The notes beneath the pieces are model-generated. The model made no database searches, had not been told where the DNA came from, and saw only the letters and a list, made by a program, of their open reading frames with translations. This document shows, piece by piece, positions 1 to 64,000 of a DNA stretch of 64,000 nucleotides (the first letter of the stretch is position 1; each line of letters starts with the position of its first letter). This DNA is from an uncultured bacterium (GTDB lineage: Bacteria; Actinomycetota; Acidimicrobiia; Spongiisociales; UBA5794). Both the position numbers and the translations under genes were made by a program. The DNA lies in the NCBI GenBank assembly GCA_963801165.1, contig CAWDDT010000011.1, positions 160,001 to 224,000 on the forward strand. Reading direction: 5' to 3'.

Positions 1-259
1 TGATCGACGACGTGATGTACGGCATGATGCCGAGCGAGAACACCGACAGGTTGCCGAGGGCGCCGCCGCTGAACAGGTTGAGCAGACCAAGGAATCCGTT
101 TTGATCAGCGCTGTTGCGCAGGTTCGCAAGAGCTCCGAGATCGATGCCGGGCACCGGGACGGCGGCACCGAGACGGTAGATCGCAAAGACCATCAACGTG
201 AACAGGATCTTGTTGCGAAGATCCTTGATCCGGAACATGTTGCGGAAAACTGACAGCAT
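1..259 (-). CDS. secY: Preprotein translocase SecY (5' part, runs off window)
   Basis: ATG at 259 gives MLSVFRNMFRIKDLRNKILFTL...YRLGAAVPVPG...LFSGGAL..LSVFSLGIMPYITSSI; follows rplO. Confidence 0.97.
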   Translation of the reverse strand, partial: MLSVFRNMFRIKDLRNKILFTLMVFAIYRLGAAVPVPGIDLGALANLRNSADQNGFLGLLNLFSGGALGNLSVFSLGIMPYITSSI

Positions 260-311
260 TTTCGGTTACCTCGGGAACTTCGTCACCTGGGGACGATAGT
301 GGTTGGGGTGG

Positions 312-749
312 CTACTCGACGACCTGGGTGGCGCCACCGGCGGCCTTGATCTTCTCGACGGCGCCCAGGCTGAACGAATGGGCGTGCACGGTCAGGGCAC
401 GGTCGATCTCGCCCTCACCGAGAATCTTGATGAGACCCCGCTTCTTGGCGAGCCCCCGTTCTCTGAGGTCGTCGGGGGTCACGGTTGCTCCGCTGTCGAA
501 CACGTTGAGACGGTCGACGTTGACGACGGCGTACACGTCCTTGTTCCGGCTCTTGAAGCCCTTGAGCTTCGGCATACGCCGCTGCATCGGCATCTGGCCG
601 CCCTCGAAACCGGGACGAACCTTGCTCCGCGCCTTCTGACCTTTGGTGCCGCGCCCGGCCGTCTTGCCCCGCCTACCGGCTTCACCACGCCCGACGCGGA
701 TCTTTTTCTGTTTTGAGCCCTCGGCGGGTCTCAAATGGTGCAGTTTCAT
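312..749 (-). CDS. rplO: 50S ribosomal protein L15
   Basis: MKLHHLRPAEGS..RVGRG..GRGTKGQKAR..FEGGQMP. Confidence 0.98.
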   Translation of the reverse strand: MKLHHLRPAEGSKQKKIRVGRGEAGRRGKTAGRGTKGQKARSKVRPGFEGGQMPMQRRMPKLKGFKSRNKDVYAVVNVDRLNVFDSGATVTPDDLRERGLAKKRGLIKILGEGEIDRALTVHAHSFSLGAVEKIKAAGGATQVVE

Positions 750-931
750 CAGACTTCCTCCACATCGAGCAGATGCCGAGCGCGATAGATCAACCCGCGC
801 ACATCCAGCGTGTCGGGACGCTCAACGGACTGCCGGATCTTCCGCAGACCCAATGTCTCGACAGTTGCCCTCGTCTTGGGCTTCTCGCCGATGGTGCTCT
901 TCACCAGGGTGATCTTGAGTGTCTTCGCCAT
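749..931 (-). CDS. rpmD: 50S ribosomal protein L30
   Basis: LKITLVKSTIG..TVETLGLRKI; spc operon order. Confidence 0.97.
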   Translation of the reverse strand: MAKTLKITLVKSTIGEKPKTRATVETLGLRKIRQSVERPDTLDVRGLIYRARHLLDVEEV

Positions 932-1557
932 CAGCCTTTACCTACCTCGGTCCTCATCAGCTCGGCGGAGTTGTAGGCAGCCAGCAGCGCCGGCGGGAAG
1001 ATCTCCTCGGCTCGCTTGCCGCGTGCCCTGGCAACCACGTCGGGACGCTGCTGACCTAGCAGCGCCTTCATGGTGGCCCGAGCAACGTTGATGTGCGTCG
1101 GCGAACCTTGCGACTTGGCAAGCACGTTGTGGATGCCTGCGGCCTCGAGGATCTGACGCACCGCACCGCCGGCGATGACGCCGGTGCCCGGTGCCGCCGG
1201 TTTGAGTAACACCCGGGAAGCTCCGTGCACACCCGTGATCGTGTGGATGATCGTCTGGCCCGCCATGGGCACGGGAACCATCTCCTTGCGGGCAAGCTCC
1301 ATACCTTTCTGGATTGCTGCCGGGACCTCTTTGGCCTTGCCGTAGCCGATACCGACCCGGCCCTTACCGTCACCAACTGTCACGAGAGCGGTGAACGAGA
1401 AACGACGACCACCCTTCACGACCTTGGCTACACGGTTGATCGCAATGACGCGCTCATCGAACTCCGGTACCTCCCGGGCTCGCTCGCGTCGCCGACCACC
1501 CTGATCGCCGCGACGGTCCTGGCTGCGACCGCCGCCATGTGGATTCTGTGTCGTCAC
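931..1557 (-). CDS. rpsE: 30S ribosomal protein S5
   Basis: [29 protein letters not shown]. Confidence 0.98.
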
Positions 1558-1577
1558 CGCTTTCTCCTGTATCTGCG

Positions 1578-1931
1578 TCAGAACTTCAGGCCGCCCTCGC
1601 GGGCGGCATCGGCCAGGGCTTTGACCCGGCCGTGATAGGGAAAACCACCGCGGTCGAATACAACCGCCTCCACACCCGCGTCTCCGGCGCGTGCGGCGAT
1701 CAGCTTGCCGACCTCGGCAGCCGTATCAGTGGACAAAGTCTTGCTGCGCAGCTTCTTCTCCTGTGAAGACGCTGCTGCCAAAGTACGGCCGGCGTCATCG
1801 TCGATGACCTGGGCGTAGATGTACCGATTCGAGCGATACACCGCCAGCCGGGGACGCTGGCCACTTCCGTTGACTTGCTTGCGCACTCGCTCGTGACGAC
1901 GCCGTCGTGCGTCGGCCCTCGTGCCTCTCAT
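1578..1931 (-). CDS. rplR: 50S ribosomal protein L18
   Basis: [32 protein letters not shown]. Confidence 0.98.
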
Positions 1932-2470
1932 CCTGAGACTCCTGCCTTGCCTGCCTTGCGCCGCACCTGTTCACCGGCGTAGCGAATGCCCTTGCCTTTG
2001 TACGGCTCGGGGGGGCGTACCCTGCGGATGTCCGCAGCGACCTGCCCCACCAGCTGTTTGTCGATCCCGGTCACGGTGATCTTGGTGTTCTCCGGCACCT
2101 GGAACTCGATCCCTTCCGGGGGCTCGACGAGCACCGGGTGCGAGAACCCAACGAGCAGCTCGAGTGCCGTACCCTTGAGCGACGCGCGATAGCCGACGCC
2201 AATCATCTCGAGGTTCTTCTGATAGCCCTCGGATACGCCGACGACCATGTTGTTGAGCAGCGCCCGGCTGAGACCGTGCAGTGCCCGGGTCTCCCGCTCG
2301 TCGTTCTGGCGTGCGACCTCTACTCGCCCCTCGCCCACATTGAACGAGATGCGCGAGTCGAACGTGCGCTCCAGGCTGCCTTTAGCCCCCTTCACGGAAA
2401 CGTCGGAGCCGCTGACCGCGATCTCGACGCCGCCGGGGATCGGCACGGGATTGTTACCTATACGGCTCAT
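1928..2470 (-). CDS. rplF: 50S ribosomal protein L6
   Basis: [16 protein letters not shown]. Confidence 0.98.
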
Positions 2471-2473
2471 ACG

Positions 2474-2872
2474 TCACCAAACCTCACAGAGGACCTCGCC
2501 ACCGACGTTGCGCCGGCGTGCCTCTCTATCGGTGAGCAAGCCCTCTGACGTCGAGACGATCGACACCCCGATACCGCCGCGCACTCGCTCGAGGTCCTTG
2601 GCGCCCTTGTAGATGCGGTGCCCGGGGGTGGAGATGCGGCGGATACCCTGGATGACACGATCGCGGTTGTTGTTCACGTACCGCAACGTCATCGTGAGCT
2701 CCTTGCCCACCCTGGCTTCCTCGACCTTGAAGCTGTCCACGAAGCCCTCGGAGGCAAGGATCTTGGCGATCTCCTCCTTGAGCTTCGACGACGGCATCGA
2801 TACCTGCGGGTGCAAAGCCATGTTGGCGTTGCGCACCCGGGTCAGCATGTCGGCGATCGGATCAGTATTCAT
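2474..2872 (-). CDS. rpsH: 30S ribosomal protein S8
   Basis: [22 protein letters not shown]. Confidence 0.98.
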
Positions 2873-3057
2873 TACCAGGAGGCCTTTCTGACTCCGGGGA
2901 GCTCGCCGCGATGGGCCAGCTCACGAACGCAAATGCGGCACATCCCGAACTTGCGCATGTACGCACGAGGGCGACCGCAACGCCGGCAACGGCTGTAGGC
3001 GCGCACCTCGAACTTCGGCTTGCGTTTGGCCTTGGCGATCATCGACTTCTTCGCCAT
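2872..3057 (-). CDS. rpsN: 30S ribosomal protein S14, short Zn-binding (type Z) form
   Basis: [31 protein letters not shown]. Confidence 0.97.
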
Positions 3058-3614
3058 CACACACCTGCCTGTTGCTTACGGAACGGGAATCCGAACGCGT
3101 CGAGCAAGGCCTTGCCCTGCTCGTCGTTCTCGGCAGACGTCACAAACGTGATGTCCATGCCACGTACCTTCTGGACACTGTCATAGTTGATCTCAGGAAA
3201 TATCAGCTGCTCGTCGACGCCGAAGCTGTAGTTGCCGCGACCATCAAAACCTTTCGGGCTCAGCCCGCGAAAGTCACGGATCCGGGGAATCGCTGCCGAC
3301 ACGAGCCGATCGAAGAACTCCCACATGCGCGCACCGCGCAGGGTCACCGACGCGCCGACAGGAAGACCCTCACGCAGCTTGAAGTTGGCGATGGACTTCC
3401 GGGCTTTGCTCACCTTGGGGTGCTGCCCGGTGATGATTCGAAGATCCTCGACGGCACCGTTGATCAGCTTGCCATCCTGGACGACGTCGCCGACACCCAT
3501 ATTGACAACGATCTTCTGCAAGTGCGGCACCTGCATCACATTGCTGACACCGAGCTGCTTTTGCAGCGCGTCGCGGATCTCCTTGTCGTACTTCTCCTTG
3601 AGCCTGGGAATCAT
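3057..3614 (-). CDS. rplE: 50S ribosomal protein L5
   Basis: Start reset to ATG 3614 (MIPRLKEKY) overlapping rplX stop; [19 protein letters not shown]. Confidence 0.97.
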
Positions 3615-3919
3615 CCGAGGTCTCCCCCACACTTGCGGCAGACCCGGTACTTGACGCCGTCTGCGTCGTTCCGGACGCCGATCTTGGTAGGGCCACAGTC
3701 CGGGCACACGATCATGACGTTGGAGACGTCGATCGGCATGTCCTTGTCGATGATGCCGCCCTGCATCGTCTGGCCCTGAGGACGTTGGTGGCGTTTGGCG
3801 GTGGCAACACCCTCGACGATCACACGGTTCTTGCGCGGGATCACCCGGGCGATCTTGCTCTCCGTGCCCTTGTCCTTGCCTGCGATCACCTTCACGGTGT
3901 CACCGGTCTTGAGCTTCAT
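3611..3919 (-). CDS. rplX: 50S ribosomal protein L24
   Basis: KOW motif [13 protein letters not shown]. Confidence 0.97.
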
Positions 3920-4287
3920 CACAGCACCTCCGGAGCCATCGAGACGATTCGCATGAACTGCTTGTCACGCAACTCGCGGCCGACCGGGCCGAAGATACGG
4001 GTGCCCCTGGCCTGCTGCTGGTCGTTGATGATCACACAGGCGTTGTCGTCAAATCGTATGTAGGTTCCGTCCTTGCGGCGACTCTCCTTGCGAGTGCGCA
4101 CAACGACGGCCTTGACCACGTCACCCTTCTTGACCCCACCGCCCGGTATGGCGTCCTTGACGGTGCCGACGATGATGTCGCCGAGACCGGCGTAGCGGCG
4201 CGATGAGCCACCCAGCACGCGGATGCACAGCAGCTCGCGGGCGCCGCTGTTGTCCGCGACCTTGAGTCGCGTTTCTTGCTGAATCAT
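3919..4287 (-). CDS. rplN: 50S ribosomal protein L14
   Basis: [21 protein letters not shown]. Confidence 0.99.
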
Positions 4288-4541
4288 CGGGCTCTCTCCA
4301 CAACTTCGCTGACACGCCAGCGCTTCGTCTTCGACATGGGTCGGGTTTCTACGATCCGGACGGTGTCACCGAGGTGCGCATCATTCAGCTCGTCGTGAGC
4401 ATGGAATTTCTTGCGCACCCGAACCGTCTTGCCGTATCTCGGGTGAGTCTTGGACTCGACGATCTCTACGGTAACCGTCTTGTCCCGTACATCGGAAATC
4501 ACGACACCGGTTCTGATCTTCCTACGGGCACGTTCTGTCAT
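4284..4541 (-). CDS. rpsQ: 30S ribosomal protein S17
   Basis: [29 protein letters not shown]. Confidence 0.98.
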
Positions 4542-4759
4542 CACGCTTCCTCCTGGAGGTTCTCCCAGGCAGCGATCTCCTGTTCACGGAGGACCGTGCT
4601 GATTCTGGCGACCTCACGCCTCACCTGGCGGAGCCGGGCGGTGTTATCGAGTTGGTTGGTTGCCAGCTGGAATCGCAGGTTGAACATCTCTTCCTTGGCT
4701 TCGTTGAGCTTCTCGGCCAGCTCGGCCGAGTCCAGATCTCGGAGTTCGAACGCCTTCAT
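4541..4759 (-). CDS. rpmC: 50S ribosomal protein L29
   Basis: [28 protein letters not shown]. Confidence 0.98.
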
Positions 4760-5169
4760 CAATCCTCCCGGGTCACGAACTTGGTCTTTATCGGGAGCTT
4801 GTTCCCGGCGAGCCGCATTGCTTCACGAGCCAGGTCCTCTTCGACACCGGCCAGCTCGAACATGACACGCCCCGGCTTGATGACGGCAACCCAGTATTCA
4901 GGATTCCCTTTTCCGGATCCCATTCGGGTCTCTGCAGGCTTCTCGGTTACCGGCTTGTCGGGGAAGATGTTGATCCATACCTTCCCGCCACGCTTGATCT
5001 TCCGGGTCATGGCGACACGAGCTGCCTCGATCTGACGGGCCGTGATCCAGCCCGGCTCTTGCGCCTGCAGACCGAACTCGCCGAAGGTGACGCGGGTGCC
5101 ACCCTTGGCCTTTCCGGCCATCCGGCCCTTCTGGACCTTGCGGTACTTGGTGCGCTTGGGCATCAGCAT
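4759..5169 (-). CDS. rplP: 50S ribosomal protein L16
   Basis: [20 protein letters not shown]. Confidence 0.99.
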
Positions 5170-6347
5170 CAGTCGTCACCCCCCTGATCGTCGGCGACGT
5201 CTTCGGGCTTCGAGTCATCGGCAGCCGCTTCGGGCTTCGAGTCGTCAGCGGCCGCTTCGGGCTTCGAGTCGTCAGCGGCCGCTTCGCCGGACGCGGCATC
5301 CTCTACAGCCTCGGTGACCGGCTCGGTCTTCGCCTCGACTACCTCGACCACCTCGGCACCGGCTTCGACCGTCTCGACCGCCTCGGCGCCGGCGCCGGTA
5401 TCGGTGACTTCTTCGGTGGCGACAGCCGCTGTCTCATCGGCGAGGACATCTTCGGCATCGGAGCGAGCCATCTCGAAAGCGTCCCTGGCGTCGCTCGTCG
5501 TCATGGTGTCGTCGCCATCCTCGGAGCGCTTGCCCCGCCGCTTGCCACCACCGGCCTCGATAAGACGCTTGCCCCCACCGGCCTCGATGATGCGGCGTTG
5601 CTTGCCACCACCGGCCGCTTCTTCGGCACGAGACTTGGCGGACTTGCGTCGGCGCGCCGACGGGCCGCCCGCGGCGAGCCGCGCCTCGGCCTCGATCTTC
5701 TCGCGATTCGCTGCCAGCGACGGGATGACCTCACCCTTGTAGACCCATACCTTGACGCCGATGGCGCCGACGGCGGTGCGCGCAGTCGCCTGCCCGTAGT
5801 CGATATCGGCACGGAGGGTATGGAGCGGAACCCGTCCTTCCAGGTACCACTCGCGTCTACCCATGTCGGCGCCGCCAAGACGACCTGCCGCCTGCACCCT
5901 TACCCCTTCAGCGCCGGCCTTGAGCGCGGTGGATACGGCGCGCTTCATCGCCCGACGGAACGAGACGCGTCCCTCGAGCTGATCGGCAACGCTGCGGGCG
6001 AGCAGCGTGGCGTCGGTCTCGGCGTTCTGCACCTCGTTGACGTTGAACTTGACGATCTTCCGGGTCAGCTTCTCGAGCCCGGCACGAAGCCGTTCGGCCT
6101 CAGAGCCGCCACGTCCGATGACGACACCGGGGCGGGCGGTATGTATGTCGACCTGAACCTTCTTGTCACCGATGCGCTCGATGTCGATACGGGACACAGC
6201 GCCACGCCGGAGCTCGTTCTGCAGGTATTTGCGAATGTCCCAGTCTTCGTTGACGTGATCGGCGTAGTCGATATCCGAGTACCAGCGCGACTTCCAGTCG
6301 GTGACGATGCCCAGGCGGAAGCCGTATGGGTGTACTTTCTGGCCCAT
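5169..6347 (-). CDS. rpsC: 30S ribosomal protein S3 with long low-complexity C-terminal extension
   Basis: [15 protein letters not shown] domain, [14 protein letters not shown]; 392 aa. Confidence 0.98.
5201..5286. repeat. In-frame 27-bp tandem repeat (about 3 copies) in rpsC tail
   Basis: cttcgggcttcgagtc(a/g)tc(g/a)gc(a/g)gccg x3, encoding EAAADDSKP. Confidence 0.93.
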
Positions 6348-6703
6348 CAGGCGTCCTCTCCTTCGAATTCCTCGTCGTCGGCCACCACAATGGTGATGTG
6401 GCTTGTTCGTTTGTTGATCCGTGTAGCACGACCACGGGCACGGGGGCGCCAGCGCTTCAAGGTCGGTCCCTCATCTGCGTATGCCTCGGCAACAAACAGC
6501 TCCTCGGCATCAAGCGCCAGGTTGTGCTCTGCGTTGGCGACGGCAGACTCGAGCACCTTCTTGATCGTGGGTGCCGCACGCCGGTTCGTAAAATCGAGTG
6601 TCGCCCTGGCCTCATCCACCGGCATGCCGCGCACGAGATCAAGGACGCGACGCACCTTGTATGGCGATTGCCGCACGTATTTTGCTTGCGCCCGAGCCTT
6701 CAT
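6347..6703 (-). CDS. rplV: 50S ribosomal protein L22
   Basis: [22 protein letters not shown]. Confidence 0.98.
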
Positions 6704-6978
6704 CGTCTCCTCGCCGACTTGTCACCAGAATGGCCGCGGAAGGTGCGCGTTTGGGCAAACTCGCCCAACTTGTGCCCAACCATCGATTCGCTGACATAGA
6801 CCGGCACGTGCTTGCGGCCGTCGTGCACCGCGATGGTGTGGCCCACCATCTCCGGTGTGATGGTGGAACGCCGGCTCCACGTCCGGATTACTTTCTTCTC
6901 ACCTCTGGCGTTCGCCGCTTCGACCTTCTTCATGAGATGGTCGTCGACGAACGGGCCCTTCTTCAAAGATCGAGCCAT
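6700..6978 (-). CDS. rpsS: 30S ribosomal protein S19
   Basis: [25 protein letters not shown]. Confidence 0.99.
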
Positions 6979-6980
6979 GT

Positions 6981-7814
6981 TTATCTCCGACCCTTCTTGG
7001 TCCTGCGGCGGACGATGTACTTATCGCTTGCCTTGTTCTTCTTGCGGGTCCGGCCCTCCGGCTTGCCCCATGGGCTGACCGGGTGACGCCCACCCGAGCT
7101 ACGGCCCTCTCCACCACCGAGCGGATGATCGACCGGGTTCATGGCGACACCACGCGATTGGGGGCGATTGCCTTTCCACCGGCTGCGCCCGGCCTTCCCG
7201 AGCTTCACCAGCTCGGCATCCTGGTTTCCGACCTGGCCAACGGTGCCACGGCAATCCAGCTCGACCTGCCGCATCTCGCCTGAGGGGAGGCGTAGCAACG
7301 CGTAGCCGCCTTCCTTGGACATCAGCTGGATGGCGGTACCTGCGGCCCGACCGAGCTTGGCCCCGCCTCCGGGACGGAGCTCGACGGCGTGGACCGTTGT
7401 GCCGGTGGGGATGTTGCGCAGCGCCAGAGCGTTCCCGGGTCGGATATCGGCCCCCGAACCGGATTCGACGATGTCGCCAACCTCGAGGCCGACCGGGCTC
7501 AGGATGTACCGCTTCTCACCATCGTGATAGTGGAGCAGTGCGATGCGGGCGTTGCGGTTGGGGTCGTACTCGATCGAGGCAACAGTGGCGGGAACCCCGT
7601 CCTTGTTGCGCCGGAAATCAACGATACGATAACGACGCTTGTGACCGCCGCCGCGATGGCGCGAGGTTATGCGCCCGTAGGAGTTGCGGCCGGCCGAGCT
7701 CGGCTTCTTGGCGAGCAGGCTCTTCTCGGGTTTGCTCGTTGTGACGCTCTCGAAGTCGGAGACGGTCTGAAACCGGCGTCCCGGTGATGTCGGTTTTAGC
7801 TTCTTGACGCCCAT
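6981..7814 (-). CDS. rplB: 50S ribosomal protein L2
   Basis: Start ATG 7814 ([14 protein letters not shown]); [17 protein letters not shown]. Confidence 0.98.
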
Positions 7815-7815
7815 G

Positions 7816-8106
7816 TCAGACCTCGAAGATGTCGATTGAATTGCCAACAGCGAGCGTGACCATGGCCCGCTTGGTGTCGGGGCGTCTGCCCGTCTTCCAA
7901 CCGGTCCGCTTCAGCTTGCCCTTACGGTTGATTGTGTTCACCTGGAGCACCTTGACGTCGAAGATGGACCCGATGGCCTGCTTGATCTCCGTCTTGTTGG
8001 CACGCTTGTCCACGACAAAGGTGTAGGTGTTGCTCTCCTGGATGAGGTCGTAGGACTTCTCGGAGACAACCGGTGCGAAGACGATGTCGCGCGGGTTCTT
8101 GCTCAT
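7816..8106 (-). CDS. rplW: 50S ribosomal protein L23
   Basis: [18 protein letters not shown]. Confidence 0.98.
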
Positions 8107-8789
8107 GAGTCCTCCCGGGTGCTCTCATTGACACCGGCGGCGTGTTCCATGGTGCCGCGGGGCGTTCCTTGACCGAGCTCGAGCGTTCCCTGGCTCATGA
8201 CGATGGTGTCCGCCCACAGCACGTCGTAGGTGTTGGCCTGGCCAACCCTGCTGGCGATCACGCCATCGATGTTGCGGAACGACTTGATCGCGGTCTGCTC
8301 ATGGTCCTCAGCGAGCAGGAGGACCTTGCCTGCGACACCCATGGCATCCAGCAGGTTGAGTGCATTCTTGGTCCTGGGGGTGTCCCAGACGTCAAAGGTC
8401 TCCACAACTTTGATGCGACCGTCGGCGGCGCGCACCGACAGTGCGCTCCGGAGAGCCAGCCGCTTCATCTTCTTCGGTGTCCGTTGCGAGTAGTCGCGTG
8501 GCTTCGGCCCATGAGCGACCCCGCCGCCTATCCACTGCGGGGAGCGAATCGAACCCTGCCTGGCCCGACCCAAACCCTTCTGCCGCCACGGTTTCCTACC
8601 ACCGCCACGAACCTCGCCACGGGTCTTGGTCGAATGGGTGCCGGCACGGGCCGCGGCCAACTGCGCCGTTACGACCTGGTGCATAACCGCCATGTTGGGC
8701 TCGATGCCGAAGATCTCGCTCTTCAGCTCGACGGTCCCCGTCATGGTTCCGTCGGCGCTGTATAGATCGGCCGTCAACTTGTCAGCCAT
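8103..8789 (-). CDS. rplD: 50S ribosomal protein L4
   Basis: [25 protein letters not shown]. Confidence 0.98.
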
Positions 8790-9420
8790 TGCTCTTCACC
8801 GCCTCTCGCATGACCAGAACCGCACCTTTAGGACCGGGAACGGCGCCGCGCAACATGACGACGTTACGCTCGGCGTCGATCTTGACGACCTCCAGATTCA
8901 TCATCGTCACCTGGTCGCCACCCATACGGCCCGGGAGCCGCTTGCCCTTGAAAACACGGGACGGGGTGGCACAGGCTCCGATAGAACCGGGTGCCCGGTG
9001 CACCTTGTGGGCACCGTGGCTGGCTCCTTGTCCCTGGAAATTGTGTCGCTTCATGACGCCGGCAAAGCCTTTGCCCTTGGTGATCCCGGTCACATCCGCC
9101 TTCTTGCCCTCGGCGAGCACATCGGCGATACCGATCTCCTGACCCAGCTTGTATTGATCGGGGTCGTCGACACGAACTTCGACAATGTACTTCGCCGGAG
9201 GGGTATTCGACTTCGCAAAGTGACCGGCCGTCGCACTGTTGACGTGTTTGCTCGCCATCTCCTTGAAGGCAATCTGAATTGCCGAGTAGCCGTCTGTGCC
9301 GGCGCGCTTGATCTGAGTGACCCGAACCGGCCCAGCTTTGATGATGGTCACGGGGATGGCCCGTGCTTCATCATCAAAGATCTGAGTCATGCCCAGTTTC
9401 TCTCCGAGGATGGTATTCAC
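8782..9420 (-). CDS. rplC: 50S ribosomal protein L3
   Basis: [28 protein letters not shown]. Confidence 0.98.
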
Positions 9421-9728
9421 CTCTTGATCTCCACTTCCACGCCGGCAGGGAGGTCAAGACGCATCAGGGACTCGACTGTCTTGGGGGTGGGCTCCAGAAT
9501 GTCGATGAGCCGCCGGTGGATACGCATCTCAAAGTGCTCCCGGCTGGTTTTGTCTACATGCGGGCCCCGGATTACGCAGTAGCGATGAATCCGGGTCGGC
9601 AGTGGCACCGGACCCTTGATTTTCGCTTGAGTGCGAATCACGGTCTCTGCAATCTTGCGCGCCGACTCGTCGACGACCGAATGGTCGTACGCCTTGAGTC
9701 GGATGCGGATCCGATGTTCGTCTGCCAT
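9417..9728 (-). CDS. rpsJ: 30S ribosomal protein S10
   Basis: Start ATG 9728; [17 protein letters not shown]. Confidence 0.98.
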
Positions 9729-9765
9729 TGTCTTTCTCAGTCCTCTCTGCGTGGAGCTGCGGAGC

Positions 9766-10996
9766 AACTCCAACCTGACCGCCTACGCGGTCAGGCGGCT
9801 ACTTGATGATGTTGATGACCCGACCAGCACCGACAGTACGGCCACCCTCCCGAATCGCAAACCGCAACCCCTCATCCATAGCAATCGGCTTACCCAACTC
9901 CACCGTCATCTCAGTGTTATCACCAGGCATCACCATCTCAGTACCCTCAGGCAAAGACACCGTCCCAGTCACATCCGTCGTCCGGAAATAAAACTGCGGC
10001 CGATACCCATCAAAAAACGGGTTATGCCGACCACCCTCATCCTTAGTCAACACATACACCTGAGCCACAAAATTCGTATGAGGCGTAATCGAACCAGGCT
10101 TAGCAACCACCTGACCCCGCTCCACCGCATCCTTCCCAATCCCCCGCAACAACAACCCAACATTGTCCCCAGCCTGACCCTCATCAAGCAACTTACGGAA
10201 CATCTCAACACCAGTCACCGTCGTCGACTGCACATCCCGCAAACCAATGATCTCAACCTGCTCACCAACATGAATCACACCAGTCTCAATACGGCCAGTC
10301 ACCACCGTCCCCCGACCAGTAATCGAAAACACATCCTCAATCGCCATCATGAACGGCTTATCCGTCTCCCGCACCGGCTCAGGAATATACGAATCAACCG
10401 CATCCATCAACTCATGAATAGACGCAACCGCCGCCGGATCATTCTCCTCCAAAGCCTTCAAAGCAGACCCACGAACAACCGGAATGTCATCCCCAGGAAA
10501 CTCATACTCAGTAAGAAGATCCCGAACCTCGAGCTCAACCAGATCCAACAACTCCTCATCATCAACCTGATCAGTCTTATTCATATACACAACAATGTAA
10601 GGAACACCAACCTGACGAGCCAACAACACATGCTCACGAGTCTGCGGCATCGGACCATCAGCAGCAGACACCACCAAAATCGCCCCATCAACCTGAGCAG
10701 CACCCGTAATCATGTTCTTCACATAATCAGCATGCCCCGGCATATCAACATGCGCATAATGACGATTCGCCGTCTCATACTCCACATGAGCAATCGCAAT
10801 CGTGATACCCCGCTCCCTCTCCTCAGGAGCCTTATCAATCTCATCAAACGCCGTAAACTTCGTCGACCCCGACCCCTCCTCAGACAACACCTTCGTAATC
10901 GCAGCCGTCAAAGTCGTCTTCCCATGATCAATATGACCCATAGTCCCAACATTCACATGCGGCTTCGTCCGCTCGAACTTCTCCTTAGCCATCTTT
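9766..10996. repeat. 1231-bp direct repeat, copy 1 (tuf plus short flanks)
   Basis: Matches 32911-34141 (offset 23145); sense and in-register antisense translations of both copies appear identical. Confidence 0.93.
9799..10992 (-). CDS. tuf: Elongation factor Tu (str operon copy)
   Basis: [18 protein letters not shown] motifs; downstream of fusA. Confidence 0.99.
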
Positions 10997-11006
10997 GATC
11001 TCCTAG

Positions 11007-13091
11007 TTACTCGCCTCGAACCTTGGCCACGATCTCGCGTGCTGCTTCGGTCGGAACTTCCTGATACGAATGAAACTGCATGGTGTATTGCGCCCGTCCC
11101 TGAGTTCGTGACCTCAGGTCGGTGGCATAGCCGAACATCTCTGCCAGCGGCACCAGAGCGGTGACGAGCCGGGCATTGCCACGGGTGTCCATGGCCTCGA
11201 CCTTGCCCCGACGCGAGGAAAGGTCGCCGATGACATCGCCCATGTACTCCTCTGGTGTTACCACCTCGAGCTCCATCACGGGCTCGAGGAGCTTCACGCC
11301 GGCTTGTCTTGCGGCATCCTTCAGTGCCATAGAGCCCGCAATTCGGAACGCCATCTCGGACGAGTCAACCGCGTGGCTGCTTCCGTCGGTGAGTGTGGCC
11401 TTCAGATCGACAAGCGGGTAGCCCGCCAGCACGCCACCCTCGAGAGCGTCACGGAGACCCTTCTCGACGGCGGGGATGTACTCACGAGGCACACGGCCGC
11501 CCCTGACCTTGTCCTCGAACTCGAACCCGGTGCCGGGTGGCAGCGGATCGAGGCTGATGACCACCTCGGCGAACATACCGGAGCCACCGGTCTGCCGCTT
11601 GAGACGAAGCCTGAAACCGGAGACACCCTTCTTGACGGTCTCGCGGTAGGCGACCTGGGGGCGCCCCACGTTGGCCTGGACCTTGAACTCACGCATCAGA
11701 CGATCGACGATGATCTCGAGGTGAAGCTCGCCCATGCCGCTGATGATGGTCTGGCCGGTGTCCTCATCGGACCTGACCGTGAAGGTTGGATCCTCCTCGG
11801 CGAGCCGGCCCAGGGCGGTGGCGAGCTTGTCCTGGTCGCTCTTGGTTCTGGGCTCGATGGCAACTGCGATCACCGGAGCGGGAAAGGTCATCGACTCGAG
11901 TTGGATCTGGGCATCGGTTGCGGCGAGGGTATCCCCGGTCCTGGTGTGCTTGAGGCCGACTGCGGCAACGATGTCGCCGGTGTGGATCTCGTCGATGTCC
12001 TCCTGCGCGGCGGCGTGCATACGGAGGAGACGACCGAAGCGCTCCTTCTTCCGGTCCGTCGTATTGGTCACAGCATCGCCCTTGCCCGCCGTGCCCGAAT
12101 AGACACGGAAGTAGGTGAGCTTGCCAACATATGGGTCGGACATGATCTTGAAGGCGAGGGCGCTGAACGGCTCTTTGTCGTCGGCGTGCCTCTGGAGTGG
12201 CCTGTCCTCGTGCCCGGGTTGGAAGCCCTCGATCGGTGGCATGTCGAGCGGGCTCGGCAGGTAGTCGACGACCCCGTCGAGAAGCGGTTGGACACCTTTG
12301 TTCTTGAACGCCGAGCCGCACATCACCGGTACGAAGTCACGATCGATGGTGCCCTTGCGTATGACTTTGCGGATCTCCTTCGGGTCGAGATCGTCCTCCT
12401 GAAGGTACTTCCCCAGCAACTCCTCGTCCTCTGAGGCAACGACATCGAGCATCTTGTGATGCCATTCGTTGGCGAGATCTGCGAACTCCTCGGGAATGCC
12501 GACGATCTCTCGCTGCTTGCCTTCCTCGTCGTGCCAGATGATCGACTTCATCTCGACGAGGTCGATGACACCGTGGAAGTTCGCCTCGGCGCCCATCGGA
12601 ACCTGGATGGCAACCGGATTGCCACCGAGGCGCTCGACGATCGCCTCGACTGTGCCAAAGAAATCGGCGCCGACCCGGTCCATCTTGTTGATGAAACAAA
12701 TACGGGGGACCCGGTACTTGTCGGCCTGACGCCACACCGTCTCCGATTGGGGTTCGACACCAGACACGGCGTCGAACACGGCGACGGCACCGTCGAGGAC
12801 ACGCAGCGAGCGCTCCACCTCTACGGTGAAGTCGACGTGACCCGGCGTGTCGATGATGTTGATCACGTGGTCGTTCCAATGTGCGGTCGTCGCCGCCGAA
12901 GTGATGGTTATGCCGCGCTCTTGTTCCTGCTCCATCCAGTCCATCACGGCCGCGCCCTCATGGACCTCACCCATCTTGTAGGTGCGGCCCGTGTAATAGA
13001 GAATCCGCTCGGTGGTCGTGGTCTTCCCAGCGTCAATGTGGGCCATGATCCCGATGTTGCGGATTTTCTCGAGGGGGATGGTGCGTGCCAT
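11007..13091 (-). CDS. fusA: Elongation factor G
   Basis: [21 protein letters not shown]; 694 aa. Confidence 0.99.
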
Positions 13092-13099
13092 TTGGATTG

Positions 13100-13567
13100 T
13101 TACCAGCGGTAGTGGGCGAAGGCTCGGTTGGACTCCGCCATCTTGTGGATGTCTTCACGGCGCTTCACAGCAGAGCCGGTGCGGTTGGAGGCGTCGAGGA
13201 TCTCGTTGGCGAGTCGCAACGACATGGTGTTCTCTTTGCGCTTTCGGGCGAACTCAACGAGCCAACGGACCGCCAGCGTCTGCGCCCTGCGGGGAATGAC
13301 CTCGACCGGTACCTGATACGACGAGCCACCAACTCTGCGGGACCGCACCTCGACGGCGGGCCGGATGTTGTCGATCGCACGCTTCAGCACCTTGACGGGG
13401 TCGTCCCCCGTCCGCTTCTGCACAGTCTCGAGAGACCCATAGACGATGCGGCGAGCCGCGCCCTTCTTGCCCCGCCACAGCACTTTGTTGATCACCTGGG
13501 TGACCAAAACGCTGCGGTAGATCGGATCTGGCTCGAGTTTGCGGATTTCGGCTGGAGCCCTGCGCAT
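13100..13567 (-). CDS. rpsG: 30S ribosomal protein S7
   Basis: [28 protein letters not shown]. Confidence 0.99.
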
Positions 13568-13938
13568 CAGCCCTCCTTCTTCGTGCCGTAGCGGGAACGG
13601 GACTGCTTGCGGCCGTCGACGCCGGCGGCGTCGAGCGCTCCGCGAATGACCTTGTAGCGAACACCGGGAAGGTCCTTGACACGACCACCACGCACCAGCA
13701 CGATCGAGTGCTCCTGGAGGTTGTGGCCCTCTCCGGGGATGTACGCCGTGATCTCCATCTGTGAAGTCAGACGGACACGAGCGACCTTGCGCAGCGCGGA
13801 GTTCGGCTTCTTCGGTGTGACGGTGTAAACACGCGTGCAGACGCCTCGCCTCTGCGGCGAGCCGGCGAGACCGAGTGTCTTGGTCTTCTTCGGCTTAGGC
13901 TGACGGCCTTGTCGAATCAGTTGCTGCACAGTCGGCAC
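13567..13938 (-). CDS. rpsL: 30S ribosomal protein S12
   Basis: [28 protein letters not shown]. Confidence 0.99.
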
Positions 13939-14000
13939 AGTGCCTTCTTCTCTCTCTTCGGCGCACCCCTACTCCGATTCCGGAGCGGGTTCTTACAGAC

Positions 14001-14036
14001 AAAAATCGGCGCCACCGCAAAAGCGGGGGCCGCCGA
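14001..14036 (-). terminator. Terminator-like hairpin with U-tract inside the rpsL leader
   Basis: TCGGCGGCCCCCGC-TTTT-GCGGTGGCGCCGA-TTTTT on minus strand. Confidence 0.55.
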
Positions 14037-14118
14037 CCCCTTGTCGGACTACTCCACTCACAACAGCGCCGGGGCGCCTCCGGGTAAGTGGGAATCCCAA
14101 CGGGAAAACCGGGGCGGG

Positions 14119-14148
14119 ATTATAGATGGCACACGGGTAGGAGCGCAA
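14119..14148 (-). promoter_or_regulatory. Housekeeping-sigma promoter for str operon
   Basis: TTGCGC-N18-TATAAT on minus strand, about 180 nt before rpsL. Confidence 0.7.
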
Positions 14149-14193
14149 GACGGCCCCCGCCACCGGGGCTTGCCGCACACACCATACCCGATC

Positions 14194-15219
14194 TCAGACC
14201 AGTTGGTAGCCGAATCCGATCGGATCGTCCTCATCCAGCCAGTAGGTACCCACGCCGGTGCGGAAAGCGCGGCCCTCGACCTCGGTGACAACACCGTGAA
14301 TGCCGCCCACCTCGCCGTCACCGACAACCCTTGCGGAGAACCTGCCACCGACAAATGACTCGTTGACCAGCGCATCGCCTCTCGCCAGCTCAGCCGTATT
14401 ATCAAGCAGGGCCACCCGGGCGGAAGTGCCTCCGCCGCAAGGGGATCGGTCGACCCGGCCGTCGGTGGAGACGGTGACGCTGCGCTGCTGGCGTCCCGGC
14501 CCGGACACCTCGACATCCTCGTAGAAGACAGTGGCCGTGAGCCCGGAGAGACGGTGGTCGGTCGGGTGAACTACTGCCGGGTTGTCCGCGAGGATCGCGC
14601 CGATCTCCCGGCCGTAGCGAACAAACGCATCGAGGTTGCCCGGGGCGATCACAAGATCGAGTTCCCCGACGTCGACGGCTGCGTAGTAGGCACCGCCATA
14701 GGCGATATCAACCGGGACGACACCGTCTGCGAGCTGCATAGGGATGAAACGGCCGGCGACGTAGCTGGTCACGTTGCGAAACGAGACCGATTCGACACGA
14801 CCGTTGCTGATGCGGGCGTTGGCCTCCACCGTACCGGCGGGGGTGTCGAGCGTGACCGGGCCCTGCGGAGCGTCGGCGGGAACGAGACCCGATTCAATGG
14901 CCCATGTGACGAGTGCGATCGTGCCCCGCCCGCTCACGGTGCTGTAGCCGGCCTGGTGAAAGAACACCGCCTCGAGATCTGCCCCGGAGTGGCCGGGCGA
15001 GTAGGCGTACCCCCCATGCAACCCGTCATGGCCCCGGGGCTCGTTGACCAGGAGCCGGCGCAGATCGTCACCGACGTTTCGCGCCTCGCCGACCCGGGCG
15101 AGCGGATCGGTCCCCCTCACTTGCGGGAAGCCGGACGTGACGACACGAAACGGTGCCCCGGCGACGTGGTAGTCGACGACCTCGATCGGGCCCAGGCTAT
15201 GCATCGATCGGATGCTCAA
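14194..15219 (-). CDS. Proline racemase/hydroxyproline epimerase-dehydratase family protein
   Basis: DYHVAGAPFRVV, EPRGH, DIAYGGAYYA, DRSPCG; start uncertain. Confidence 0.88.
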   Translation of the reverse strand: MSIRSMHSLGPIEVVDYHVAGAPFRVVTSGFPQVRGTDPLARVGEARNVGDDLRRLLVNEPRGHDGLHGGYAYSPGHSGADLEAVFFHQAGYSTVSGRGTIALVTWAIESGLVPADAPQGPVTLDTPAGTVEANARISNGRVESVSFRNVTSYVAGRFIPMQLADGVVPVDIAYGGAYYAAVDVGELDLVIAPGNLDAFVRYGREIGAILADNPAVVHPTDHRLSGLTATVFYEDVEVSGPGRQQRSVTVSTDGRVDRSPCGGGTSARVALLDNTAELARGDALVNESFVGGRFSARVVGDGEVGGIHGVVTEVEGRAFRTGVGTYWLDEDDPIGFGYQLV

Positions 15220-15342
15220 CCTGAATCACACCGGTCTTCATGCCGATGGCAACCAGAATTCCCAGCAGGACGACTGCGACGAACAGCTTTTTCACTCCAC
15301 CCCGATGCTCGCTCTTCTATCAGCGTAGTGCCCCACCGCGGG

Positions 15343-15948
15343 TTAGGAGGGTGCCTGATTGCTCGGCGAGGTCGTTGCCACTTCCGGATCTGCGATGACG
15401 AAAGCCGCAAGAACGCCCGCTACAAGACCAAACAGGTGCGACTCCCACGACACCCAGCTCGCGACAGGGACGACACCATGCAACACCACACCACCGAAGA
15501 GGATCCCGACAACCAACGCGACGGCCACGCCCTTCAGGGACTTCTCGACGAACCCGGCCACGAGCAGGAAACCGGCGTAACCGAAGATCAGCCCGCTGGC
15601 GCCGATGTGGATCGCCGGTCTGGCGAGCAGCCACGTTGCCAGACCACCGACGATCATGACGAATAGGGTCACCGAGACCCACCGCCGAATCCCGCCGAGG
15701 GCGACCAGGCCACCCAGTAGGAGGAACGGGAGCGTGTTTGCCAGCAGATGGCCAAAGCTCCCGTGCAGCCACGGTGCCCAGAGGATCCCATCGAGACCAC
15801 CCCACGTACGCGGAACGATGCCTTGCCGATCGAGACTGTGGTGGAAGATCAGCGAGTCCGCAGCTTCGACCACCCACATCAGGGCGGTAACCGCAACAAC
15901 CAGTTGTATCGCCTCGACCGCCGGTGACCTCTTCGGCTCGACCAGCAT
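15343..15948 (-). CDS. Rhomboid family intramembrane serine protease
   Basis: HLLAN, GASG catalytic Ser, SWESHLFG catalytic His; start reset to ATG 15948. Confidence 0.9.
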   Translation of the reverse strand: MLVEPKRSPAVEAIQLVVAVTALMWVVEAADSLIFHHSLDRQGIVPRTWGGLDGILWAPWLHGSFGHLLANTLPFLLLGGLVALGGIRRWVSVTLFVMIVGGLATWLLARPAIHIGASGLIFGYAGFLLVAGFVEKSLKGVAVALVVGILFGGVVLHGVVPVASWVSWESHLFGLVAGVLAAFVIADPEVATTSPSNQAPS

Positions 15949-15949
15949 C

Positions 15950-16663
15950 TCAGGTTTGAGGGTCGTCGTCGAAGATCGACAAGACCGATCCGGGGTCGAC
16001 CGGTGGCTGCGGCCGCGGACGTGGTGCCTGTGGATGCGTCTCGGGTGTCTGCAAGCCCTGAAGCGCGATAACTCCGACGAAGATCGCACCAATCATGTTG
16101 TCCCACAGGTGGATTGCGAGATAGGCGACTACAGCCGCTGCGATCACGGTCAGGCCCTTGGCGATGCGCAGCGCATAGCGAGGTGTGACAAGGGCCAACG
16201 CGTGGCGGGCCATACTCCCGCCATCGAGCGGCAGAATCGGGAGCCAGTTGAGCGCACCCCACATCAACCCGGCTATGACGGTCCCCACCCCGATCGCATA
16301 AACGAAGCTCGGCACGTCGTGGGCCAGACCGGTGTCGCGAAGCAGGTAGACCGACCCGCCGATGGTCATCCCGACCGCCGACCCGCTGGCAGCGATGAGG
16401 AACTGCCGCCCCTCGGTCATCGCCGGGGTTAGCGGATACTGGGTCAGCCCGCCCAGTCCGAACAGCGTGATCTTGATCGACGTGGCCCCAAAGGCACGGG
16501 CGGTCAAGGCATGGCCGACCTCATGGCACAGGACCACGATGAAGACCCCTATGACAAATGCCACCACCAGCTCGAGCGGGTTGTTGGTGATCACCAAGAT
16601 CCCGATCAACACAAAGCTCCAATGGACGCCAACCGGGATGCCAAACACCTTGAGCCTTAGCAT
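15950..16663 (-). CDS. Site-2 protease (M50 Zn metalloprotease)
   Basis: HEVGH and NWLPILPLDGG; FGIPVGVHWSF N-terminus; ATG 16663. Confidence 0.9.
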   Translation of the reverse strand: MLRLKVFGIPVGVHWSFVLIGILVITNNPLELVVAFVIGVFIVVLCHEVGHALTARAFGATSIKITLFGLGGLTQYPLTPAMTEGRQFLIAASGSAVGMTIGGSVYLLRDTGLAHDVPSFVYAIGVGTVIAGLMWGALNWLPILPLDGGSMARHALALVTPRYALRIAKGLTVIAAAVVAYLAIHLWDNMIGAIFVGVIALQGLQTPETHPQAPRPRPQPPVDPGSVLSIFDDDPQT

Positions 16664-16797
16664 CAGCGATACGTCGCCGAGGATTTGGTGCGGATTCGAC
16701 GTTGCGAATCGTGCCGGAGCAGGCAAAGCCGGCAGAGACCGGCTCGGCTGACGGTGACCGCCCGACCGCAGTCGCGGCACATCGTGAACAACTTCAT
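16663..16797 (-). CDS. Small 44-aa CxxC-x11-CxxC protein (putative Zn finger)
   Basis: MKLFTMCRDCGRAVTVSRAGLCRLCLLRHDSQRRIRTKSSATYR; TACAAT 7 nt before ATG; stop overlaps S2P start (TGATG). Confidence 0.55.
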   Translation of the reverse strand: MKLFTMCRDCGRAVTVSRAGLCRLCLLRHDSQRRIRTKSSATYR

Positions 16798-16915
16798 GCT
16801 CCTGATTGTACGGGACATACCCATTTGCAAACACCGACCGGTGGTGGACGCGTACGGCACCCTCGAGCCTTCTTGCCGCTCCGATACGCCCCGGCCCTCA
16901 TTACGCTCATCGTCT

Positions 16916-18313
16916 ATGCAGCCATGGACGAGCCGAGTCGTTGTGATGACCACTGTCCTGCTCACTGTCGTCGTCACGGTTTTACCGGCGGTAGTGACGG
17001 CCCAGGAGCCCGCCGCTTCAGCCGCGGGCACCACGACCACAACAACGACCGAACCGCCCCCGGTGCTCCCGTACTACGAGCAATTCGAGACCGACAACTG
17101 GCACGACGATTGGATCGACTGGCGCTATGCCGATGACCAGAACACGTCGATCTTACGGGCGTACCAGGAGAACGGTCTCCGGGTGAACATTCCACCAAAC
17201 CAGCGCCGCGGCACAGGACCGCTGTGGAAGCTGCCCGACGATGTCGAGGAGGCATGGTTCCGCTACCGGATACGCTTCGACGACTTCTACCCCATCACGG
17301 CAGGCAAGCTGCCCGGCTTCGCCGGCATGCCCAACTACACGGCCCGGGGCTGCAACCCGTCGACCGAGGCGTACCCCGGATGGTCTGCTCGGATGCTCTT
17401 CGAGCCGTCGGGCTACGGGGGCCGCGAAGACGGCCAGATCCAGATCGGCTACTACACCTATCACCTCGACCAGGCAGGTACGTGCGGCGACTACATGCTC
17501 TGGGACGGCGACGGGGTGTTGGGCCAGGACCAGTGGTATTGCGTCGAGGGCCGGGTTCGTATGAACACCCCCGGTGCAGCGGACGGCATTCTCGAAGGCT
17601 GGGTGGACAACAAGCTGGCATTCACCCGGGATGGCTTGAGGTTCCGCAGGGCGACCGAAGACTCGCTCGACGTGCGCACGTTCTGGCTCGACGTGTATTT
17701 CGGCGGCTCGACGATTCCCAATGATCGGAATCTCACGATGCGGATAGACGATCTCGCCGTGAGCGACACCGGCCGTATCGGATGCCCGAACCGCTTCCGC
17801 GACGACGACGGCAACCCACACGAGAGCGACATCGAGTGGATGTTCCAGCGCGAGTACATCTACGGCTGCGACACCCTGCTGTACTGCCCGAGTGCCAAGC
17901 TGACCCGGGCCGCGACCGCCGCCCTCATCGATCGGATCCTCCAGCCACCGGCAACGAGCGGGAACTTCTTCACCGACGACAACGGGCACTGGGCGGAAGG
18001 CGCATTGAACCGGCTTGCCGCGGCAGGCATTCTGCGCGGGTGCGGCGAAGCACTTGCGTGTCCCGACGAGCCGGTGACCCGGGGCCAGTTCGCCGCGCTG
18101 CTGTCACGGGCCTTTGCCATACCGGGCACGTCGACCGATCATTTCGTTGACGACGACGGCAACATATTCGAGAGCGCGATCAACTCCATCGCGGAGATCG
18201 GTATCACCAAGGGCTGTCACAACACCGACGACCACTACTGCCCCGGCGAGGCGGTGCTCCGCGACCAGGCGGCCACGTTGCTCGCCCGCACCGTCCGCTG
18301 GTGGGAGGGTTGA
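16916..18313 (+). CDS. Secreted polysaccharide lyase (PL14-like) domain protein with C-terminal SLH-like repeats
   Basis: Signal peptide, Thr linker, FRYRIRF..GKLPG..WSARM..MNTPG..DG.L.GWVD; three SLH-like repeats (TRGQFA). Confidence 0.75.
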   Translation: MQPWTSRVVVMTTVLLTVVVTVLPAVVTAQEPAASAAGTTTTTTTEPPPVLPYYEQFETDNWHDDWIDWRYADDQNTSILRAYQENGLRVNIPPNQRRGTGPLWKLPDDVEEAWFRYRIRFDDFYPITAGKLPGFAGMPNYTARGCNPSTEAYPGWSARMLFEPSGYGGREDGQIQIGYYTYHLDQAGTCGDYMLWDGDGVLGQDQWYCVEGRVRMNTPGAADGILEGWVDNKLAFTRDGLRFRRATEDSLDVRTFWLDVYFGGSTIPNDRNLTMRIDDLAVSDTGRIGCPNRFRDDDGNPHESDIEWMFQREYIYGCDTLLYCPSAKLTRAATAALIDRILQPPATSGNFFTDDNGHWAEGALNRLAAAGILRGCGEALACPDEPVTRGQFAALLSRAFAIPGTSTDHFVDDDGNIFESAINSIAEIGITKGCHNTDDHYCPGEAVLRDQAATLLARTVRWWEG

Positions 18314-18349
18314 CCTACCCCGTTCACACGTAGCCCCTTCGCCAAAGAC

Positions 18350-18377
18350 AGAGAGACCCCCACTTGGGGGTCTCTCT
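18350..18377. terminator. Hairpin terminator between convergent SLH gene and rpoC
   Basis: AGAGAGACCCCC-ACTT-GGGGGTCTCTCT perfect stem. Confidence 0.8.
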
Positions 18378-18439
18378 CGTACAGTGCTGCAGTTTCGCGG
18401 AAACTGCCAACGGATCCGGCCTGCGGGCCGGACCCGCGG

Positions 18440-21400
18440 TTACTCGTCGTCTTCGGCGTCGAATGACTGTGTGCCCAGGCTGGCCAGCCACTGCGCCGGA
18501 TCGGCCGGAAGAGCCTCCTCGTCGCTGCCAGAGCCGTCGAGCTGGGCGTCGGGGAACAAGCCGAGCGCCGATACCACCGTCGCATCCGGTAGTGACGGCT
18601 GGATCGACTGGTACTTCGCCGAGCCCGTGCCGGCGGGGATGAGCTTGCCGATGATGACATTCTCCTTGAGACCCCGCATGAAGTCCGACTTGCCCTGAAG
18701 CGAAGCCTCGGTGAGCACCCGGGTCGTCTCCTGGAACGAAGCAGCCGACAGCCAGGAATCCGTGGCCAGCGAAGCCTTGGTGATACCCATGAGCTCCGGA
18801 CGGCCCTCTGCAGGGGCCTTGCCCTCTTCGACGAGAGACCGGTTGACGTCCCTGAACTCCTGCTCGTCGACCAGCTCGGCCGGGAGGAAGTGCGAGTCAC
18901 CGGAATTGACCACACGCACCTTGCGCAGCATCTGGCGCACGATCAGCTCGATGTGCTTGTCGTGGATATCCACACCCTGGCTGCGGTACACCTCCTGGAC
19001 CTGGTCAACCAGGTAACGCTGGCAGGCGCGCACACCCCGAATCTCCAGCACCTCCTTCGGATCCAGCGGACCTTCCGTGAGCTGGCTCCCGGCGGTGATG
19101 ATGTCGCCCGTGGCGACCTTGAGCCTGGCACGGCGAGCGAGCGGGTACTCGCTTTCCTCGTCCTTTTCGGTAACCACGACCCGGCGCCCCTCATCGTCGT
19201 CGATGAGCTGCACCACACCGCCGTGCTCGGCGAGCAGCGCCTTGCCCTTCGGGGTCCGAGCCTCGAACAGCTCGACCACGCGGGGAAGACCGTGGGTGAT
19301 GTCGTCGCCCGCAACACCACCAGTGTGGAAGGTACGCATGGTGAGCTGGGTACCCGGCTCACCGATCGACTGGGCGGCCATGATCCCAACTGCCTCACCC
19401 GATTCGACCATCAGGCCGGTTGCCAGGCTCAGACCGTACGACTCCTTGGAAATCCCGTAGCGAGACTGGTCGGTGAGAGGTGAGCGGACCCGCACCTCTT
19501 CGAGTTCAGCCTCCGCCTCGATGGCCTGGAGTGCGTCGCGGTCGACGAGCTCACCGGCACGCAGCTTGCGTCCACTAAATGTCTCGAGCAGTTTGCGCCC
19601 GACCTTGATGTCCTCGGCAAGTATCCGACCGTAGATCCGGTTCCGCAGGTTCCTGATCGGCTGACCGTGCTCACGCACCCGGATGAGAAGACCCGTATCG
19701 TCGGTCACCTCGTCATGGATGATGATCTCCTGCGACACGTCGACCAGCCGGCGGGTCAGGTACCCGGAGTCGGCAGTTCGCAGCGCCGTGTCGGCGAGAC
19801 CCTTGCGGGCACCGTGCGTTGAGATGAAGTACTCGAGCACGGACAGGCCCTCACGGAAGTTCGACTTGATCGGCTGCGGGATGATGTCACCCTTCGGGTT
19901 GGCCACCAGGCCACGCATACCGGCGATCTGACGCAGCTGCATCATGTTGCCGCGGGCACCCGAGCGCACCATCATGTCGATCGGGTTGAACTTCTCCGCC
20001 TCGAGCGTCGCCTGCATGGCCTCCTTGACCTCGTCGGTCGCCTCGGTCCAGATCTCGATGAGCTCCTGGCGACGCTCGTCATCAGTGATGACGCCTTTCA
20101 GATAGAGAGACTCCACCTTCTCGGCGCGTGCATCGTAGGCCGCAAGGATCGCCGCCTTCTGTGGCGGGGTCTTGACGTCCTCCAGACCGATGGTGAGACC
20201 GGCCTTCGTGGCGAACTTGAACCCGAGACTCTTGATCGAGTCGAGTGTTTCCGCGACATCCGGCTTGTCGTAGTCGTTGATGACCTCGGCAACCAGCGTC
20301 CGGATATCCGACTTCATCACCGGGGCATCGATGAACGGGAACGTCTCGGGGAATGCCGTGTTCATCACAGCACGCCCATACGAGGTCTCGAACAAGGCCG
20401 TGCCGTCGACCGGCTCCTCGGTAAGGAGATGACCGATGTATCTCTTCAACTCGGCGTGTCGCTCGGGGTCTCCGGCCAGGTCGCCGATACGCATCTTGAC
20501 CCTGGCATGGATATCGATGTCGCCCAACTCGTAGGCCATCGCCGCCTCGTCGATGTCGACGAACACACGGCCCTCGCCCTTGGCCCCATCGACGATCTCC
20601 GACAGGTAGAACATTCCAATGACCATGTCCTGAGACGGGGTGACGATCGGGCGCCCGGATGCCGGGGACAGCATGTTGTTCGTCGACAACATGAGAACCC
20701 GCGCCTCCGCCTGCGCCTCTGCCGACAACGGGAGATGCACAGCCATCTGGTCACCGTCGAAGTCGGCGTTGAAAGCCTCGCACACGAGCGGGTGGATCTG
20801 GATGGCCTTGCCCTCAACGAGAACGGGCTCGAAGGCCTGGATGCCGAGCCGGTGCAGCGTGGGGGCCCGGTTCAAGAAGACGGGGTGTTCCTGAACAACC
20901 TCGGATAGCACGTCCCACACCTGGGGGCGGCGCCGCTCGACCATCCTCTTTGCCGCCTTGATGTTCTGGGCGTGATCGAGATCGACCAGACGCTTCATGA
21001 CGAACGGCTTGAACAGCTCGAGCGCCATCGACCGCGGCAGGCCACACTGGTGCAGCCTGAGTTGCGGGCCGACGACGATGACCGAACGGCCGGAGTAGTC
21101 GACGCGCTTACCCAGCAGGTTCTGACGGAATCTTCCCTGCTTGCCCTTGAGCATGTCGGAGAGCGACTTGAGCGGCCGGCTCCCCGGTCCGGTCACCGCA
21201 CGACCGCGACGACCGTTGTCGAACAACGCATCGACGGCCTCCTGGAGCATCCTCTTCTCGTTGTTGACGATGATCTCGGGAGCACCCAGGTCGAGAAGCC
21301 GCTTGAGACGGTTGTTTCGGTTGATCACCCGCCGGTACAGGTCGTTGAGGTCCGAGGTGGCAAACCGACCACCGTCGAGCTGGACCATCGGGCGCAGATC

Positions 21401-22360
21401 GGGCGGGATCACGGGTACGGCCTCGAGAATCATCCCGGCGGGGTCGTTCTTGCCCCCGGCAAACGGGCTCACGACCTTGAGCCGCTTCATCGCCCGCTGG
21501 CGACGCTGCTGCGACCGGGAATCGAGGTCCTCACGGAGCGACTCCATCTCGGCATCGAGATCAGTGCGCTGGATCAGGTCCTTGACCCACTCGGCCCCCA
21601 TCCCGCCTGAGTAGTAGTCACCGTAACGGTCCACGATCTCGCGCCAGAGCTGCTCAGACTCGATCAGCTGCTTCGGCTTGAGGGTCTTGAACGTGTCGAA
21701 AGCCTCTTTGAGGAGGTCCTCCTCGACCGAGGCTCGTTCCTCGCGATCCTTGATCTCACGCTCGACGTCACGCCGACGAGCCGAGATCTCCTGGGTCGGG
21801 GCTTCGGCCTCCTCCATCTGCTTCAGCTCGGCTTCGAGCTGTTCGAGACGCGATTCCTTCCACTCCTCGAACTCTTCCCGGATCAGCTCGAGCTCATGGC
21901 TCGTTGCCTCCTCGAGCTCCGAGAGATCCGCAGTGCGCTTGTCGACGTCTATGGACGTGATCAGATACGCGGCGAAGTAGATGACCTTCTCCAGGTCCTT
22001 CGGGGACATGTCGAGCAAATAGCCGAGACGGCTGGGAACGCCCTTGAAGAACCAGATGTGTGTCACCGGTGCGGCCAGCTCGATGTGGCCCATCCGCTCC
22101 CGGCGAACCTTGGCGCGGGTCACCTCGACCCCACACCGCTCACAGGTGATGCCGCGGAAACGGACCCGCTTGTACTTGCCGCAGTAGCACTCCCAGTCCC
22201 GCGTGGGACCAAAGATGCGCTCGTCAAACAAGCCGTCCTTCTCCGGCTTGAGCGTCCGGTAGTTGATAGTCTCCGGCTTCTTGACCTCACCAAACGACCA
22301 CGACCGGATCTGGTCGGAGCTGGCCAGGCTGATTCTCAGTTCGTCGAATAAGTCAACCAC
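18440..22360 (-). CDS. rpoC: RNA polymerase beta' subunit
   Basis: NADFDGD active site, Zn finger, actinobacteria-type N-terminal coiled-coil insertion. Confidence 0.99.
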
Positions 22361-22405
22361 GTAATGCCCACCTTCCGGCTCTTTCCAGCATCTTTGTAAT
22401 CCTCA

Positions 22406-25759
<3,354 letters not shown>

Positions 25760-25910
25760 GGGAGACTCCTCTTCAAGTTGTGGGACGACGGTCAAGTCAG
25801 TCGAAACGGATGGGCAGGGTGTAGACGACGAAAGACCAGGATAGCACACAGCTATCCTGGCGATGCAAACGCGGCGTCGCTGGGAACGTACTCTTCAAAT
25901 GTTGTTGCGC

Positions 25911-25939
25911 ACGATACAAAAGATTCGTCGCCGGTTCAA
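25911..25939 (-). promoter_or_regulatory. Putative rpoBC promoter
   Basis: TTGAAC-N17-TATCGT on minus strand. Confidence 0.55.
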
Positions 25940-26076
25940 GGGTCTACCGGCCCATCTCCGGCGGGAAGGTCCCGACCCCTACCGCTCCTAACCATCGAAG
26001 TCCGGCCACGCAGCGATGTCGATACCGTGCCCATTCCCGGGTGCAGCCCGAGGGGCAGCCGTCTCGATGCGGACGC

Positions 26077-26108
26077 AAAAGAGGAGCGGGCATGCCCGCT
26101 CCTCTTTT
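26077..26108. terminator. Intrinsic terminator after rplL
   Basis: AAAAGAGGAGCGGG-CATG-CCCGCTCCTCTTTT perfect palindrome. Confidence 0.85.
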
Positions 26109-26155
26109 CTACCTGTGCTTTTTCTGTCTGTGCTTCTTCTATCTGTGTTCGCCTG

Positions 26156-26539
26156 CTACTTGAGCTCGACTGTGGCCCCGACCCCTTCGAGCTGCGCCTT
26201 GGCGGCCTCGGCTGCCTCCTTGTCGACACCCTCGAGGACCGCGTTCGGAGCACCGTCCACGACCTCCTTGGCCTCCTTGAGACCCAGGCTGGTCAATCCA
26301 CGGACGACCTTGATGACCTGAATCTTCTGTGAGCCTGCCGAGGTGAGGACGACGTCGAACTCGTCTTGCTCCTCCTCGACAGCTTCCGCTGCTGCCGCGG
26401 GAAGCGCTGCGGCCATTGCCATAGGAGCGGCCGCAGTGACGTCGAACTTCTCTTCAAATGCCTTGAGAAACTCGGAAAGCTCGAGGACGCTCATCTCCTC
26501 GAAGACACCTAGGAGCTCCTCGGTCTTCATCTTTGCCAT
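26156..26539 (-). CDS. rplL: 50S ribosomal protein L7/L12
   Basis: [28 protein letters not shown]; ATG 26539. Confidence 0.98.
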
Positions 26540-26540
26540 G

Positions 26541-27344
26541 TCATTCCTCCTCGGCCGAATCGGCCGGGTCTTCGTCATCGGACTTCGCGTCGTCGCCGTC
26601 TACCGATGCCTCTGGCTCGGCTTGTGTCACGGCAGCCTCTTCAACCTCTGCTTCGGCTTCCGGAACGTCTACGGCTTCGCCGGTCTCTTCTTCGCCTGCC
26701 GCTTCCGGCTCCTCGGCTGAGTCGGTCTCTGCAGCCGGCGTCTCTGCGGGAACGTCCCCGGCTTCTGGGACCTCCGCCTCGATCACCGGCTCGGCGTCAG
26801 CGGCCGGTTCCTCGACCGGCTCGGCTGCTGCTTCCCTCTTCTCAACGAGCTGCTGCATCGCAGATGCCATGTTGCGAGGAAGGGCCGCAAGCAAACCGGC
26901 GAGGTTTGCCATCGGCGCCTTCAGCAACCCGGCGATCTTGCTCAGCAACACATCGCGGGATTCGATCTCGGCGAGCTGGCTGATCCGTTCGGGCGTGAGG
27001 AATTCGTTCCGCAGGAGCCCACCTTTGACGGTGAAGGCTTCGTTGTCGTTGGCGAAGTCCTTGAGCGTCTTTGCCGCGGCGACCGGGTCTCCCTCGGCAA
27101 AAGCGATACCAGTGGGCCCGAGGAGCAGCTCCTCGAGTTCGGTCAGCTCCAGCTCGGCAGCCGCCCGGCGGGCCAGGGTCATCTTGACGACCTTGAACTC
27201 GGCTCCGCCTTCGCGCAGCCCGCGCCGCAGCGCCTGCTGCTGCTTGACCGACAGACCGGCGTACTCAGCGAGGAACACTGCGTTTGCGCGCTCGAGAAGT
27301 TCTTTGATCTCAGCGACGGCCTGGACCTTCTCTGGTCTTGGCAT
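26541..27344 (-). CDS. rplJ: 50S ribosomal protein L10 with acidic C-terminal extension
   Basis: ATG 27344 ([10 protein letters not shown]) after AGGAGG; EYAGLSV, GPTGIAF. Confidence 0.97.
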
Positions 27345-27384
27345 GTGTCTTCCTCCTACTGGTCTACGCAACACGACCTCGCTT

Positions 27385-27542
27385 CGGCAGTGAAGCCCGA
27401 GCCTCGTGCAACAAGACTCGAGCCTCGCAGCTTGAGCTGCCCCAGTAAGAACTGAAGCTCCCAACCCAAGAGGGAGGGAGCCTTTGAGAAAGCAACCTGC
27501 GCCGGCGCCGCTGCTGCGGACTTAGTTACCTGCGGTCTTGGG
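27385..27542 (-). promoter_or_regulatory. L10 leader (autoregulatory RNA)
   Basis: AAGACCGCAGG...CCGGCGCAGG kink-turn-like signature upstream of rplJ. Confidence 0.7.
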
Positions 27543-27568
27543 TCGAGATATGAGGTTGTGCGGACGAG

Positions 27569-27597
27569 ACACTAACGAAGGCGGTTCCGCTACGCAA
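27569..27597 (-). promoter_or_regulatory. Putative rplJL promoter
   Basis: TTGCGT-N17-TAGTGT immediately before L10 leader. Confidence 0.55.
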
Positions 27598-27612
27598 GGT
27601 GAGACCACTCGT

Positions 27613-27663
27613 TCCTCTCCCTCCGGGAGAGGATGCCGAGCGAAGCGAAGGCGGGCGAGGGCC
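27613..27663 (+). repeat. RIME/CIR-like palindromic repeat (family A), single copy
   Basis: CTCTCCCTCCGGGAGAGGATGCCGAGCGAAGCGAAGGCGGGCGAGGGCC; matches copies at 47.9 and 55.6 kb. Confidence 0.8.
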
Positions 27664-27750
27664 TCAGCAAATGTGCGAGACCAGTCCGCACCCCCTGAGT
27701 CTGCAAAGCAAAATCACATGCCGCCTCACACAATGGGTGAGGCGGTGACG

Positions 27751-27784
27751 AATAGACGAAACGCCCGTCACCGGGCGCTTCGTC
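27751..27784 (-). terminator. Intrinsic terminator in rplA-rplJ intergenic region
   Basis: GACGAAGCGCCCG-GTGA-CGGGCGTTTCGTC-TATT. Confidence 0.65.
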
Positions 27785-28107
27785 GGTAACGGGCTAACTC
27801 TCGGTCGGGAGAGCGGTTCGCTCATGAGGATTCGGGCAGACGGCGGGCCAGGAAGCCATCTACACGTACCACCAATGACGACCAGGGTAGGGGCTGGTAT
27901 TTGTCAAAGTGGCCGAAACCCGCCCTCGGAACGGTGGTGGATCGTTCCTGCCACCGACCTCGGAGTTTCCCCGTTGATCTTTAGTTGTGGGACGATCATA
28001 TCGCGGGGATACGTGGTCCGCCAGTGAAATGTAGTCAAAAATCGCGAATATGCCACTCTCTGTGGTCGAGCGACTCCCCGAAGATGACATAACCGTCGCT
28101 TGCGGTG

Positions 28108-28824
28108 CTAGCGAAGCGCCTTGAGGTCATCCTCGAGCCGGCTCGGATCGAGGTTCACGCCGGGGCCCATCGTGGACGAGACGGTCACCTTGCGCACAAA
28201 ACGACCCTTGGCGGCCGCAGGACGCGCCCGGATGATCTCGTCGGCGAGGGCAACGAGGTTGCCGATGAGCTGTTCCGGCTCGAAGGAGACCTTCCCGATG
28301 GGCACATGCACGTTGCCATACCGGTCGTTGCGATATTCGACACGGCCGGCCTTGAACTCCTTGATCGCCTTGCCGACGTCCTGGGTGACCGTGCCGCTCT
28401 TCGGATTTGGCATTAGCCCGCGTGGGCCGAGAATCGAGCCGAGCTTGCCGACGACCGACATCATGCTCGGGGTGGCGATTGCGATGTCGAACTCGATGGG
28501 ACCACCGGCCGAGATCTGGTCTGCGAGATCTTTGCCGCCGATCACGTCGGCGCCCGCTTCCTCCGCCTCGGCGATCGCCGCACCATCGACAAAGGCGGCG
28601 ACGCGCACGTCCTTGCCCGTGCCGTTGGGCAGGCTCACGGTGCCACGTACCAGCTGGTCTGCCTTGCGGGCGTCGATACCGAGGTTGAAAACCACATCGA
28701 CACTCTCATCGAACTTGGCGTACGCCATGCTCCGCACCAGAGCAACCGCATCCTCGGAACTGAGGAGAGCGCTCTTGTCGTACTGCCGTCGCACTGCGGC
28801 GACGTTCTTCGACTTCTTTGCCAT
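28108..28824 (-). CDS. rplA: 50S ribosomal protein L1
   Basis: AKFDESVD..VRGTVSLPNGTGK..LGPRGLMPNPK. Confidence 0.99.
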   Translation of the reverse strand: MAKKSKNVAAVRRQYDKSALLSSEDAVALVRSMAYAKFDESVDVVFNLGIDARKADQLVRGTVSLPNGTGKDVRVAAFVDGAAIAEAEEAGADVIGGKDLADQISAGGPIEFDIAIATPSMMSVVGKLGSILGPRGLMPNPKSGTVTQDVGKAIKEFKAGRVEYRNDRYGNVHVPIGKVSFEPEQLIGNLVALADEIIRARPAAAKGRFVRKVTVSSTMGPGVNLDPSRLEDDLKALR

Positions 28825-28839
28825 TTCCGTTTACCTCCT

Positions 28840-28870
28840 GTGGTGCCGGCGGGGATGGCTCCCCTCCCAC
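28840..28870 (-). promoter_or_regulatory. Putative L1-binding mRNA operator before rplA
   Basis: GTGGGAG-GGGA-GCCA-TCCC-CGCCGGC-ACCAC just upstream of rplA RBS, resembling L1 sites. Confidence 0.55.
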
Positions 28871-29000
28871 TTATCTGTTGTCACCCGACCGCTGCCGGCC
28901 GGGACATTTCCCGTCACGTTCTGCTGGTTTCTCACCATCGAGGCGTGTAACCGTCAGATGGTATCTCAGGCGGGCGACCTCGCTGAATCCCGCCACCTCA

Positions 29001-29429
29001 TCAGCCGTCGACGGTGATCCCCATCGAGCGGGCGGTACCCTCGACAATCTTCATCGCGGCGTCGATATCGTTGGCGTTGAGATCCACCATCTTCGTCTCG
29101 GCGATATGACGTACCTGTTCTCGCGTCACCCTGCCCACCTTCTCCTTCTGCGGCTCCGCCGACCCCTTCTCGACTCGAGCGGCCTGTCGCAGCATCACCG
29201 CGGCGGGTGGGGTCTTGGTCACGAAGGTGAAACTGCGATCCTCGTAGATCGAGATCTCCACCGGGATGATGGTGCCTACTTGTGACGCGGTGGCATCGTT
29301 GTATGACTTGACGAAATCCATGATGTTGACGCCGTGCTGACCGAGGGCAGGGCCCACGGGCGGTGCCGGGCTCGCCTGCCCGGCAGGGATCTGCAGCTTG
29401 AGCATGGTCATCAGTCTCTTGCGACCCAT
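29001..29429 (-). CDS. rplK: 50S ribosomal protein L11
   Basis: [23 protein letters not shown]. Confidence 0.99.
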
Positions 29430-29450
29430 TGGTTGAACCTCGCTTGGGAA

Positions 29451-30092
29451 TCAGTATTTGAGAATCTGGTCGAAGTTGAGTTCGACGGGGGTTTCCCGGC
29501 CAAAGATATCAACGAGCACCCGCACCTTCGACTGGTCCACGTTGATGTCCTCGATGATGCCGTTGAAATCGGCGAAGGGGCCTTCGACCACCCTGATCGT
29601 CTCCCCGACCTCCCAGGCCGGCTTGAACGTGGGCTCCTTCTTGTCGGCCGAGTCCTCGTCCTTGGCGACGCCGAGAATGCGCTCGACCTCGCGCCGCGAT
29701 AGCGGCGTCGGCTTGGATGCGGATCCGACGAATCCGGTCACGCCCGGGGTGTTGCGAACTGCATACCAGGTGTCGTCGTCCATATAGAGACGAACCAGGA
29801 TGTAGCCGGGGAACTTCTTGCGCTCCACGGTGACCTTGCGCCCGGCCTTGAACTCGACGACCTCTTCCATCGGGATGACCACGTCGAAGACGCGATCCTC
29901 GAGGTGCATCGATTTGACCCGCGTCTCGAGGTTTGCCTTCACCTTCTTCTCGTACCCCGAGTACGAGTGCACGACGTACCAGCCGCCGGGCAGGTCGTAC
30001 GGGCTCGAAGGTCCCTTGGGCTTGACGGCCTCGGCTTCCGCGGCAGTCTCGTCCTCGACTATGTCCTGGCTATCAGGAGCTTCCAGCGTCAT
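29451..30092 (-). CDS. nusG: Transcription factor NusG
   Basis: WYVVHSYSGYE..VRNTPGVTGFVG..IFGRETPVEL. Confidence 0.98.
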   Translation of the reverse strand: MTLEAPDSQDIVEDETAAEAEAVKPKGPSSPYDLPGGWYVVHSYSGYEKKVKANLETRVKSMHLEDRVFDVVIPMEEVVEFKAGRKVTVERKKFPGYILVRLYMDDDTWYAVRNTPGVTGFVGSASKPTPLSRREVERILGVAKDEDSADKKEPTFKPAWEVGETIRVVEGPFADFNGIIEDINVDQSKVRVLVDIFGRETPVELNFDQILKY

Positions 30093-30095
30093 GGC

Positions 30096-30374
30096 TCACC
30101 CGGCCCCGAGCAACTGCAGGATCGTGTTCTTGAGACCGAAGTCGAGTGCAAAGGTGAATCCCGTCACCGCAACGGTGACGATGAGCACGACAATCGTGAA
30201 CGTGGTCGTCTCTTCCCTGGTAGGCCAGGCGACCTTCTTCAGCTCTTGTCGCACTTCGTGCAGGAATTGACGGAAACCGACGCGCTCGCGCTTGTGCTGC
30301 TGCGGGACAGCTTTGCGGCGTTTCTTGGCGCGCTCTTCCTCCTTGGCCTGGAGGCGTCGCATCTCTCGGTTCAC
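30096..30374 (-). CDS. secE: Preprotein translocase SecE
   Basis: FLHEVRQELKKVAWP plus TM; GTG 30374 after AAGGAAGG. Confidence 0.95.
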   Translation of the reverse strand: MNREMRRLQAKEEERAKKRRKAVPQQHKRERVGFRQFLHEVRQELKKVAWPTREETTTFTIVVLIVTVAVTGFTFALDFGLKNTILQLLGAG

Positions 30375-30396
30375 GTTTGATTCCTTCCTTGCCGAG

Positions 30397-30470
30397 CAGG
30401 GGTGGCGGGACTCGAACCCACAGCCTACGGTTTTGGAGACCGTCGCTCTGCCAATTGGAGCTACACCCCT
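30397..30470 (-). tRNA. tRNA-Trp (CCA)
   Basis: AGGGGTGTAGCTCCAATTGGCAGAGCGACGGTCTCCAAAACCGT...GTTCGAGTCC. Confidence 0.96.
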
Positions 30471-30496
30471 CAACATAGGCCTGGGGCCGGGGGTGG

Positions 30497-30525
30497 AGTA
30501 TATGAGGTCGCCCCCTAAGTGTAAA
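30497..30525 (-). promoter_or_regulatory. Promoter for tRNA-Trp-secE-nusG
   Basis: TTTACA-N17-TATACT. Confidence 0.7.
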
Positions 30526-30638
30526 CCTGACGCGGTCCTCCCGGGTCGGTTCATCCGCTCGCCCGGACCGTGACCAGAGTCGAGGTGGTCTTTGGGGCAC
30601 AAACGAATCCTAGCCGGAGCGGCCCGCAGTGCTCGAGG

Positions 30639-30992
30639 TCACCGCACGGCGGGTCGGGAGCTTCGCCAAAGGGCGACCACAGCGACTCCGGCGGCAGCGG
30701 CCACAACGGCGCCGGTTGCCGCCGCGATCCGTCCGACCTGACCGGAACCGGTACCCATCCGCAGCCCATCTGGTGAAGATGCGATCACGGTCGCCACCGC
30801 CGCAGACAGCGGCTCAGGAGCAGCCACCATCACGTCCGCCAGCGCGGCAAGTTGCCGGCGCAACTTTCCATAGCGGGCGATCTCGGCCTGACAGGTGAGA
30901 CATGTGCTCACGTGAGCATTCAGGCGCACCGACAGAAACCCGCCTCCCTGCGATGGTGCCAGCGCCTGGACGACACGACATGCCGGCCTCAT
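30639..30992 (-). CDS. Zn-binding (ZAS) anti-sigma factor with C-terminal TM
   Basis: HVSTCLTC (HxxxCxxC); ATGA overlap with sigma stop. Confidence 0.8.
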   Translation of the reverse strand: MRPACRVVQALAPSQGGGFLSVRLNAHVSTCLTCQAEIARYGKLRRQLAALADVMVAAPEPLSAAVATVIASSPDGLRMGTGSGQVGRIAAATGAVVAAAAGVAVVALWRSSRPAVR

Positions 30993-31561
30993 ACGCTCTC
31001 CTCGAACTCGACCCAGAGACGATCCCGCAATTGCTTGCGACCGCGATGGAGACGCACCTTGGCGGCAGCGACGCTGATGCCGAGATGGCCGGCGATCTCG
31101 CTGTGGGTCCATCCGTACACGTCCTTCAACACAACTACGGTCCGGGTGGGGAGAGGTAGATCGTTGAGGGCGTCCCGCAGCCTGTCCCCGATCGCCGCAG
31201 ACTCCGCAGCACGCTCGGGGGAGATCGTCTCGGCCACGGGTTCAGTGAAGGACTCGTCGATCGGATCTGCCCGATGCTTGCGCTGCTTGCGACGCTGGGT
31301 CCACGCCACATTCACCGTGATGCGATGCAGCCATGTCGAGAACTTGGCGTCGCCGCGGAAGTTGGGGAGCGCCCGCCAGGCCCGGACAAACGCCTCCTGC
31401 GAGACGTCGGCAGCCAGCTCACGATCTGCGACCAGTCGCAATGCCAATGTGTAGACCTCGTCCTGATGGATTCTGACCAGATCGGAGAATGCCGCCCGGT
31501 CACCGCGTCGTGCCCGAGCCAGCAGCTCTCCGTTCTCCGGTCTGACTCCCTCATGGGGCAT
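30989..31561 (-). CDS. ECF RNA polymerase sigma factor
   Basis: DVSQEAFVRAW..FSTWLHRI (region 2), HSEIA..AAKVRLHRGR (region 4). Confidence 0.92.
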   Translation of the reverse strand: MPHEGVRPENGELLARARRGDRAAFSDLVRIHQDEVYTLALRLVADRELAADVSQEAFVRAWRALPNFRGDAKFSTWLHRITVNVAWTQRRKQRKHRADPIDESFTEPVAETISPERAAESAAIGDRLRDALNDLPLPTRTVVVLKDVYGWTHSEIAGHLGISVAAAKVRLHRGRKQLRDRLWVEFEESV

Positions 31562-31565
31562 CGGG

Positions 31566-32438
31566 TTACCCCTCCAACCTGACGACACAACCGGCCGTGA
31601 CCAGCTTCTCGTCTCCCCTGGCGACCTCGACGTCCATCTGACAATCCTCGCCGTCGGCGGCCAGGTCGCGCACCACAGCGCTCACCATCGCCGGCTCGGC
31701 AGGGCGCAACGCGCTCCGGAATCTGAGCTTGATGTGAGCGAGAGGGTCGGGCCGAGCACTCATTGCCCCGGCGAGTTGGATTGCCCAGGCTGCCATCAAG
31801 AGGCCGTGAACAACGATGCCGTCGAGACCGGCGTGGCGGGCGGCGTCGTGGTCAAAATGTATCGGGTTGTAGTCGCCTGACGCTCCGGCGTACTTGACGA
31901 GGTCGATTCGACTCGCCGACTTGGACAAGGCGGGCAGCGTCCCGCCGATGCCGGGTCGAGGAACGACGTGGGGGCGTTCGTTGAGTTCCCGCTTCCACAC
32001 CACCGGCTCGCGGTGGTCGGAGCCCGCCTCGGGTGCGGACCCTTCCCCCATCAGAAATGTGGCCACCGCATCGACAACCCGCTCGCCTGCGGCGGTGCCG
32101 ACGCGGGCCGAGAAGGTCACAAAGAAAGAGCCTGCGCGCTCCCGGACACGGTCAACCGATCCGGTGACGATCAGTGCCGCACCCACCGGAAGCGGTGCGT
32201 GCCAGGTAAAGGTCTGGTCGACGTGAACGAGCACGCCGGTGAAGGGCCGAACTCGTGGATCGTCGAGAAACCTGGGAGCTACGACAAACAAGAGCGCCGC
32301 GGCGTAGCCCGGTGGGGCAAAGCGCTGCCAGCGATCTTCATCGTCACCGGTTGCGGTCACGTATTCGGCGACCTTCTCTGCCGAGATGCCAACCGCATAC
32401 GGTCCGTAGGTGGCTCCGGCGACTTCCTCGAGACTCAT
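31566..32438 (-). CDS. Double hot-dog MaoC-like dehydratase (HadA-HadB-like fusion)
   Basis: VHVDQTF and YAGASGDYNPIHFD..HGLL; next to rpmG as in actinobacterial hadAB; start reset to ATG 32438. Confidence 0.85.
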   Translation of the reverse strand: MSLEEVAGATYGPYAVGISAEKVAEYVTATGDDEDRWQRFAPPGYAAALLFVVAPRFLDDPRVRPFTGVLVHVDQTFTWHAPLPVGAALIVTGSVDRVRERAGSFFVTFSARVGTAAGERVVDAVATFLMGEGSAPEAGSDHREPVVWKRELNERPHVVPRPGIGGTLPALSKSASRIDLVKYAGASGDYNPIHFDHDAARHAGLDGIVVHGLLMAAWAIQLAGAMSARPDPLAHIKLRFRSALRPAEPAMVSAVVRDLAADGEDCQMDVEVARGDEKLVTAGCVVRLEG

Positions 32439-32521
32439 CGTGGAAAAGGGTACCCGCTTCACCGTCCCGCCGCGAGGGTGGCTCGGCGGGGGAAGACTCC
32501 ATTGCAGGCAGTCATCTACCA

Positions 32522-32661
32522 GGCCCCCATCGGCTTTGCCACTTCCCCCAAAGGGGGAAGGAATGCGGCGCCCACCGGCTTCAGCCGCTTCCCACGGAGG
32601 GGGAAGGAATATGGCCCCCATCGGCTTCGCTGCGCTCAGCCACTTCCCCCAAAGGGGGAAG
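32522..32661 (-). repeat. Three tandem family A palindromic repeats between rpmG and MaoC gene
   Basis: CTTCCCCCTTTGGGGGAAGTGGC...GCCGATGGGGGCC twice plus a degenerate middle copy. Confidence 0.8.
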
Positions 32662-32669
32662 TCATGGCG

Positions 32670-32831
32670 TCAGCGGGTTTCGCGGTGTGGGGTGTGCTCG
32701 CGGCACCAGCGGCAGTACTTCTTCAGCTCCAGCCGCTCGCGCGTGTTCGACTTGCTCTTGGTGGTGACGTAGTTGCGACGCTTGCATTTCTCGCAAGCGA
32801 GCGTCAACGGCGGTCTCTTGTCAGATGCCAT
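32670..32831 (-). CDS. rpmG: 50S ribosomal protein L33, Zn-binding form (missing from ORF track)
   Basis: [53 protein letters not shown]. Confidence 0.96.
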
Positions 32832-32910
32832 GTTGCTTCGATCCTATCCAATCCAATGTATGCGACCAGCTCCGGTCTCGCTGGGCTCCGGTTGGAGTTT
32901 CGCCGGGCGG

Positions 32911-34141
32911 AACTCCAACCTGACCGCCTACGCGGTCAGGCGGCTACTTGATGATGTTGATGACCCGACCAGCACCGACAGTACGGCCACCCTCCCGAAT
33001 CGCAAACCGCAACCCCTCATCCATAGCAATCGGCTTACCCAACTCCACCGTCATCTCAGTGTTATCACCAGGCATCACCATCTCAGTACCCTCAGGCAAA
33101 GACACCGTCCCAGTCACATCCGTCGTCCGGAAATAAAACTGCGGCCGATACCCATCAAAAAACGGGTTATGCCGACCACCCTCATCCTTAGTCAACACAT
33201 ACACCTGAGCCACAAAATTCGTATGAGGCGTAATCGAACCAGGCTTAGCAACCACCTGACCCCGCTCCACCGCATCCTTCCCAATCCCCCGCAACAACAA
33301 CCCAACATTGTCCCCAGCCTGACCCTCATCAAGCAACTTACGGAACATCTCAACACCAGTCACCGTCGTCGACTGCACATCCCGCAAACCAATGATCTCA
33401 ACCTGCTCACCAACATGAATCACACCAGTCTCAATACGGCCAGTCACCACCGTCCCCCGACCAGTAATCGAAAACACATCCTCAATCGCCATCATGAACG
33501 GCTTATCCGTCTCCCGCACCGGCTCAGGAATATACGAATCAACCGCATCCATCAACTCATGAATAGACGCAACCGCCGCCGGATCATTCTCCTCCAAAGC
33601 CTTCAAAGCAGACCCACGAACAACCGGAATGTCATCCCCAGGAAACTCATACTCAGTAAGAAGATCCCGAACCTCGAGCTCAACCAGATCCAACAACTCC
33701 TCATCATCAACCTGATCAGTCTTATTCATATACACAACAATGTAAGGAACACCAACCTGACGAGCCAACAACACATGCTCACGAGTCTGCGGCATCGGAC
33801 CATCAGCAGCAGACACCACCAAAATCGCCCCATCAACCTGAGCAGCACCCGTAATCATGTTCTTCACATAATCAGCATGCCCCGGCATATCAACATGCGC
33901 ATAATGACGATTCGCCGTCTCATACTCCACATGAGCAATCGCAATCGTGATACCCCGCTCCCTCTCCTCAGGAGCCTTATCAATCTCATCAAACGCCGTA
34001 AACTTCGTCGACCCCGACCCCTCCTCAGACAACACCTTCGTAATCGCAGCCGTCAAAGTCGTCTTCCCATGATCAATATGACCCATAGTCCCAACATTCA
34101 CATGCGGCTTCGTCCGCTCGAACTTCTCCTTAGCCATCTTT
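32911..34141. repeat. 1231-bp direct repeat, copy 2
   Basis: Matches 9766-10996; diverges just outside these ends. Confidence 0.93.
32944..34137 (-). CDS. tuf: Elongation factor Tu (second copy, tRNA-linked)
   Basis: Protein identical to 9799-10992. Confidence 0.99.
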
Positions 34142-34183
34142 CCTCGGGCTCCCTCGTGTGGATTGCGGTCTTTTCCGGTTGCG

Positions 34184-34257
34184 TAGCGGCGGGCAGACTT
34201 GAACTGCCGACCTCGCGATTATGAGTCGCGCGCTCTCACCGACTGAGCTACGCCGCC
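34184..34257 (-). tRNA. tRNA-Met (CAT), elongator-like
   Basis: GGCGGCGTAGCTCAGTCGGTGAGAGCGCGCGACTCATAATCGCG...GTTCAAGTC. Confidence 0.93.
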
Positions 34258-34287
34258 TCGTCAGCCGACCGGATGGCCGGAAGGCCG

Positions 34288-34359
34288 AGCCCTCTCTGGG
34301 GATTGAACCCAGGACCTCCTCCTTACCATGGAGGCGCTCTACCACTGAGCTAAGAGGGC
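34288..34359 (-). tRNA. tRNA-Thr (GGT)
   Basis: GCCCTCTTAGCTCAGTGGTAGAGCGCCTCCATGGTAAGGAGG...GTTCAATCC. Confidence 0.96.
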
Positions 34360-34429
34360 AGTTCGTGGAAGATTAATCCCACAAACCACAAGGGAAAAGA
34401 CGACCTCCGCCGTCTCCTCCTTGCGGTCG

Positions 34430-34511
34430 TGCTGGGAGAAGGATTTGAACCTCCGAAGGCATTGCCGGCAGATTTACAGTCTGCTCCCTTTGGCCGCTCG
34501 GGCATCCCAGC
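34430..34511 (-). tRNA. tRNA-Tyr (GTA)
   Basis: GCTGGGATGCCCGAGCGGCCAAAGGGAGCAGACTGTAAATCTGC plus long variable arm. Confidence 0.95.
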
Positions 34512-34589
34512 TCGGTTCCTCAGAGCGGCTGTACGTTAGTCCGTGCGCGCACCGAGGGAAAAGCCGTGCGGTCTGTGCACGCCCGGCTG

Positions 34590-35450
34590 CTACCGGATTC
34601 CCATCTGCATCCTCTCGAGCCGAGCGATCCGCTCGGGGATGGGCGGGTGGGTGCTGAACATCCTGGCAAAGCTCCCGCCGCCGTTGCGCCCACCGAGGGC
34701 CTTCAACGGGTCGGAGATGAACAGCTGCGAGACCGCCGGATCCACGTTCATCGGGATCTGCGAGCCGCGCTCCAGCTTCGCCAGTGCGCTGGCCAGCGCC
34801 ATCGGAGAACCGGTCAACTTGGCGCCCGACTCATCCGCCTGGAACTCGCGAGACCGGCTGATAGCCATCTGGATCACCGCGGCGGCGATCGGGGCGAGGA
34901 TCATCGCCAGGAGACCGACGAGCATCGAACCACCGTTGTTGTCCCTTCTCCGACCCATGCCTCCCCAGAAGTACATCCGGGCCAGGAAGGACAGTGCCGC
35001 ACCAATGGTGGCGGCGATCGATGAGATCAGAATGTCACGGTTGCGCACGTGCGACAACTCATGGCCGAGCACGCCCTCCAGCTCGGAGGGGTTCATCATT
35101 TCGAGGATGCCTCTGGTCACGGCTACAGCGGCGTGCTTCGGATTGCGACCGGTAGCGAACGCGTTTGGCTGCTGCGACTCGATGAAGTACATACGCGGCA
35201 TAGGCATGTTCTCGCGGCTGGCCAGGCTGCGGACCATGGCGTACACCTCGGGCATGTCGCTTTCCGCGACGGGACGCGCCCTGGCTGCGGCGAGGGCCAT
35301 CCTGTCCGAGAAAAAGTAGACGCCGAAATTGAAGATAACGGCGAAGATAAGGGCGATTGCAGCTCCGCTCCCTTGTCCGAGGGCGTACCCGACGGCCACG
35401 AAGAGGCCACCCATGAAACCCAGGAGCACGGCTGTCTTGACGTTGTTCAT
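34590..35450 (-). CDS. htpX: Zn metalloprotease HtpX
   Basis: PNAFATGRNP, HELSH, SRSREF.AD, STHPP; ATG 35450 with TACAAT 6 nt upstream. Confidence 0.93.
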   Translation of the reverse strand: MNNVKTAVLLGFMGGLFVAVGYALGQGSGAAIALIFAVIFNFGVYFFSDRMALAAARARPVAESDMPEVYAMVRSLASRENMPMPRMYFIESQQPNAFATGRNPKHAAVAVTRGILEMMNPSELEGVLGHELSHVRNRDILISSIAATIGAALSFLARMYFWGGMGRRRDNNGGSMLVGLLAMILAPIAAAVIQMAISRSREFQADESGAKLTGSPMALASALAKLERGSQIPMNVDPAVSQLFISDPLKALGGRNGGGSFARMFSTHPPIPERIARLERMQMGIR

Positions 35451-35586
35451 ATCTGAATTGTATCCGCAGGCACCCGGTACTTCACCGTTTGGGCCAGACG
35501 CGACATCGAGGGCACCTTGATCAACGCGGGGGTGGCGAGGGCCGCTCCCATGTTCCTGCTGAAGGTGGTCAAGCACACGTCTCGTC

Positions 35587-35674
35587 CCGCGCCAGACTGG
35601 TCCGCGCCAGACTGGTCCGCGCCAGACTGGTCCGCGCCAGACTGGTCCGCGCCAGACTGGTCCGCGCCAGACTG
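35587..35674. repeat. 15-bp tandem repeat (CCGCGCCAGACTGGT) x about 5.9
   Basis: Perfect copies start at 35587, 35602, 35617, 35632, 35647; partial at 35662. Confidence 0.97.
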
Positions 35675-35682
35675 ATGGTGAG

Positions 35683-36282
35683 ATGACCGACCTCGTATTG
35701 ATCGCCAACGTCGCGTGCTGGGGCGCTGTCGTGACCTTGTGGACCACCGGCGCGCTGTACAACGCGCTCCACGGCGCGCGCCGGCGGCCACACGACCGGT
35801 CCCGGCCGCCGGGGATCGTCCTCGCCGCGTTCCTGGCCTGCGCCATCGTCGCGATCGTGGGCCAGGCGGTCGCGCCCGATCTCGTCGTCGACGTCCTGTG
35901 GCTTCGCCTGCTCGGGCTCGTCCTGCTGGTCGTTGCGACGATGTTCGCTATCCGGGCCCGCTTCACCCTCGGCACGTCGTGGAGCGTGGCACCGACTGTC
36001 GCGGGCGATCAGCGACTCCGGACGAGCGGGCACTACGGCGTCACGAGGCATCCCATCTACACGGGCATCCTGGGCATGGCGCTCGCCAGCGCGCTACTCG
36101 GCGGCTTCGGCGTCTGGATGGTCATCGTGGCGATCATCGGCATCGGGTTCGCCGTCAAGATCCGGATGGAGGAAGCGCTGCTGCTGGCGACTTTCCCCGA
36201 CGAGTACCCCGCCTACCGGGAACGGGTGCCGCAGCTCGTGCCGGGCCTGAACCTGCTGCGCCGGCGGCCGAAGGGCGCGTAG
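35683..36282 (+). CDS. Isoprenylcysteine carboxyl methyltransferase/PEMT family membrane protein
   Basis: LG.SWS..L.TSGHYGVTRHPIY..EE.LL...F..EY..Y..RVP. Confidence 0.87.
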   Translation: MTDLVLIANVACWGAVVTLWTTGALYNALHGARRRPHDRSRPPGIVLAAFLACAIVAIVGQAVAPDLVVDVLWLRLLGLVLLVVATMFAIRARFTLGTSWSVAPTVAGDQRLRTSGHYGVTRHPIYTGILGMALASALLGGFGVWMVIVAIIGIGFAVKIRMEEALLLATFPDEYPAYRERVPQLVPGLNLLRRRPKGA

Positions 36283-36592
36283 GGGAGGACACCCGCGAGG
36301 CCGGACATTGAGGATCGGGCGGGCGCACCCGGGCGAGCTGCTAGCGCATGGCCTTCGTCCACCGCCGCCGTCATCGACTCGCCGTTAAGCCCGGCGAGCC
36401 TGCGGACACCCATCCGGCCGTCGATGATCATGGGAAACCTGCACGACCTCTCTAGTCACAAAAATGGTCACCTCGTGTCCGTGGAAATGAGTAGCCTTGC
36501 TCCCAATTAGGAGAGGGAATGGAGTGTGCCAGGAGGCACCTTTTTGGGTGGCTGCTTTTTCTCCCTCAGGACATAGGGAAGGGGCCCATCAC

Positions 36593-39500
36593 GTGTCTCG
36601 ACGTTTGTTAATACTCGCCGCCGTTCTGACGACACTGCTTGCAGTGGCGTCACCGGTCACGGCGCAGGAGAGCACGGCGGATCGATCTGCCGATAGACCG
36701 CTGCCGGCGGCGCTAGATAGCGCACGCCTGGCAACACCTATCAACCGGACGTTCAACGCGGACGTGCTCGACGCAAGCCTCGCCGGGGCCACAGGCCCGA
36801 CGAGGGTAATCATCACACTGAGCTCTCCGTCGGTGGCCGAGTCGGCGTTGACCGGCACACAGGCGACTAGCCGTAAGCACGCCATCGAAAGCGAGCAAAC
36901 CGGGTTGGTCGACCGGATGAGAAAGGCCGACCGCAGCGCCCGTGTTCTGGGCAACGTCCAGGTCGTCCTCAATGCCGTGTTTGCCGAAGTCGACGGCGCC
37001 TCGCTCGAGGCCCTAGCGGCAGATCCCTCGATCGAGCGGATCGCTCCAGTCGGCAATTACCAGGTCGACCTGTCGGAAACCGTTCCGTATATCGGCGCCT
37101 CCGCTGCCCACGACCTGGGCTACGACGGCACCGGCATACGCGTTGCCGTGCTTGACAGCGGCATCGACTACACCCACGCCGCCCTCGGCGGCTCGGGAGA
37201 TCCCGCGGAGTATGCAGCAAACGATCCGGCCGTTATCGAGCCCGGCACGTTCCCGACCGCAAAGGTCGTCGGTGGCTACGACTTCGTCGGGTCACTGTGG
37301 GATGGTTCCGCCGTCACGACCGAGAGCCCGGATCCGGATCCTCTCGACGACGGTCCTGGGGCCGGTCACGGAACCCACGTCGGCCATATCATTGCCGGCG
37401 TCGGCGGCGTTGCTCCGGGTGCCGATCTGTACGCCGTCAAGGTGTGCTCCTCGGTCTCGACGAGCTGTTCGGGGATCGCGCTGATACAAGGAATGAACTT
37501 CGCCCTCGATCCCAACGGTGACGGCAACCCGTCCGATCACGTGGACATCATCAACATGTCGCTGGGTTCCGATTACGGCCAGCCATTCGACGACGACCTG
37601 TCCATGGCTGTCGATCATGCCAGCGCCCTTGGCGTTCTGACCGTTGCCGCCTCCGGCAACGGTGGCGACAAGCCGTACATCAGCGGCACGCCTGCGGCAG
37701 CCCCGACTGCCCTTTCGGTTGCCCAGACCCAGGTGCCGTCGGCAGCTCTCCAGCTGCTCGACGTCAACGGCTCGGACCCGGATTACTCGGCTGTGTTCCA
37801 GCCGTGGGCAGCACCGCTGACCTCGACCATCAGCGCACCGATCCAGTACGCTGACGGTGCCGGTGGCAACCTGGACGGTTGTGCTCCGTTCACACCAGGA
37901 TCGCTGAGCGGTCTGATCGTCCTTGTCGACCGTGGCGCCTGCAACTTCACCTTGAAGATCCTCAATGTGCAGGAAGCGGGCGGTCTCGTCGGCATCATCG
38001 GTCTCGTGGCGCCCGGCGCCCCGTTCTCCGGTGGCGACGGTGGCGACGGCCCCATCACGATTCCCGGCTACATGATCAGCCAGGACGATGCCAACGCTAT
38101 CAAGGCGGCGTTGCCAGCCACGGCGACATTCGACCCGGCCAACTCATTGCCGCTCGTCGGTCAGATGGTCGGCTCGTCGTCACGCGGCCCATCGGCCGAC
38201 AACCTGATCAAGCCGGAGATCGGCGCCCCGGGCGCTTCGGTCTCGGCAATCGCAGGCACAGGAACCGATGAGGGCCCGTTCGGCGGGACTTCGGGGGCAA
38301 CTCCGATGGTCACCGGTTCGGCCGCCTTGCTGCTCCAGGCTCAGCCAGCGTTGAGCCCGCTCGAGCTGAAGGCAAAGCTGATGAACACCGGCTATACGGA
38401 CATCGACACCGACCCCTTCACGGGTCTGGCACCGATCACCCGTATAGGCGGCGGTGAGGTACGTGCAGACGATGCCATAACCGCCGGCGCAGCCGCGTGG
38501 GATCAGAGCGCGCCCGCAGGCGACCTGAGCTTCGGCTTTGTCGATGTCGACAAGAGCACGATGACGCTGAAGAAGAAGGTCGTTGTTCACAACTACTCGA
38601 GCAGCAACGCGACCTACCAGATCAACAGCAACTTCCGGTATGCCGACGACCAGGCAACCGGTGCCGTTGAGTTGTTGATGCCGAGCTCGATCTACGTGCC
38701 GGCCGGTGGCGAGAGGATCTTCAACGTGACGATGAAGATCCACGGTGCCAACCTGCTCGGGAACTACATGAACATAGGCGACGGTGGAGCCGATCCGACG
38801 GGCCTCAACATCAACGAGTTCGATGGCTACATCACGCTCGATGATGGGGTGCAGCCGATTCACGTCGCCTGGCAGGTCTTGCCGCGCGCGGCCGCGAATG
38901 TTGCGACGAACGGCAGGATCACGTTCAACGGTGATACGGCAACGGCCAACCTGTCGAACGTCGGGGCGGGCACCGCTCAGCTCGATGCGTACTCGTTGCT
39001 TGCGGTCAGCCCCAACATCCCCTCGGGTCCCGAGGGTGCGCAGTCACCGGTGCCGGACATTCGGGCGGTCGGTATAAACACGTTCCCGGTGCCTGCCGGC
39101 TACTGTTCCGATGATCCGTCGTTCATCTGGGCGTTTGCGATCAACACGTGGGAGCGGCAGTCACACGGGTGGCCGGTCAGCAACCAGGTGTATCTCGACA
39201 TCAACCAGGACGGCACTGACGACTACGTGGTCCTTGACCGTGACGTGACGTTCACCGGTGTGGGAGATGGACGCTGGCTGACCTGGGCCGTCAACCTGGC
39301 AACGGGTGACTCGTCCGCCTTCTTCTTCGCCGAGAACGGGACCAACAGCAGCAATACTGTGCTGTACATCTGTGGTGAGCAAGTGGGTCTGACCGGAACC
39401 GACATGCTGGCGACCAACGTCGACATGTCCGTTTTCGCCCAGGACTTCTACTACGGAGGACCAGGCGACACGGTCGAAGGCCTGACGGTGACACCACTCG

Positions 39501-39724
39501 GTGAGCGGTATGTCGCCACAGCCATCGACGACATCGCTCCGCTTGACCACACCTCAGTCGGGGTGACGGACTTCGGTGCATTCCCGGGCAACACGGATGA
39601 GCTCGGCCTGTTGGTGCTGACCAACGGTGATCGTGGTGACGGTGCTCATGGTGGCGCAGTCCTGCGCAGCGAGGCGTTGCCCCTGATCGCCCGACACCAC
39701 GGTGGGGGGTCGACGGCCAGCTAG
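36593..39724 (+). CDS. Secreted S8 subtilase with propeptide and PA domain
   Basis: Signal peptide; LDSGID, HGTHV, GTSGATP triad; DRGACNF (PA); GTG 36593. Confidence 0.92.
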   Translation: MSRRLLILAAVLTTLLAVASPVTAQESTADRSADRPLPAALDSARLATPINRTFNADVLDASLAGATGPTRVIITLSSPSVAESALTGTQATSRKHAIESEQTGLVDRMRKADRSARVLGNVQVVLNAVFAEVDGASLEALAADPSIERIAPVGNYQVDLSETVPYIGASAAHDLGYDGTGIRVAVLDSGIDYTHAALGGSGDPAEYAANDPAVIEPGTFPTAKVVGGYDFVGSLWDGSAVTTESPDPDPLDDGPGAGHGTHVGHIIAGVGGVAPGADLYAVKVCSSVSTSCSGIALIQGMNFALDPNGDGNPSDHVDIINMSLGSDYGQPFDDDLSMAVDHASALGVLTVAASGNGGDKPYISGTPAAAPTALSVAQTQVPSAALQLLDVNGSDPDYSAVFQPWAAPLTSTISAPIQYADGAGGNLDGCAPFTPGSLSGLIVLVDRGACNFTLKILNVQEAGGLVGIIGLVAPGAPFSGGDGGDGPITIPGYMISQDDANAIKAALPATATFDPANSLPLVGQMVGSSSRGPSADNLIKPEIGAPGASVSAIAGTGTDEGPFGGTSGATPMVTGSAALLLQAQPALSPLELKAKLMNTGYTDIDTDPFTGLAPITRIGGGEVRADDAITAGAAAWDQSAPAGDLSFGFVDVDKSTMTLKKKVVVHNYSSSNATYQINSNFRYADDQATGAVELLMPSSIYVPAGGERIFNVTMKIHGANLLGNYMNIGDGGADPTGLNINEFDGYITLDDGVQPIHVAWQVLPRAAANVATNGRITFNGDTATANLSNVGAGTAQLDAYSLLAVSPNIPSGPEGAQSPVPDIRAVGINTFPVPAGYCSDDPSFIWAFAINTWERQSHGWPVSNQVYLDINQDGTDDYVVLDRDVTFTGVGDGRWLTWAVNLATGDSSAFFFAENGTNSSNTVLYICGEQVGLTGTDMLATNVDMSVFAQDFYYGGPGDTVEGLTVTPLGERYVATAIDDIAPLDHTSVGVTDFGAFPGNTDELGLLVLTNGDRGDGAHGGAVLRSEALPLIARHHGGGSTAS

Positions 39725-39752
39725 AGACACAAGACGGCAGCTACGAAAACGC

Positions 39753-39783
39753 AGAAGAGGGCCCCGAGTCGGGGCCCTCTTCT
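39753..39783. terminator. Bidirectional terminator
   Basis: AGAAGAGGGCCCCG-AGT-CGGGGCCCTCTTCT between convergent genes. Confidence 0.85.
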
Positions 39784-39796
39784 CGTATCCGGCGGA

Positions 39797-40339
39797 TCAG
39801 CCGGTCGGGTTCGAAGGCGGTGAGCCGCCACCCTCGCAAAGCTTGAAGTAGCCACTCGAAGAAGCCCGGTAGTCGTACTCAGAGTCGGCGTGGTCGATCA
39901 CCACCCAGTACCCGTTGACGAGTGCCTGGGTATAAGACTGTCCCGGCTCCGCACAACCAAGCGATCCATCGCTCCAGATAGCCGCCTCGTTACGGACAAC
40001 GGTCAGATCCGATTGTGAAGCGCCCGTCCGCTCGAGGACGTCGGCGACGATATTCGCCATCAAGTCGTCAGGCGTTGCGCCGGCCATCAGGTCTCCTCCC
40101 GTGGTGGTAACCGATTCGCCATCGGCAACCGTCGTCTCGGTTGCCGATGGTGTGGTGGCGGCCGGCGAATCGGTCGCCGCCGTAGTCGTCGCGGCAGCCT
40201 CCGATGTCGTAGTAGTCGACACGGGGACTGTTGTCGAAGACCCCACGGTGGGCTCACCGGTCCCGCATGCTGCGAGTACCAGGACCGCCGCCAGAGTTGC
40301 CGCCAGAGTTGCCGCTGGAGTTATCGCTCGGTTCTTCAT
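39797..40339 (-). CDS. Lipoprotein of unknown function
   Basis: LAAC lipobox, Thr-rich linker, WSDGSLGC.EPG.SYTQALVNGY domain. Confidence 0.8.
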   Translation of the reverse strand: MKNRAITPAATLAATLAAVLVLAACGTGEPTVGSSTTVPVSTTTTSEAAATTTAATDSPAATTPSATETTVADGESVTTTGGDLMAGATPDDLMANIVADVLERTGASQSDLTVVRNEAAIWSDGSLGCAEPGQSYTQALVNGYWVVIDHADSEYDYRASSSGYFKLCEGGGSPPSNPTG

Positions 40340-40495
40340 TCCCTTCACCTCAAGACCTTGGACGACACAGACCGCGTATCCGGTTCCCGCAAAAGTCGAG
40401 CGAGTCTTGACACCGTGCCGCAAGCTGATGGGCAGAGGATATCGTTACCCGGGGGGAAGCCGAGCGGTCGCACTCGATCCGAGGAGAAATTGACG

Positions 40496-40999
40496 ATGGA
40501 AACATGGGACGCAATACGATCTCGCCGTAATGTGCGGACATACACCGATGAGCCAATCGACGAGGAAGACCTTGCTCGAATCCTGGAGGCGGCGCGACTC
40601 ACACCCTCTTCGAGCAACAGCCAGCCGTGGGACTTTGTCGTCTGCACCAACCGGGACCAGCTGGAGAAACTGTCCCAGGTTTGGAAGGGCGCAAGCCACG
40701 TTGCACGGTCCGCGGCGACAATCGCTCTCGTCGCCCCCCGCAGCAACCAGGAGTCGGCCCAATACGATCTGGGTCAGGCGACGATGAGCATCATGCTCGA
40801 GGCGGCCGACCTCGGGATCGGTTCGGGACACGCCTTTGTGTCGGACCACGACCTGGCAGCGGTGATCCTGAACATCCCCGAAGACCACATTTGTCTGTGG
40901 TTGGTCGCGCTCGGCTACCCGGCCGATCGGCCGCTGACGCCGATCGCCAAACCGGCCAGACGGCCCTTCGAAGAGGTCGTACACCGGGATCGCTGGTAG
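40496..40999 (+). CDS. Nitroreductase family protein
   Basis: IRSRRNVRTY..TPSSSNSQPWDF..LGYP; AGGAG RBS. Confidence 0.92.
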   Translation: METWDAIRSRRNVRTYTDEPIDEEDLARILEAARLTPSSSNSQPWDFVVCTNRDQLEKLSQVWKGASHVARSAATIALVAPRSNQESAQYDLGQATMSIMLEAADLGIGSGHAFVSDHDLAAVILNIPEDHICLWLVALGYPADRPLTPIAKPARRPFEEVVHRDRW

Positions 41000-41000
41000 C

Positions 41001-41084
41001 AGCCTCAGACCCCGTCTGAGGCTTGAGTTTCGGCTCCGCCTGAGGCTACGCCTCAGGTTTGAGTTTCGGCTCCGCCGAAACTCA
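41001..41084 (+). repeat. Cluster of palindromes (family B) with 17-bp duplication
   Basis: AGCCTCAGAC/GTCTGAGGCT, CCTGAGGC-TAC-GCCTCAGG, TGAGTTTCGGC-TCC-GCCGAAACTCA; TGAGTTTCGGCTCCGCC twice. Confidence 0.8.
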
Positions 41085-41127
41085 GCCAGGCGTCTCAGCC
41101 AGTCGTTCGGCCAGTTGACCCGGGAGC

Positions 41128-41433
41128 TCAGGCCGCGATGCTTGTCAGCACAACCGAATTGTCGGAACCGTGGTCGTTGGGCCAGTACGCGTCGGCCGCT
41201 TCGTCGTTCTCCCAGCGCACCTGGTTGAAGATGTAGCGAAACTGCACCGCGTTGTCTTTTGGAAGCCGAACTTTGACCCGGAACGGTCCTCTGCCCCGGT
41301 CGGCGCGCTTGAGCGCAATCGGCTCCCAGTCAAAGGCATCGGCACACAAGTCGACCGAACTCAGATCGGGCCGATCGATCTCGAAGGTGACCTCTACTTC
41401 GTCCTTGGTCTTGAAGAATCGTTTAGCGAGCAT
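41128..41433 (-). CDS. Stand-alone isoamylase early-set/CBM48-like protein
   Basis: VTFE..FDW..QFRY..RWENDEAADAY.PN.HGSDNSV. Confidence 0.8.
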   Translation of the reverse strand: MLAKRFFKTKDEVEVTFEIDRPDLSSVDLCADAFDWEPIALKRADRGRGPFRVKVRLPKDNAVQFRYIFNQVRWENDEAADAYWPNDHGSDNSVVLTSIAA

Positions 41434-41649
41434 GGGCGCCAACCCCCTCTCTTGTTTGCTGGGTGGAGCGTAGGGTCGCAGTCTCCAGGATCCAAGGCTT
41501 TTCCGGAACCGGATCCAGCGCAAGATTTCTGGACAAACCGACCGAAAAGTACACTGGCAGCAATTGTCCGGTCATCATCACGAACAACATCGAACTGCGC
41601 TGGTGACCAAGCATTCTGAGTGATCGGCCGTACCGGCTGGAGGTCTGAC

Positions 41650-42639
41650 ATGACTGTGAAACTGGGAATCATAGGCACCGGGCGCATCGCCCATGCGCAC
41701 GCCGCGGGGGTCAGCAACAGCCCCGACGCTGAGCTGGTAGCGGTCAACGACCTGGTCGCGGACGTCGCCGAGGCGTTTGCCGCTAAGTACGGCTGCCGGG
41801 CCGACGACGTCGAAGGCATCGCGGCCGACCCGGACATCACGGGTGTGCTCATCTGCACGCCGACGCCGACGCATTCGGTACTGATCGAGAAGTTCGCCAA
41901 AGCCGGAAAGCATGTCTTCTGCGAGAAGCCCGTAGATCTCGACATCGAGAAGGCCAAGGAGGTCGTTGCCGCCGCCGAGAACGCTGGCGTGAAACTGATG
42001 CTCGGCTTCAACCGTCGCTTCGACCCCAGCTTCCTTGCCGTGAGAGCGGCCATCGACGACGGCACCGTTGGCGACGTGGAGCTCGTCCTCATCACATCTC
42101 GTGACCCCGAGCCGCCACCGGTGGCGTATGCCAGGGTCTCCGGCGGGCTATTTCGCGACATGACGATTCACGATCTCGACATGGCCCGATTCCTGTTGGG
42201 CGAGGACCCCGTGGTCGTCTCTGCACACGGGTCGGCTCTGGTTTCGCCCGATATCGCCGAATTCGGCGATATCGACACCGCTTCGGTGATCTTGGAGACG
42301 GCATCGGGGAAGCAAGCCGTAATCACCAACTCGCGGCGCGCCACGTACGGCTACGACCAGCGGGTCGAGGTGCACGGCTCCCGCGGAGTCGTCTACGCCG
42401 AGAATCAACACGAACCCGGCGCCGTTATCGGCAACGAGAACGGCTACACGAAGACGCCGTTGCAGAACTTCTTCATGGACCGGTACATCCCGGCGTACAC
42501 GAACGAGATCAAGGCGTTCGTCAAGTGCATCGCGGACGACACGGAACCGCCGGCCACCGGTGCCGATGGAGTCATTGCTCTACGCATCGCCGATGCGTGC
42601 TTCGAGTCGCTGCACACCGGAAAGCGGGTCCGGATCTAG
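41650..42639 (+). CDS. iolG: Inositol 2-dehydrogenase (Gfo/Idh/MocA)
   Basis: GTGRIA, CEKP, GFNRRFDP, ITSRDP, DMTIHD, YGYDQRVEVHGS. Confidence 0.85.
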   Translation: MTVKLGIIGTGRIAHAHAAGVSNSPDAELVAVNDLVADVAEAFAAKYGCRADDVEGIAADPDITGVLICTPTPTHSVLIEKFAKAGKHVFCEKPVDLDIEKAKEVVAAAENAGVKLMLGFNRRFDPSFLAVRAAIDDGTVGDVELVLITSRDPEPPPVAYARVSGGLFRDMTIHDLDMARFLLGEDPVVVSAHGSALVSPDIAEFGDIDTASVILETASGKQAVITNSRRATYGYDQRVEVHGSRGVVYAENQHEPGAVIGNENGYTKTPLQNFFMDRYIPAYTNEIKAFVKCIADDTEPPATGADGVIALRIADACFESLHTGKRVRI

Positions 42640-42651
42640 TCGCTCTCTACG

Positions 42652-43845
42652 CTATGGGCCGCCGGGCGACGCGGCCGCGGCGACGCGCTTCGCCCAATAG
42701 CGTCTCGCCCACCACGGTCGCACGTCGGTGCCATCGGCCCGGCCGGCAACCATCCCGGCCCAACGATCGAGCAGCTCGTTGTGGCGGGCAAACGCCGTCA
42801 CCGCTGGGAGTGGCTCGGTCAGCCAAACCGCCTCGACTTCATCCCGCTCCGAAATGAACAGCGGGGCCAACCGCTGCGGGTCCCTCATGACGGTACGGGC
42901 CAGTTGTTCGTGACGCCACCACAGGCTCTCCCCGTCGTCGTGATCGTCGGGAGCCGTCCCGATGGCTACCGGATCATTGACCGTCACCGGCTTGAACAGC
43001 GAGAGACATTGGGCAGAAGTAGCAGTGAGCCAATGCCGGTCTGCGCCGAGGTCGGCCACCCAGCCGGCCGTGCTGGCTGAAGATGCGACCAATCCCCCGC
43101 CGTGCATACAGGGCATACGCAGGGTTCCGTTTAGCCGGCGATAGCGCGGCCACTCGTCGCTCCCATGGCTCCGCAACACCCGCATCAAATCACCGGCGCC
43201 CAGCGCTCGTGCCGCCATTCGTCCGGTCAGCTCGGTACGGACGGCACACGCGGAGACCCGATTGCGCAGCCGGTCGCGATGTTTGGCGGCAAACCCGGGA
43301 ATGGTCAGACCGTTCGAGATGGTGCGCACCCCTGCCGTGACCTGCTCGGTCGCCCAGAGCTTCCCGGCCGTCTCGAGGACGATGGCCCCGGTGCGGTCGG
43401 CCACGATGTAGCTGTTGTGATAGGTGAACGATCGATGCTCGTGGCCGCAGCCCCCGCCCTGGCCGTAACGTTCCATGAGCTCGACGATCACGCCGACCGC
43501 TTCTTCGGCGGTTGAGGCGCGCTCGAGGGCGAGACGCAGCAGATCCATCCCCGTTAGACCGGTGGCGGCATACGGCTGGTCCGTGAACACCGCCTCATTG
43601 CCGATAGTCACCCCGTACTCGTTGGCCCCGATCTCCGCACCCCACATCCAAAACGGTCTGCTGATGAGCACCGCGTTGGTGTGTTCCGCCTGGGGAATCT
43701 CGAGGTAGGTGCACCGTACCGTGGCACCGGGCGGGTGGTCTACGGCCGGATGCCACTCCGGGATCTGGGCCTCGTTCGGGTCGCGATCGGAGTTCTTGGC
43801 GAAGAGAACGCCGTCACTCCCAACTACGACGATGGTGTCGCACAT
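42652..43845 (-). CDS. C69/secernin-like Ntn dipeptidase
   Basis: MCDT N-terminal Cys, FAKNSDR.PNE, WMWGAEIGANE.GV.IGNE. Confidence 0.87.
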   Translation of the reverse strand: MCDTIVVVGSDGVLFAKNSDRDPNEAQIPEWHPAVDHPPGATVRCTYLEIPQAEHTNAVLISRPFWMWGAEIGANEYGVTIGNEAVFTDQPYAATGLTGMDLLRLALERASTAEEAVGVIVELMERYGQGGGCGHEHRSFTYHNSYIVADRTGAIVLETAGKLWATEQVTAGVRTISNGLTIPGFAAKHRDRLRNRVSACAVRTELTGRMAARALGAGDLMRVLRSHGSDEWPRYRRLNGTLRMPCMHGGGLVASSASTAGWVADLGADRHWLTATSAQCLSLFKPVTVNDPVAIGTAPDDHDDGESLWWRHEQLARTVMRDPQRLAPLFISERDEVEAVWLTEPLPAVTAFARHNELLDRWAGMVAGRADGTDVRPWWARRYWAKRVAAAASPGGP

Positions 43846-43846
43846 C

Positions 43847-44713
43847 TCAGCGCTCGATCCGACCGGGCAGCAGGAACGGGTAGCGGCGTCGTCGCACGGC
43901 ACGTTGCCACCACCTATCGGCACGACGCAACCGCTGCAGCACCTCCCACATCAACGCATCCTGCCGGTAGTACTTCCTGGCTTCGTCTGTGGTGACCGGG
44001 CGATCAAGCACTGCGTTGGCGGAAGCGAGCAAGGCCGGGATGGCATCGACGGCACGCTCCTTGTGCAGGTTGGCGACAGCATCGAGCAGCGCCGGCCGGG
44101 CTGCGTAGTAGTGCGACAGGATCTCGGAGAGGAGGAACCGTCGCACCAGGCCCCGCATCGCCCACGGCAACGAAGCGATGAACAATCCGAGATCGAGCCG
44201 CTGCCTACCCTCAGAATCCTGCACCAGCGGAGTGGTCACGTCGAGGTAGACGAGGTCGTCGCCGGCCACCGCCCAATTGGAGACCTGAGCATCGAGGCCG
44301 ATCCCATCCCCGATCGATGCGTTCACCAGCCGGCAGAACTGCGTCATCCTCTTCTCGATGAGATGCTTGTCACTCGTTCGGAGATCGGCGACGAGGAGCC
44401 GCCCGTACCGCGGCTGGATGCAATAGGGTGTGACGGGATCGCCCCCGACGGCATGTACCTCGCTCGGGGCCACGGTCAAGCCGCGCTCACCCAACACCTT
44501 TACATAGTCGGCGAGCACCTGCTCGTATTCGGCCAGCTGGGATCGTGTCATCACAGGAAGCCGTTTGCACACCACCGGGCCATCTGTGCCGGGTGCAGCA
44601 AGCACCGTCGAAATCTCCCCGTAGTCGATTATGTCGAGGGTGTCGGATCGACCGGTGTCGAGTGCCCTCTCGACGGCCGCTTCGAGCTGTTCCAGGGTGT
44701 CGGAGGCGATCAT
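43847..44713 (-). CDS. DUF6206-like protein with kinase-like motifs
   Basis: DYGEISTV, VCKR, LDAQVSNW, YLD. Confidence 0.65.
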   Translation of the reverse strand: MIASDTLEQLEAAVERALDTGRSDTLDIIDYGEISTVLAAPGTDGPVVCKRLPVMTRSQLAEYEQVLADYVKVLGERGLTVAPSEVHAVGGDPVTPYCIQPRYGRLLVADLRTSDKHLIEKRMTQFCRLVNASIGDGIGLDAQVSNWAVAGDDLVYLDVTTPLVQDSEGRQRLDLGLFIASLPWAMRGLVRRFLLSEILSHYYAARPALLDAVANLHKERAVDAIPALLASANAVLDRPVTTDEARKYYRQDALMWEVLQRLRRADRWWQRAVRRRRYPFLLPGRIER

Positions 44714-45903
44714 GCAAACACCGAACGTACGATGGCAACGATCTCATCCGCCTCGCCATCAGTAGTTGTGAGCGGCGGTAGGAATTGCAGCACCGACGTG
44801 TCGTTGCCGGCGTAGACACTGAAGATGCCCGCGTCGAAGAGAAGCTTGGCTGCGAGCATCCCGGCGTCGGGCGCGGGAAAGGCGAAACCCATCATCATCC
44901 CGAGACGGCGAAGCGCGAAAGGCAGATCGGCGAGACCTGCGGCAAGGCGTTCGCCGAGCACCGCGACCCGCTCCAAGAACCCGGGGGCTTCGATGATGTC
45001 GAGCACGGCGAGGGCGGCTGCGCAGCCCGGCTCGGCGCCACCCGCGGTGGAGACGTGGATGAAGGGCTCCTCGTCGAAGATCCGGTGTACTTCAGGTGTC
45101 ATGAGAGTGGCGGTGATCGGATAGACGCCGCCGCCGAGGGCCTTAGCGGTGACAACCAGGTCCGGCTCCAGCTCCCAATGTTGGTAGGCCCACATCCTTC
45201 CGGTGCGTCCCAGCCCGGTCTGCACCTCGTCGAGGATGAGCAGAGAGCCCCGCTCCCGGCAGATCTCCTGGACACCGGGCAGGTAGTAGTCGCCCGGCAC
45301 GGGCATCCCGAGAGTCGCCGGCACGGGCTCGAGGATGACCGCGGCGGTGTCGTCACCAACGGCTGCCCCCATAGCGGCGAGGTCGTCGAATGGAACCTGT
45401 GCGAAACCTGGTGGGTTGGGACCGAACGGGTCTCGAAACTGCGGGTCACCTGCCGCAAGAGCCAACCCGGTGTGACCGTGGTAGCCACCCATTACCGAGA
45501 TGATGCCGATCCTGCCTGTCGCATGGCGGGCAGCCTTGATGGCCACGTCGATTGCCTCACCGCCGCTCACGCCGAAGACAACACCGCTTAGCCGATCACC
45601 GGTTGTCGCCGACAGGCGGTGCGCCAGCTCCGCCCGGCCCGGTGCCGGGAGATGGTGGTTGCCGAGATCGGATGAGCTCAGGGCGTCCATCACCGCCCGT
45701 ACCACGTCGGGATTGCGGTGCCCCAGGTTGAAGACGCCGCCGTTGCAGTGGCAGTTGATCCAGGACCGCTCGTCGAAAGCGTCCCAGAACCGGATGCCCT
45801 CGCGCCGGCCGATGACCGCATCGAGCCCGTACCGCTCGAACATGTCGATCTTTCCGGCGTTGACATGCCGTCGATACAGCTCGAAGACCCGGGCCCGATC
45901 CAT
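44710..45903 (-). CDS. Class III PLP-dependent aminotransferase family
   Basis: SGGEA, YHG, ILDEVQTGLGRTG, AKALGGG. Confidence 0.92.
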   Translation of the reverse strand: MDRARVFELYRRHVNAGKIDMFERYGLDAVIGRREGIRFWDAFDERSWINCHCNGGVFNLGHRNPDVVRAVMDALSSSDLGNHHLPAPGRAELAHRLSATTGDRLSGVVFGVSGGEAIDVAIKAARHATGRIGIISVMGGYHGHTGLALAAGDPQFRDPFGPNPPGFAQVPFDDLAAMGAAVGDDTAAVILEPVPATLGMPVPGDYYLPGVQEICRERGSLLILDEVQTGLGRTGRMWAYQHWELEPDLVVTAKALGGGVYPITATLMTPEVHRIFDEEPFIHVSTAGGAEPGCAAALAVLDIIEAPGFLERVAVLGERLAAGLADLPFALRRLGMMMGFAFPAPDAGMLAAKLLFDAGIFSVYAGNDTSVLQFLPPLTTTDGEADEIVAIVRSVFA

Positions 45904-46051
45904 GGGTCAAGTATCGCTACGCCGGCGCGATGTAGCAATCCGCATGGCGACGTGATGGAGTCGATCGGATCTGTGTCTGCTCGTACAGCAGAGCCACACG
46001 CAGCTTCAGGAAGTTGCGACAGGAAGTGCTTTGATGATCGACCGTCTCTCT

Positions 46052-46675
46052 TCAGCCCAGCAGACATCGAGCGAGGTCGACGGCGGCACCCGCATCCGGG
46101 GCATAGCCGTCCGCTCCAATCTGCTCGGCGAACTCCGGGGTGGTGGGCGCGCCACCGATGACCACGCGGGTTGTGAGGCCGGCGCCGCGCACAGCATCGA
46201 TTACCGCGCTCATGTTGGGCATCGTCGTCGTCAGCAATGCGGACAGACCGATGATGTCGGCGTCGTGCTCCTGGGCGGCGGCGACGAACTCGTCGGATGC
46301 CACGTTGACACCGAGATCCACCACCTCGAACCCTGCGCCCTTCCACATCATGGCGACGAGGTTCTTGCCGATGTCGTGCAGGTCGCCCGCCACGGTACCG
46401 ATGACCGCGGTGAACTCCGGTTCGACACCAGCGGCAACGAGCTCCGGCTCGAGCACCACCAATGCTTCCTTCATCGCCCGGGCGGCGATGAGCATCTCGG
46501 GTACAAAGAGGTCTCCCCGCTGGAACCTGGCACCGACGACGTCCATGGCGGCCGTCATCGCGTCGAGCACCTCTTTGGGGCTGATTCCTTCAGTGAGCGC
46601 GGCTTGTGTGATCTCAACCGCTGCCTCCCGATCACCCTCTTCGACCGCCTGCTGAAGCTGCGCAAGATCGGCCAT
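46052..46675 (-). CDS. Corrinoid (B12-binding) protein, MtbC/MttC-like
   Basis: Cap domain FVPEM plus GDLHDIGKNLV, LSALLTTTM, GGAP. Confidence 0.9.
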   Translation of the reverse strand: MADLAQLQQAVEEGDREAAVEITQAALTEGISPKEVLDAMTAAMDVVGARFQRGDLFVPEMLIAARAMKEALVVLEPELVAAGVEPEFTAVIGTVAGDLHDIGKNLVAMMWKGAGFEVVDLGVNVASDEFVAAAQEHDADIIGLSALLTTTMPNMSAVIDAVRGAGLTTRVVIGGAPTTPEFAEQIGADGYAPDAGAAVDLARCLLG

Positions 46676-46787
46676 CAAGAACCTCCTGTCGTTCATTCAC
46701 GTCAAAGACGCAACCTGCCCGTGGGTCATATCCCACCGCAAGATACCCGCCGGGCCACACTCACCCGCTCTGGCGTCGGGTGGCCCG

Positions 46788-47822
46788 TCACACCTCCGCG
46801 ATGAGCACCCGGAAATCGCCGAGGCCCCTGGGATGAAGCAGAGTCTCGGCGTCGAGGCGTTTGCTCCGGCTCTGCAACTGCTGCATCGTATCGCCGGCAC
46901 GGGCACTAGCGAGCTCCTGGCGCTTCATCTCGGATACAACCTGGCGAAGACCCCACGCGACCAGGAAGTCGTCCTGGCGATACAGCTCGGCAGACGAGCC
47001 GAGGTGCCGGGCAGCCGCCAGCAGCGCCGTGAAGTTGACGTCGACGGTGATGTCGGTCTCGCCCGGCTCCAGCAGCGGGTCGGGGCCGAGGTGATGACCC
47101 CGGTAGGTGCGCAGGGTCCCCAGGCTGCGCCGGGGCTCGAGCTCCTCGGTCGTTCCCCCGTAGTCGATCAGAAGGATCACCCCGCTCGCGATTGTGCCGA
47201 TAGCCTGCTCCAGCCAGCCGGCGGCAGCGAGCTGCACCTCGACGATGCCTCCGACCGGCACCTCTCCCCCATAGTCATCGGCCCACGCCGCCACCTCGGG
47301 CCGGGCGTCCACGGCAACAAAGGCGAGCTCGTCGCCGACGGTGCCGACGAAGTGCTCGTCCCAGCCATCCTGGGTGCGGACCGCGATGGACACGGGCAGG
47401 TTGTCAACGAGCTCGTTGGCGATGATCGCCCCCGTCAGCCCGTGCGGCAGATCATCGAGCGACTCGGTGATCCGGTTCTCAGGCAAGACGCTCCGCAGGC
47501 TCTCCTGTGCCGTCGGGGACACCTCGACCGCCCAGGCGTCGACGCTGCCCATCTCGGCGAGAAGCGGGCGCAGCAGGGACCCGGACCCGGCGCCGACTTC
47601 GACCAGTGTCTCGATGGGGCGGGTCCCGAGGCACCGTGCAATCGTCTTGCCAAACCATGGGCTCACCTCGGGGCTGGTCAGGAAGTCGCCTGCGGCCGAT
47701 GAACGCACCGGGCCACGAGTAAAGAAGCCTCCCTCGCCATAGAGGGCGATGTCCATGAAGACCTCGAAGGGAATAGGCCCCTCAGCGGCGATCCGTGCAC
47801 GGATCGTGTCGGCGACCGTCAC
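46788..47822 (-). CDS. SAM-dependent methyltransferase, MidA/NDUFAF7 family
   Basis: GPIPF..FM..ALY, DFLTSPE, EVGAGSG, ANELVD, IDYG, DIT.DVNF. Confidence 0.88.
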   Translation of the reverse strand: MTVADTIRARIAAEGPIPFEVFMDIALYGEGGFFTRGPVRSSAAGDFLTSPEVSPWFGKTIARCLGTRPIETLVEVGAGSGSLLRPLLAEMGSVDAWAVEVSPTAQESLRSVLPENRITESLDDLPHGLTGAIIANELVDNLPVSIAVRTQDGWDEHFVGTVGDELAFVAVDARPEVAAWADDYGGEVPVGGIVEVQLAAAGWLEQAIGTIASGVILLIDYGGTTEELEPRRSLGTLRTYRGHHLGPDPLLEPGETDITVDVNFTALLAAARHLGSSAELYRQDDFLVAWGLRQVVSEMKRQELASARAGDTMQQLQSRSKRLDAETLLHPRGLGDFRVLIAEV

Positions 47823-47867
47823 GACGCGCCTACCGCCAATCGGCCGTCACCAAGGGAGGATGAGGCT

Positions 47868-47917
47868 CCCTCTCCCTCTGGGAGAGGTGCCGAGCGAAGC
47901 GAAGGCGACGAGGGCCT
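47868..47917 (+). repeat. Family A palindromic repeat
   Basis: CCTCTCCCTCTGGGAGAGGTGCCGAGCGAAGCGAAGGCGACGAGGGCC. Confidence 0.82.
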
Positions 47918-48151
47918 CATGAGTACACCGACGAGCGTGGATCGAGAGCCAGAGGGCGACCGCCCGGCAGCCACCGGGAACCCATGGTTCTGACGAGGGG
48001 TATGCGACCGAGGGCATCCGTGGCCAAGACAGTGGCAACGAGCACAACGGGAGTGGGGAGTCTGGCGTCGGGTCCCATCGACGGCAGGCTAGCGGGAGCT
48101 GCCATGCGAACGATCACGCCTGTCGGTTCGTTGTGCGCTTGGGTCACTGCA

Positions 48152-48268
48152 AGGCCCTCACCAGCTTCACGCACCACCTCTCCCAGAGGGAGAGGGAAAG
48201 ACCCGACCCACCAGCTTCACGCACCACCTCTCCCAGAGGGAGAGGGAAAGACCCGACCCACCAGCTTC
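48152..48268 (-). repeat. Family A repeats in inverted orientation as a perfect 50-bp tandem duplication
   Basis: 48161-48210 equals 48211-48260, plus partial third copy. Confidence 0.9.
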
Positions 48269-48308
48269 GCTACGCCAACCTCAGCAAGACCGTTACCTCC
48301 CCCACTAC

Positions 48309-48321
48309 TACGTCGGACGTA
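48309..48321. promoter_or_regulatory. Palindromic operator candidate for PadR
   Basis: TACGTC-G-GACGTA adjacent to TAATGT -10-like box just before padR. Confidence 0.5.
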
Positions 48322-48335
48322 CTAATGTGGTCGAG

Positions 48336-48674
48336 ATGACACGATCCAACGCAATGCCCGGGCCACGGCGGTCGAACGATCCGCCGCTTCTGATCCTGAC
48401 CAGCCTGGCCGAAGGTCCGAAGCACGGGTACGCCCTGGCACAAGACATCGAGGAGTTCGCCGGGGTGCGCCTCGGGCCGGGCACCCTGTACGGTGCGATC
48501 ACCAGACTCGAGGAGCGCGGTTTGATCGAACCGGTCGACACAGGTGGTCGCCGTCGGCCCTACCGATTGACCGCAGCCGGTGCCACTTCGCTGACCGAGA
48601 CGATCACAGACCTGCGCCACATCGTCGAGACCGGCACAGCGCGGCTGCACGTCGCGGGCGAGGGATTGGCATGA
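48336..48674 (+). CDS. PadR family transcriptional regulator
   Basis: GPKHGY, GPGTLYGAITRLE, RRRPYRLT. Confidence 0.9.
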   Translation: MTRSNAMPGPRRSNDPPLLILTSLAEGPKHGYALAQDIEEFAGVRLGPGTLYGAITRLEERGLIEPVDTGGRRRPYRLTAAGATSLTETITDLRHIVETGTARLHVAGEGLA

Positions 48675-49612
48675 GCGAGCCGCGGCCCGACCTCTCCCGC
48701 TTGCTCAGGTGGTACCCGCCCTCCTGGCGAGACCGCTACGGCGACGAATTGTTGGCGATGATGGAAGACACGCTCGGAGAGCGCCGGGCGACGCTTGGGT
48801 TTCGGCTATCGATCACAATGGCGGGCATCCGCGAGCGGTCGCACATCGCTGGCTTGGTGGGAGAGACCGTTCCCCCGGCCGAGCGGGTTCGTGGGGGTGG
48901 GCTGGTTGTCATGGCCGCGTGGACTGCGTTCGTTCTCGCCGGAGCGGCGTTTGCCAAGCTGTCCGAACACAGCAACGAGGCCGTCGCCACGTCGCAGCGG
49001 CTGCTGATAGTCGATACCTACCGCATCGTCATAGCACTCGCAGTGGTGACGGCTCTCGCCGTAGTCGCCGGTGGCATGGTCGCGGCTCGCCCGCTTTGGC
49101 AGCTGTTACGTGGTAACGACGGCCTCGTACTCCGGCGGCGACTTTGGATAGCCACGACGTGGTCGGTTGTCGCCGCGGCCGCTACCGCAGGGCTCGTCGT
49201 CGTCGCACATCGATTGCCCCGGGCAGACATCGAGACGGGCGCCTGGCCCTACGGAGCCATCTTCATCGTCTGGGCGATTGTGATCGGGGCTGCGTTGGTG
49301 GCGTGGACATCCTTTGGGATAGGTGCCGTGCGCCGGGTCAACTTCGATCGTCGCGCCCTTGCGGTCGAATCGGTGCTTGCGATCACGGTGGCGGCTGCCA
49401 TGGTCGCGATGACCATCGTCACCGGGGTGTGGTGGGTGGCGATCGCCCATCGGGCACCATGGTTCCTGCACGGCACTGCACCCGGAACATTGGGTTCGGC
49501 GTTCGATATCCGGTTGGCGTCGGTGGTTGCCCTCATGGTGTTGGCCGATGCGACCGCGGGCGTCGGTGTCGTCCGGATTGGAGCGGGCTGGGCTGCGGCA
49601 GGCCGGGGGTGA
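48671..49612 (+). CDS. PadR-associated multi-TM membrane protein
   Basis: LLRWYPPSWRDRYGDE N-terminus; ATGA overlap with padR. Confidence 0.78.
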   Translation: MSEPRPDLSRLLRWYPPSWRDRYGDELLAMMEDTLGERRATLGFRLSITMAGIRERSHIAGLVGETVPPAERVRGGGLVVMAAWTAFVLAGAAFAKLSEHSNEAVATSQRLLIVDTYRIVIALAVVTALAVVAGGMVAARPLWQLLRGNDGLVLRRRLWIATTWSVVAAAATAGLVVVAHRLPRADIETGAWPYGAIFIVWAIVIGAALVAWTSFGIGAVRRVNFDRRALAVESVLAITVAAAMVAMTIVTGVWWVAIAHRAPWFLHGTAPGTLGSAFDIRLASVVALMVLADATAGVGVVRIGAGWAAAGRG

Positions 49613-49617
49613 CCCCA

Positions 49618-49959
49618 ATGCGTCTTGCGCCGGCCGCTGTCGGTGTCGTATTGGGTGTGGCCGGTGCCACGGTGATCCTGGTCGGCTCCGGTCTGATTCT
49701 CGTACCGTGGGCAATCGTTGGTCTTGGTATCGGCTGGATGTCCGCTGATGCACGGGCGGCCCGGGTCAACGGGCTGCTCTATGGTTTTGCGCTGTCGCTG
49801 AGCTTCCTCGTCGCCGGTTACGAAGGCGACGCCTCGCTGCTCACCGTGACGGTGACCTTCGCCGTCCTGAGCCTGTTTGGTGCGGCGTGCGGATGGCTGT
49901 TGAGTGCGTCCGCCCGGCACATGCGAAGCCGGCGGTCCCGGTCGGCTGGTGAGCGGTAG
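49618..49959 (+). CDS. Small 4-TM membrane protein
   Basis: ATG 49618 just after previous stop; hydrophobic. Confidence 0.6.
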   Translation: MRLAPAAVGVVLGVAGATVILVGSGLILVPWAIVGLGIGWMSADARAARVNGLLYGFALSLSFLVAGYEGDASLLTVTVTFAVLSLFGAACGWLLSASARHMRSRRSRSAGER

Positions 49960-50066
49960 AGGGTCATTGGAGCGGCGAGCGCCGTGCCTTCCTCCCCGTC
50001 GCCTCCCCGACGACCATCCGATCTCCCCGAAATGGAGTCCGACCCCTGGACAGGAGGAGAGAAAAC

Positions 50067-51602
50067 TCAGAACCCGGCTACGAATACCTTGGTCATCTCG
50101 CCGAGGTGGGAAAGGATGCCGGGGAAGAAACCGACCAGGATCACCGCAACGGCGGTAATGCCGAGGGCCAGACCGAGCGCTGGGGAGACACTGTCGGTAC
50201 GCGCCTCACCGGAGAGCACGTCCTCGGGCACCGAGTCGAACCATGCCGACTTGACCACCCGCGAGTAGTACACAAACCCGATCACCGAGTTGACGGCGGC
50301 GATGATGGCAAGGGCGATCGTCCAGCCGTTGCCGACGCTGATGAGCGAGCGGAACATCACGAACTTGGCGAACCAACCGCCCAGCGGGGGCACCCCGGCC
50401 AGGGAGAGGAAGAACACCAGCGTCAGCCCGGCAAGACCGGGGGCGTACTGGTAGAGGCCGCCCCAGTCGTCGATCTCGGCGGAGCCGATCCGCTTGGCGA
50501 CTGCGATGACGACGGCAAACGCACCCAGGTTCATGATGGCGTAGATGAGCAGGTAGGTCACGGTCGCAAAGAACGCATCTTCGAGCTGGGCACCGGTGAC
50601 GCCCGAGACGACGGCTGCGCCGAACGGGGCGAGGATGAAGCCACCCTGAGCTATCGACGAGTAGCCGAGCATACGGATGACGTTGCTCTGACGCAGAGCA
50701 GTCAGATTGCCGAGGGTCATCGACAGCGCCGCCAGGATCCACAGAGCCGGCCCCCAGATGTTGCGCAGGTCGGCGAAAGCGGCGTAGGCGAAAACGAGCA
50801 TGCCGACAAAACCGGCTGCCTTCGACACCACCGACAGGTAAGCGGTGACGGGCGCCGGGGCACCCTCGTAGGTGTCCGGCGTCCAGAAGTGGAATGGAAC
50901 TGCGGAGATCTTGAAAGCGAAGCCGAGCAGCGTGAACAGAACGCCGAGCGTGAGCAGCGGCGCGTCGACGTACCCCGCATCGGCCAGCTGGCCGGCGATG
51001 ACCGCCTCCCGGATCCCGGAGAAGGTGAGTTGGCCGGTGACGCCGTAGACGAGCGACATGCCGAACAGCATGATCGAGGCCGACAACACCCCGATGATGA
51101 AGTACTTGAGGGCCGCCTCCTGGGACCTGCGGTTGGATTTACGCCAGCCGGCGAGCAGGAAAGTCGGGCCGGTCACCAACTCCAGTGAGACGAAGATCGT
51201 CACCAGGCCCCGGGCCGAGGCCATGGTCACCGCACCGAGCACCGAGGCCAGCATCAGGAAGTAGAACTCGCCCTCCCAGTAACGGCCCTTCTCTAGATAT
51301 CCCGTGGAGATCAGCAACGCCAGGAAGGCAGCCCCGAGGAACAGGCCCTTGAGCACCAGCGAGAAGGTGTCGACGACGTAGGACCCGTCGAACATCGTCC
51401 GTGCCCCCTCGTAGTCGCAGAACGACAGCGAGTTGCACAGCCCGAGGGTGAGCAGGGGGATGAACGCCAGAAACAGACCCACCAGCCCGACAACGGCGGT
51501 CCACGCCTTGCGCACGGGCAGCATATCCACCACGAGCACACCGAGAACGGTCACCGCCAGGATGATTTCGGGCGCCAGCGCGTGGTAGTCGATGAGGTTC
51601 AC
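50067..51602 (-). CDS. nuoN: NADH-quinone oxidoreductase subunit N
   Basis: EAALKYF, FKISAVPFHFWTPD.YEGAP. Confidence 0.95.
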   Translation of the reverse strand: MNLIDYHALAPEIILAVTVLGVLVVDMLPVRKAWTAVVGLVGLFLAFIPLLTLGLCNSLSFCDYEGARTMFDGSYVVDTFSLVLKGLFLGAAFLALLISTGYLEKGRYWEGEFYFLMLASVLGAVTMASARGLVTIFVSLELVTGPTFLLAGWRKSNRRSQEAALKYFIIGVLSASIMLFGMSLVYGVTGQLTFSGIREAVIAGQLADAGYVDAPLLTLGVLFTLLGFAFKISAVPFHFWTPDTYEGAPAPVTAYLSVVSKAAGFVGMLVFAYAAFADLRNIWGPALWILAALSMTLGNLTALRQSNVIRMLGYSSIAQGGFILAPFGAAVVSGVTGAQLEDAFFATVTYLLIYAIMNLGAFAVVIAVAKRIGSAEIDDWGGLYQYAPGLAGLTLVFFLSLAGVPPLGGWFAKFVMFRSLISVGNGWTIALAIIAAVNSVIGFVYYSRVVKSAWFDSVPEDVLSGEARTDSVSPALGLALGITAVAVILVGFFPGILSHLGEMTKVFVAGF

Positions 51603-51605
51603 CGA

Positions 51606-53183
51606 TCAGCCTCCAAAGACCTTGGCGACGAGTTGATGGACCGCATCGTTCGTCGCCCCGAAGATGATCCGGGGGAAGATTCCGATGGCGACTGTTGCCA
51701 CCACCAGCGGAACCCACGCCGCCAGCTCGTACCGGTCGACGTCGTGCAGATCGTGACCCTCCCACTCGGCCGACGGCTCACCGAAGTTCACCCGCTGCAA
51801 CATCCACAGCAGATAGCCGGCGGCCAGCACCGTGCCGACGGCGCCGATGACCATCAGCGTTCGGAACAGCGTGGTGGACAGGCCGTGCAGCGGGTTGAAC
51901 GCGGCCAGCAACGAGAGGAACTCGCCCCAGAACCCGGCGAGCCCGGGCAGCCCGAGCGAGGCGATGGCGGTGAAGCCGAGGATGCCGCCCATGATCGGCA
52001 TCAGCTTCTGGTTGCCACCGAGACGAGAGATCTCTCGCGTGTGGTAGCGGTGCGACATCGAACCGGCCACGAAGAACAGCAGACCGGTAATGACACCGTG
52101 GGCGACCATCCCGATGATGGCGGCGTTGATGCCGATGTCGGTCAGGGTGGCGATGCCGAGCATGACAAACCCCATGTGCCCGACCGAAGAGAACGCGATG
52201 AGGCGTTTCATGTCGGTCTGGGCGAGACACGCCAGAGAGGCGTAGATGATGCCGACCACAGCCAGGATGGCGATGACCGGCGCCCAGTTCTGCGCCTGCT
52301 CGGGGAGGATCGGGATGGCGATCCGGATGAAGGCGTATGTGCCCAGCTTCAGCAGGATGGCAGCAAGCAGCACCGAGCCGACCGTGGGGGCGGCGGTGTG
52401 AGCATCGGGCAGCCAGGTGTGCAGCGGGAACATCGGCACCTTGACGGCAAAGCCGAGGAACAGGGCGGCGAACACCCAGACCGCGAGGCTACCGAGGGCC
52501 GCCTCGGCGTGCCCACCTTCGGCTAGAGCCTGCATGTCGAACGTGTTGAGCCCGCTCTTGAAGTAGAGGGTGAGGAAACCGAGCAGCATGAAGGCCGAGC
52601 CGAACAGGGTGAACAGGAAGAACTTGATGCTGGCGTAGAGACGCATCTCGGTCTCGAGCCCGAGTACCGGCACGATGACCTTGTTGCGGTCACCCCAGAT
52701 GCCGATCATGAAGTACATCGGCAGCAGCACGACCTCGAAGAACACGAAGAACAGGATCAGGTCGAGGGCTACGAACGTGCCGTTCATGCCGGTGGCGAGC
52801 ACCAGGATCAGCGCCGAGAAGATCTTCGGGTTGTGCGGCTCGGGCCAGTGGTCCCACGAGTAGATGATCGCCAGCACCGTCATGAAGGTGGAGAGCACGA
52901 GCAGCGGGAGGCTGATCCCGTCGATGCCGATCGAGTAGTTCGAGTTGATGGCGCCGATCCAGGTCAAGGTCGAGTCGGGACCGAACTGGATTCTATGAGC
53001 TGCGCCGTAGTCGAACTGGAACGCGACTATCACCGACAGGACAAACGAGCCACCTGCAAAGAGCAGTGCCGTCCACTTCTGGGCTTCTTCCTGCGCCTTC
53101 GGTATTGCCAGTACGGCCGCCGCTCCGACCAGTGGCAGAAAGACGATCAGGGTCAGAGCCCAACCGTTTTCAAACGAACTCAT
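51606..53183 (-). CDS. nuoM: NADH-quinone oxidoreductase subunit M
   Basis: GIDGISL, KVPMFPLHTWLPDAH, LLKLG. Confidence 0.96.
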   Translation of the reverse strand: MSSFENGWALTLIVFLPLVGAAAVLAIPKAQEEAQKWTALLFAGGSFVLSVIVAFQFDYGAAHRIQFGPDSTLTWIGAINSNYSIGIDGISLPLLVLSTFMTVLAIIYSWDHWPEPHNPKIFSALILVLATGMNGTFVALDLILFFVFFEVVLLPMYFMIGIWGDRNKVIVPVLGLETEMRLYASIKFFLFTLFGSAFMLLGFLTLYFKSGLNTFDMQALAEGGHAEAALGSLAVWVFAALFLGFAVKVPMFPLHTWLPDAHTAAPTVGSVLLAAILLKLGTYAFIRIAIPILPEQAQNWAPVIAILAVVGIIYASLACLAQTDMKRLIAFSSVGHMGFVMLGIATLTDIGINAAIIGMVAHGVITGLLFFVAGSMSHRYHTREISRLGGNQKLMPIMGGILGFTAIASLGLPGLAGFWGEFLSLLAAFNPLHGLSTTLFRTLMVIGAVGTVLAAGYLLWMLQRVNFGEPSAEWEGHDLHDVDRYELAAWVPLVVATVAIGIFPRIIFGATNDAVHQLVAKVFGG

Positions 53184-53202
53184 GTGTACTCGTTTCCTCC
53201 TA

Positions 53203-55275
53203 TCAGAAGACTATGAATCCGGCGACGAGCACGACCACTCCCGCCACGATCAGGAACACGTATTGCTGGATGCGACCCGTCTGGAGCAGCCGGAGCATGC
53301 CACCGGAACCACCGGCCGCGGCCGCCGAGGCGTTGAAGGCCCCGTCGACACCGCGCTGGTCGAACCAGTAGACCAGCCGGGCAACCCTGGTGGCGACATA
53401 CCCGGCGCCGTTGACGACGAGGTCGATGACATACCCGTTGAACCAGTCGACCGCCCTGGCCACGGGGCCCCGGATGGGACGGACGATCCCGCCCATGTAG
53501 AAGTCGTCGATGTAGTACTTGTGCTCGAGCAGCGGGTACAGCACCGGGATGCGGAACCTGTCCCGCTCCTGCTGGGTCTCCTTGTCGGCGTACCAGAGGT
53601 AGTAGCCGATGACTATGCCGGCGAGGGCGGCCAGCGTGCCGATCCCGGCCAGCCCGAAGTTGATGGCGGTGGGGTGAAAGTCACCGGCGGGGAAGAACCG
53701 GGGCTCGACGGTCTGGGTGAACCACTCGGTGATGCCGGGGATGTTGATCAGCCCGGCCACGGTCGAGAAGAACGCCAGGGCGATCAGCGGGTAGGTCATC
53801 ACGTTCGGCGACTCGTGGGGATGGCCGTGGCCCTTGTACTCGCCGAAGAAGGACAGCGACACGGCCCGCATCATGTAGAAGGCGGTGACAAAGGCCCCGA
53901 GGATGGAGACGACCAGCACGTAGTTGGCCAGGGCGGCGCCGCCCTGGGCGGTGGTGAAGTTGTTGCCGGCATGCTGGATGCCGGCGAGGATCTCGTCCTT
54001 GGACCAGAACCCGGCGAAGGGCACCACGGCGGAGAGCGCCAGCGAGCCGATCACGAAGGTCCAGAAGGTCTTCGGCATGTATTTTCGCAGCCCACCCATG
54101 TCCGACATGTTGTTGGAGTGGACGGCATGGATCATCGACCCGGCACCGAGGAACAGCAACGACTTGAAGAAGGCGTGGGTGAACAGGTGGAACAGCCCGG
54201 CGGTGTAGGCGCCGGCGCCCATGGCGGTGACCATGTATCCGAGCTGTGACAGCGTCGAATAGGCCAGCACCTTCTTTATGTCGTCTGCTACCAGAGCCAT
54301 GAGGCCGGTGAGGAACAGGGTGAGGGTGCCGATGATGATGATGATCCAGCGGACATCGTCGGCGAAGCCGGGGGTGTTGTAGAACGGGAAAAGGCGGCCG
54401 AGCAGGTAGACACCGGCGGTGACCATCGTGGCGGCGTGCATGAGCGCCGAAACCGGGGTCGGTCCTGCCATGGCGTCCGGCAGCCAGACGTGCAGCGGGA
54501 ACTGGGCGCTCTTGCCCATCGCACCGATGAAGATGGCGACACCCGCCCAGAAGCTGTAATGCGCAAGCGGTGAGGCGAGATCGCCGCCGGAGACGACCGC
54601 CATGATGTCGGTGAACCGGAACGACCCGACGCTGAGCGCAATGATGATGGCGCCGACGAACAGGCCGACGTCCGCCACCTTGTTGACGAGGAACGCTTTG
54701 ATCGCCGCCGACGAGTTCTCGTGCTCCTCCCAGTAGTGGCCGATGAGCAGATAGGAGGCGACCCCGACCAGTTCCCACCCGACAATCAACTGGATGAGGT
54801 TCGGGGCGGACACCAGCACGAGCATGCCGCCGCCGAAGAGGGCAAACGAGCCAAAGAACCACGTGTAGCGGATGTCGCCTTCCATATAGCCCTTGGCATA
54901 AGTGAAGACGAGGAACCCGACGATACCGACGACGAGGTACATCATGATCGAGAGCCCGTCGACCATCCAGCCCCACTCCAGGGTGAAGGGCGGCCCGGAA
55001 CCGGCGGCGCCGATGTCGCCGATCGAAACTGCGCCCTGGTAAGCGATGCCCTCGTTGAGGTTGGCGATGAACAGCGCAATGCCGTAGACGGCGACGAACG
55101 CCATCGACAGCCACGCCATCCCCCACCCCTTCCACGGCGACCGCTTGCCGAATAGCACGATGGCAAACGCAGCCACCATCGGCACAACCGGGATCAGCCA
55201 GGCCCAGCGCGCCAGGGCACCACCGTCAACGGTGTGCATGGCTTCCTCAGCGGCGAGAACGAGAAGGCTGCTCAT
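53203..55275 (-). CDS. nuoL: NADH-quinone oxidoreductase subunit L
   Basis: [32 protein letters not shown]. Confidence 0.96.
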
Positions 55276-55577
55276 AGCTTCATTAGGTCCAGTTCGTCGA
55301 CGTTGGCGGTGCGCCGGTTGCGGTAGATCAGCAGCACGATGGCGAGGCCGATGCCCACTTCGGCGGCGGCAACGGCGATGACGAACAGAGCGAAGACCTG
55401 GCCGCCTGCAAGCGCGTCCTGGATGACTCGATCGAACGTGACGAGGTTGATGTTCACCGCCGCCAGCATCAGCTCGACCGACAACAACACCAACACAGCA
55501 TTACGCCGTGCGAGGACCCCATAAACCCCGATGGAGAACAAAACCGCACCCAGCAAGAGGAACTGATTGATGATCAT
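55272..55577 (-). CDS. nuoK: NADH-quinone oxidoreductase subunit K
   Basis: ATG 55577; [21 protein letters not shown]. Confidence 0.95.
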
Positions 55578-55579
55578 GT

Positions 55580-55740
55580 TCTCTTCTCCCTCTGGGAGAA
55601 GTGCCTGAGCGAAGCGAAAGGCGATGAGGGCCGTGCAAATAGAGCGCTCACAACAGCACCCCCATTCCTTCCCCCTCTGGGGGGAAGTGCCTGAGCGAAG
55701 CGATAGGCGATGGGGGCCTTGTCCCTCACAACAGCACCCC
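55580..55740 (+). repeat. Two tandem family A repeats between nuoJ and nuoK
   Basis: Copies at about 55580-55632 and 55666-55718; CTCACAACAGCACCCC duplicated. Confidence 0.85.
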
Positions 55741-56292
55741 CTCTTCCTCCACGGTGGGATCCCGGCGTGCCAGGACGATGCCGCCGATGAGGGCGGCCAA
55801 CAGCACGAAGGACACCACCTCGAACGGGATGACGAAGCGCTCGAAGATCGACTGGCCGACGTCGCCGGCACGGGTGGGATCGACCGCGGGTGGCAGCTTG
55901 TCGCCACCGTAGGCGTCGAGCATGGAACCGCCGATGAGAAGGAAGAGAGCCCCCGAAGCGAGGGCGGCACCGATCTGTACCCGCGGTGGATGGCTGAGCT
56001 TGGTCTCGTGACCCATCGGCGCCCGCGTGATCATGATCCCGAACAGGAACAGAACGACGATGGCTCCGATGTAGACGAGGACGACGGTCCAGGCGACGAA
56101 CTCGGCGCCGAGCAGCAGGAAGATCGCCGCCGAGCCACCCAGGGTGATGACGAGGTAGAGGGCGGCGTGGACCACGTTCTTGGTGGTGACGACCCGGATC
56201 GCTCCGTAGACCATGGCTATCGCCAGCACGGCGAAGATCCAGTTCTCCAGCTCGCCGATCCAGTCGCCGAATGACACAGCCAGCACGATCAC
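55726..56292 (-). CDS. nuoJ: NADH-quinone oxidoreductase subunit J
   Basis: [34 protein letters not shown]; GTGA overlap with nuoI. Confidence 0.93.
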
Positions 56293-56750
56293 TTCTCCAG
56301 AGCCGGGGGTTCGGGGACGGTCTGCAGCCACTCAACGAGCTTGTCCTTCTCGTGGAGCAGATCGGAGATCTTGTATTCGCCGTACTCGTACTCGGGGCTC
56401 CAGTACAGGGCGTCGAAGGGGCACACCTCGACGCAGATCCCGCAGTACATGCACAGGCCGTAGTCGATGTCGAAGCGGTCGAGCTCGTTGCGGGTGCGTA
56501 CCCGCCCGCCCGGCTTGTCGGACGGGATCGCAACCTTGTGCGCCTCGATGTAAATGCACCAGTCGGGGCATTCCCGGACACAGAGCATGCATGAGGTGCA
56601 ATTGTCGGTGTCGAGAGCGATGACGCCGCGGGCCCGGGGCGCCGGAGTCTCCTTGACGTCCGGGTACATCACCGTGACCGGCTTCCTGAACAACGTCTTG
56701 ATGGTGACCCACAGGCCCTTGAACAAACCGATGAGCGGGAACTTGACCAT
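56289..56750 (-). CDS. nuoI: NADH-quinone oxidoreductase subunit I
   Basis: Two CxxCxxCxxxCP 4Fe-4S motifs; ATG 56750. Confidence 0.95.
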
Positions 56751-57742
56751 TACAGGACCACCTTCAGGGTCGCTGTGATCACGATGTTGAACAGAGCCAG
56801 CGGGATCAGCCACTTCCAGGCAATGGCCTGGAGCTGATCTTCCCGGATGCGGGGATAGGTCCACCGGATCCAGATCATGAGGAACGCCACAACGAAGATC
56901 TTGACCAGCAGGATGACCGGCCCGGCGAACTTGAGAGCATCGCTGCTCAAGCCGGGCGCCCAGTATCCGCCCAGATACAGCGTCGCGATGATGGCTCCCA
57001 TCGACACCATGCCGGCGTACTCGCCGAGGAAGAACATGGTGAAACGCAGACCCGAGTATTCGGTGAGATATCCCATGGTCAGCTCGGACTCGGCGAGCGG
57101 CAGATCGAATGGGGTGCGGTTGAGCTCGGCGAGGCTGGCGACGAGAAACACAACAAAGCCGATGATCTGGGGAACCACAAACGGCAGCGACGTGGCGGCC
57201 TGGGCGTTGACGATGCCGCTGAGCGACAGGGTGCCTGCCTCGATGACGACGGCGACAACGGCCAGTACCAGCGGCAGCTCGTAGGCGATGAGCTGGGCGC
57301 CGGCCCGAACTCCGCCGATCAGGGAGTATTTGTTGCCGGACGACCAACCGGCCATGAGCACGCCGAGGGTCGACAGCGAAGACACCGCCAGCAGGTAGAA
57401 GGCACCGATGTCGAGGTCGCGGGCGACGAGACTCGGCCCGATCGGGATCACGACGAACACGGCCAGCGTGCCCGCGATCATCACATAGGGGGCAAGCCGG
57501 AACACCGGACCGTCGGCGGCCGTCGGCACCAGATCCTCCTTCTGGAGGAACTTGACAGCGTCGGCGAGCGGTTGTGCCCATCCCCACCGGCCACCTGCGT
57601 ACCAGGGGCCGACCCGGGCCTGGATGTGGGCACCCCATTTCAGTTCACCCCAGATGAGTACGAGGGCCACTACCAGCATCGCCGCCAGCACGACGACCAC
57701 CTTGAAGGTGAGCATGAGAGCGAAGGGGACGTTCTCGATCAT
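56750..57742 (-). CDS. nuoH: NADH-quinone oxidoreductase subunit H
   Basis: [25 protein letters not shown]. Confidence 0.96.
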
Positions 57743-58935
57743 CGGTCGACGTCCCCCAGCACGAAGTCGAGGCTGCCCATGGAAGCCACCAGGTCCGGGA
57801 TGAGCAGGCCCACGGCAACCTTGCTCATGACAGAAATATTGGAGAACGAGCCGGTGCGGATCTTGACCCGGTACGGAATACGACCGCCCTGGGAGACGAC
57901 GTAATAGCCCATCTCACCCTTCGGGTTCTCGGCGCGCACGTAGACGCGGCCTGCGGGCACCTTGAGGACACGCGGCACCTTGGCCACCAGCGGGCCGGCC
58001 GGGACCGAGTGGATGGCTTGACGCACGATCTTGACAGATTCCCTGATCTCGCCGATACGAACCAGGTAGCGGGAGAAGGCGTCGCAGCCATCCTGGGTGA
58101 TGACGTCGAAGTCGAGCCCGTCGTACGGCAGCAGGTCGTGCTCGACCTTGCGCAGATCGATGGGGACACCCGACCCTCTGGCGTTTGGCCCGGAGACACC
58201 GAAGGCGATGGCGTCTTCGTAACTGATGATGCCGACGCCCTTGGTCCGCATCTGGATCATCTCGTTGCCGGTGACCAGCTCGTCGAGCTCCTCACACGAT
58301 CGCTCGATGCGATCCATGGCGGATTCGACTGCGGCGTAGAAGCCGGCGGGCAGATCGAGGCTGACGTTCTTCTGTGTCTTGCCGCCGCCGGCCGCCGGCT
58401 TGATGCCGCCGACCCGGTTGAAGTTCGGGTGGAAGCGGCCACCGGTAACGCTCTCGAGGAGGTCCAGCACGTACTCGCGGTCGCGCATGGCGTACATGAG
58501 CGGCGTGAAGGCCCCCAGCTCGAGAGGGAAGGACGAGGCAAACAGCAGATGGTTGGAGATGCGCGTCAGCTCAGTGAGGATGAGCCGGATCATCTGCGCC
58601 CGCTCGGTGGGCTCGATGCCCATGAGCTTCTCGACGGCACGGACGAAAGCGACCTCGTTGGCGAACCCGGATACCCAGTCGATGCGGTTGATCAACGCCA
58701 TGATCTGTGCGTAGGTGCGCACCTCGGTGAGCTTCTCGTAGCCGCGGTGCATGTAACCGATGTTGGGGTCGAGCTTGGTGATCCGTTCCCCGTCGACCTG
58801 AGCGACGAGACGAAGCACGCCGTGGGTGGATGGGTGCTGGGGACCGATGTTGAGGGTCATCGACTCGCCCCGTAGCTCTACCGAGACACCCCCGTCGGAG
58901 ACCTCGACGATGCCGCGATGATCGAGCTGGGTCAT
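57739..58935 (-). CDS. nuoD: NADH-quinone oxidoreductase subunit D
   Basis: NIGPQHPSTHGVLRL, GYMHRGYEK, ENPKGE, GDVDR; ATG 58935. Confidence 0.96.
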   Translation of the reverse strand: MTQLDHRGIVEVSDGGVSVELRGESMTLNIGPQHPSTHGVLRLVAQVDGERITKLDPNIGYMHRGYEKLTEVRTYAQIMALINRIDWVSGFANEVAFVRAVEKLMGIEPTERAQMIRLILTELTRISNHLLFASSFPLELGAFTPLMYAMRDREYVLDLLESVTGGRFHPNFNRVGGIKPAAGGGKTQKNVSLDLPAGFYAAVESAMDRIERSCEELDELVTGNEMIQMRTKGVGIISYEDAIAFGVSGPNARGSGVPIDLRKVEHDLLPYDGLDFDVITQDGCDAFSRYLVRIGEIRESVKIVRQAIHSVPAGPLVAKVPRVLKVPAGRVYVRAENPKGEMGYYVVSQGGRIPYRVKIRTGSFSNISVMSKVAVGLLIPDLVASMGSLDFVLGDVDR

Positions 58936-59582
58936 GAGCCCTCCTCCCCATCGGTCTCCTGGGCCGCGGCCTCGACATTCTCGACGGAGGGCATGTCCTC
59001 GACGTCGACGTGACCCGGCCACGGTTTCACCTCGCGGGCGCCGAGGGCGAACGACTTGCGCAAGGGATGGCCTTCGAACTCCTGCGGCAGGTAGAGCTTG
59101 ATGAGGTTGGGGTGACCGCGGAAGTCGATGCCGAACATCTCGGCGCATTCCCTCTCGTGCCAGGCCGCACCGGTGTACACGGGAACCAGGCTGTCGAGCC
59201 GGGCATCATCCTTGGCGAGGGTGGTGACCAGAATCGCGGCCGTGTCGGCAACGGGCGACGACAGCCGGCACAGCACCTCGTATCGCTCCTCGAGGTTGTC
59301 GACGTCTGCGGCCGGTTCTCCAACGGCCACCTCTTTCGACCAGTCGATGGCCGACAACCAGGAGAAGAACCCGAGCTCGGCTTCGTCCCGGGCGGTAATG
59401 GCGGCGTCGACCCACTTGTCACGGGTCACGTAGACGTGGACGGTACCGTTGTCCGCCGTCCAGCTCTCGGCGCCCACCCTGGCCGCCAGATCGGCGGCGA
59501 ACACGTCGAGCGAAGATACGCTTTCGAGCGCGGATACGCCTTCGAGAGGTGATTCGGCTGTCTCAGACGGGTTGTCGGTCAC
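58932..59582 (-). CDS. nuoC: NADH-quinone oxidoreductase subunit C
   Basis: WHERE..EMFGIDF.GHP..GHPLRK; start uncertain. Confidence 0.92.
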
Positions 59583-60060
59583 GCTCGGTCCACTTCTGCT
59601 GCGGGTCTTCACTCATGATCTTCTGCTGGAGAAGGATGATGCCCTCCATGAGCGCCTCGGGTCGCGGCGGGCAGCCGGGCACGTAGACATCGACCGGGAT
59701 GATCTGGTCGACACCGTTTGTGACCGAGTAGGAGTCCCAGTACGGGCCGCCACAGTTGGCACACGATCCCATCGAGATGACGTACTTGGGATCGGCCATC
59801 TGGTCGTAGAGACGTTTGATGGCAGGGGCCATCTTGTCGGTGACCGTGCCGGCAACAACCATGAGGTCGGCTTGCCGGGGCGATGCCGGGAACGGGATGA
59901 CCCCGAAACGCATCATGTCGAACCGGGGAGCCGCCGCCGCCATCATCTCGATGGCGCAGCAGGCGAGACCGAAGTTGAACATCCAGAGGCTGTATTTACG
60001 TGACCAATTGAGCAGCCACGACACCGGTTTGGGCGTGCCGAACTTGTCGATTACTCCCAC
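59563..60060 (-). CDS. nuoB: NADH-quinone oxidoreductase subunit B
   Basis: [28 protein letters not shown]; GTG 60060. Confidence 0.96.
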
Positions 60061-60434
60061 TTGAGGACCCCTTTGCGGATCGCATAAACGAGTCCGAGCA
60101 GCAGGATGGCGATGAAGGCGAACATCTCGATGAGGATGTAACCGCCAAGGTCCGCGTTGGCGAACGCCTCGACCCGCAACGCCCACGGGAAGATGAAGAC
60201 CGCCTCGACATCGAAGACGAGGAACAAGAGGGCGAAGATGTAGTAGCGAATGTGGGTCTGGTTCCATCCGTCACCGGTGGCCACGATGCCGCACTCGTAG
60301 ATCTCGGACTTGGTGGGGTTCGGATTCTTGGGCCGAAGCAGCCCGGCGGTGACGAGCCCGACACCTACGAGGAGCGCTCCGCCAACGAGAAAGAAGGCGA
60401 CGGTGATGTAGTCACCGAAGTATTGGTCCAGCAC
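60051..60434 (-). CDS. nuoA: NADH-quinone oxidoreductase subunit A
   Basis: YECG, FLVFDVE, KGVLKW. Confidence 0.95.
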
Positions 60435-60485
60435 CCAGGCCCCTTCCGTACGCTCCAAAAACGGGCCCTCCGACCCGCCCGGGCG

Positions 60486-60514
60486 AGTATAGGTATCTCA
60501 GAATGTGGTCCCAA
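60486..60514 (-). promoter_or_regulatory. Putative nuo promoter
   Basis: TTGGGA-N17-TATACT. Confidence 0.45.
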
Positions 60515-60702
60515 GCCATCGACGTTTAGGCAACGGTCGCCGCCGGGCGGCACGTCTGCAGCGATTCGGGAGGTGCTGACCAATTCCGTTCAGCACATTG
60601 CTAGGAGGGTGGTGAAGAATCACGGTGAAGGCTCGCAGTGCCCGATGAATCATTGTCTTCGAGCATGCTATCGAGCCTGAACTCGAATTACTCAGCACAC
60701 TC

Positions 60703-63012
60703 CTAAACGCTCTCCAACTCCGGCTCGGGCTCTTCGGCCGGTCCCTCGACCGCGATCCGCGGCAGCAGCCGGGCGAGCCATTTCGGGAGCCACCAGTTGG
60801 CGTCGCCCAGGAGCTCCATCGTGGCGGGGACGAGCAGCATCCGAACCACCGTCGCGTCGAGGGCGACGGCGCTGGCTAGGCCGATCCCGAATAGTTTGAT
60901 GATCCGGTTGCTCTCACCGATGAAGCTGGCGAACACGGCGACCATGATGGCCGCGGCGGCGGAGATAACCCGGGCGGTGGTGGCGAGGCCGTCGGCGACC
61001 GAAACCCTGCTGTCACCCGACTTGAGGTACTCCTCCCGGATCCGGGATAGCAGGAACACTTCGTAGTCCATCGACAGGCCGAAGAGTATGGCGAACATCA
61101 TCATCGGCACGAACGGCTCGATCGGCGCCGGCTCGATACCGAACACGGTGCCGAACCAGCCCCATTGGAAGATGGCGGTGACAACACCGTACGAGGCTCC
61201 GATCGACAACAGGTTCATGATGACGGCTTTGAGCGGGACCAGCAGCGAGCGGAACACCAGCATCAGCAGCACGAACGACAGTGTCAGCACCACGGCGATG
61301 AACGCCGGCAATCTGGCGGTGAGATATTCGGAGAAGTCGACCGTAGCGGCCACGCTTCCCGATACGGCGATCTCGAGCCCGGTCCCGGCCGTCGCCGTCG
61401 GGATGACGTCCTGTCGCAGCCGGTATACGAGGTCGGTGGTCGCGACATCCTGAGGGGCCGTCGTCGGGAACAGCCGCCACACCGCCGCCTGCGGCGCCGC
61501 CGGGTCGTTGGGGATAGGCGGGGTGACGAACGCCACACCGGGATCGGCAGACAATGCGGCCGTCACAGCCTGGAGCGCGACCGGATCCGTCCCCGCCGGG
61601 ATCTCGGTTGCGAGCAGCAGCGGGCCGTTGAAGCCGGGGCCAAAACCGGCGGCGAGCAAGTCGTACGCCTTCCGGGTCGTCGTGTCGGCTGGGAAGTTAC
61701 CCTCATCGGAGAAGGCGAGGCGAAGGCTGAAGAACGGGATGGCGAGCGTCACCATCACGACTGCCCCGACCAGCACCGAAGTCCACGGCCGGCGCTGGAT
61801 GAAGCGGCTCCAGCGGTAGGGCACTGTCTCGCGCACCGGGCGCCGCTCCCGGCGTGGCACCTCGCTGCGCAGTGGAACAAAAGCGAGGCTGGCGACCAGG
61901 GTCACCGCGGCGATCGCCAGGCCGAAGATCGCGAGCGGCTGGATGCTGAGGGCGACTCCGACTAGGCCGATGGCGACCAGCACCGCTGCGATCAGCCCGC
62001 GCCACCTGGTCACCTCGACACGTTCCGCGGCAAAACCGAGCAGGGCAGGAAGCAGTGTGAGCGAGGCGATCGCGGTCACGGCGACGACTGACACCGCGGC
62101 GACGGCAAGTCCGGTGATAAACGACAGGTTCATCAACACCATGCCGAGGAGGGAGATGACGACCGTGGTGCCTGCGAAGGAGACGGCACGCCCTGCGGTG
62201 TCGATGGCGGTGACAGTGGCCTCCTCGACCGACGCTCCGTGATGCAGATTCTCCCGGAAGCGGGTCACGATGAATAGGGCGTAGTCGATGCCGACGCCGA
62301 GACCGAGCATGACCGCAACCGTCGTAGCAAAGTCCGGAATCGAGAAGATGTTGCTCAACAGCCCTGCCAGCAATGATCCAACCCCGATGCCCGCCAGGGC
62401 AACACCAACCGGCAGACCCATGGCGAGTACCGACCCGAAGGCGATGATGAGCACGATGATGGCAAAGGAGAGACCGAGCATCTCAGAGCTGGGGACGTCG
62501 AATTCGGCGAAGATCTGCCCGCCGATCTCGACCTCGAGACCGTCGATCTGTGGGATGAGCTGTTTCAACTGTGCGCTGATGTCGGCCGCCTGCTCGATGG
62601 TGATATCTCGAGAGACACCAATCTGGGCGTATGCGATGTGGCCGGCTTCCGGTCCCTGTGCCGCGATCTGTTGGGCGCCCGCCGGGTCGTAAGGGCTGGC
62701 GAGAGTGACGCCGTCGATCTTGGCGGCAGCATCGAACATGGCAGTCATCGCCTGCTCGACGTCGGGGTCGGTGACACCCTGGTCGGCACGGAACACGATG
62801 GTCCCGCCCTCACCCCCCGCTCCTGAGTCGGCGAAGTACTGGTCGAGGATGTCGAAGCCGTGCCTGCTCTCGACGTCCGGTAGTGAGAACTCGGTGCTGT
62901 ACGCCGTACCGACGAAAGCGGTGATGATCCATCCCAGCAGAAGCGCAGCAAGCCAGATGAGCACGACCTTGCCGCGGTTGCGGTAACACCACCCACCAAA
63001 GCCTCGGTACAC
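60703..63012 (-). CDS. MMPL family (RND) transporter
   Basis: GVGIDYALF, GFGPGFNGPL, FGLSMDYEVFL. Confidence 0.93.
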   Translation of the reverse strand: MYRGFGGWCYRNRGKVVLIWLAALLLGWIITAFVGTAYSTEFSLPDVESRHGFDILDQYFADSGAGGEGGTIVFRADQGVTDPDVEQAMTAMFDAAAKIDGVTLASPYDPAGAQQIAAQGPEAGHIAYAQIGVSRDITIEQAADISAQLKQLIPQIDGLEVEIGGQIFAEFDVPSSEMLGLSFAIIVLIIAFGSVLAMGLPVGVALAGIGVGSLLAGLLSNIFSIPDFATTVAVMLGLGVGIDYALFIVTRFRENLHHGASVEEATVTAIDTAGRAVSFAGTTVVISLLGMVLMNLSFITGLAVAAVSVVAVTAIASLTLLPALLGFAAERVEVTRWRGLIAAVLVAIGLVGVALSIQPLAIFGLAIAAVTLVASLAFVPLRSEVPRRERRPVRETVPYRWSRFIQRRPWTSVLVGAVVMVTLAIPFFSLRLAFSDEGNFPADTTTRKAYDLLAAGFGPGFNGPLLLATEIPAGTDPVALQAVTAALSADPGVAFVTPPIPNDPAAPQAAVWRLFPTTAPQDVATTDLVYRLRQDVIPTATAGTGLEIAVSGSVAATVDFSEYLTARLPAFIAVVLTLSFVLLMLVFRSLLVPLKAVIMNLLSIGASYGVVTAIFQWGWFGTVFGIEPAPIEPFVPMMMFAILFGLSMDYEVFLLSRIREEYLKSGDSRVSVADGLATTARVISAAAAIMVAVFASFIGESNRIIKLFGIGLASAVALDATVVRMLLVPATMELLGDANWWLPKWLARLLPRIAVEGPAEEPEPELESV

Positions 63013-63245
63013 AACGCCTCCTCAGAATCGAGTACCGGAGACTACAGGATCCGTCCGCCACTCAGACGAGATGCGCTTGCCCGGAGCGAGAATTGTGGCC
63101 GATCGCCGTCGAGCGCCGTAACGATCTGCTGGGTCAACGAGGAACCTACCTTCGGCCATGCAGCCTCTGGAAACTCGTACCGCCATGTATGTTCCGCCGC
63201 TACGGCTCAGGCAAGTCAGCAGGAAGGCCGGGTGAGCTGGTGGCC

Positions 63246-64000
63246 ATGCGGAAGTGTGCCTTCTGCGGTGCAAGGAACGATCAAAATGAGTCGTTCTGTG
63301 TCGCATGCGGACTCGCTCAGATAACCGGACCGGACGGGAAGCCCCAGATCACGCCCAAAAGGCTGACGGAGCGGCGCCAGGTTGGTTCGGTCGCACGGCT
63401 GGCAGGGCCGGTCATGCAATGGGTGGCGATCGCCATGGCGGCCGTGGCGGTGTTCACTCTCGGATTCGTCATGGGCAAAGCGACGTCGGGCAATGCCGAA
63501 ACCGACCTGGTCACCGCGCAGACCACAACGACCGGAGAACACACCGGCGCGGTGACCCGGGGGACCGACGAGACGGGTGCTGCGGTCGAGACAACAGCGG
63601 CGTCGGGGCCCACGACCACAGCCCCCACCACGACCACGACGACAACCACCGAGCCGCCGTTCACCTACACCGATGTCCCCGCCGATTACCAGTACACGCC
63701 GGAGATCCAGGCCCTCCTCGACGATGGAGTGGTTTCGCCGTGCGCCCCGCCCGACGGAACCGAGTTCTGCCCCGATGACTTCCTCACCCGGGAAGCCCTG
63801 GCCTCCGTGTTCGCCCAGATGTTTCGATACGACGATCCCGGGGACGCCGACCTGTTCGTTGATGACGCCGATTCGCCCTTCCAATCGGAGATCCAGGCCA
63901 TCGCCATCGCCGGAATCACCAAGGGCTGCAACCCGCCGGACGACACCAAATTCTGTCCGAGGGACCTGGTGACCAGAGGTCAGCTCGCCACGTTCCTCGA
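63246..64000 (+). CDS. Zn-ribbon/TM/Thr-linker/SLH-like protein (3' truncated; absent from ORF track)
   Basis: MRKCAFCG..FCVACG, TM WVAIAMAAVAVFTLGFVMG, TTTTTTEPP, ITKGCNPPDDTKFCP..VTRGQLATFL; frame open to window end. Confidence 0.8.
   Translation, partial: MRKCAFCGARNDQNESFCVACGLAQITGPDGKPQITPKRLTERRQVGSVARLAGPVMQWVAIAMAAVAVFTLGFVMGKATSGNAETDLVTAQTTTTGEHTGAVTRGTDETGAAVETTAASGPTTTAPTTTTTTTTEPPFTYTDVPADYQYTPEIQALLDDGVVSPCAPPDGTEFCPDDFLTREALASVFAQMFRYDDPGDADLFVDDADSPFQSEIQAIAIAGITKGCNPPDDTKFCPRDLVTRGQLATFL

What the first reader, a model, noticed from the sequence alone, without database searches (positions are those of the whole stretch)
9766..34141. Duplicated tuf genes recoded to G/T at wobble positions: GRINS-like repeat-confined mutational process in a housekeeping gene
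Seen: 59 of the first 60 tuf codons end in G or T (GCT, CAT, GAT, ATT, TTG...; one C, no A), whereas 13 of the first 23 codons of the adjacent fusA end in C, as do many codons elsewhere in the window. The skew is confined to the duplicated segment, present in both copies, and relaxes in the last codons (GTC ATC AAC ATC ATC). Translational selection is a poor explanation because equally highly expressed fusA and r-protein genes do not show it. Known: GRINS (Genetic Repeats of Intense Nucleotide Skews, Nivina et al. 2021) are about 1-kb repeats with G>C and T>A skews, described mainly from Streptomyces assembly-line PKS. Inference: strand-biased gene conversion or ssDNA deamination (C>T, A>G on one strand) acts specifically on repeated DNA, loosely analogous to fungal RIP, and here recodes EF-Tu.
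Basis: partly seen in the sequence, partly recalled or inferred. Interest (0 to 1): 0.82.

Follow-up and report, generated by a model that had tools for sequence, protein, structure and literature searches.

The report
Gene-conversion-linked G/T recoding of duplicated tuf
The two identical genes for translation factor EF-Tu in this actinobacterium are written almost only with G- or T-ending codons, a bias seen in relatives only where two copies keep overwriting each other, which makes this housekeeping gene a natural test system for an unexplained class of skewed DNA repeats.

Summary
The tuf genes (9799-10992 and 32944-34137, minus strand) lie in a 1231-bp repeat that is 100% identical. Of 397 codons, 376 end in G or T, 21 in C, none in A. 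They are the most extreme genes of the genome (G+T at third positions 0.95; genome 0.47, sd 0.05). Adjacent, co-oriented fusA is normal.

[quoted passage not shown] Across the class, judged by C/A-ending codons 2-200, 65 of 68 genomes with a near-identical tuf pair carry the bias. None of 14 single-copy genomes or 5 with diverged copies do.

Two further points:
- The bias runs as a gradient. It is total from codon 2, fades toward the 3' end, and in four genomes reverses there. A tandem repeat in a gene on the other strand has the same shape along the inferred replication direction.
- The mismatch endonuclease NucS cuts only G/T-containing mismatches. It was found in 62 of 62 genomes with a skewed pair tested for it. 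Four converting pairs without the bias (G434, G514, G567, G043) all lack a NucS hit. Two skewed pairs also lack one, and independent lineages are few.

The mechanism is inferred. This scan has already reported the tuf bias in other Acidimicrobiia genomes.

The parts
9799..10992 (-). tufA (EF-Tu, 397 aa), last gene of rpsL-rpsG-fusA-tufA; 376 of 397 codons end in G/T
   Evidence: context from Pfam
9766..10996 (-). repeat copy A (1231 bp): CDS plus about 4 nt upstream and 36 nt downstream. The downstream part reads as a 9-bp hairpin followed by a T-containing run, terminator-like by eye; not scanned with a tool
   Evidence: hairpin read directly from the sequence
32944..34137 (-). tufB (EF-Tu), CDS 100% identical to tufA
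32911..34141 (-). repeat copy B (1231 bp), 23,145 bp from copy A, same orientation
11007..13091 (-). fusA (EF-G), 14 nt upstream of tufA; internal control with normal codon usage (C3 0.46, G+T at third positions 0.46)
13100..13938 (-). rpsG and rpsL (S7, S12), start of the str operon
9417..9773 (-). rpsJ (S10), directly downstream of tufA; normal composition
34183..34511 (-). tRNA-Tyr, tRNA-Thr, tRNA-Met directly upstream of tufB (the classical tufB context)
18440..30602 (-). tRNA-Trp, secE, nusG, rplK, rplA, rplJ, rplL, rpoB, rpoC between the two tuf copies; all unskewed
9631..10998 (+). stop-free antisense 'shadow' ORF (455 aa) opposite tufA; its twin at 32773-34224 (483 aa) lies opposite tufB. 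Read as by-products of the recoding, not genes

Best explanation
The two tuf genes are an old tufA/tufB pair in different genomic contexts, kept identical by ongoing gene conversion. They are a GRINS. A bias coupled to that conversion, and asymmetric between the two DNA strands, has driven nearly every synonymous site to G or T on the coding strand. The protein is unchanged.

Shown here:
- The bias is confined to the converted tract.
- It is present only where a near-identical pair exists.
- It affects synonymous positions only.
- It is graded 5' to 3'.
- The codons that resist most are TTC, AAC and ATC.

Inferred:
- The coding strand of tuf is also the leading strand.
- The bias acts on heteroduplex DNA formed when a single-stranded 3' tail from one copy invades the other. 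The strand whose 3' end points into the repeat gains G/T.
- The breaks that start conversion come mostly from replication forks entering the repeat. That would make the fork-proximal edge most affected and the far edge neutral or reversed.
- Translational selection opposes the drive, which would explain the resistant codons.
- The drive is lost, and codon usage reverts to C-ending codons, once one copy is lost or the copies escape conversion.
For: GRINS thresholds are met: 1231 bp, 100% identity, mean |GC skew| 0.42 and |TA skew| 0.24.

Identity between copies is confined to the CDS in 34 pairs examined: 0-16 nt upstream and 1-115 nt downstream.

In the order, 34 of 35 genomes with a pair at least 98% identical have GC skew above 0.25 and TA skew above 0.05. 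0 of 8 with one copy or diverged copies (85-87% identity) do.

Class-wide, using the C/A-ending fraction of codons 2-200:
- 68 converting pairs: 65 lie below 0.45.
- 14 single-copy genomes: 0.47-0.61.
- 5 diverged pairs: 0.44-0.57.

fusA next to tufA is normal in 45 of 45 genomes, with no spill-over into its last 60 codons in the 7 genomes checked for that.

Amino-acid composition is unchanged and the skew sits at position 3 and in Leu TTG: His CAT 0.96 against 0.18, Leu TTG 0.78 against 0.11.

Gradient: mean C/A-ending fraction in 20-codon bins rises from 0.05 to 0.57 in the skewed genomes (39 by the call's criterion). G062, G069, G116 and G133 run from 0.00 to 0.84-0.91, above the unskewed level of about 0.6.

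Between-copy differences are rarer at the 5' end: deciles 5, 4, 6, 9, 13, 14, 16, 14, 13, 15 of 109 differences.

The same sawtooth occurs at synonymous sites of three 903-bp tandem repeats in a minus-strand surface-protein gene on a contig whose plus strand is G-rich throughout.

In G000, 300-bp windows with both skews at least 0.2 lie in repeats in 38% of cases, against 3.1% of all windows.

The E. coli K-12 tufA/tufB pair (98.9% identical) is unskewed, with C/A fraction 0.49-0.50.
Against: - Association is not cause. On the EF-Tu tree only 3-4 independent contrasts of pair against no pair exist. All go the expected way, but the sign test gives p = 0.25.
- Four converting pairs are unskewed (G434, G514, G567, G043) and G030 is skewed only in its first 40 codons or so. 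Conversion alone is therefore not sufficient.
- Many repeats of G000 are unskewed.
- The claim that the sign follows the leading strand rests on GC-skew-inferred replichores. For the 31 repeat-associated skewed regions, the split of 25 with the leading strand against 6 could be a tail effect of the weak chromosome-wide skew. Two short repeats (C11:379286-381589 and C5:178878-179347) show the opposite polarity of decay.
- Within this window's element the GC and TA skews do not co-vary (r = -0.05), because the element is saturated.
- No molecular intermediate was observed.
Confidence: 0.8

Rival explanations
1. Recombination-associated mutagenesis rather than biased conversion. Each conversion either exposes one strand as single-stranded DNA (deamination C>T, A>G), or resynthesises one strand without mismatch repair. 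Polymerase G-T mispairs would then load the new strand with G and T.
For: The sign and the strand asymmetry fit 3' tails.

In nucS-deleted Streptomyces lines, leading-strand A>G exceeds T>C about three-fold, and C>T exceeds G>A (715 against 274). Raw replication errors are therefore keto-enriching on the leading strand (PMC11109965, passages read).

Nivina et al. proposed error-prone synthesis through tautomers (PMC8256042, discussion read).
Against: - A single-copy gene repaired from its sister chromatid would suffer the same exposure, yet 14 of 14 single copies are normal.
- C to G transversions are at least as common as C to T at four-fold sites.
- Genomes with no NucS hit, in which every replication error would go uncorrected, should then be at least as skewed. 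Their tuf pairs are normal (G434, G514, G567, G043).
Confidence: 0.2
2. Selection on the tuf mRNA: a C-poor, G/U-rich message folds less and would resist Rho-dependent termination, so the recoding is adaptive. An earlier scan note raised this.
For: Predicted folding energy of skewed tuf mRNAs is -0.35 kcal/mol per nt (G000, G005, G158, G387), against -0.43 to -0.47 for four unskewed single-copy orthologues. The trait is stable across a whole class.
Against: - It gives no reason why selection should act only where a second, converting copy exists.
- fusA, 14 nt upstream and on the same strand, is untouched in 45 of 45 genomes.
- The 3' end returns to normal or becomes C/A-rich.
- The recoding goes against the C-ending codons preferred in unskewed tuf.
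- A minus-strand surface-protein repeat shows the mirror-image composition on its coding strand.
Confidence: 0.05
3. Reverse causation. The skew arose for another reason, and low-complexity G/T-rich sequence simply recombines more. Skewed pairs would then stay identical while unskewed pairs drift apart. This is the second hypothesis of Nivina et al.
For: Diverged pairs are unskewed (G057, G096, G129, G326). The idea is stated in PMC8256042 (discussion read).
Against: - Unskewed pairs can stay 98.6-100% identical with diverged flanks (G434, G514, E. coli).
- The skew starts exactly at the homology boundary.
- The origin of the skew would remain unexplained.
Confidence: 0.1
4. Recent horizontal transfer of a tuf gene from a donor with G/T-biased codon usage, followed by duplication.
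For: The GC content of tuf (0.52) is well below that of the genome (0.64).
Against: - The bias occurs across the class, with EF-Tu trees that group by the taxonomy codes.
- The flanks are old and differ between the copies.
- The closest tuf genes outside the clade are unskewed: only 1 of 80 diverse loci resembles it, and that locus is an Acidimicrobiales MAG.
Confidence: 0.01

Closest known systems
[quoted passage not shown] Read: abstract, the discovery section, discussion, and passages of the methods and distribution sections. The SI is a PDF and could not be read)
   Same: A duplicated tract over 500 bp and over 80% identical, with mean |GC| and |TA| skew above 0.15. G travels with T. The bias is strongest at third codon positions, the protein is kept, and the tract is linked to gene conversion. 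The sign can switch within an element (seen here in relatives). GRINS are common in actinobacteria.
   Different: - Here the element is a universal, highly expressed housekeeping gene, not a polyketide synthase or a mobile gene. 'tuf', 'EF-Tu' and 'elongation factor' do not occur in the main text; the supplement may list it.
- The comparison of pair against single copy, the 5'-to-3' gradient and the NucS association are not in that paper. 'NucS', 'EndoMS' and 'mismatch' have 0 occurrences.
tufA/tufB concerted evolution (Lathe and Bork 2001 and Kondrashov 2007, as cited in PMC6053082; Paulsson et al. 2017, PMC5485169, abstract read; PMC6053082, passages read)
   Same: Two loci in the classical contexts (after fusA; after tRNA genes and before secE-nusG), with identity confined to the coding region. 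Long-lasting conversion is reported in six phyla, including Actinobacteria.
   Different: - Those papers report no compositional skew; 'skew' has 0 occurrences in PMC6053082.
- The E. coli pair is unskewed.
- In Salmonella, conversion starts uniformly and runs both ways (PMC5485169 abstract), whereas here the footprint is polar.
GC-biased gene conversion (recalled from general knowledge; no paper read here)
   Same: A fixation bias that arises from how mismatches in recombination heteroduplex are handled. It acts like selection and can oppose codon adaptation.
   Different: gBGC favours G and C on both strands alike. Here the favoured set is G and T on one strand, so a strand asymmetry and a keto/amino discrimination are both needed.
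NucS/EndoMS non-canonical mismatch repair (review PMC8228993 and PMC11109965; passages read)
   Same: The enzyme prefers G-T, G-G and T-T mismatches and shows little or no activity on A-C. That is the same G,T against A,C axis as the skew. It makes double-strand breaks at mismatches, and its loss raises homeologous recombination ten-fold at 90% identity.
   Different: No paper found links NucS to GRINS or to skew in repeats. The link here is correlative only.
Fungal repeat-induced point mutation (RIP; recalled)
   Same: A process that marks duplicated DNA.
   Different: RIP makes C>T on both strands and destroys genes. Here only synonymous sites change, transversions are included, one strand is favoured and the gene stays intact.
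Chromosome-wide replication strand skew (recalled: leading strands are rich in G and T)
   Same: Same sign (G and T on the inferred leading strand).
   Different: It is ten-fold weaker: about 0.03-0.05 in this genome against 0.42. It is also not confined to repeats.

Membership tests
GRINS (Nivina et al. 2021) | Duplicated region longer than 500 bp | tested here: met
   1231 bp
GRINS (Nivina et al. 2021) | More than 80% DNA identity to another region of the same cluster or genome | tested here: met
   100% over 1231 bp, with the copies 23 kb apart
GRINS (Nivina et al. 2021) | Means of absolute GC and TA skew above 0.15 (150-nt windows, step 30) | tested here: met
   0.42 and 0.24 in 37 windows
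GRINS (Nivina et al. 2021) | GC and TA skews correlated along the element (typical, not part of the formal definition) | tested here: inconclusive
   Both skews have the same sign throughout, but r = -0.05 inside this saturated element. In relatives with a gradient both fall together.
GRINS (Nivina et al. 2021) | Skew strongest at third codon positions; protein function kept | tested here: met
   Position-3 GC skew 0.68 and TA skew 0.93 in skewed genes, against -0.13 and 0.42 in unskewed. Amino-acid composition is unchanged and the frames are intact.
tufA/tufB concerted evolution | Two loci in distinct, conserved contexts | tested here: met
   rpsL-rpsG-fusA-tufA-rpsJ, and tRNA(Tyr,Thr,Met)-tufB ... 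tRNA-Trp-secE-nusG-rplK
tufA/tufB concerted evolution | Paralogues within a genome more alike than orthologues between genomes, with identity ending at the gene borders | tested here: met
   100% within G000, with the closest orthologue 93% identical at the protein level (nucleotide identity to orthologues was not computed). Flanks are unrelated beyond 4 nt and 36 nt. The same holds in 34 relatives.
Fungal-type RIP | C-to-T transitions on both strands that inactivate the repeat | tested here: not met
   One strand only, C to G as common as C to T, and no stops or amino-acid drift
Codon adaptation of highly expressed genes | Same preferred codons as other highly expressed genes of the genome | tested here: not met
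   fusA, rpoB, rpoC and the ribosomal-protein and nusG ORFs tested use C-ending codons (C3 0.34-0.47) against 0.05 in tuf

The most novel reading that the evidence does not exclude
GRINS-type skew may be made by the actinobacterial/archaeal mismatch endonuclease NucS (EndoMS).

The logic:
- NucS recognises only mismatches built from G and T.
- At any site where two repeat copies differ by a keto base (G/T) against an amino base (A/C), the two reciprocal heteroduplexes are therefore treated differently.
- Intermediates with G/T-only mismatches would be cut and aborted. Those with A/C-only mismatches would pass.
- If the invading strand has a fixed polarity (3' tails of breaks inside the repeat, mostly from forks), G and T are driven to fixation on that strand. 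The strength falls from the fork-proximal edge and reverses at the far edge.

Support:
- NucS was found in 62 of 62 genomes with a skewed converting tuf pair that were tested.
- Among 7 converting pairs with no NucS hit, 4 are unskewed (G434 at 99% complete, G514 and G567 at 97%, and G043, whose sub-clade has 0 hits in 5 genomes), 1 is nearly so (G030) and 2 are skewed (G100, G273; their congeners have NucS).
- NucS status of G514 and G567 was read before their skew was computed, so those two were blind predictions.
- Positive controls rang in the whole-protein search.

Weak points:
- On the EF-Tu tree the three full-length unskewed NucS-negative rows (G434, G514, G567) account for only 2 changes of skew state. 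G043, known from a partial gene, was not in that tree. In the 3 starred independent contrasts the skew went the expected way in 1 and did not differ in 2.
- Other genes may have been lost together with nucS.
- The GRINS paper reports GRINS in groups that I recall as lacking NucS (cyanobacteria, firmicutes, amoebae); this was not checked here.
Probability: 0.4. Interest if true: 0.9.

Novelty: new member of a known kind. Interest (0 to 1): 0.74.

Why it matters
GRINS were described in 2021 as an unexplained way in which bacteria rewrite repeated genes, and no mechanism is known.

tuf offers a clean natural experiment, with four advantages:
- It is one universal gene whose protein sequence is held constant.
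- An unskewed control gene (fusA) sits next to it on the same strand.
- Dozens of related lineages have a converting pair, a diverged pair or a single copy.
- A quantitative read-out is available in the gradient along 1.2 kb.

The results tie the skew to ongoing conversion and give it a polarity. They also point to one testable enzyme, NucS, whose known substrate preference matches the G,T against A,C axis.

If the NucS link holds, it would explain why GRINS abound in actinobacteria. It would also describe a new form of biased gene conversion strong enough to override codon selection in one of the cell's most expressed genes.

There is a practical consequence too. Identical tuf pairs probably break short-read assemblies: 159 of 301 genomes of the order had no full tuf hit.

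Tried and rejected
- **Naming the organism.** The search for related loci in genome contigs returned only distant tuf genes (at most 79% aa), so the organism could not be named from it. The class name Acidimicrobiia comes from one hit title (L081) and from earlier scan notes.
- **G022's third tuf-like match.** It sits alone on a 1231-bp contig and is unskewed. It is probably a binning stray and is not a usable internal control.
- **Sign of skew against leading or coding strand.** Across 78 skewed regions of G000, 61 match the leading strand, and 26 have the G/T-rich strand as the coding strand (the other 52 include regions with no gene call). The weak chromosome-wide skew alone could give a similar ratio in the tails, so I use only the clean large repeats.
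- **Independent-contrast tests.** They are underpowered: p = 0.25 for pair against skew. For NucS against skew there are 3 starred contrasts, of which 1 goes the expected way and 2 show no difference. The Fisher test on raw counts (p = 0.0004) ignores relatedness and should not be quoted alone.
- **NucS in G030, G100 and G273.** It was not found by profile or by protein. These assemblies are 85-96% complete and their congeners have NucS, so these three rows cannot be read either way.
- **MutS as a replacement for NucS.** MutS_V was not found in any of the 16 distinct genomes of the class that were tested, G000 among them.
- **Spectrum of the 109 between-copy differences** (G/T 36, C/T 32, C/G 19, A/G 14, A/C 4, A/T 4). 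It does not separate the models.
- **Rows left out of the final table:**
  - G014 (NucS not tested).
  - G043 (only 89 codons assembled; reported separately).
  - Fragmented single-match genomes of unknown copy number. Skewed: G003, G006, G012, G125, G247, G309, G310. Intermediate: G001, G009, G011.
  - Single-match unskewed genomes G015, G027, G034, G035 and G038.
- **Unpublished genomes.** G027 and G038 entered only, as two more unskewed single-match genomes. No conclusion rests on them.
- **Tool errors.** (a term of more than four words) was reworded.

Full report
**1. What is there.**
The window carries the classical two-tuf arrangement on the minus strand.
- tufA (9799-10992) closes rpsL-rpsG-fusA-tufA and is followed by rpsJ.
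- tufB (32944-34137) follows tRNA-Tyr, tRNA-Thr and tRNA-Met. It lies upstream of tRNA-Trp-secE-nusG-rplK-rplA-rplJ-rplL-rpoB-rpoC.
- The two genes lie in a 1231-bp repeat (9766-10996 and 32911-34141) that is 100% identical. Identity begins about 4 nt before the ATG and ends 36 nt after the stop; beyond that the flanks are unrelated.

**2.
- 59 of the first 60 codons end in G or T, and 13 of the first 23 fusA codons end in C.
- Over the gene, 376 of 397 codons end in G/T, 21 in C and none in A. 7 of the 21 C-ending codons are in the last 14 codons.
- On the coding strand, GC skew is +0.42, TA skew +0.22 and GC 0.52, against 0.60-0.65 in the flanks.
- Among 3133 rough gene calls of at least 150 codons in the 4.55-Mb genome, G+T at third positions averages 0.475 (sd 0.052). 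The tuf genes have 0.95 and the next gene 0.78. The gene calls come from a simple model of my own, built on codon positions 1 and 2.
- fusA, rpoB, rpoC and six other tested ORFs of the window (ribosomal proteins L3, L10 and L1, NusG, a MaoC-type dehydratase and one unannotated ORF) have 0.45-0.54.

**3. It is a GRINS by the published definition.**
Nivina et al. define GRINS as duplicated regions over 500 bp and over 80% identical, with means of absolute GC and TA skew above 0.15 in 150-nt windows (PMC8256042, section read).
- Here the values are 1231 bp, 100%, 0.42 and 0.24.
- Their main text does not mention tuf or EF-Tu. The supplement is a PDF that I could not read.
- Three literature searches found no report of a skew in tuf pairs.
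- This scan, however, has already reported the same tuf bias in other Acidimicrobiia genomes. Those notes also supply the class name. I did not verify it beyond one named hit (L081, an Acidimicrobiales MAG with the same bias) and the NucS-positive, MutS-negative repair make-up.

**4. The recoding is purely synonymous.**
I compared 37 skewed with 12 unskewed tuf genes of the order.
- Amino-acid composition is the same.
- His CAT is 0.96 against 0.18. Asp GAT is 0.88 against 0.15. Tyr TAT is 0.87 against 0.10. Leu TTG is 0.78 against 0.11.
- Four-fold sites moved from C to both G and T (Ala GCC 0.59 became GCG 0.58 plus GCT 0.37). Simple C>T and A>G deamination therefore does not describe it.
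- The codons that resist most are TTC (0.48), AAC (0.45) and ATC (0.35). This fits opposing translational selection, which is an inference.

**5. The bias needs a converting pair.**
- In the order, 142 of 301 genomes gave a full tuf hit. I fetched loci from 56 genomes.
- Pairs are old duplicates. In 34 pairs, identity stops within 0-16 nt upstream and 1-115 nt downstream.
- 34 of 35 genomes with a pair at least 98% identical have GC skew above 0.25 and TA skew above 0.05. The exception is G030.
- None of 8 genomes without a converting pair do. These are five single-copy genomes in 1-9 contigs and three with copies 85-87% identical or broken.
- Adjacent fusA is normal in 45 of 45 genomes, and its last 60 codons are normal in the 7 genomes checked for that.
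- In other orders of the class, 17 of 18 further pairs at least 99.5% identical have a lowered C/A-ending fraction; the exception, G434, is unskewed. The 19 single-match genomes fetched in that batch include 15 that are normal and four (G414, G449, G457, G465) that had a second match which I did not fetch; three of those four are skewed. Two diverged pairs are normal or nearly so.
- With one measure for all, the C/A-ending fraction of codons 2-200, the final table reads:
  - 62 converting pairs with NucS: 0.01-0.38.
  - 14 single copies: 0.47-0.61.
  - 5 diverged pairs: 0.44-0.57.
- The E. coli K-12 pair, 98.9% identical, has 0.49-0.50, like its fusA at 0.47.
- On the EF-Tu tree the skew changes state at least 10 times. 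The 3-4 independent contrasts of pair against no pair all go the same way, too few for significance (p = 0.25).

**6. A polarity.**
- In the skewed genomes (39 by the call's criterion) the C/A-ending fraction per 20 codons rises from 0.05 at the start to 0.57 at the end. The unskewed level is 0.47-0.67.
- Four genomes of one family show a steady rise from 0.00 to 0.84-0.91, above the normal level (G062, G069, G116, G133). In codons 330-395 of G069 the four-fold sites read A 11, C 22, G 1, T 4. That is a reversal of sign.
- G030, the apparent exception, is skewed in its first 40 codons or so only (0.10 and 0.20).
- Differences between the two copies are rarer near the 5' end: 15 of 109 in the first three deciles against 42 in the last three. 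Homogenisation and skew therefore fall together.

**7. The same shape elsewhere in this genome, and not tied to transcription.**
- 300-bp windows with both skews at least 0.2 and of one sign lie in repeats in 38% of cases. Only 3.1% of all windows do.
- The clearest case is a surface protein with three 903-bp tandem repeats (Big_7 domains, 99.9% identical) at G000 C4:764068-767790, on the minus strand.
  - At synonymous sites each unit runs, in the coding direction, from 0.12 to 1.00 C/A-ending.
  - Read on the plus strand, that is a jump to nearly pure G/T at the left edge of each unit, fading to a reversal at the right edge.
  - The plus strand of that contig is G-rich in 42 of 43 20-kb bins, so I infer it is the leading strand.
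- tuf lies on the minus strand of a contig whose minus strand is G-rich.
- A DUF222-HNH gene pair (93% identical) on inferred lagging strands is also G/T-rich on the leading strand.
- Two short repeats decay the other way. The wider count of signs could be a tail effect.
- I hold as likely, not shown, that the G/T-rich strand is the one with leading-strand polarity and that the bias is strongest at the edge the fork meets first.

**8. The NucS lead.**
- G000 has NucS and no MutS.
- According to the review PMC8228993 (passages), NucS prefers G-T, G-G and T-T mismatches, shows little or no activity on A-C, and cuts both strands. Its loss raises homeologous recombination ten-fold at 90% identity in Mycobacterium smegmatis. 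That substrate set is the G,T against A,C axis of the skew.
- NucS was found in 266 of 301 genomes of the order and 210 of 251 of the class sample.
- All 62 skewed converting pairs that I could score have it.
- Seven converting pairs have no hit:

| Genome | Completeness | Pair | C/A-ending fraction, codons 2-200 |
|---|---|---|---|
| G434 | 99% | CDS 100% identical, flanks diverged | 0.56 |
| G514 | 97% | 98.6% identical | 0.64 |
| G567 | 97% | 100% identical; identity runs at least 180 nt downstream | 0.58 |
| G043 | 87% | two contig ends, 266 of 267 nt identical, one locus after fusA | 0.61 over 89 codons |
| G030 | 85% | 99.4% identical | 0.42 |
| G100 | 96% | 99.7% identical | 0.10 |
| G273 | 85% | second copy broken | 0.04 |

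- For G514 and G567, NucS status was read before their skew was computed.
- In G043's part of its family there are 0 NucS hits in 5 genomes.
- Congeners of G030, G100 and G273 do have NucS, so those three may be assembly gaps or recent losses.
- A whole-protein search with positive controls gave the same negatives.
- MutS was found in none of the 16 distinct genomes of the class that were tested.
- Against over-reading:
  - On the EF-Tu tree the skew changes state only twice among these 68 rows.
  - Of 3 well-supported independent contrasts in NucS, 1 goes the expected way and 2 show no difference.
  - Other genes may have been lost together with nucS.
  - The GRINS paper reports GRINS in groups that, from recall, lack NucS.
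- No paper in the library links GRINS with mismatch repair.

**9. How it most likely works.**
Shown: a conversion-dependent, strand-asymmetric, polar, synonymous drive toward G/T.

Inferred model:
- A break inside one copy, often from a fork that has entered the repeat, leaves a 3' tail that invades the other copy.
- Where the copies differ by a keto against an amino base, one heteroduplex carries a G/T-only mismatch and the reciprocal one an A/C-only mismatch.
- If the first kind is cut and aborted (NucS) and the second passes and is settled by replication, G/T alleles on the invading strand are protected and A/C alleles are replaced.
- Tails from one-ended breaks cover a site with a probability that falls from the entry edge to the far edge. 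This gives the gradient.
- Two-ended breaks add the opposite polarity at the far end. This gives the reversal.

The sign depends on whether mismatched intermediates are aborted or corrected. I could not decide that from sequence.

A purely mutational version (tail deamination, or unrepaired synthesis errors) fits the sign. It fails on three counts:
- single copies are normal;
- C to G changes are common;
- genomes without a NucS hit should then be at least as skewed, given that raw replication errors in nucS mutants are themselves keto-enriching on the leading strand (PMC11109965, passage read).

Selection on the mRNA is a weak rival. Skewed messages are predicted to fold about 22% less strongly. 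But this explains neither the dependence on a second copy, nor the normal fusA, nor the reversal.

**10. Verdict.**
The tuf pair is a new member of a known but unexplained kind (GRINS), and this scan has seen it before in related genomes. Its value lies in the comparative contrasts, the polarity and a concrete candidate enzyme.

Noticed in passing
window 9631-10998 (+) and 32773-34224 (+): Stop-free antisense ORFs of 455 and 483 aa lie opposite the two tuf genes. They are most likely by-products of the G/T recoding, and gene finders may call them.
   Followed up: no
G000 C4:764068-767790 (outside the window): A surface protein carries three 903-bp tandem repeats (Big_7 Ig domains, 99.9% identical). 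Synonymous sites form a sawtooth from 0.12 to 1.00 C/A-ending in each unit. This is a second strong GRINS in the genome, with the mirror composition on its coding strand.
   Followed up: partly
G000 C11:155154-155924 and C6:358527-359645: A DUF222-HNH endonuclease gene pair, 93% identical over 1.18 kb, has a C/A-rich coding strand. Nivina et al. noted endonucleases among actinobacterial GRINS.
   Followed up: partly
G000 C9:430484-433354: Two neighbouring transposase genes (rve/Mu-type and IS110-type) on the same strand carry opposite intense skews, with an abrupt switch near 432,050. Neither is repeated in this genome.
   Followed up: no
relatives, downstream of tuf (e.g. L135/L136 of G058, L131/L132 of G065, L125/L126 of G041, L156/L157 of G103): The 50-115 nt after the stop codon that both tuf copies share often consist of tandem 7-base repeats. 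This matches the heptamer-repeat class noted earlier by this scan.
   Followed up: no
L178 (G100 C13:172621-173805): A third tuf copy with three in-frame TGA stops (74% identity) keeps the skew (GC 0.36, TA 0.12). The bias therefore decays slowly once conversion and selection stop.
   Followed up: partly
order and class surveys: 159 of 301 and 83 of 251 mostly short-read genomes gave no full tuf hit, and several contigs end inside tuf (G043, G102, G120, G132). Identical tuf pairs probably break assemblies, so tuf copy number in MAGs is under-counted.
   Followed up: partly
class survey: Whole families of the class gave no NucS hit (f16 0 of 12, f24 0 of 13, f27 0 of 2). The three members tested also lack MutS. 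These lineages have no known mismatch repair system.
   Followed up: partly
L099, L061: tuf genes of a Glassbacteria MAG and a Gemmatimonadota MAG have strong GC skew (0.41 and 0.32) but negative TA skew. This is a G-loaded, C-poor variant without the T enrichment. An earlier scan note describes similar cases in other phyla.
   Followed up: no
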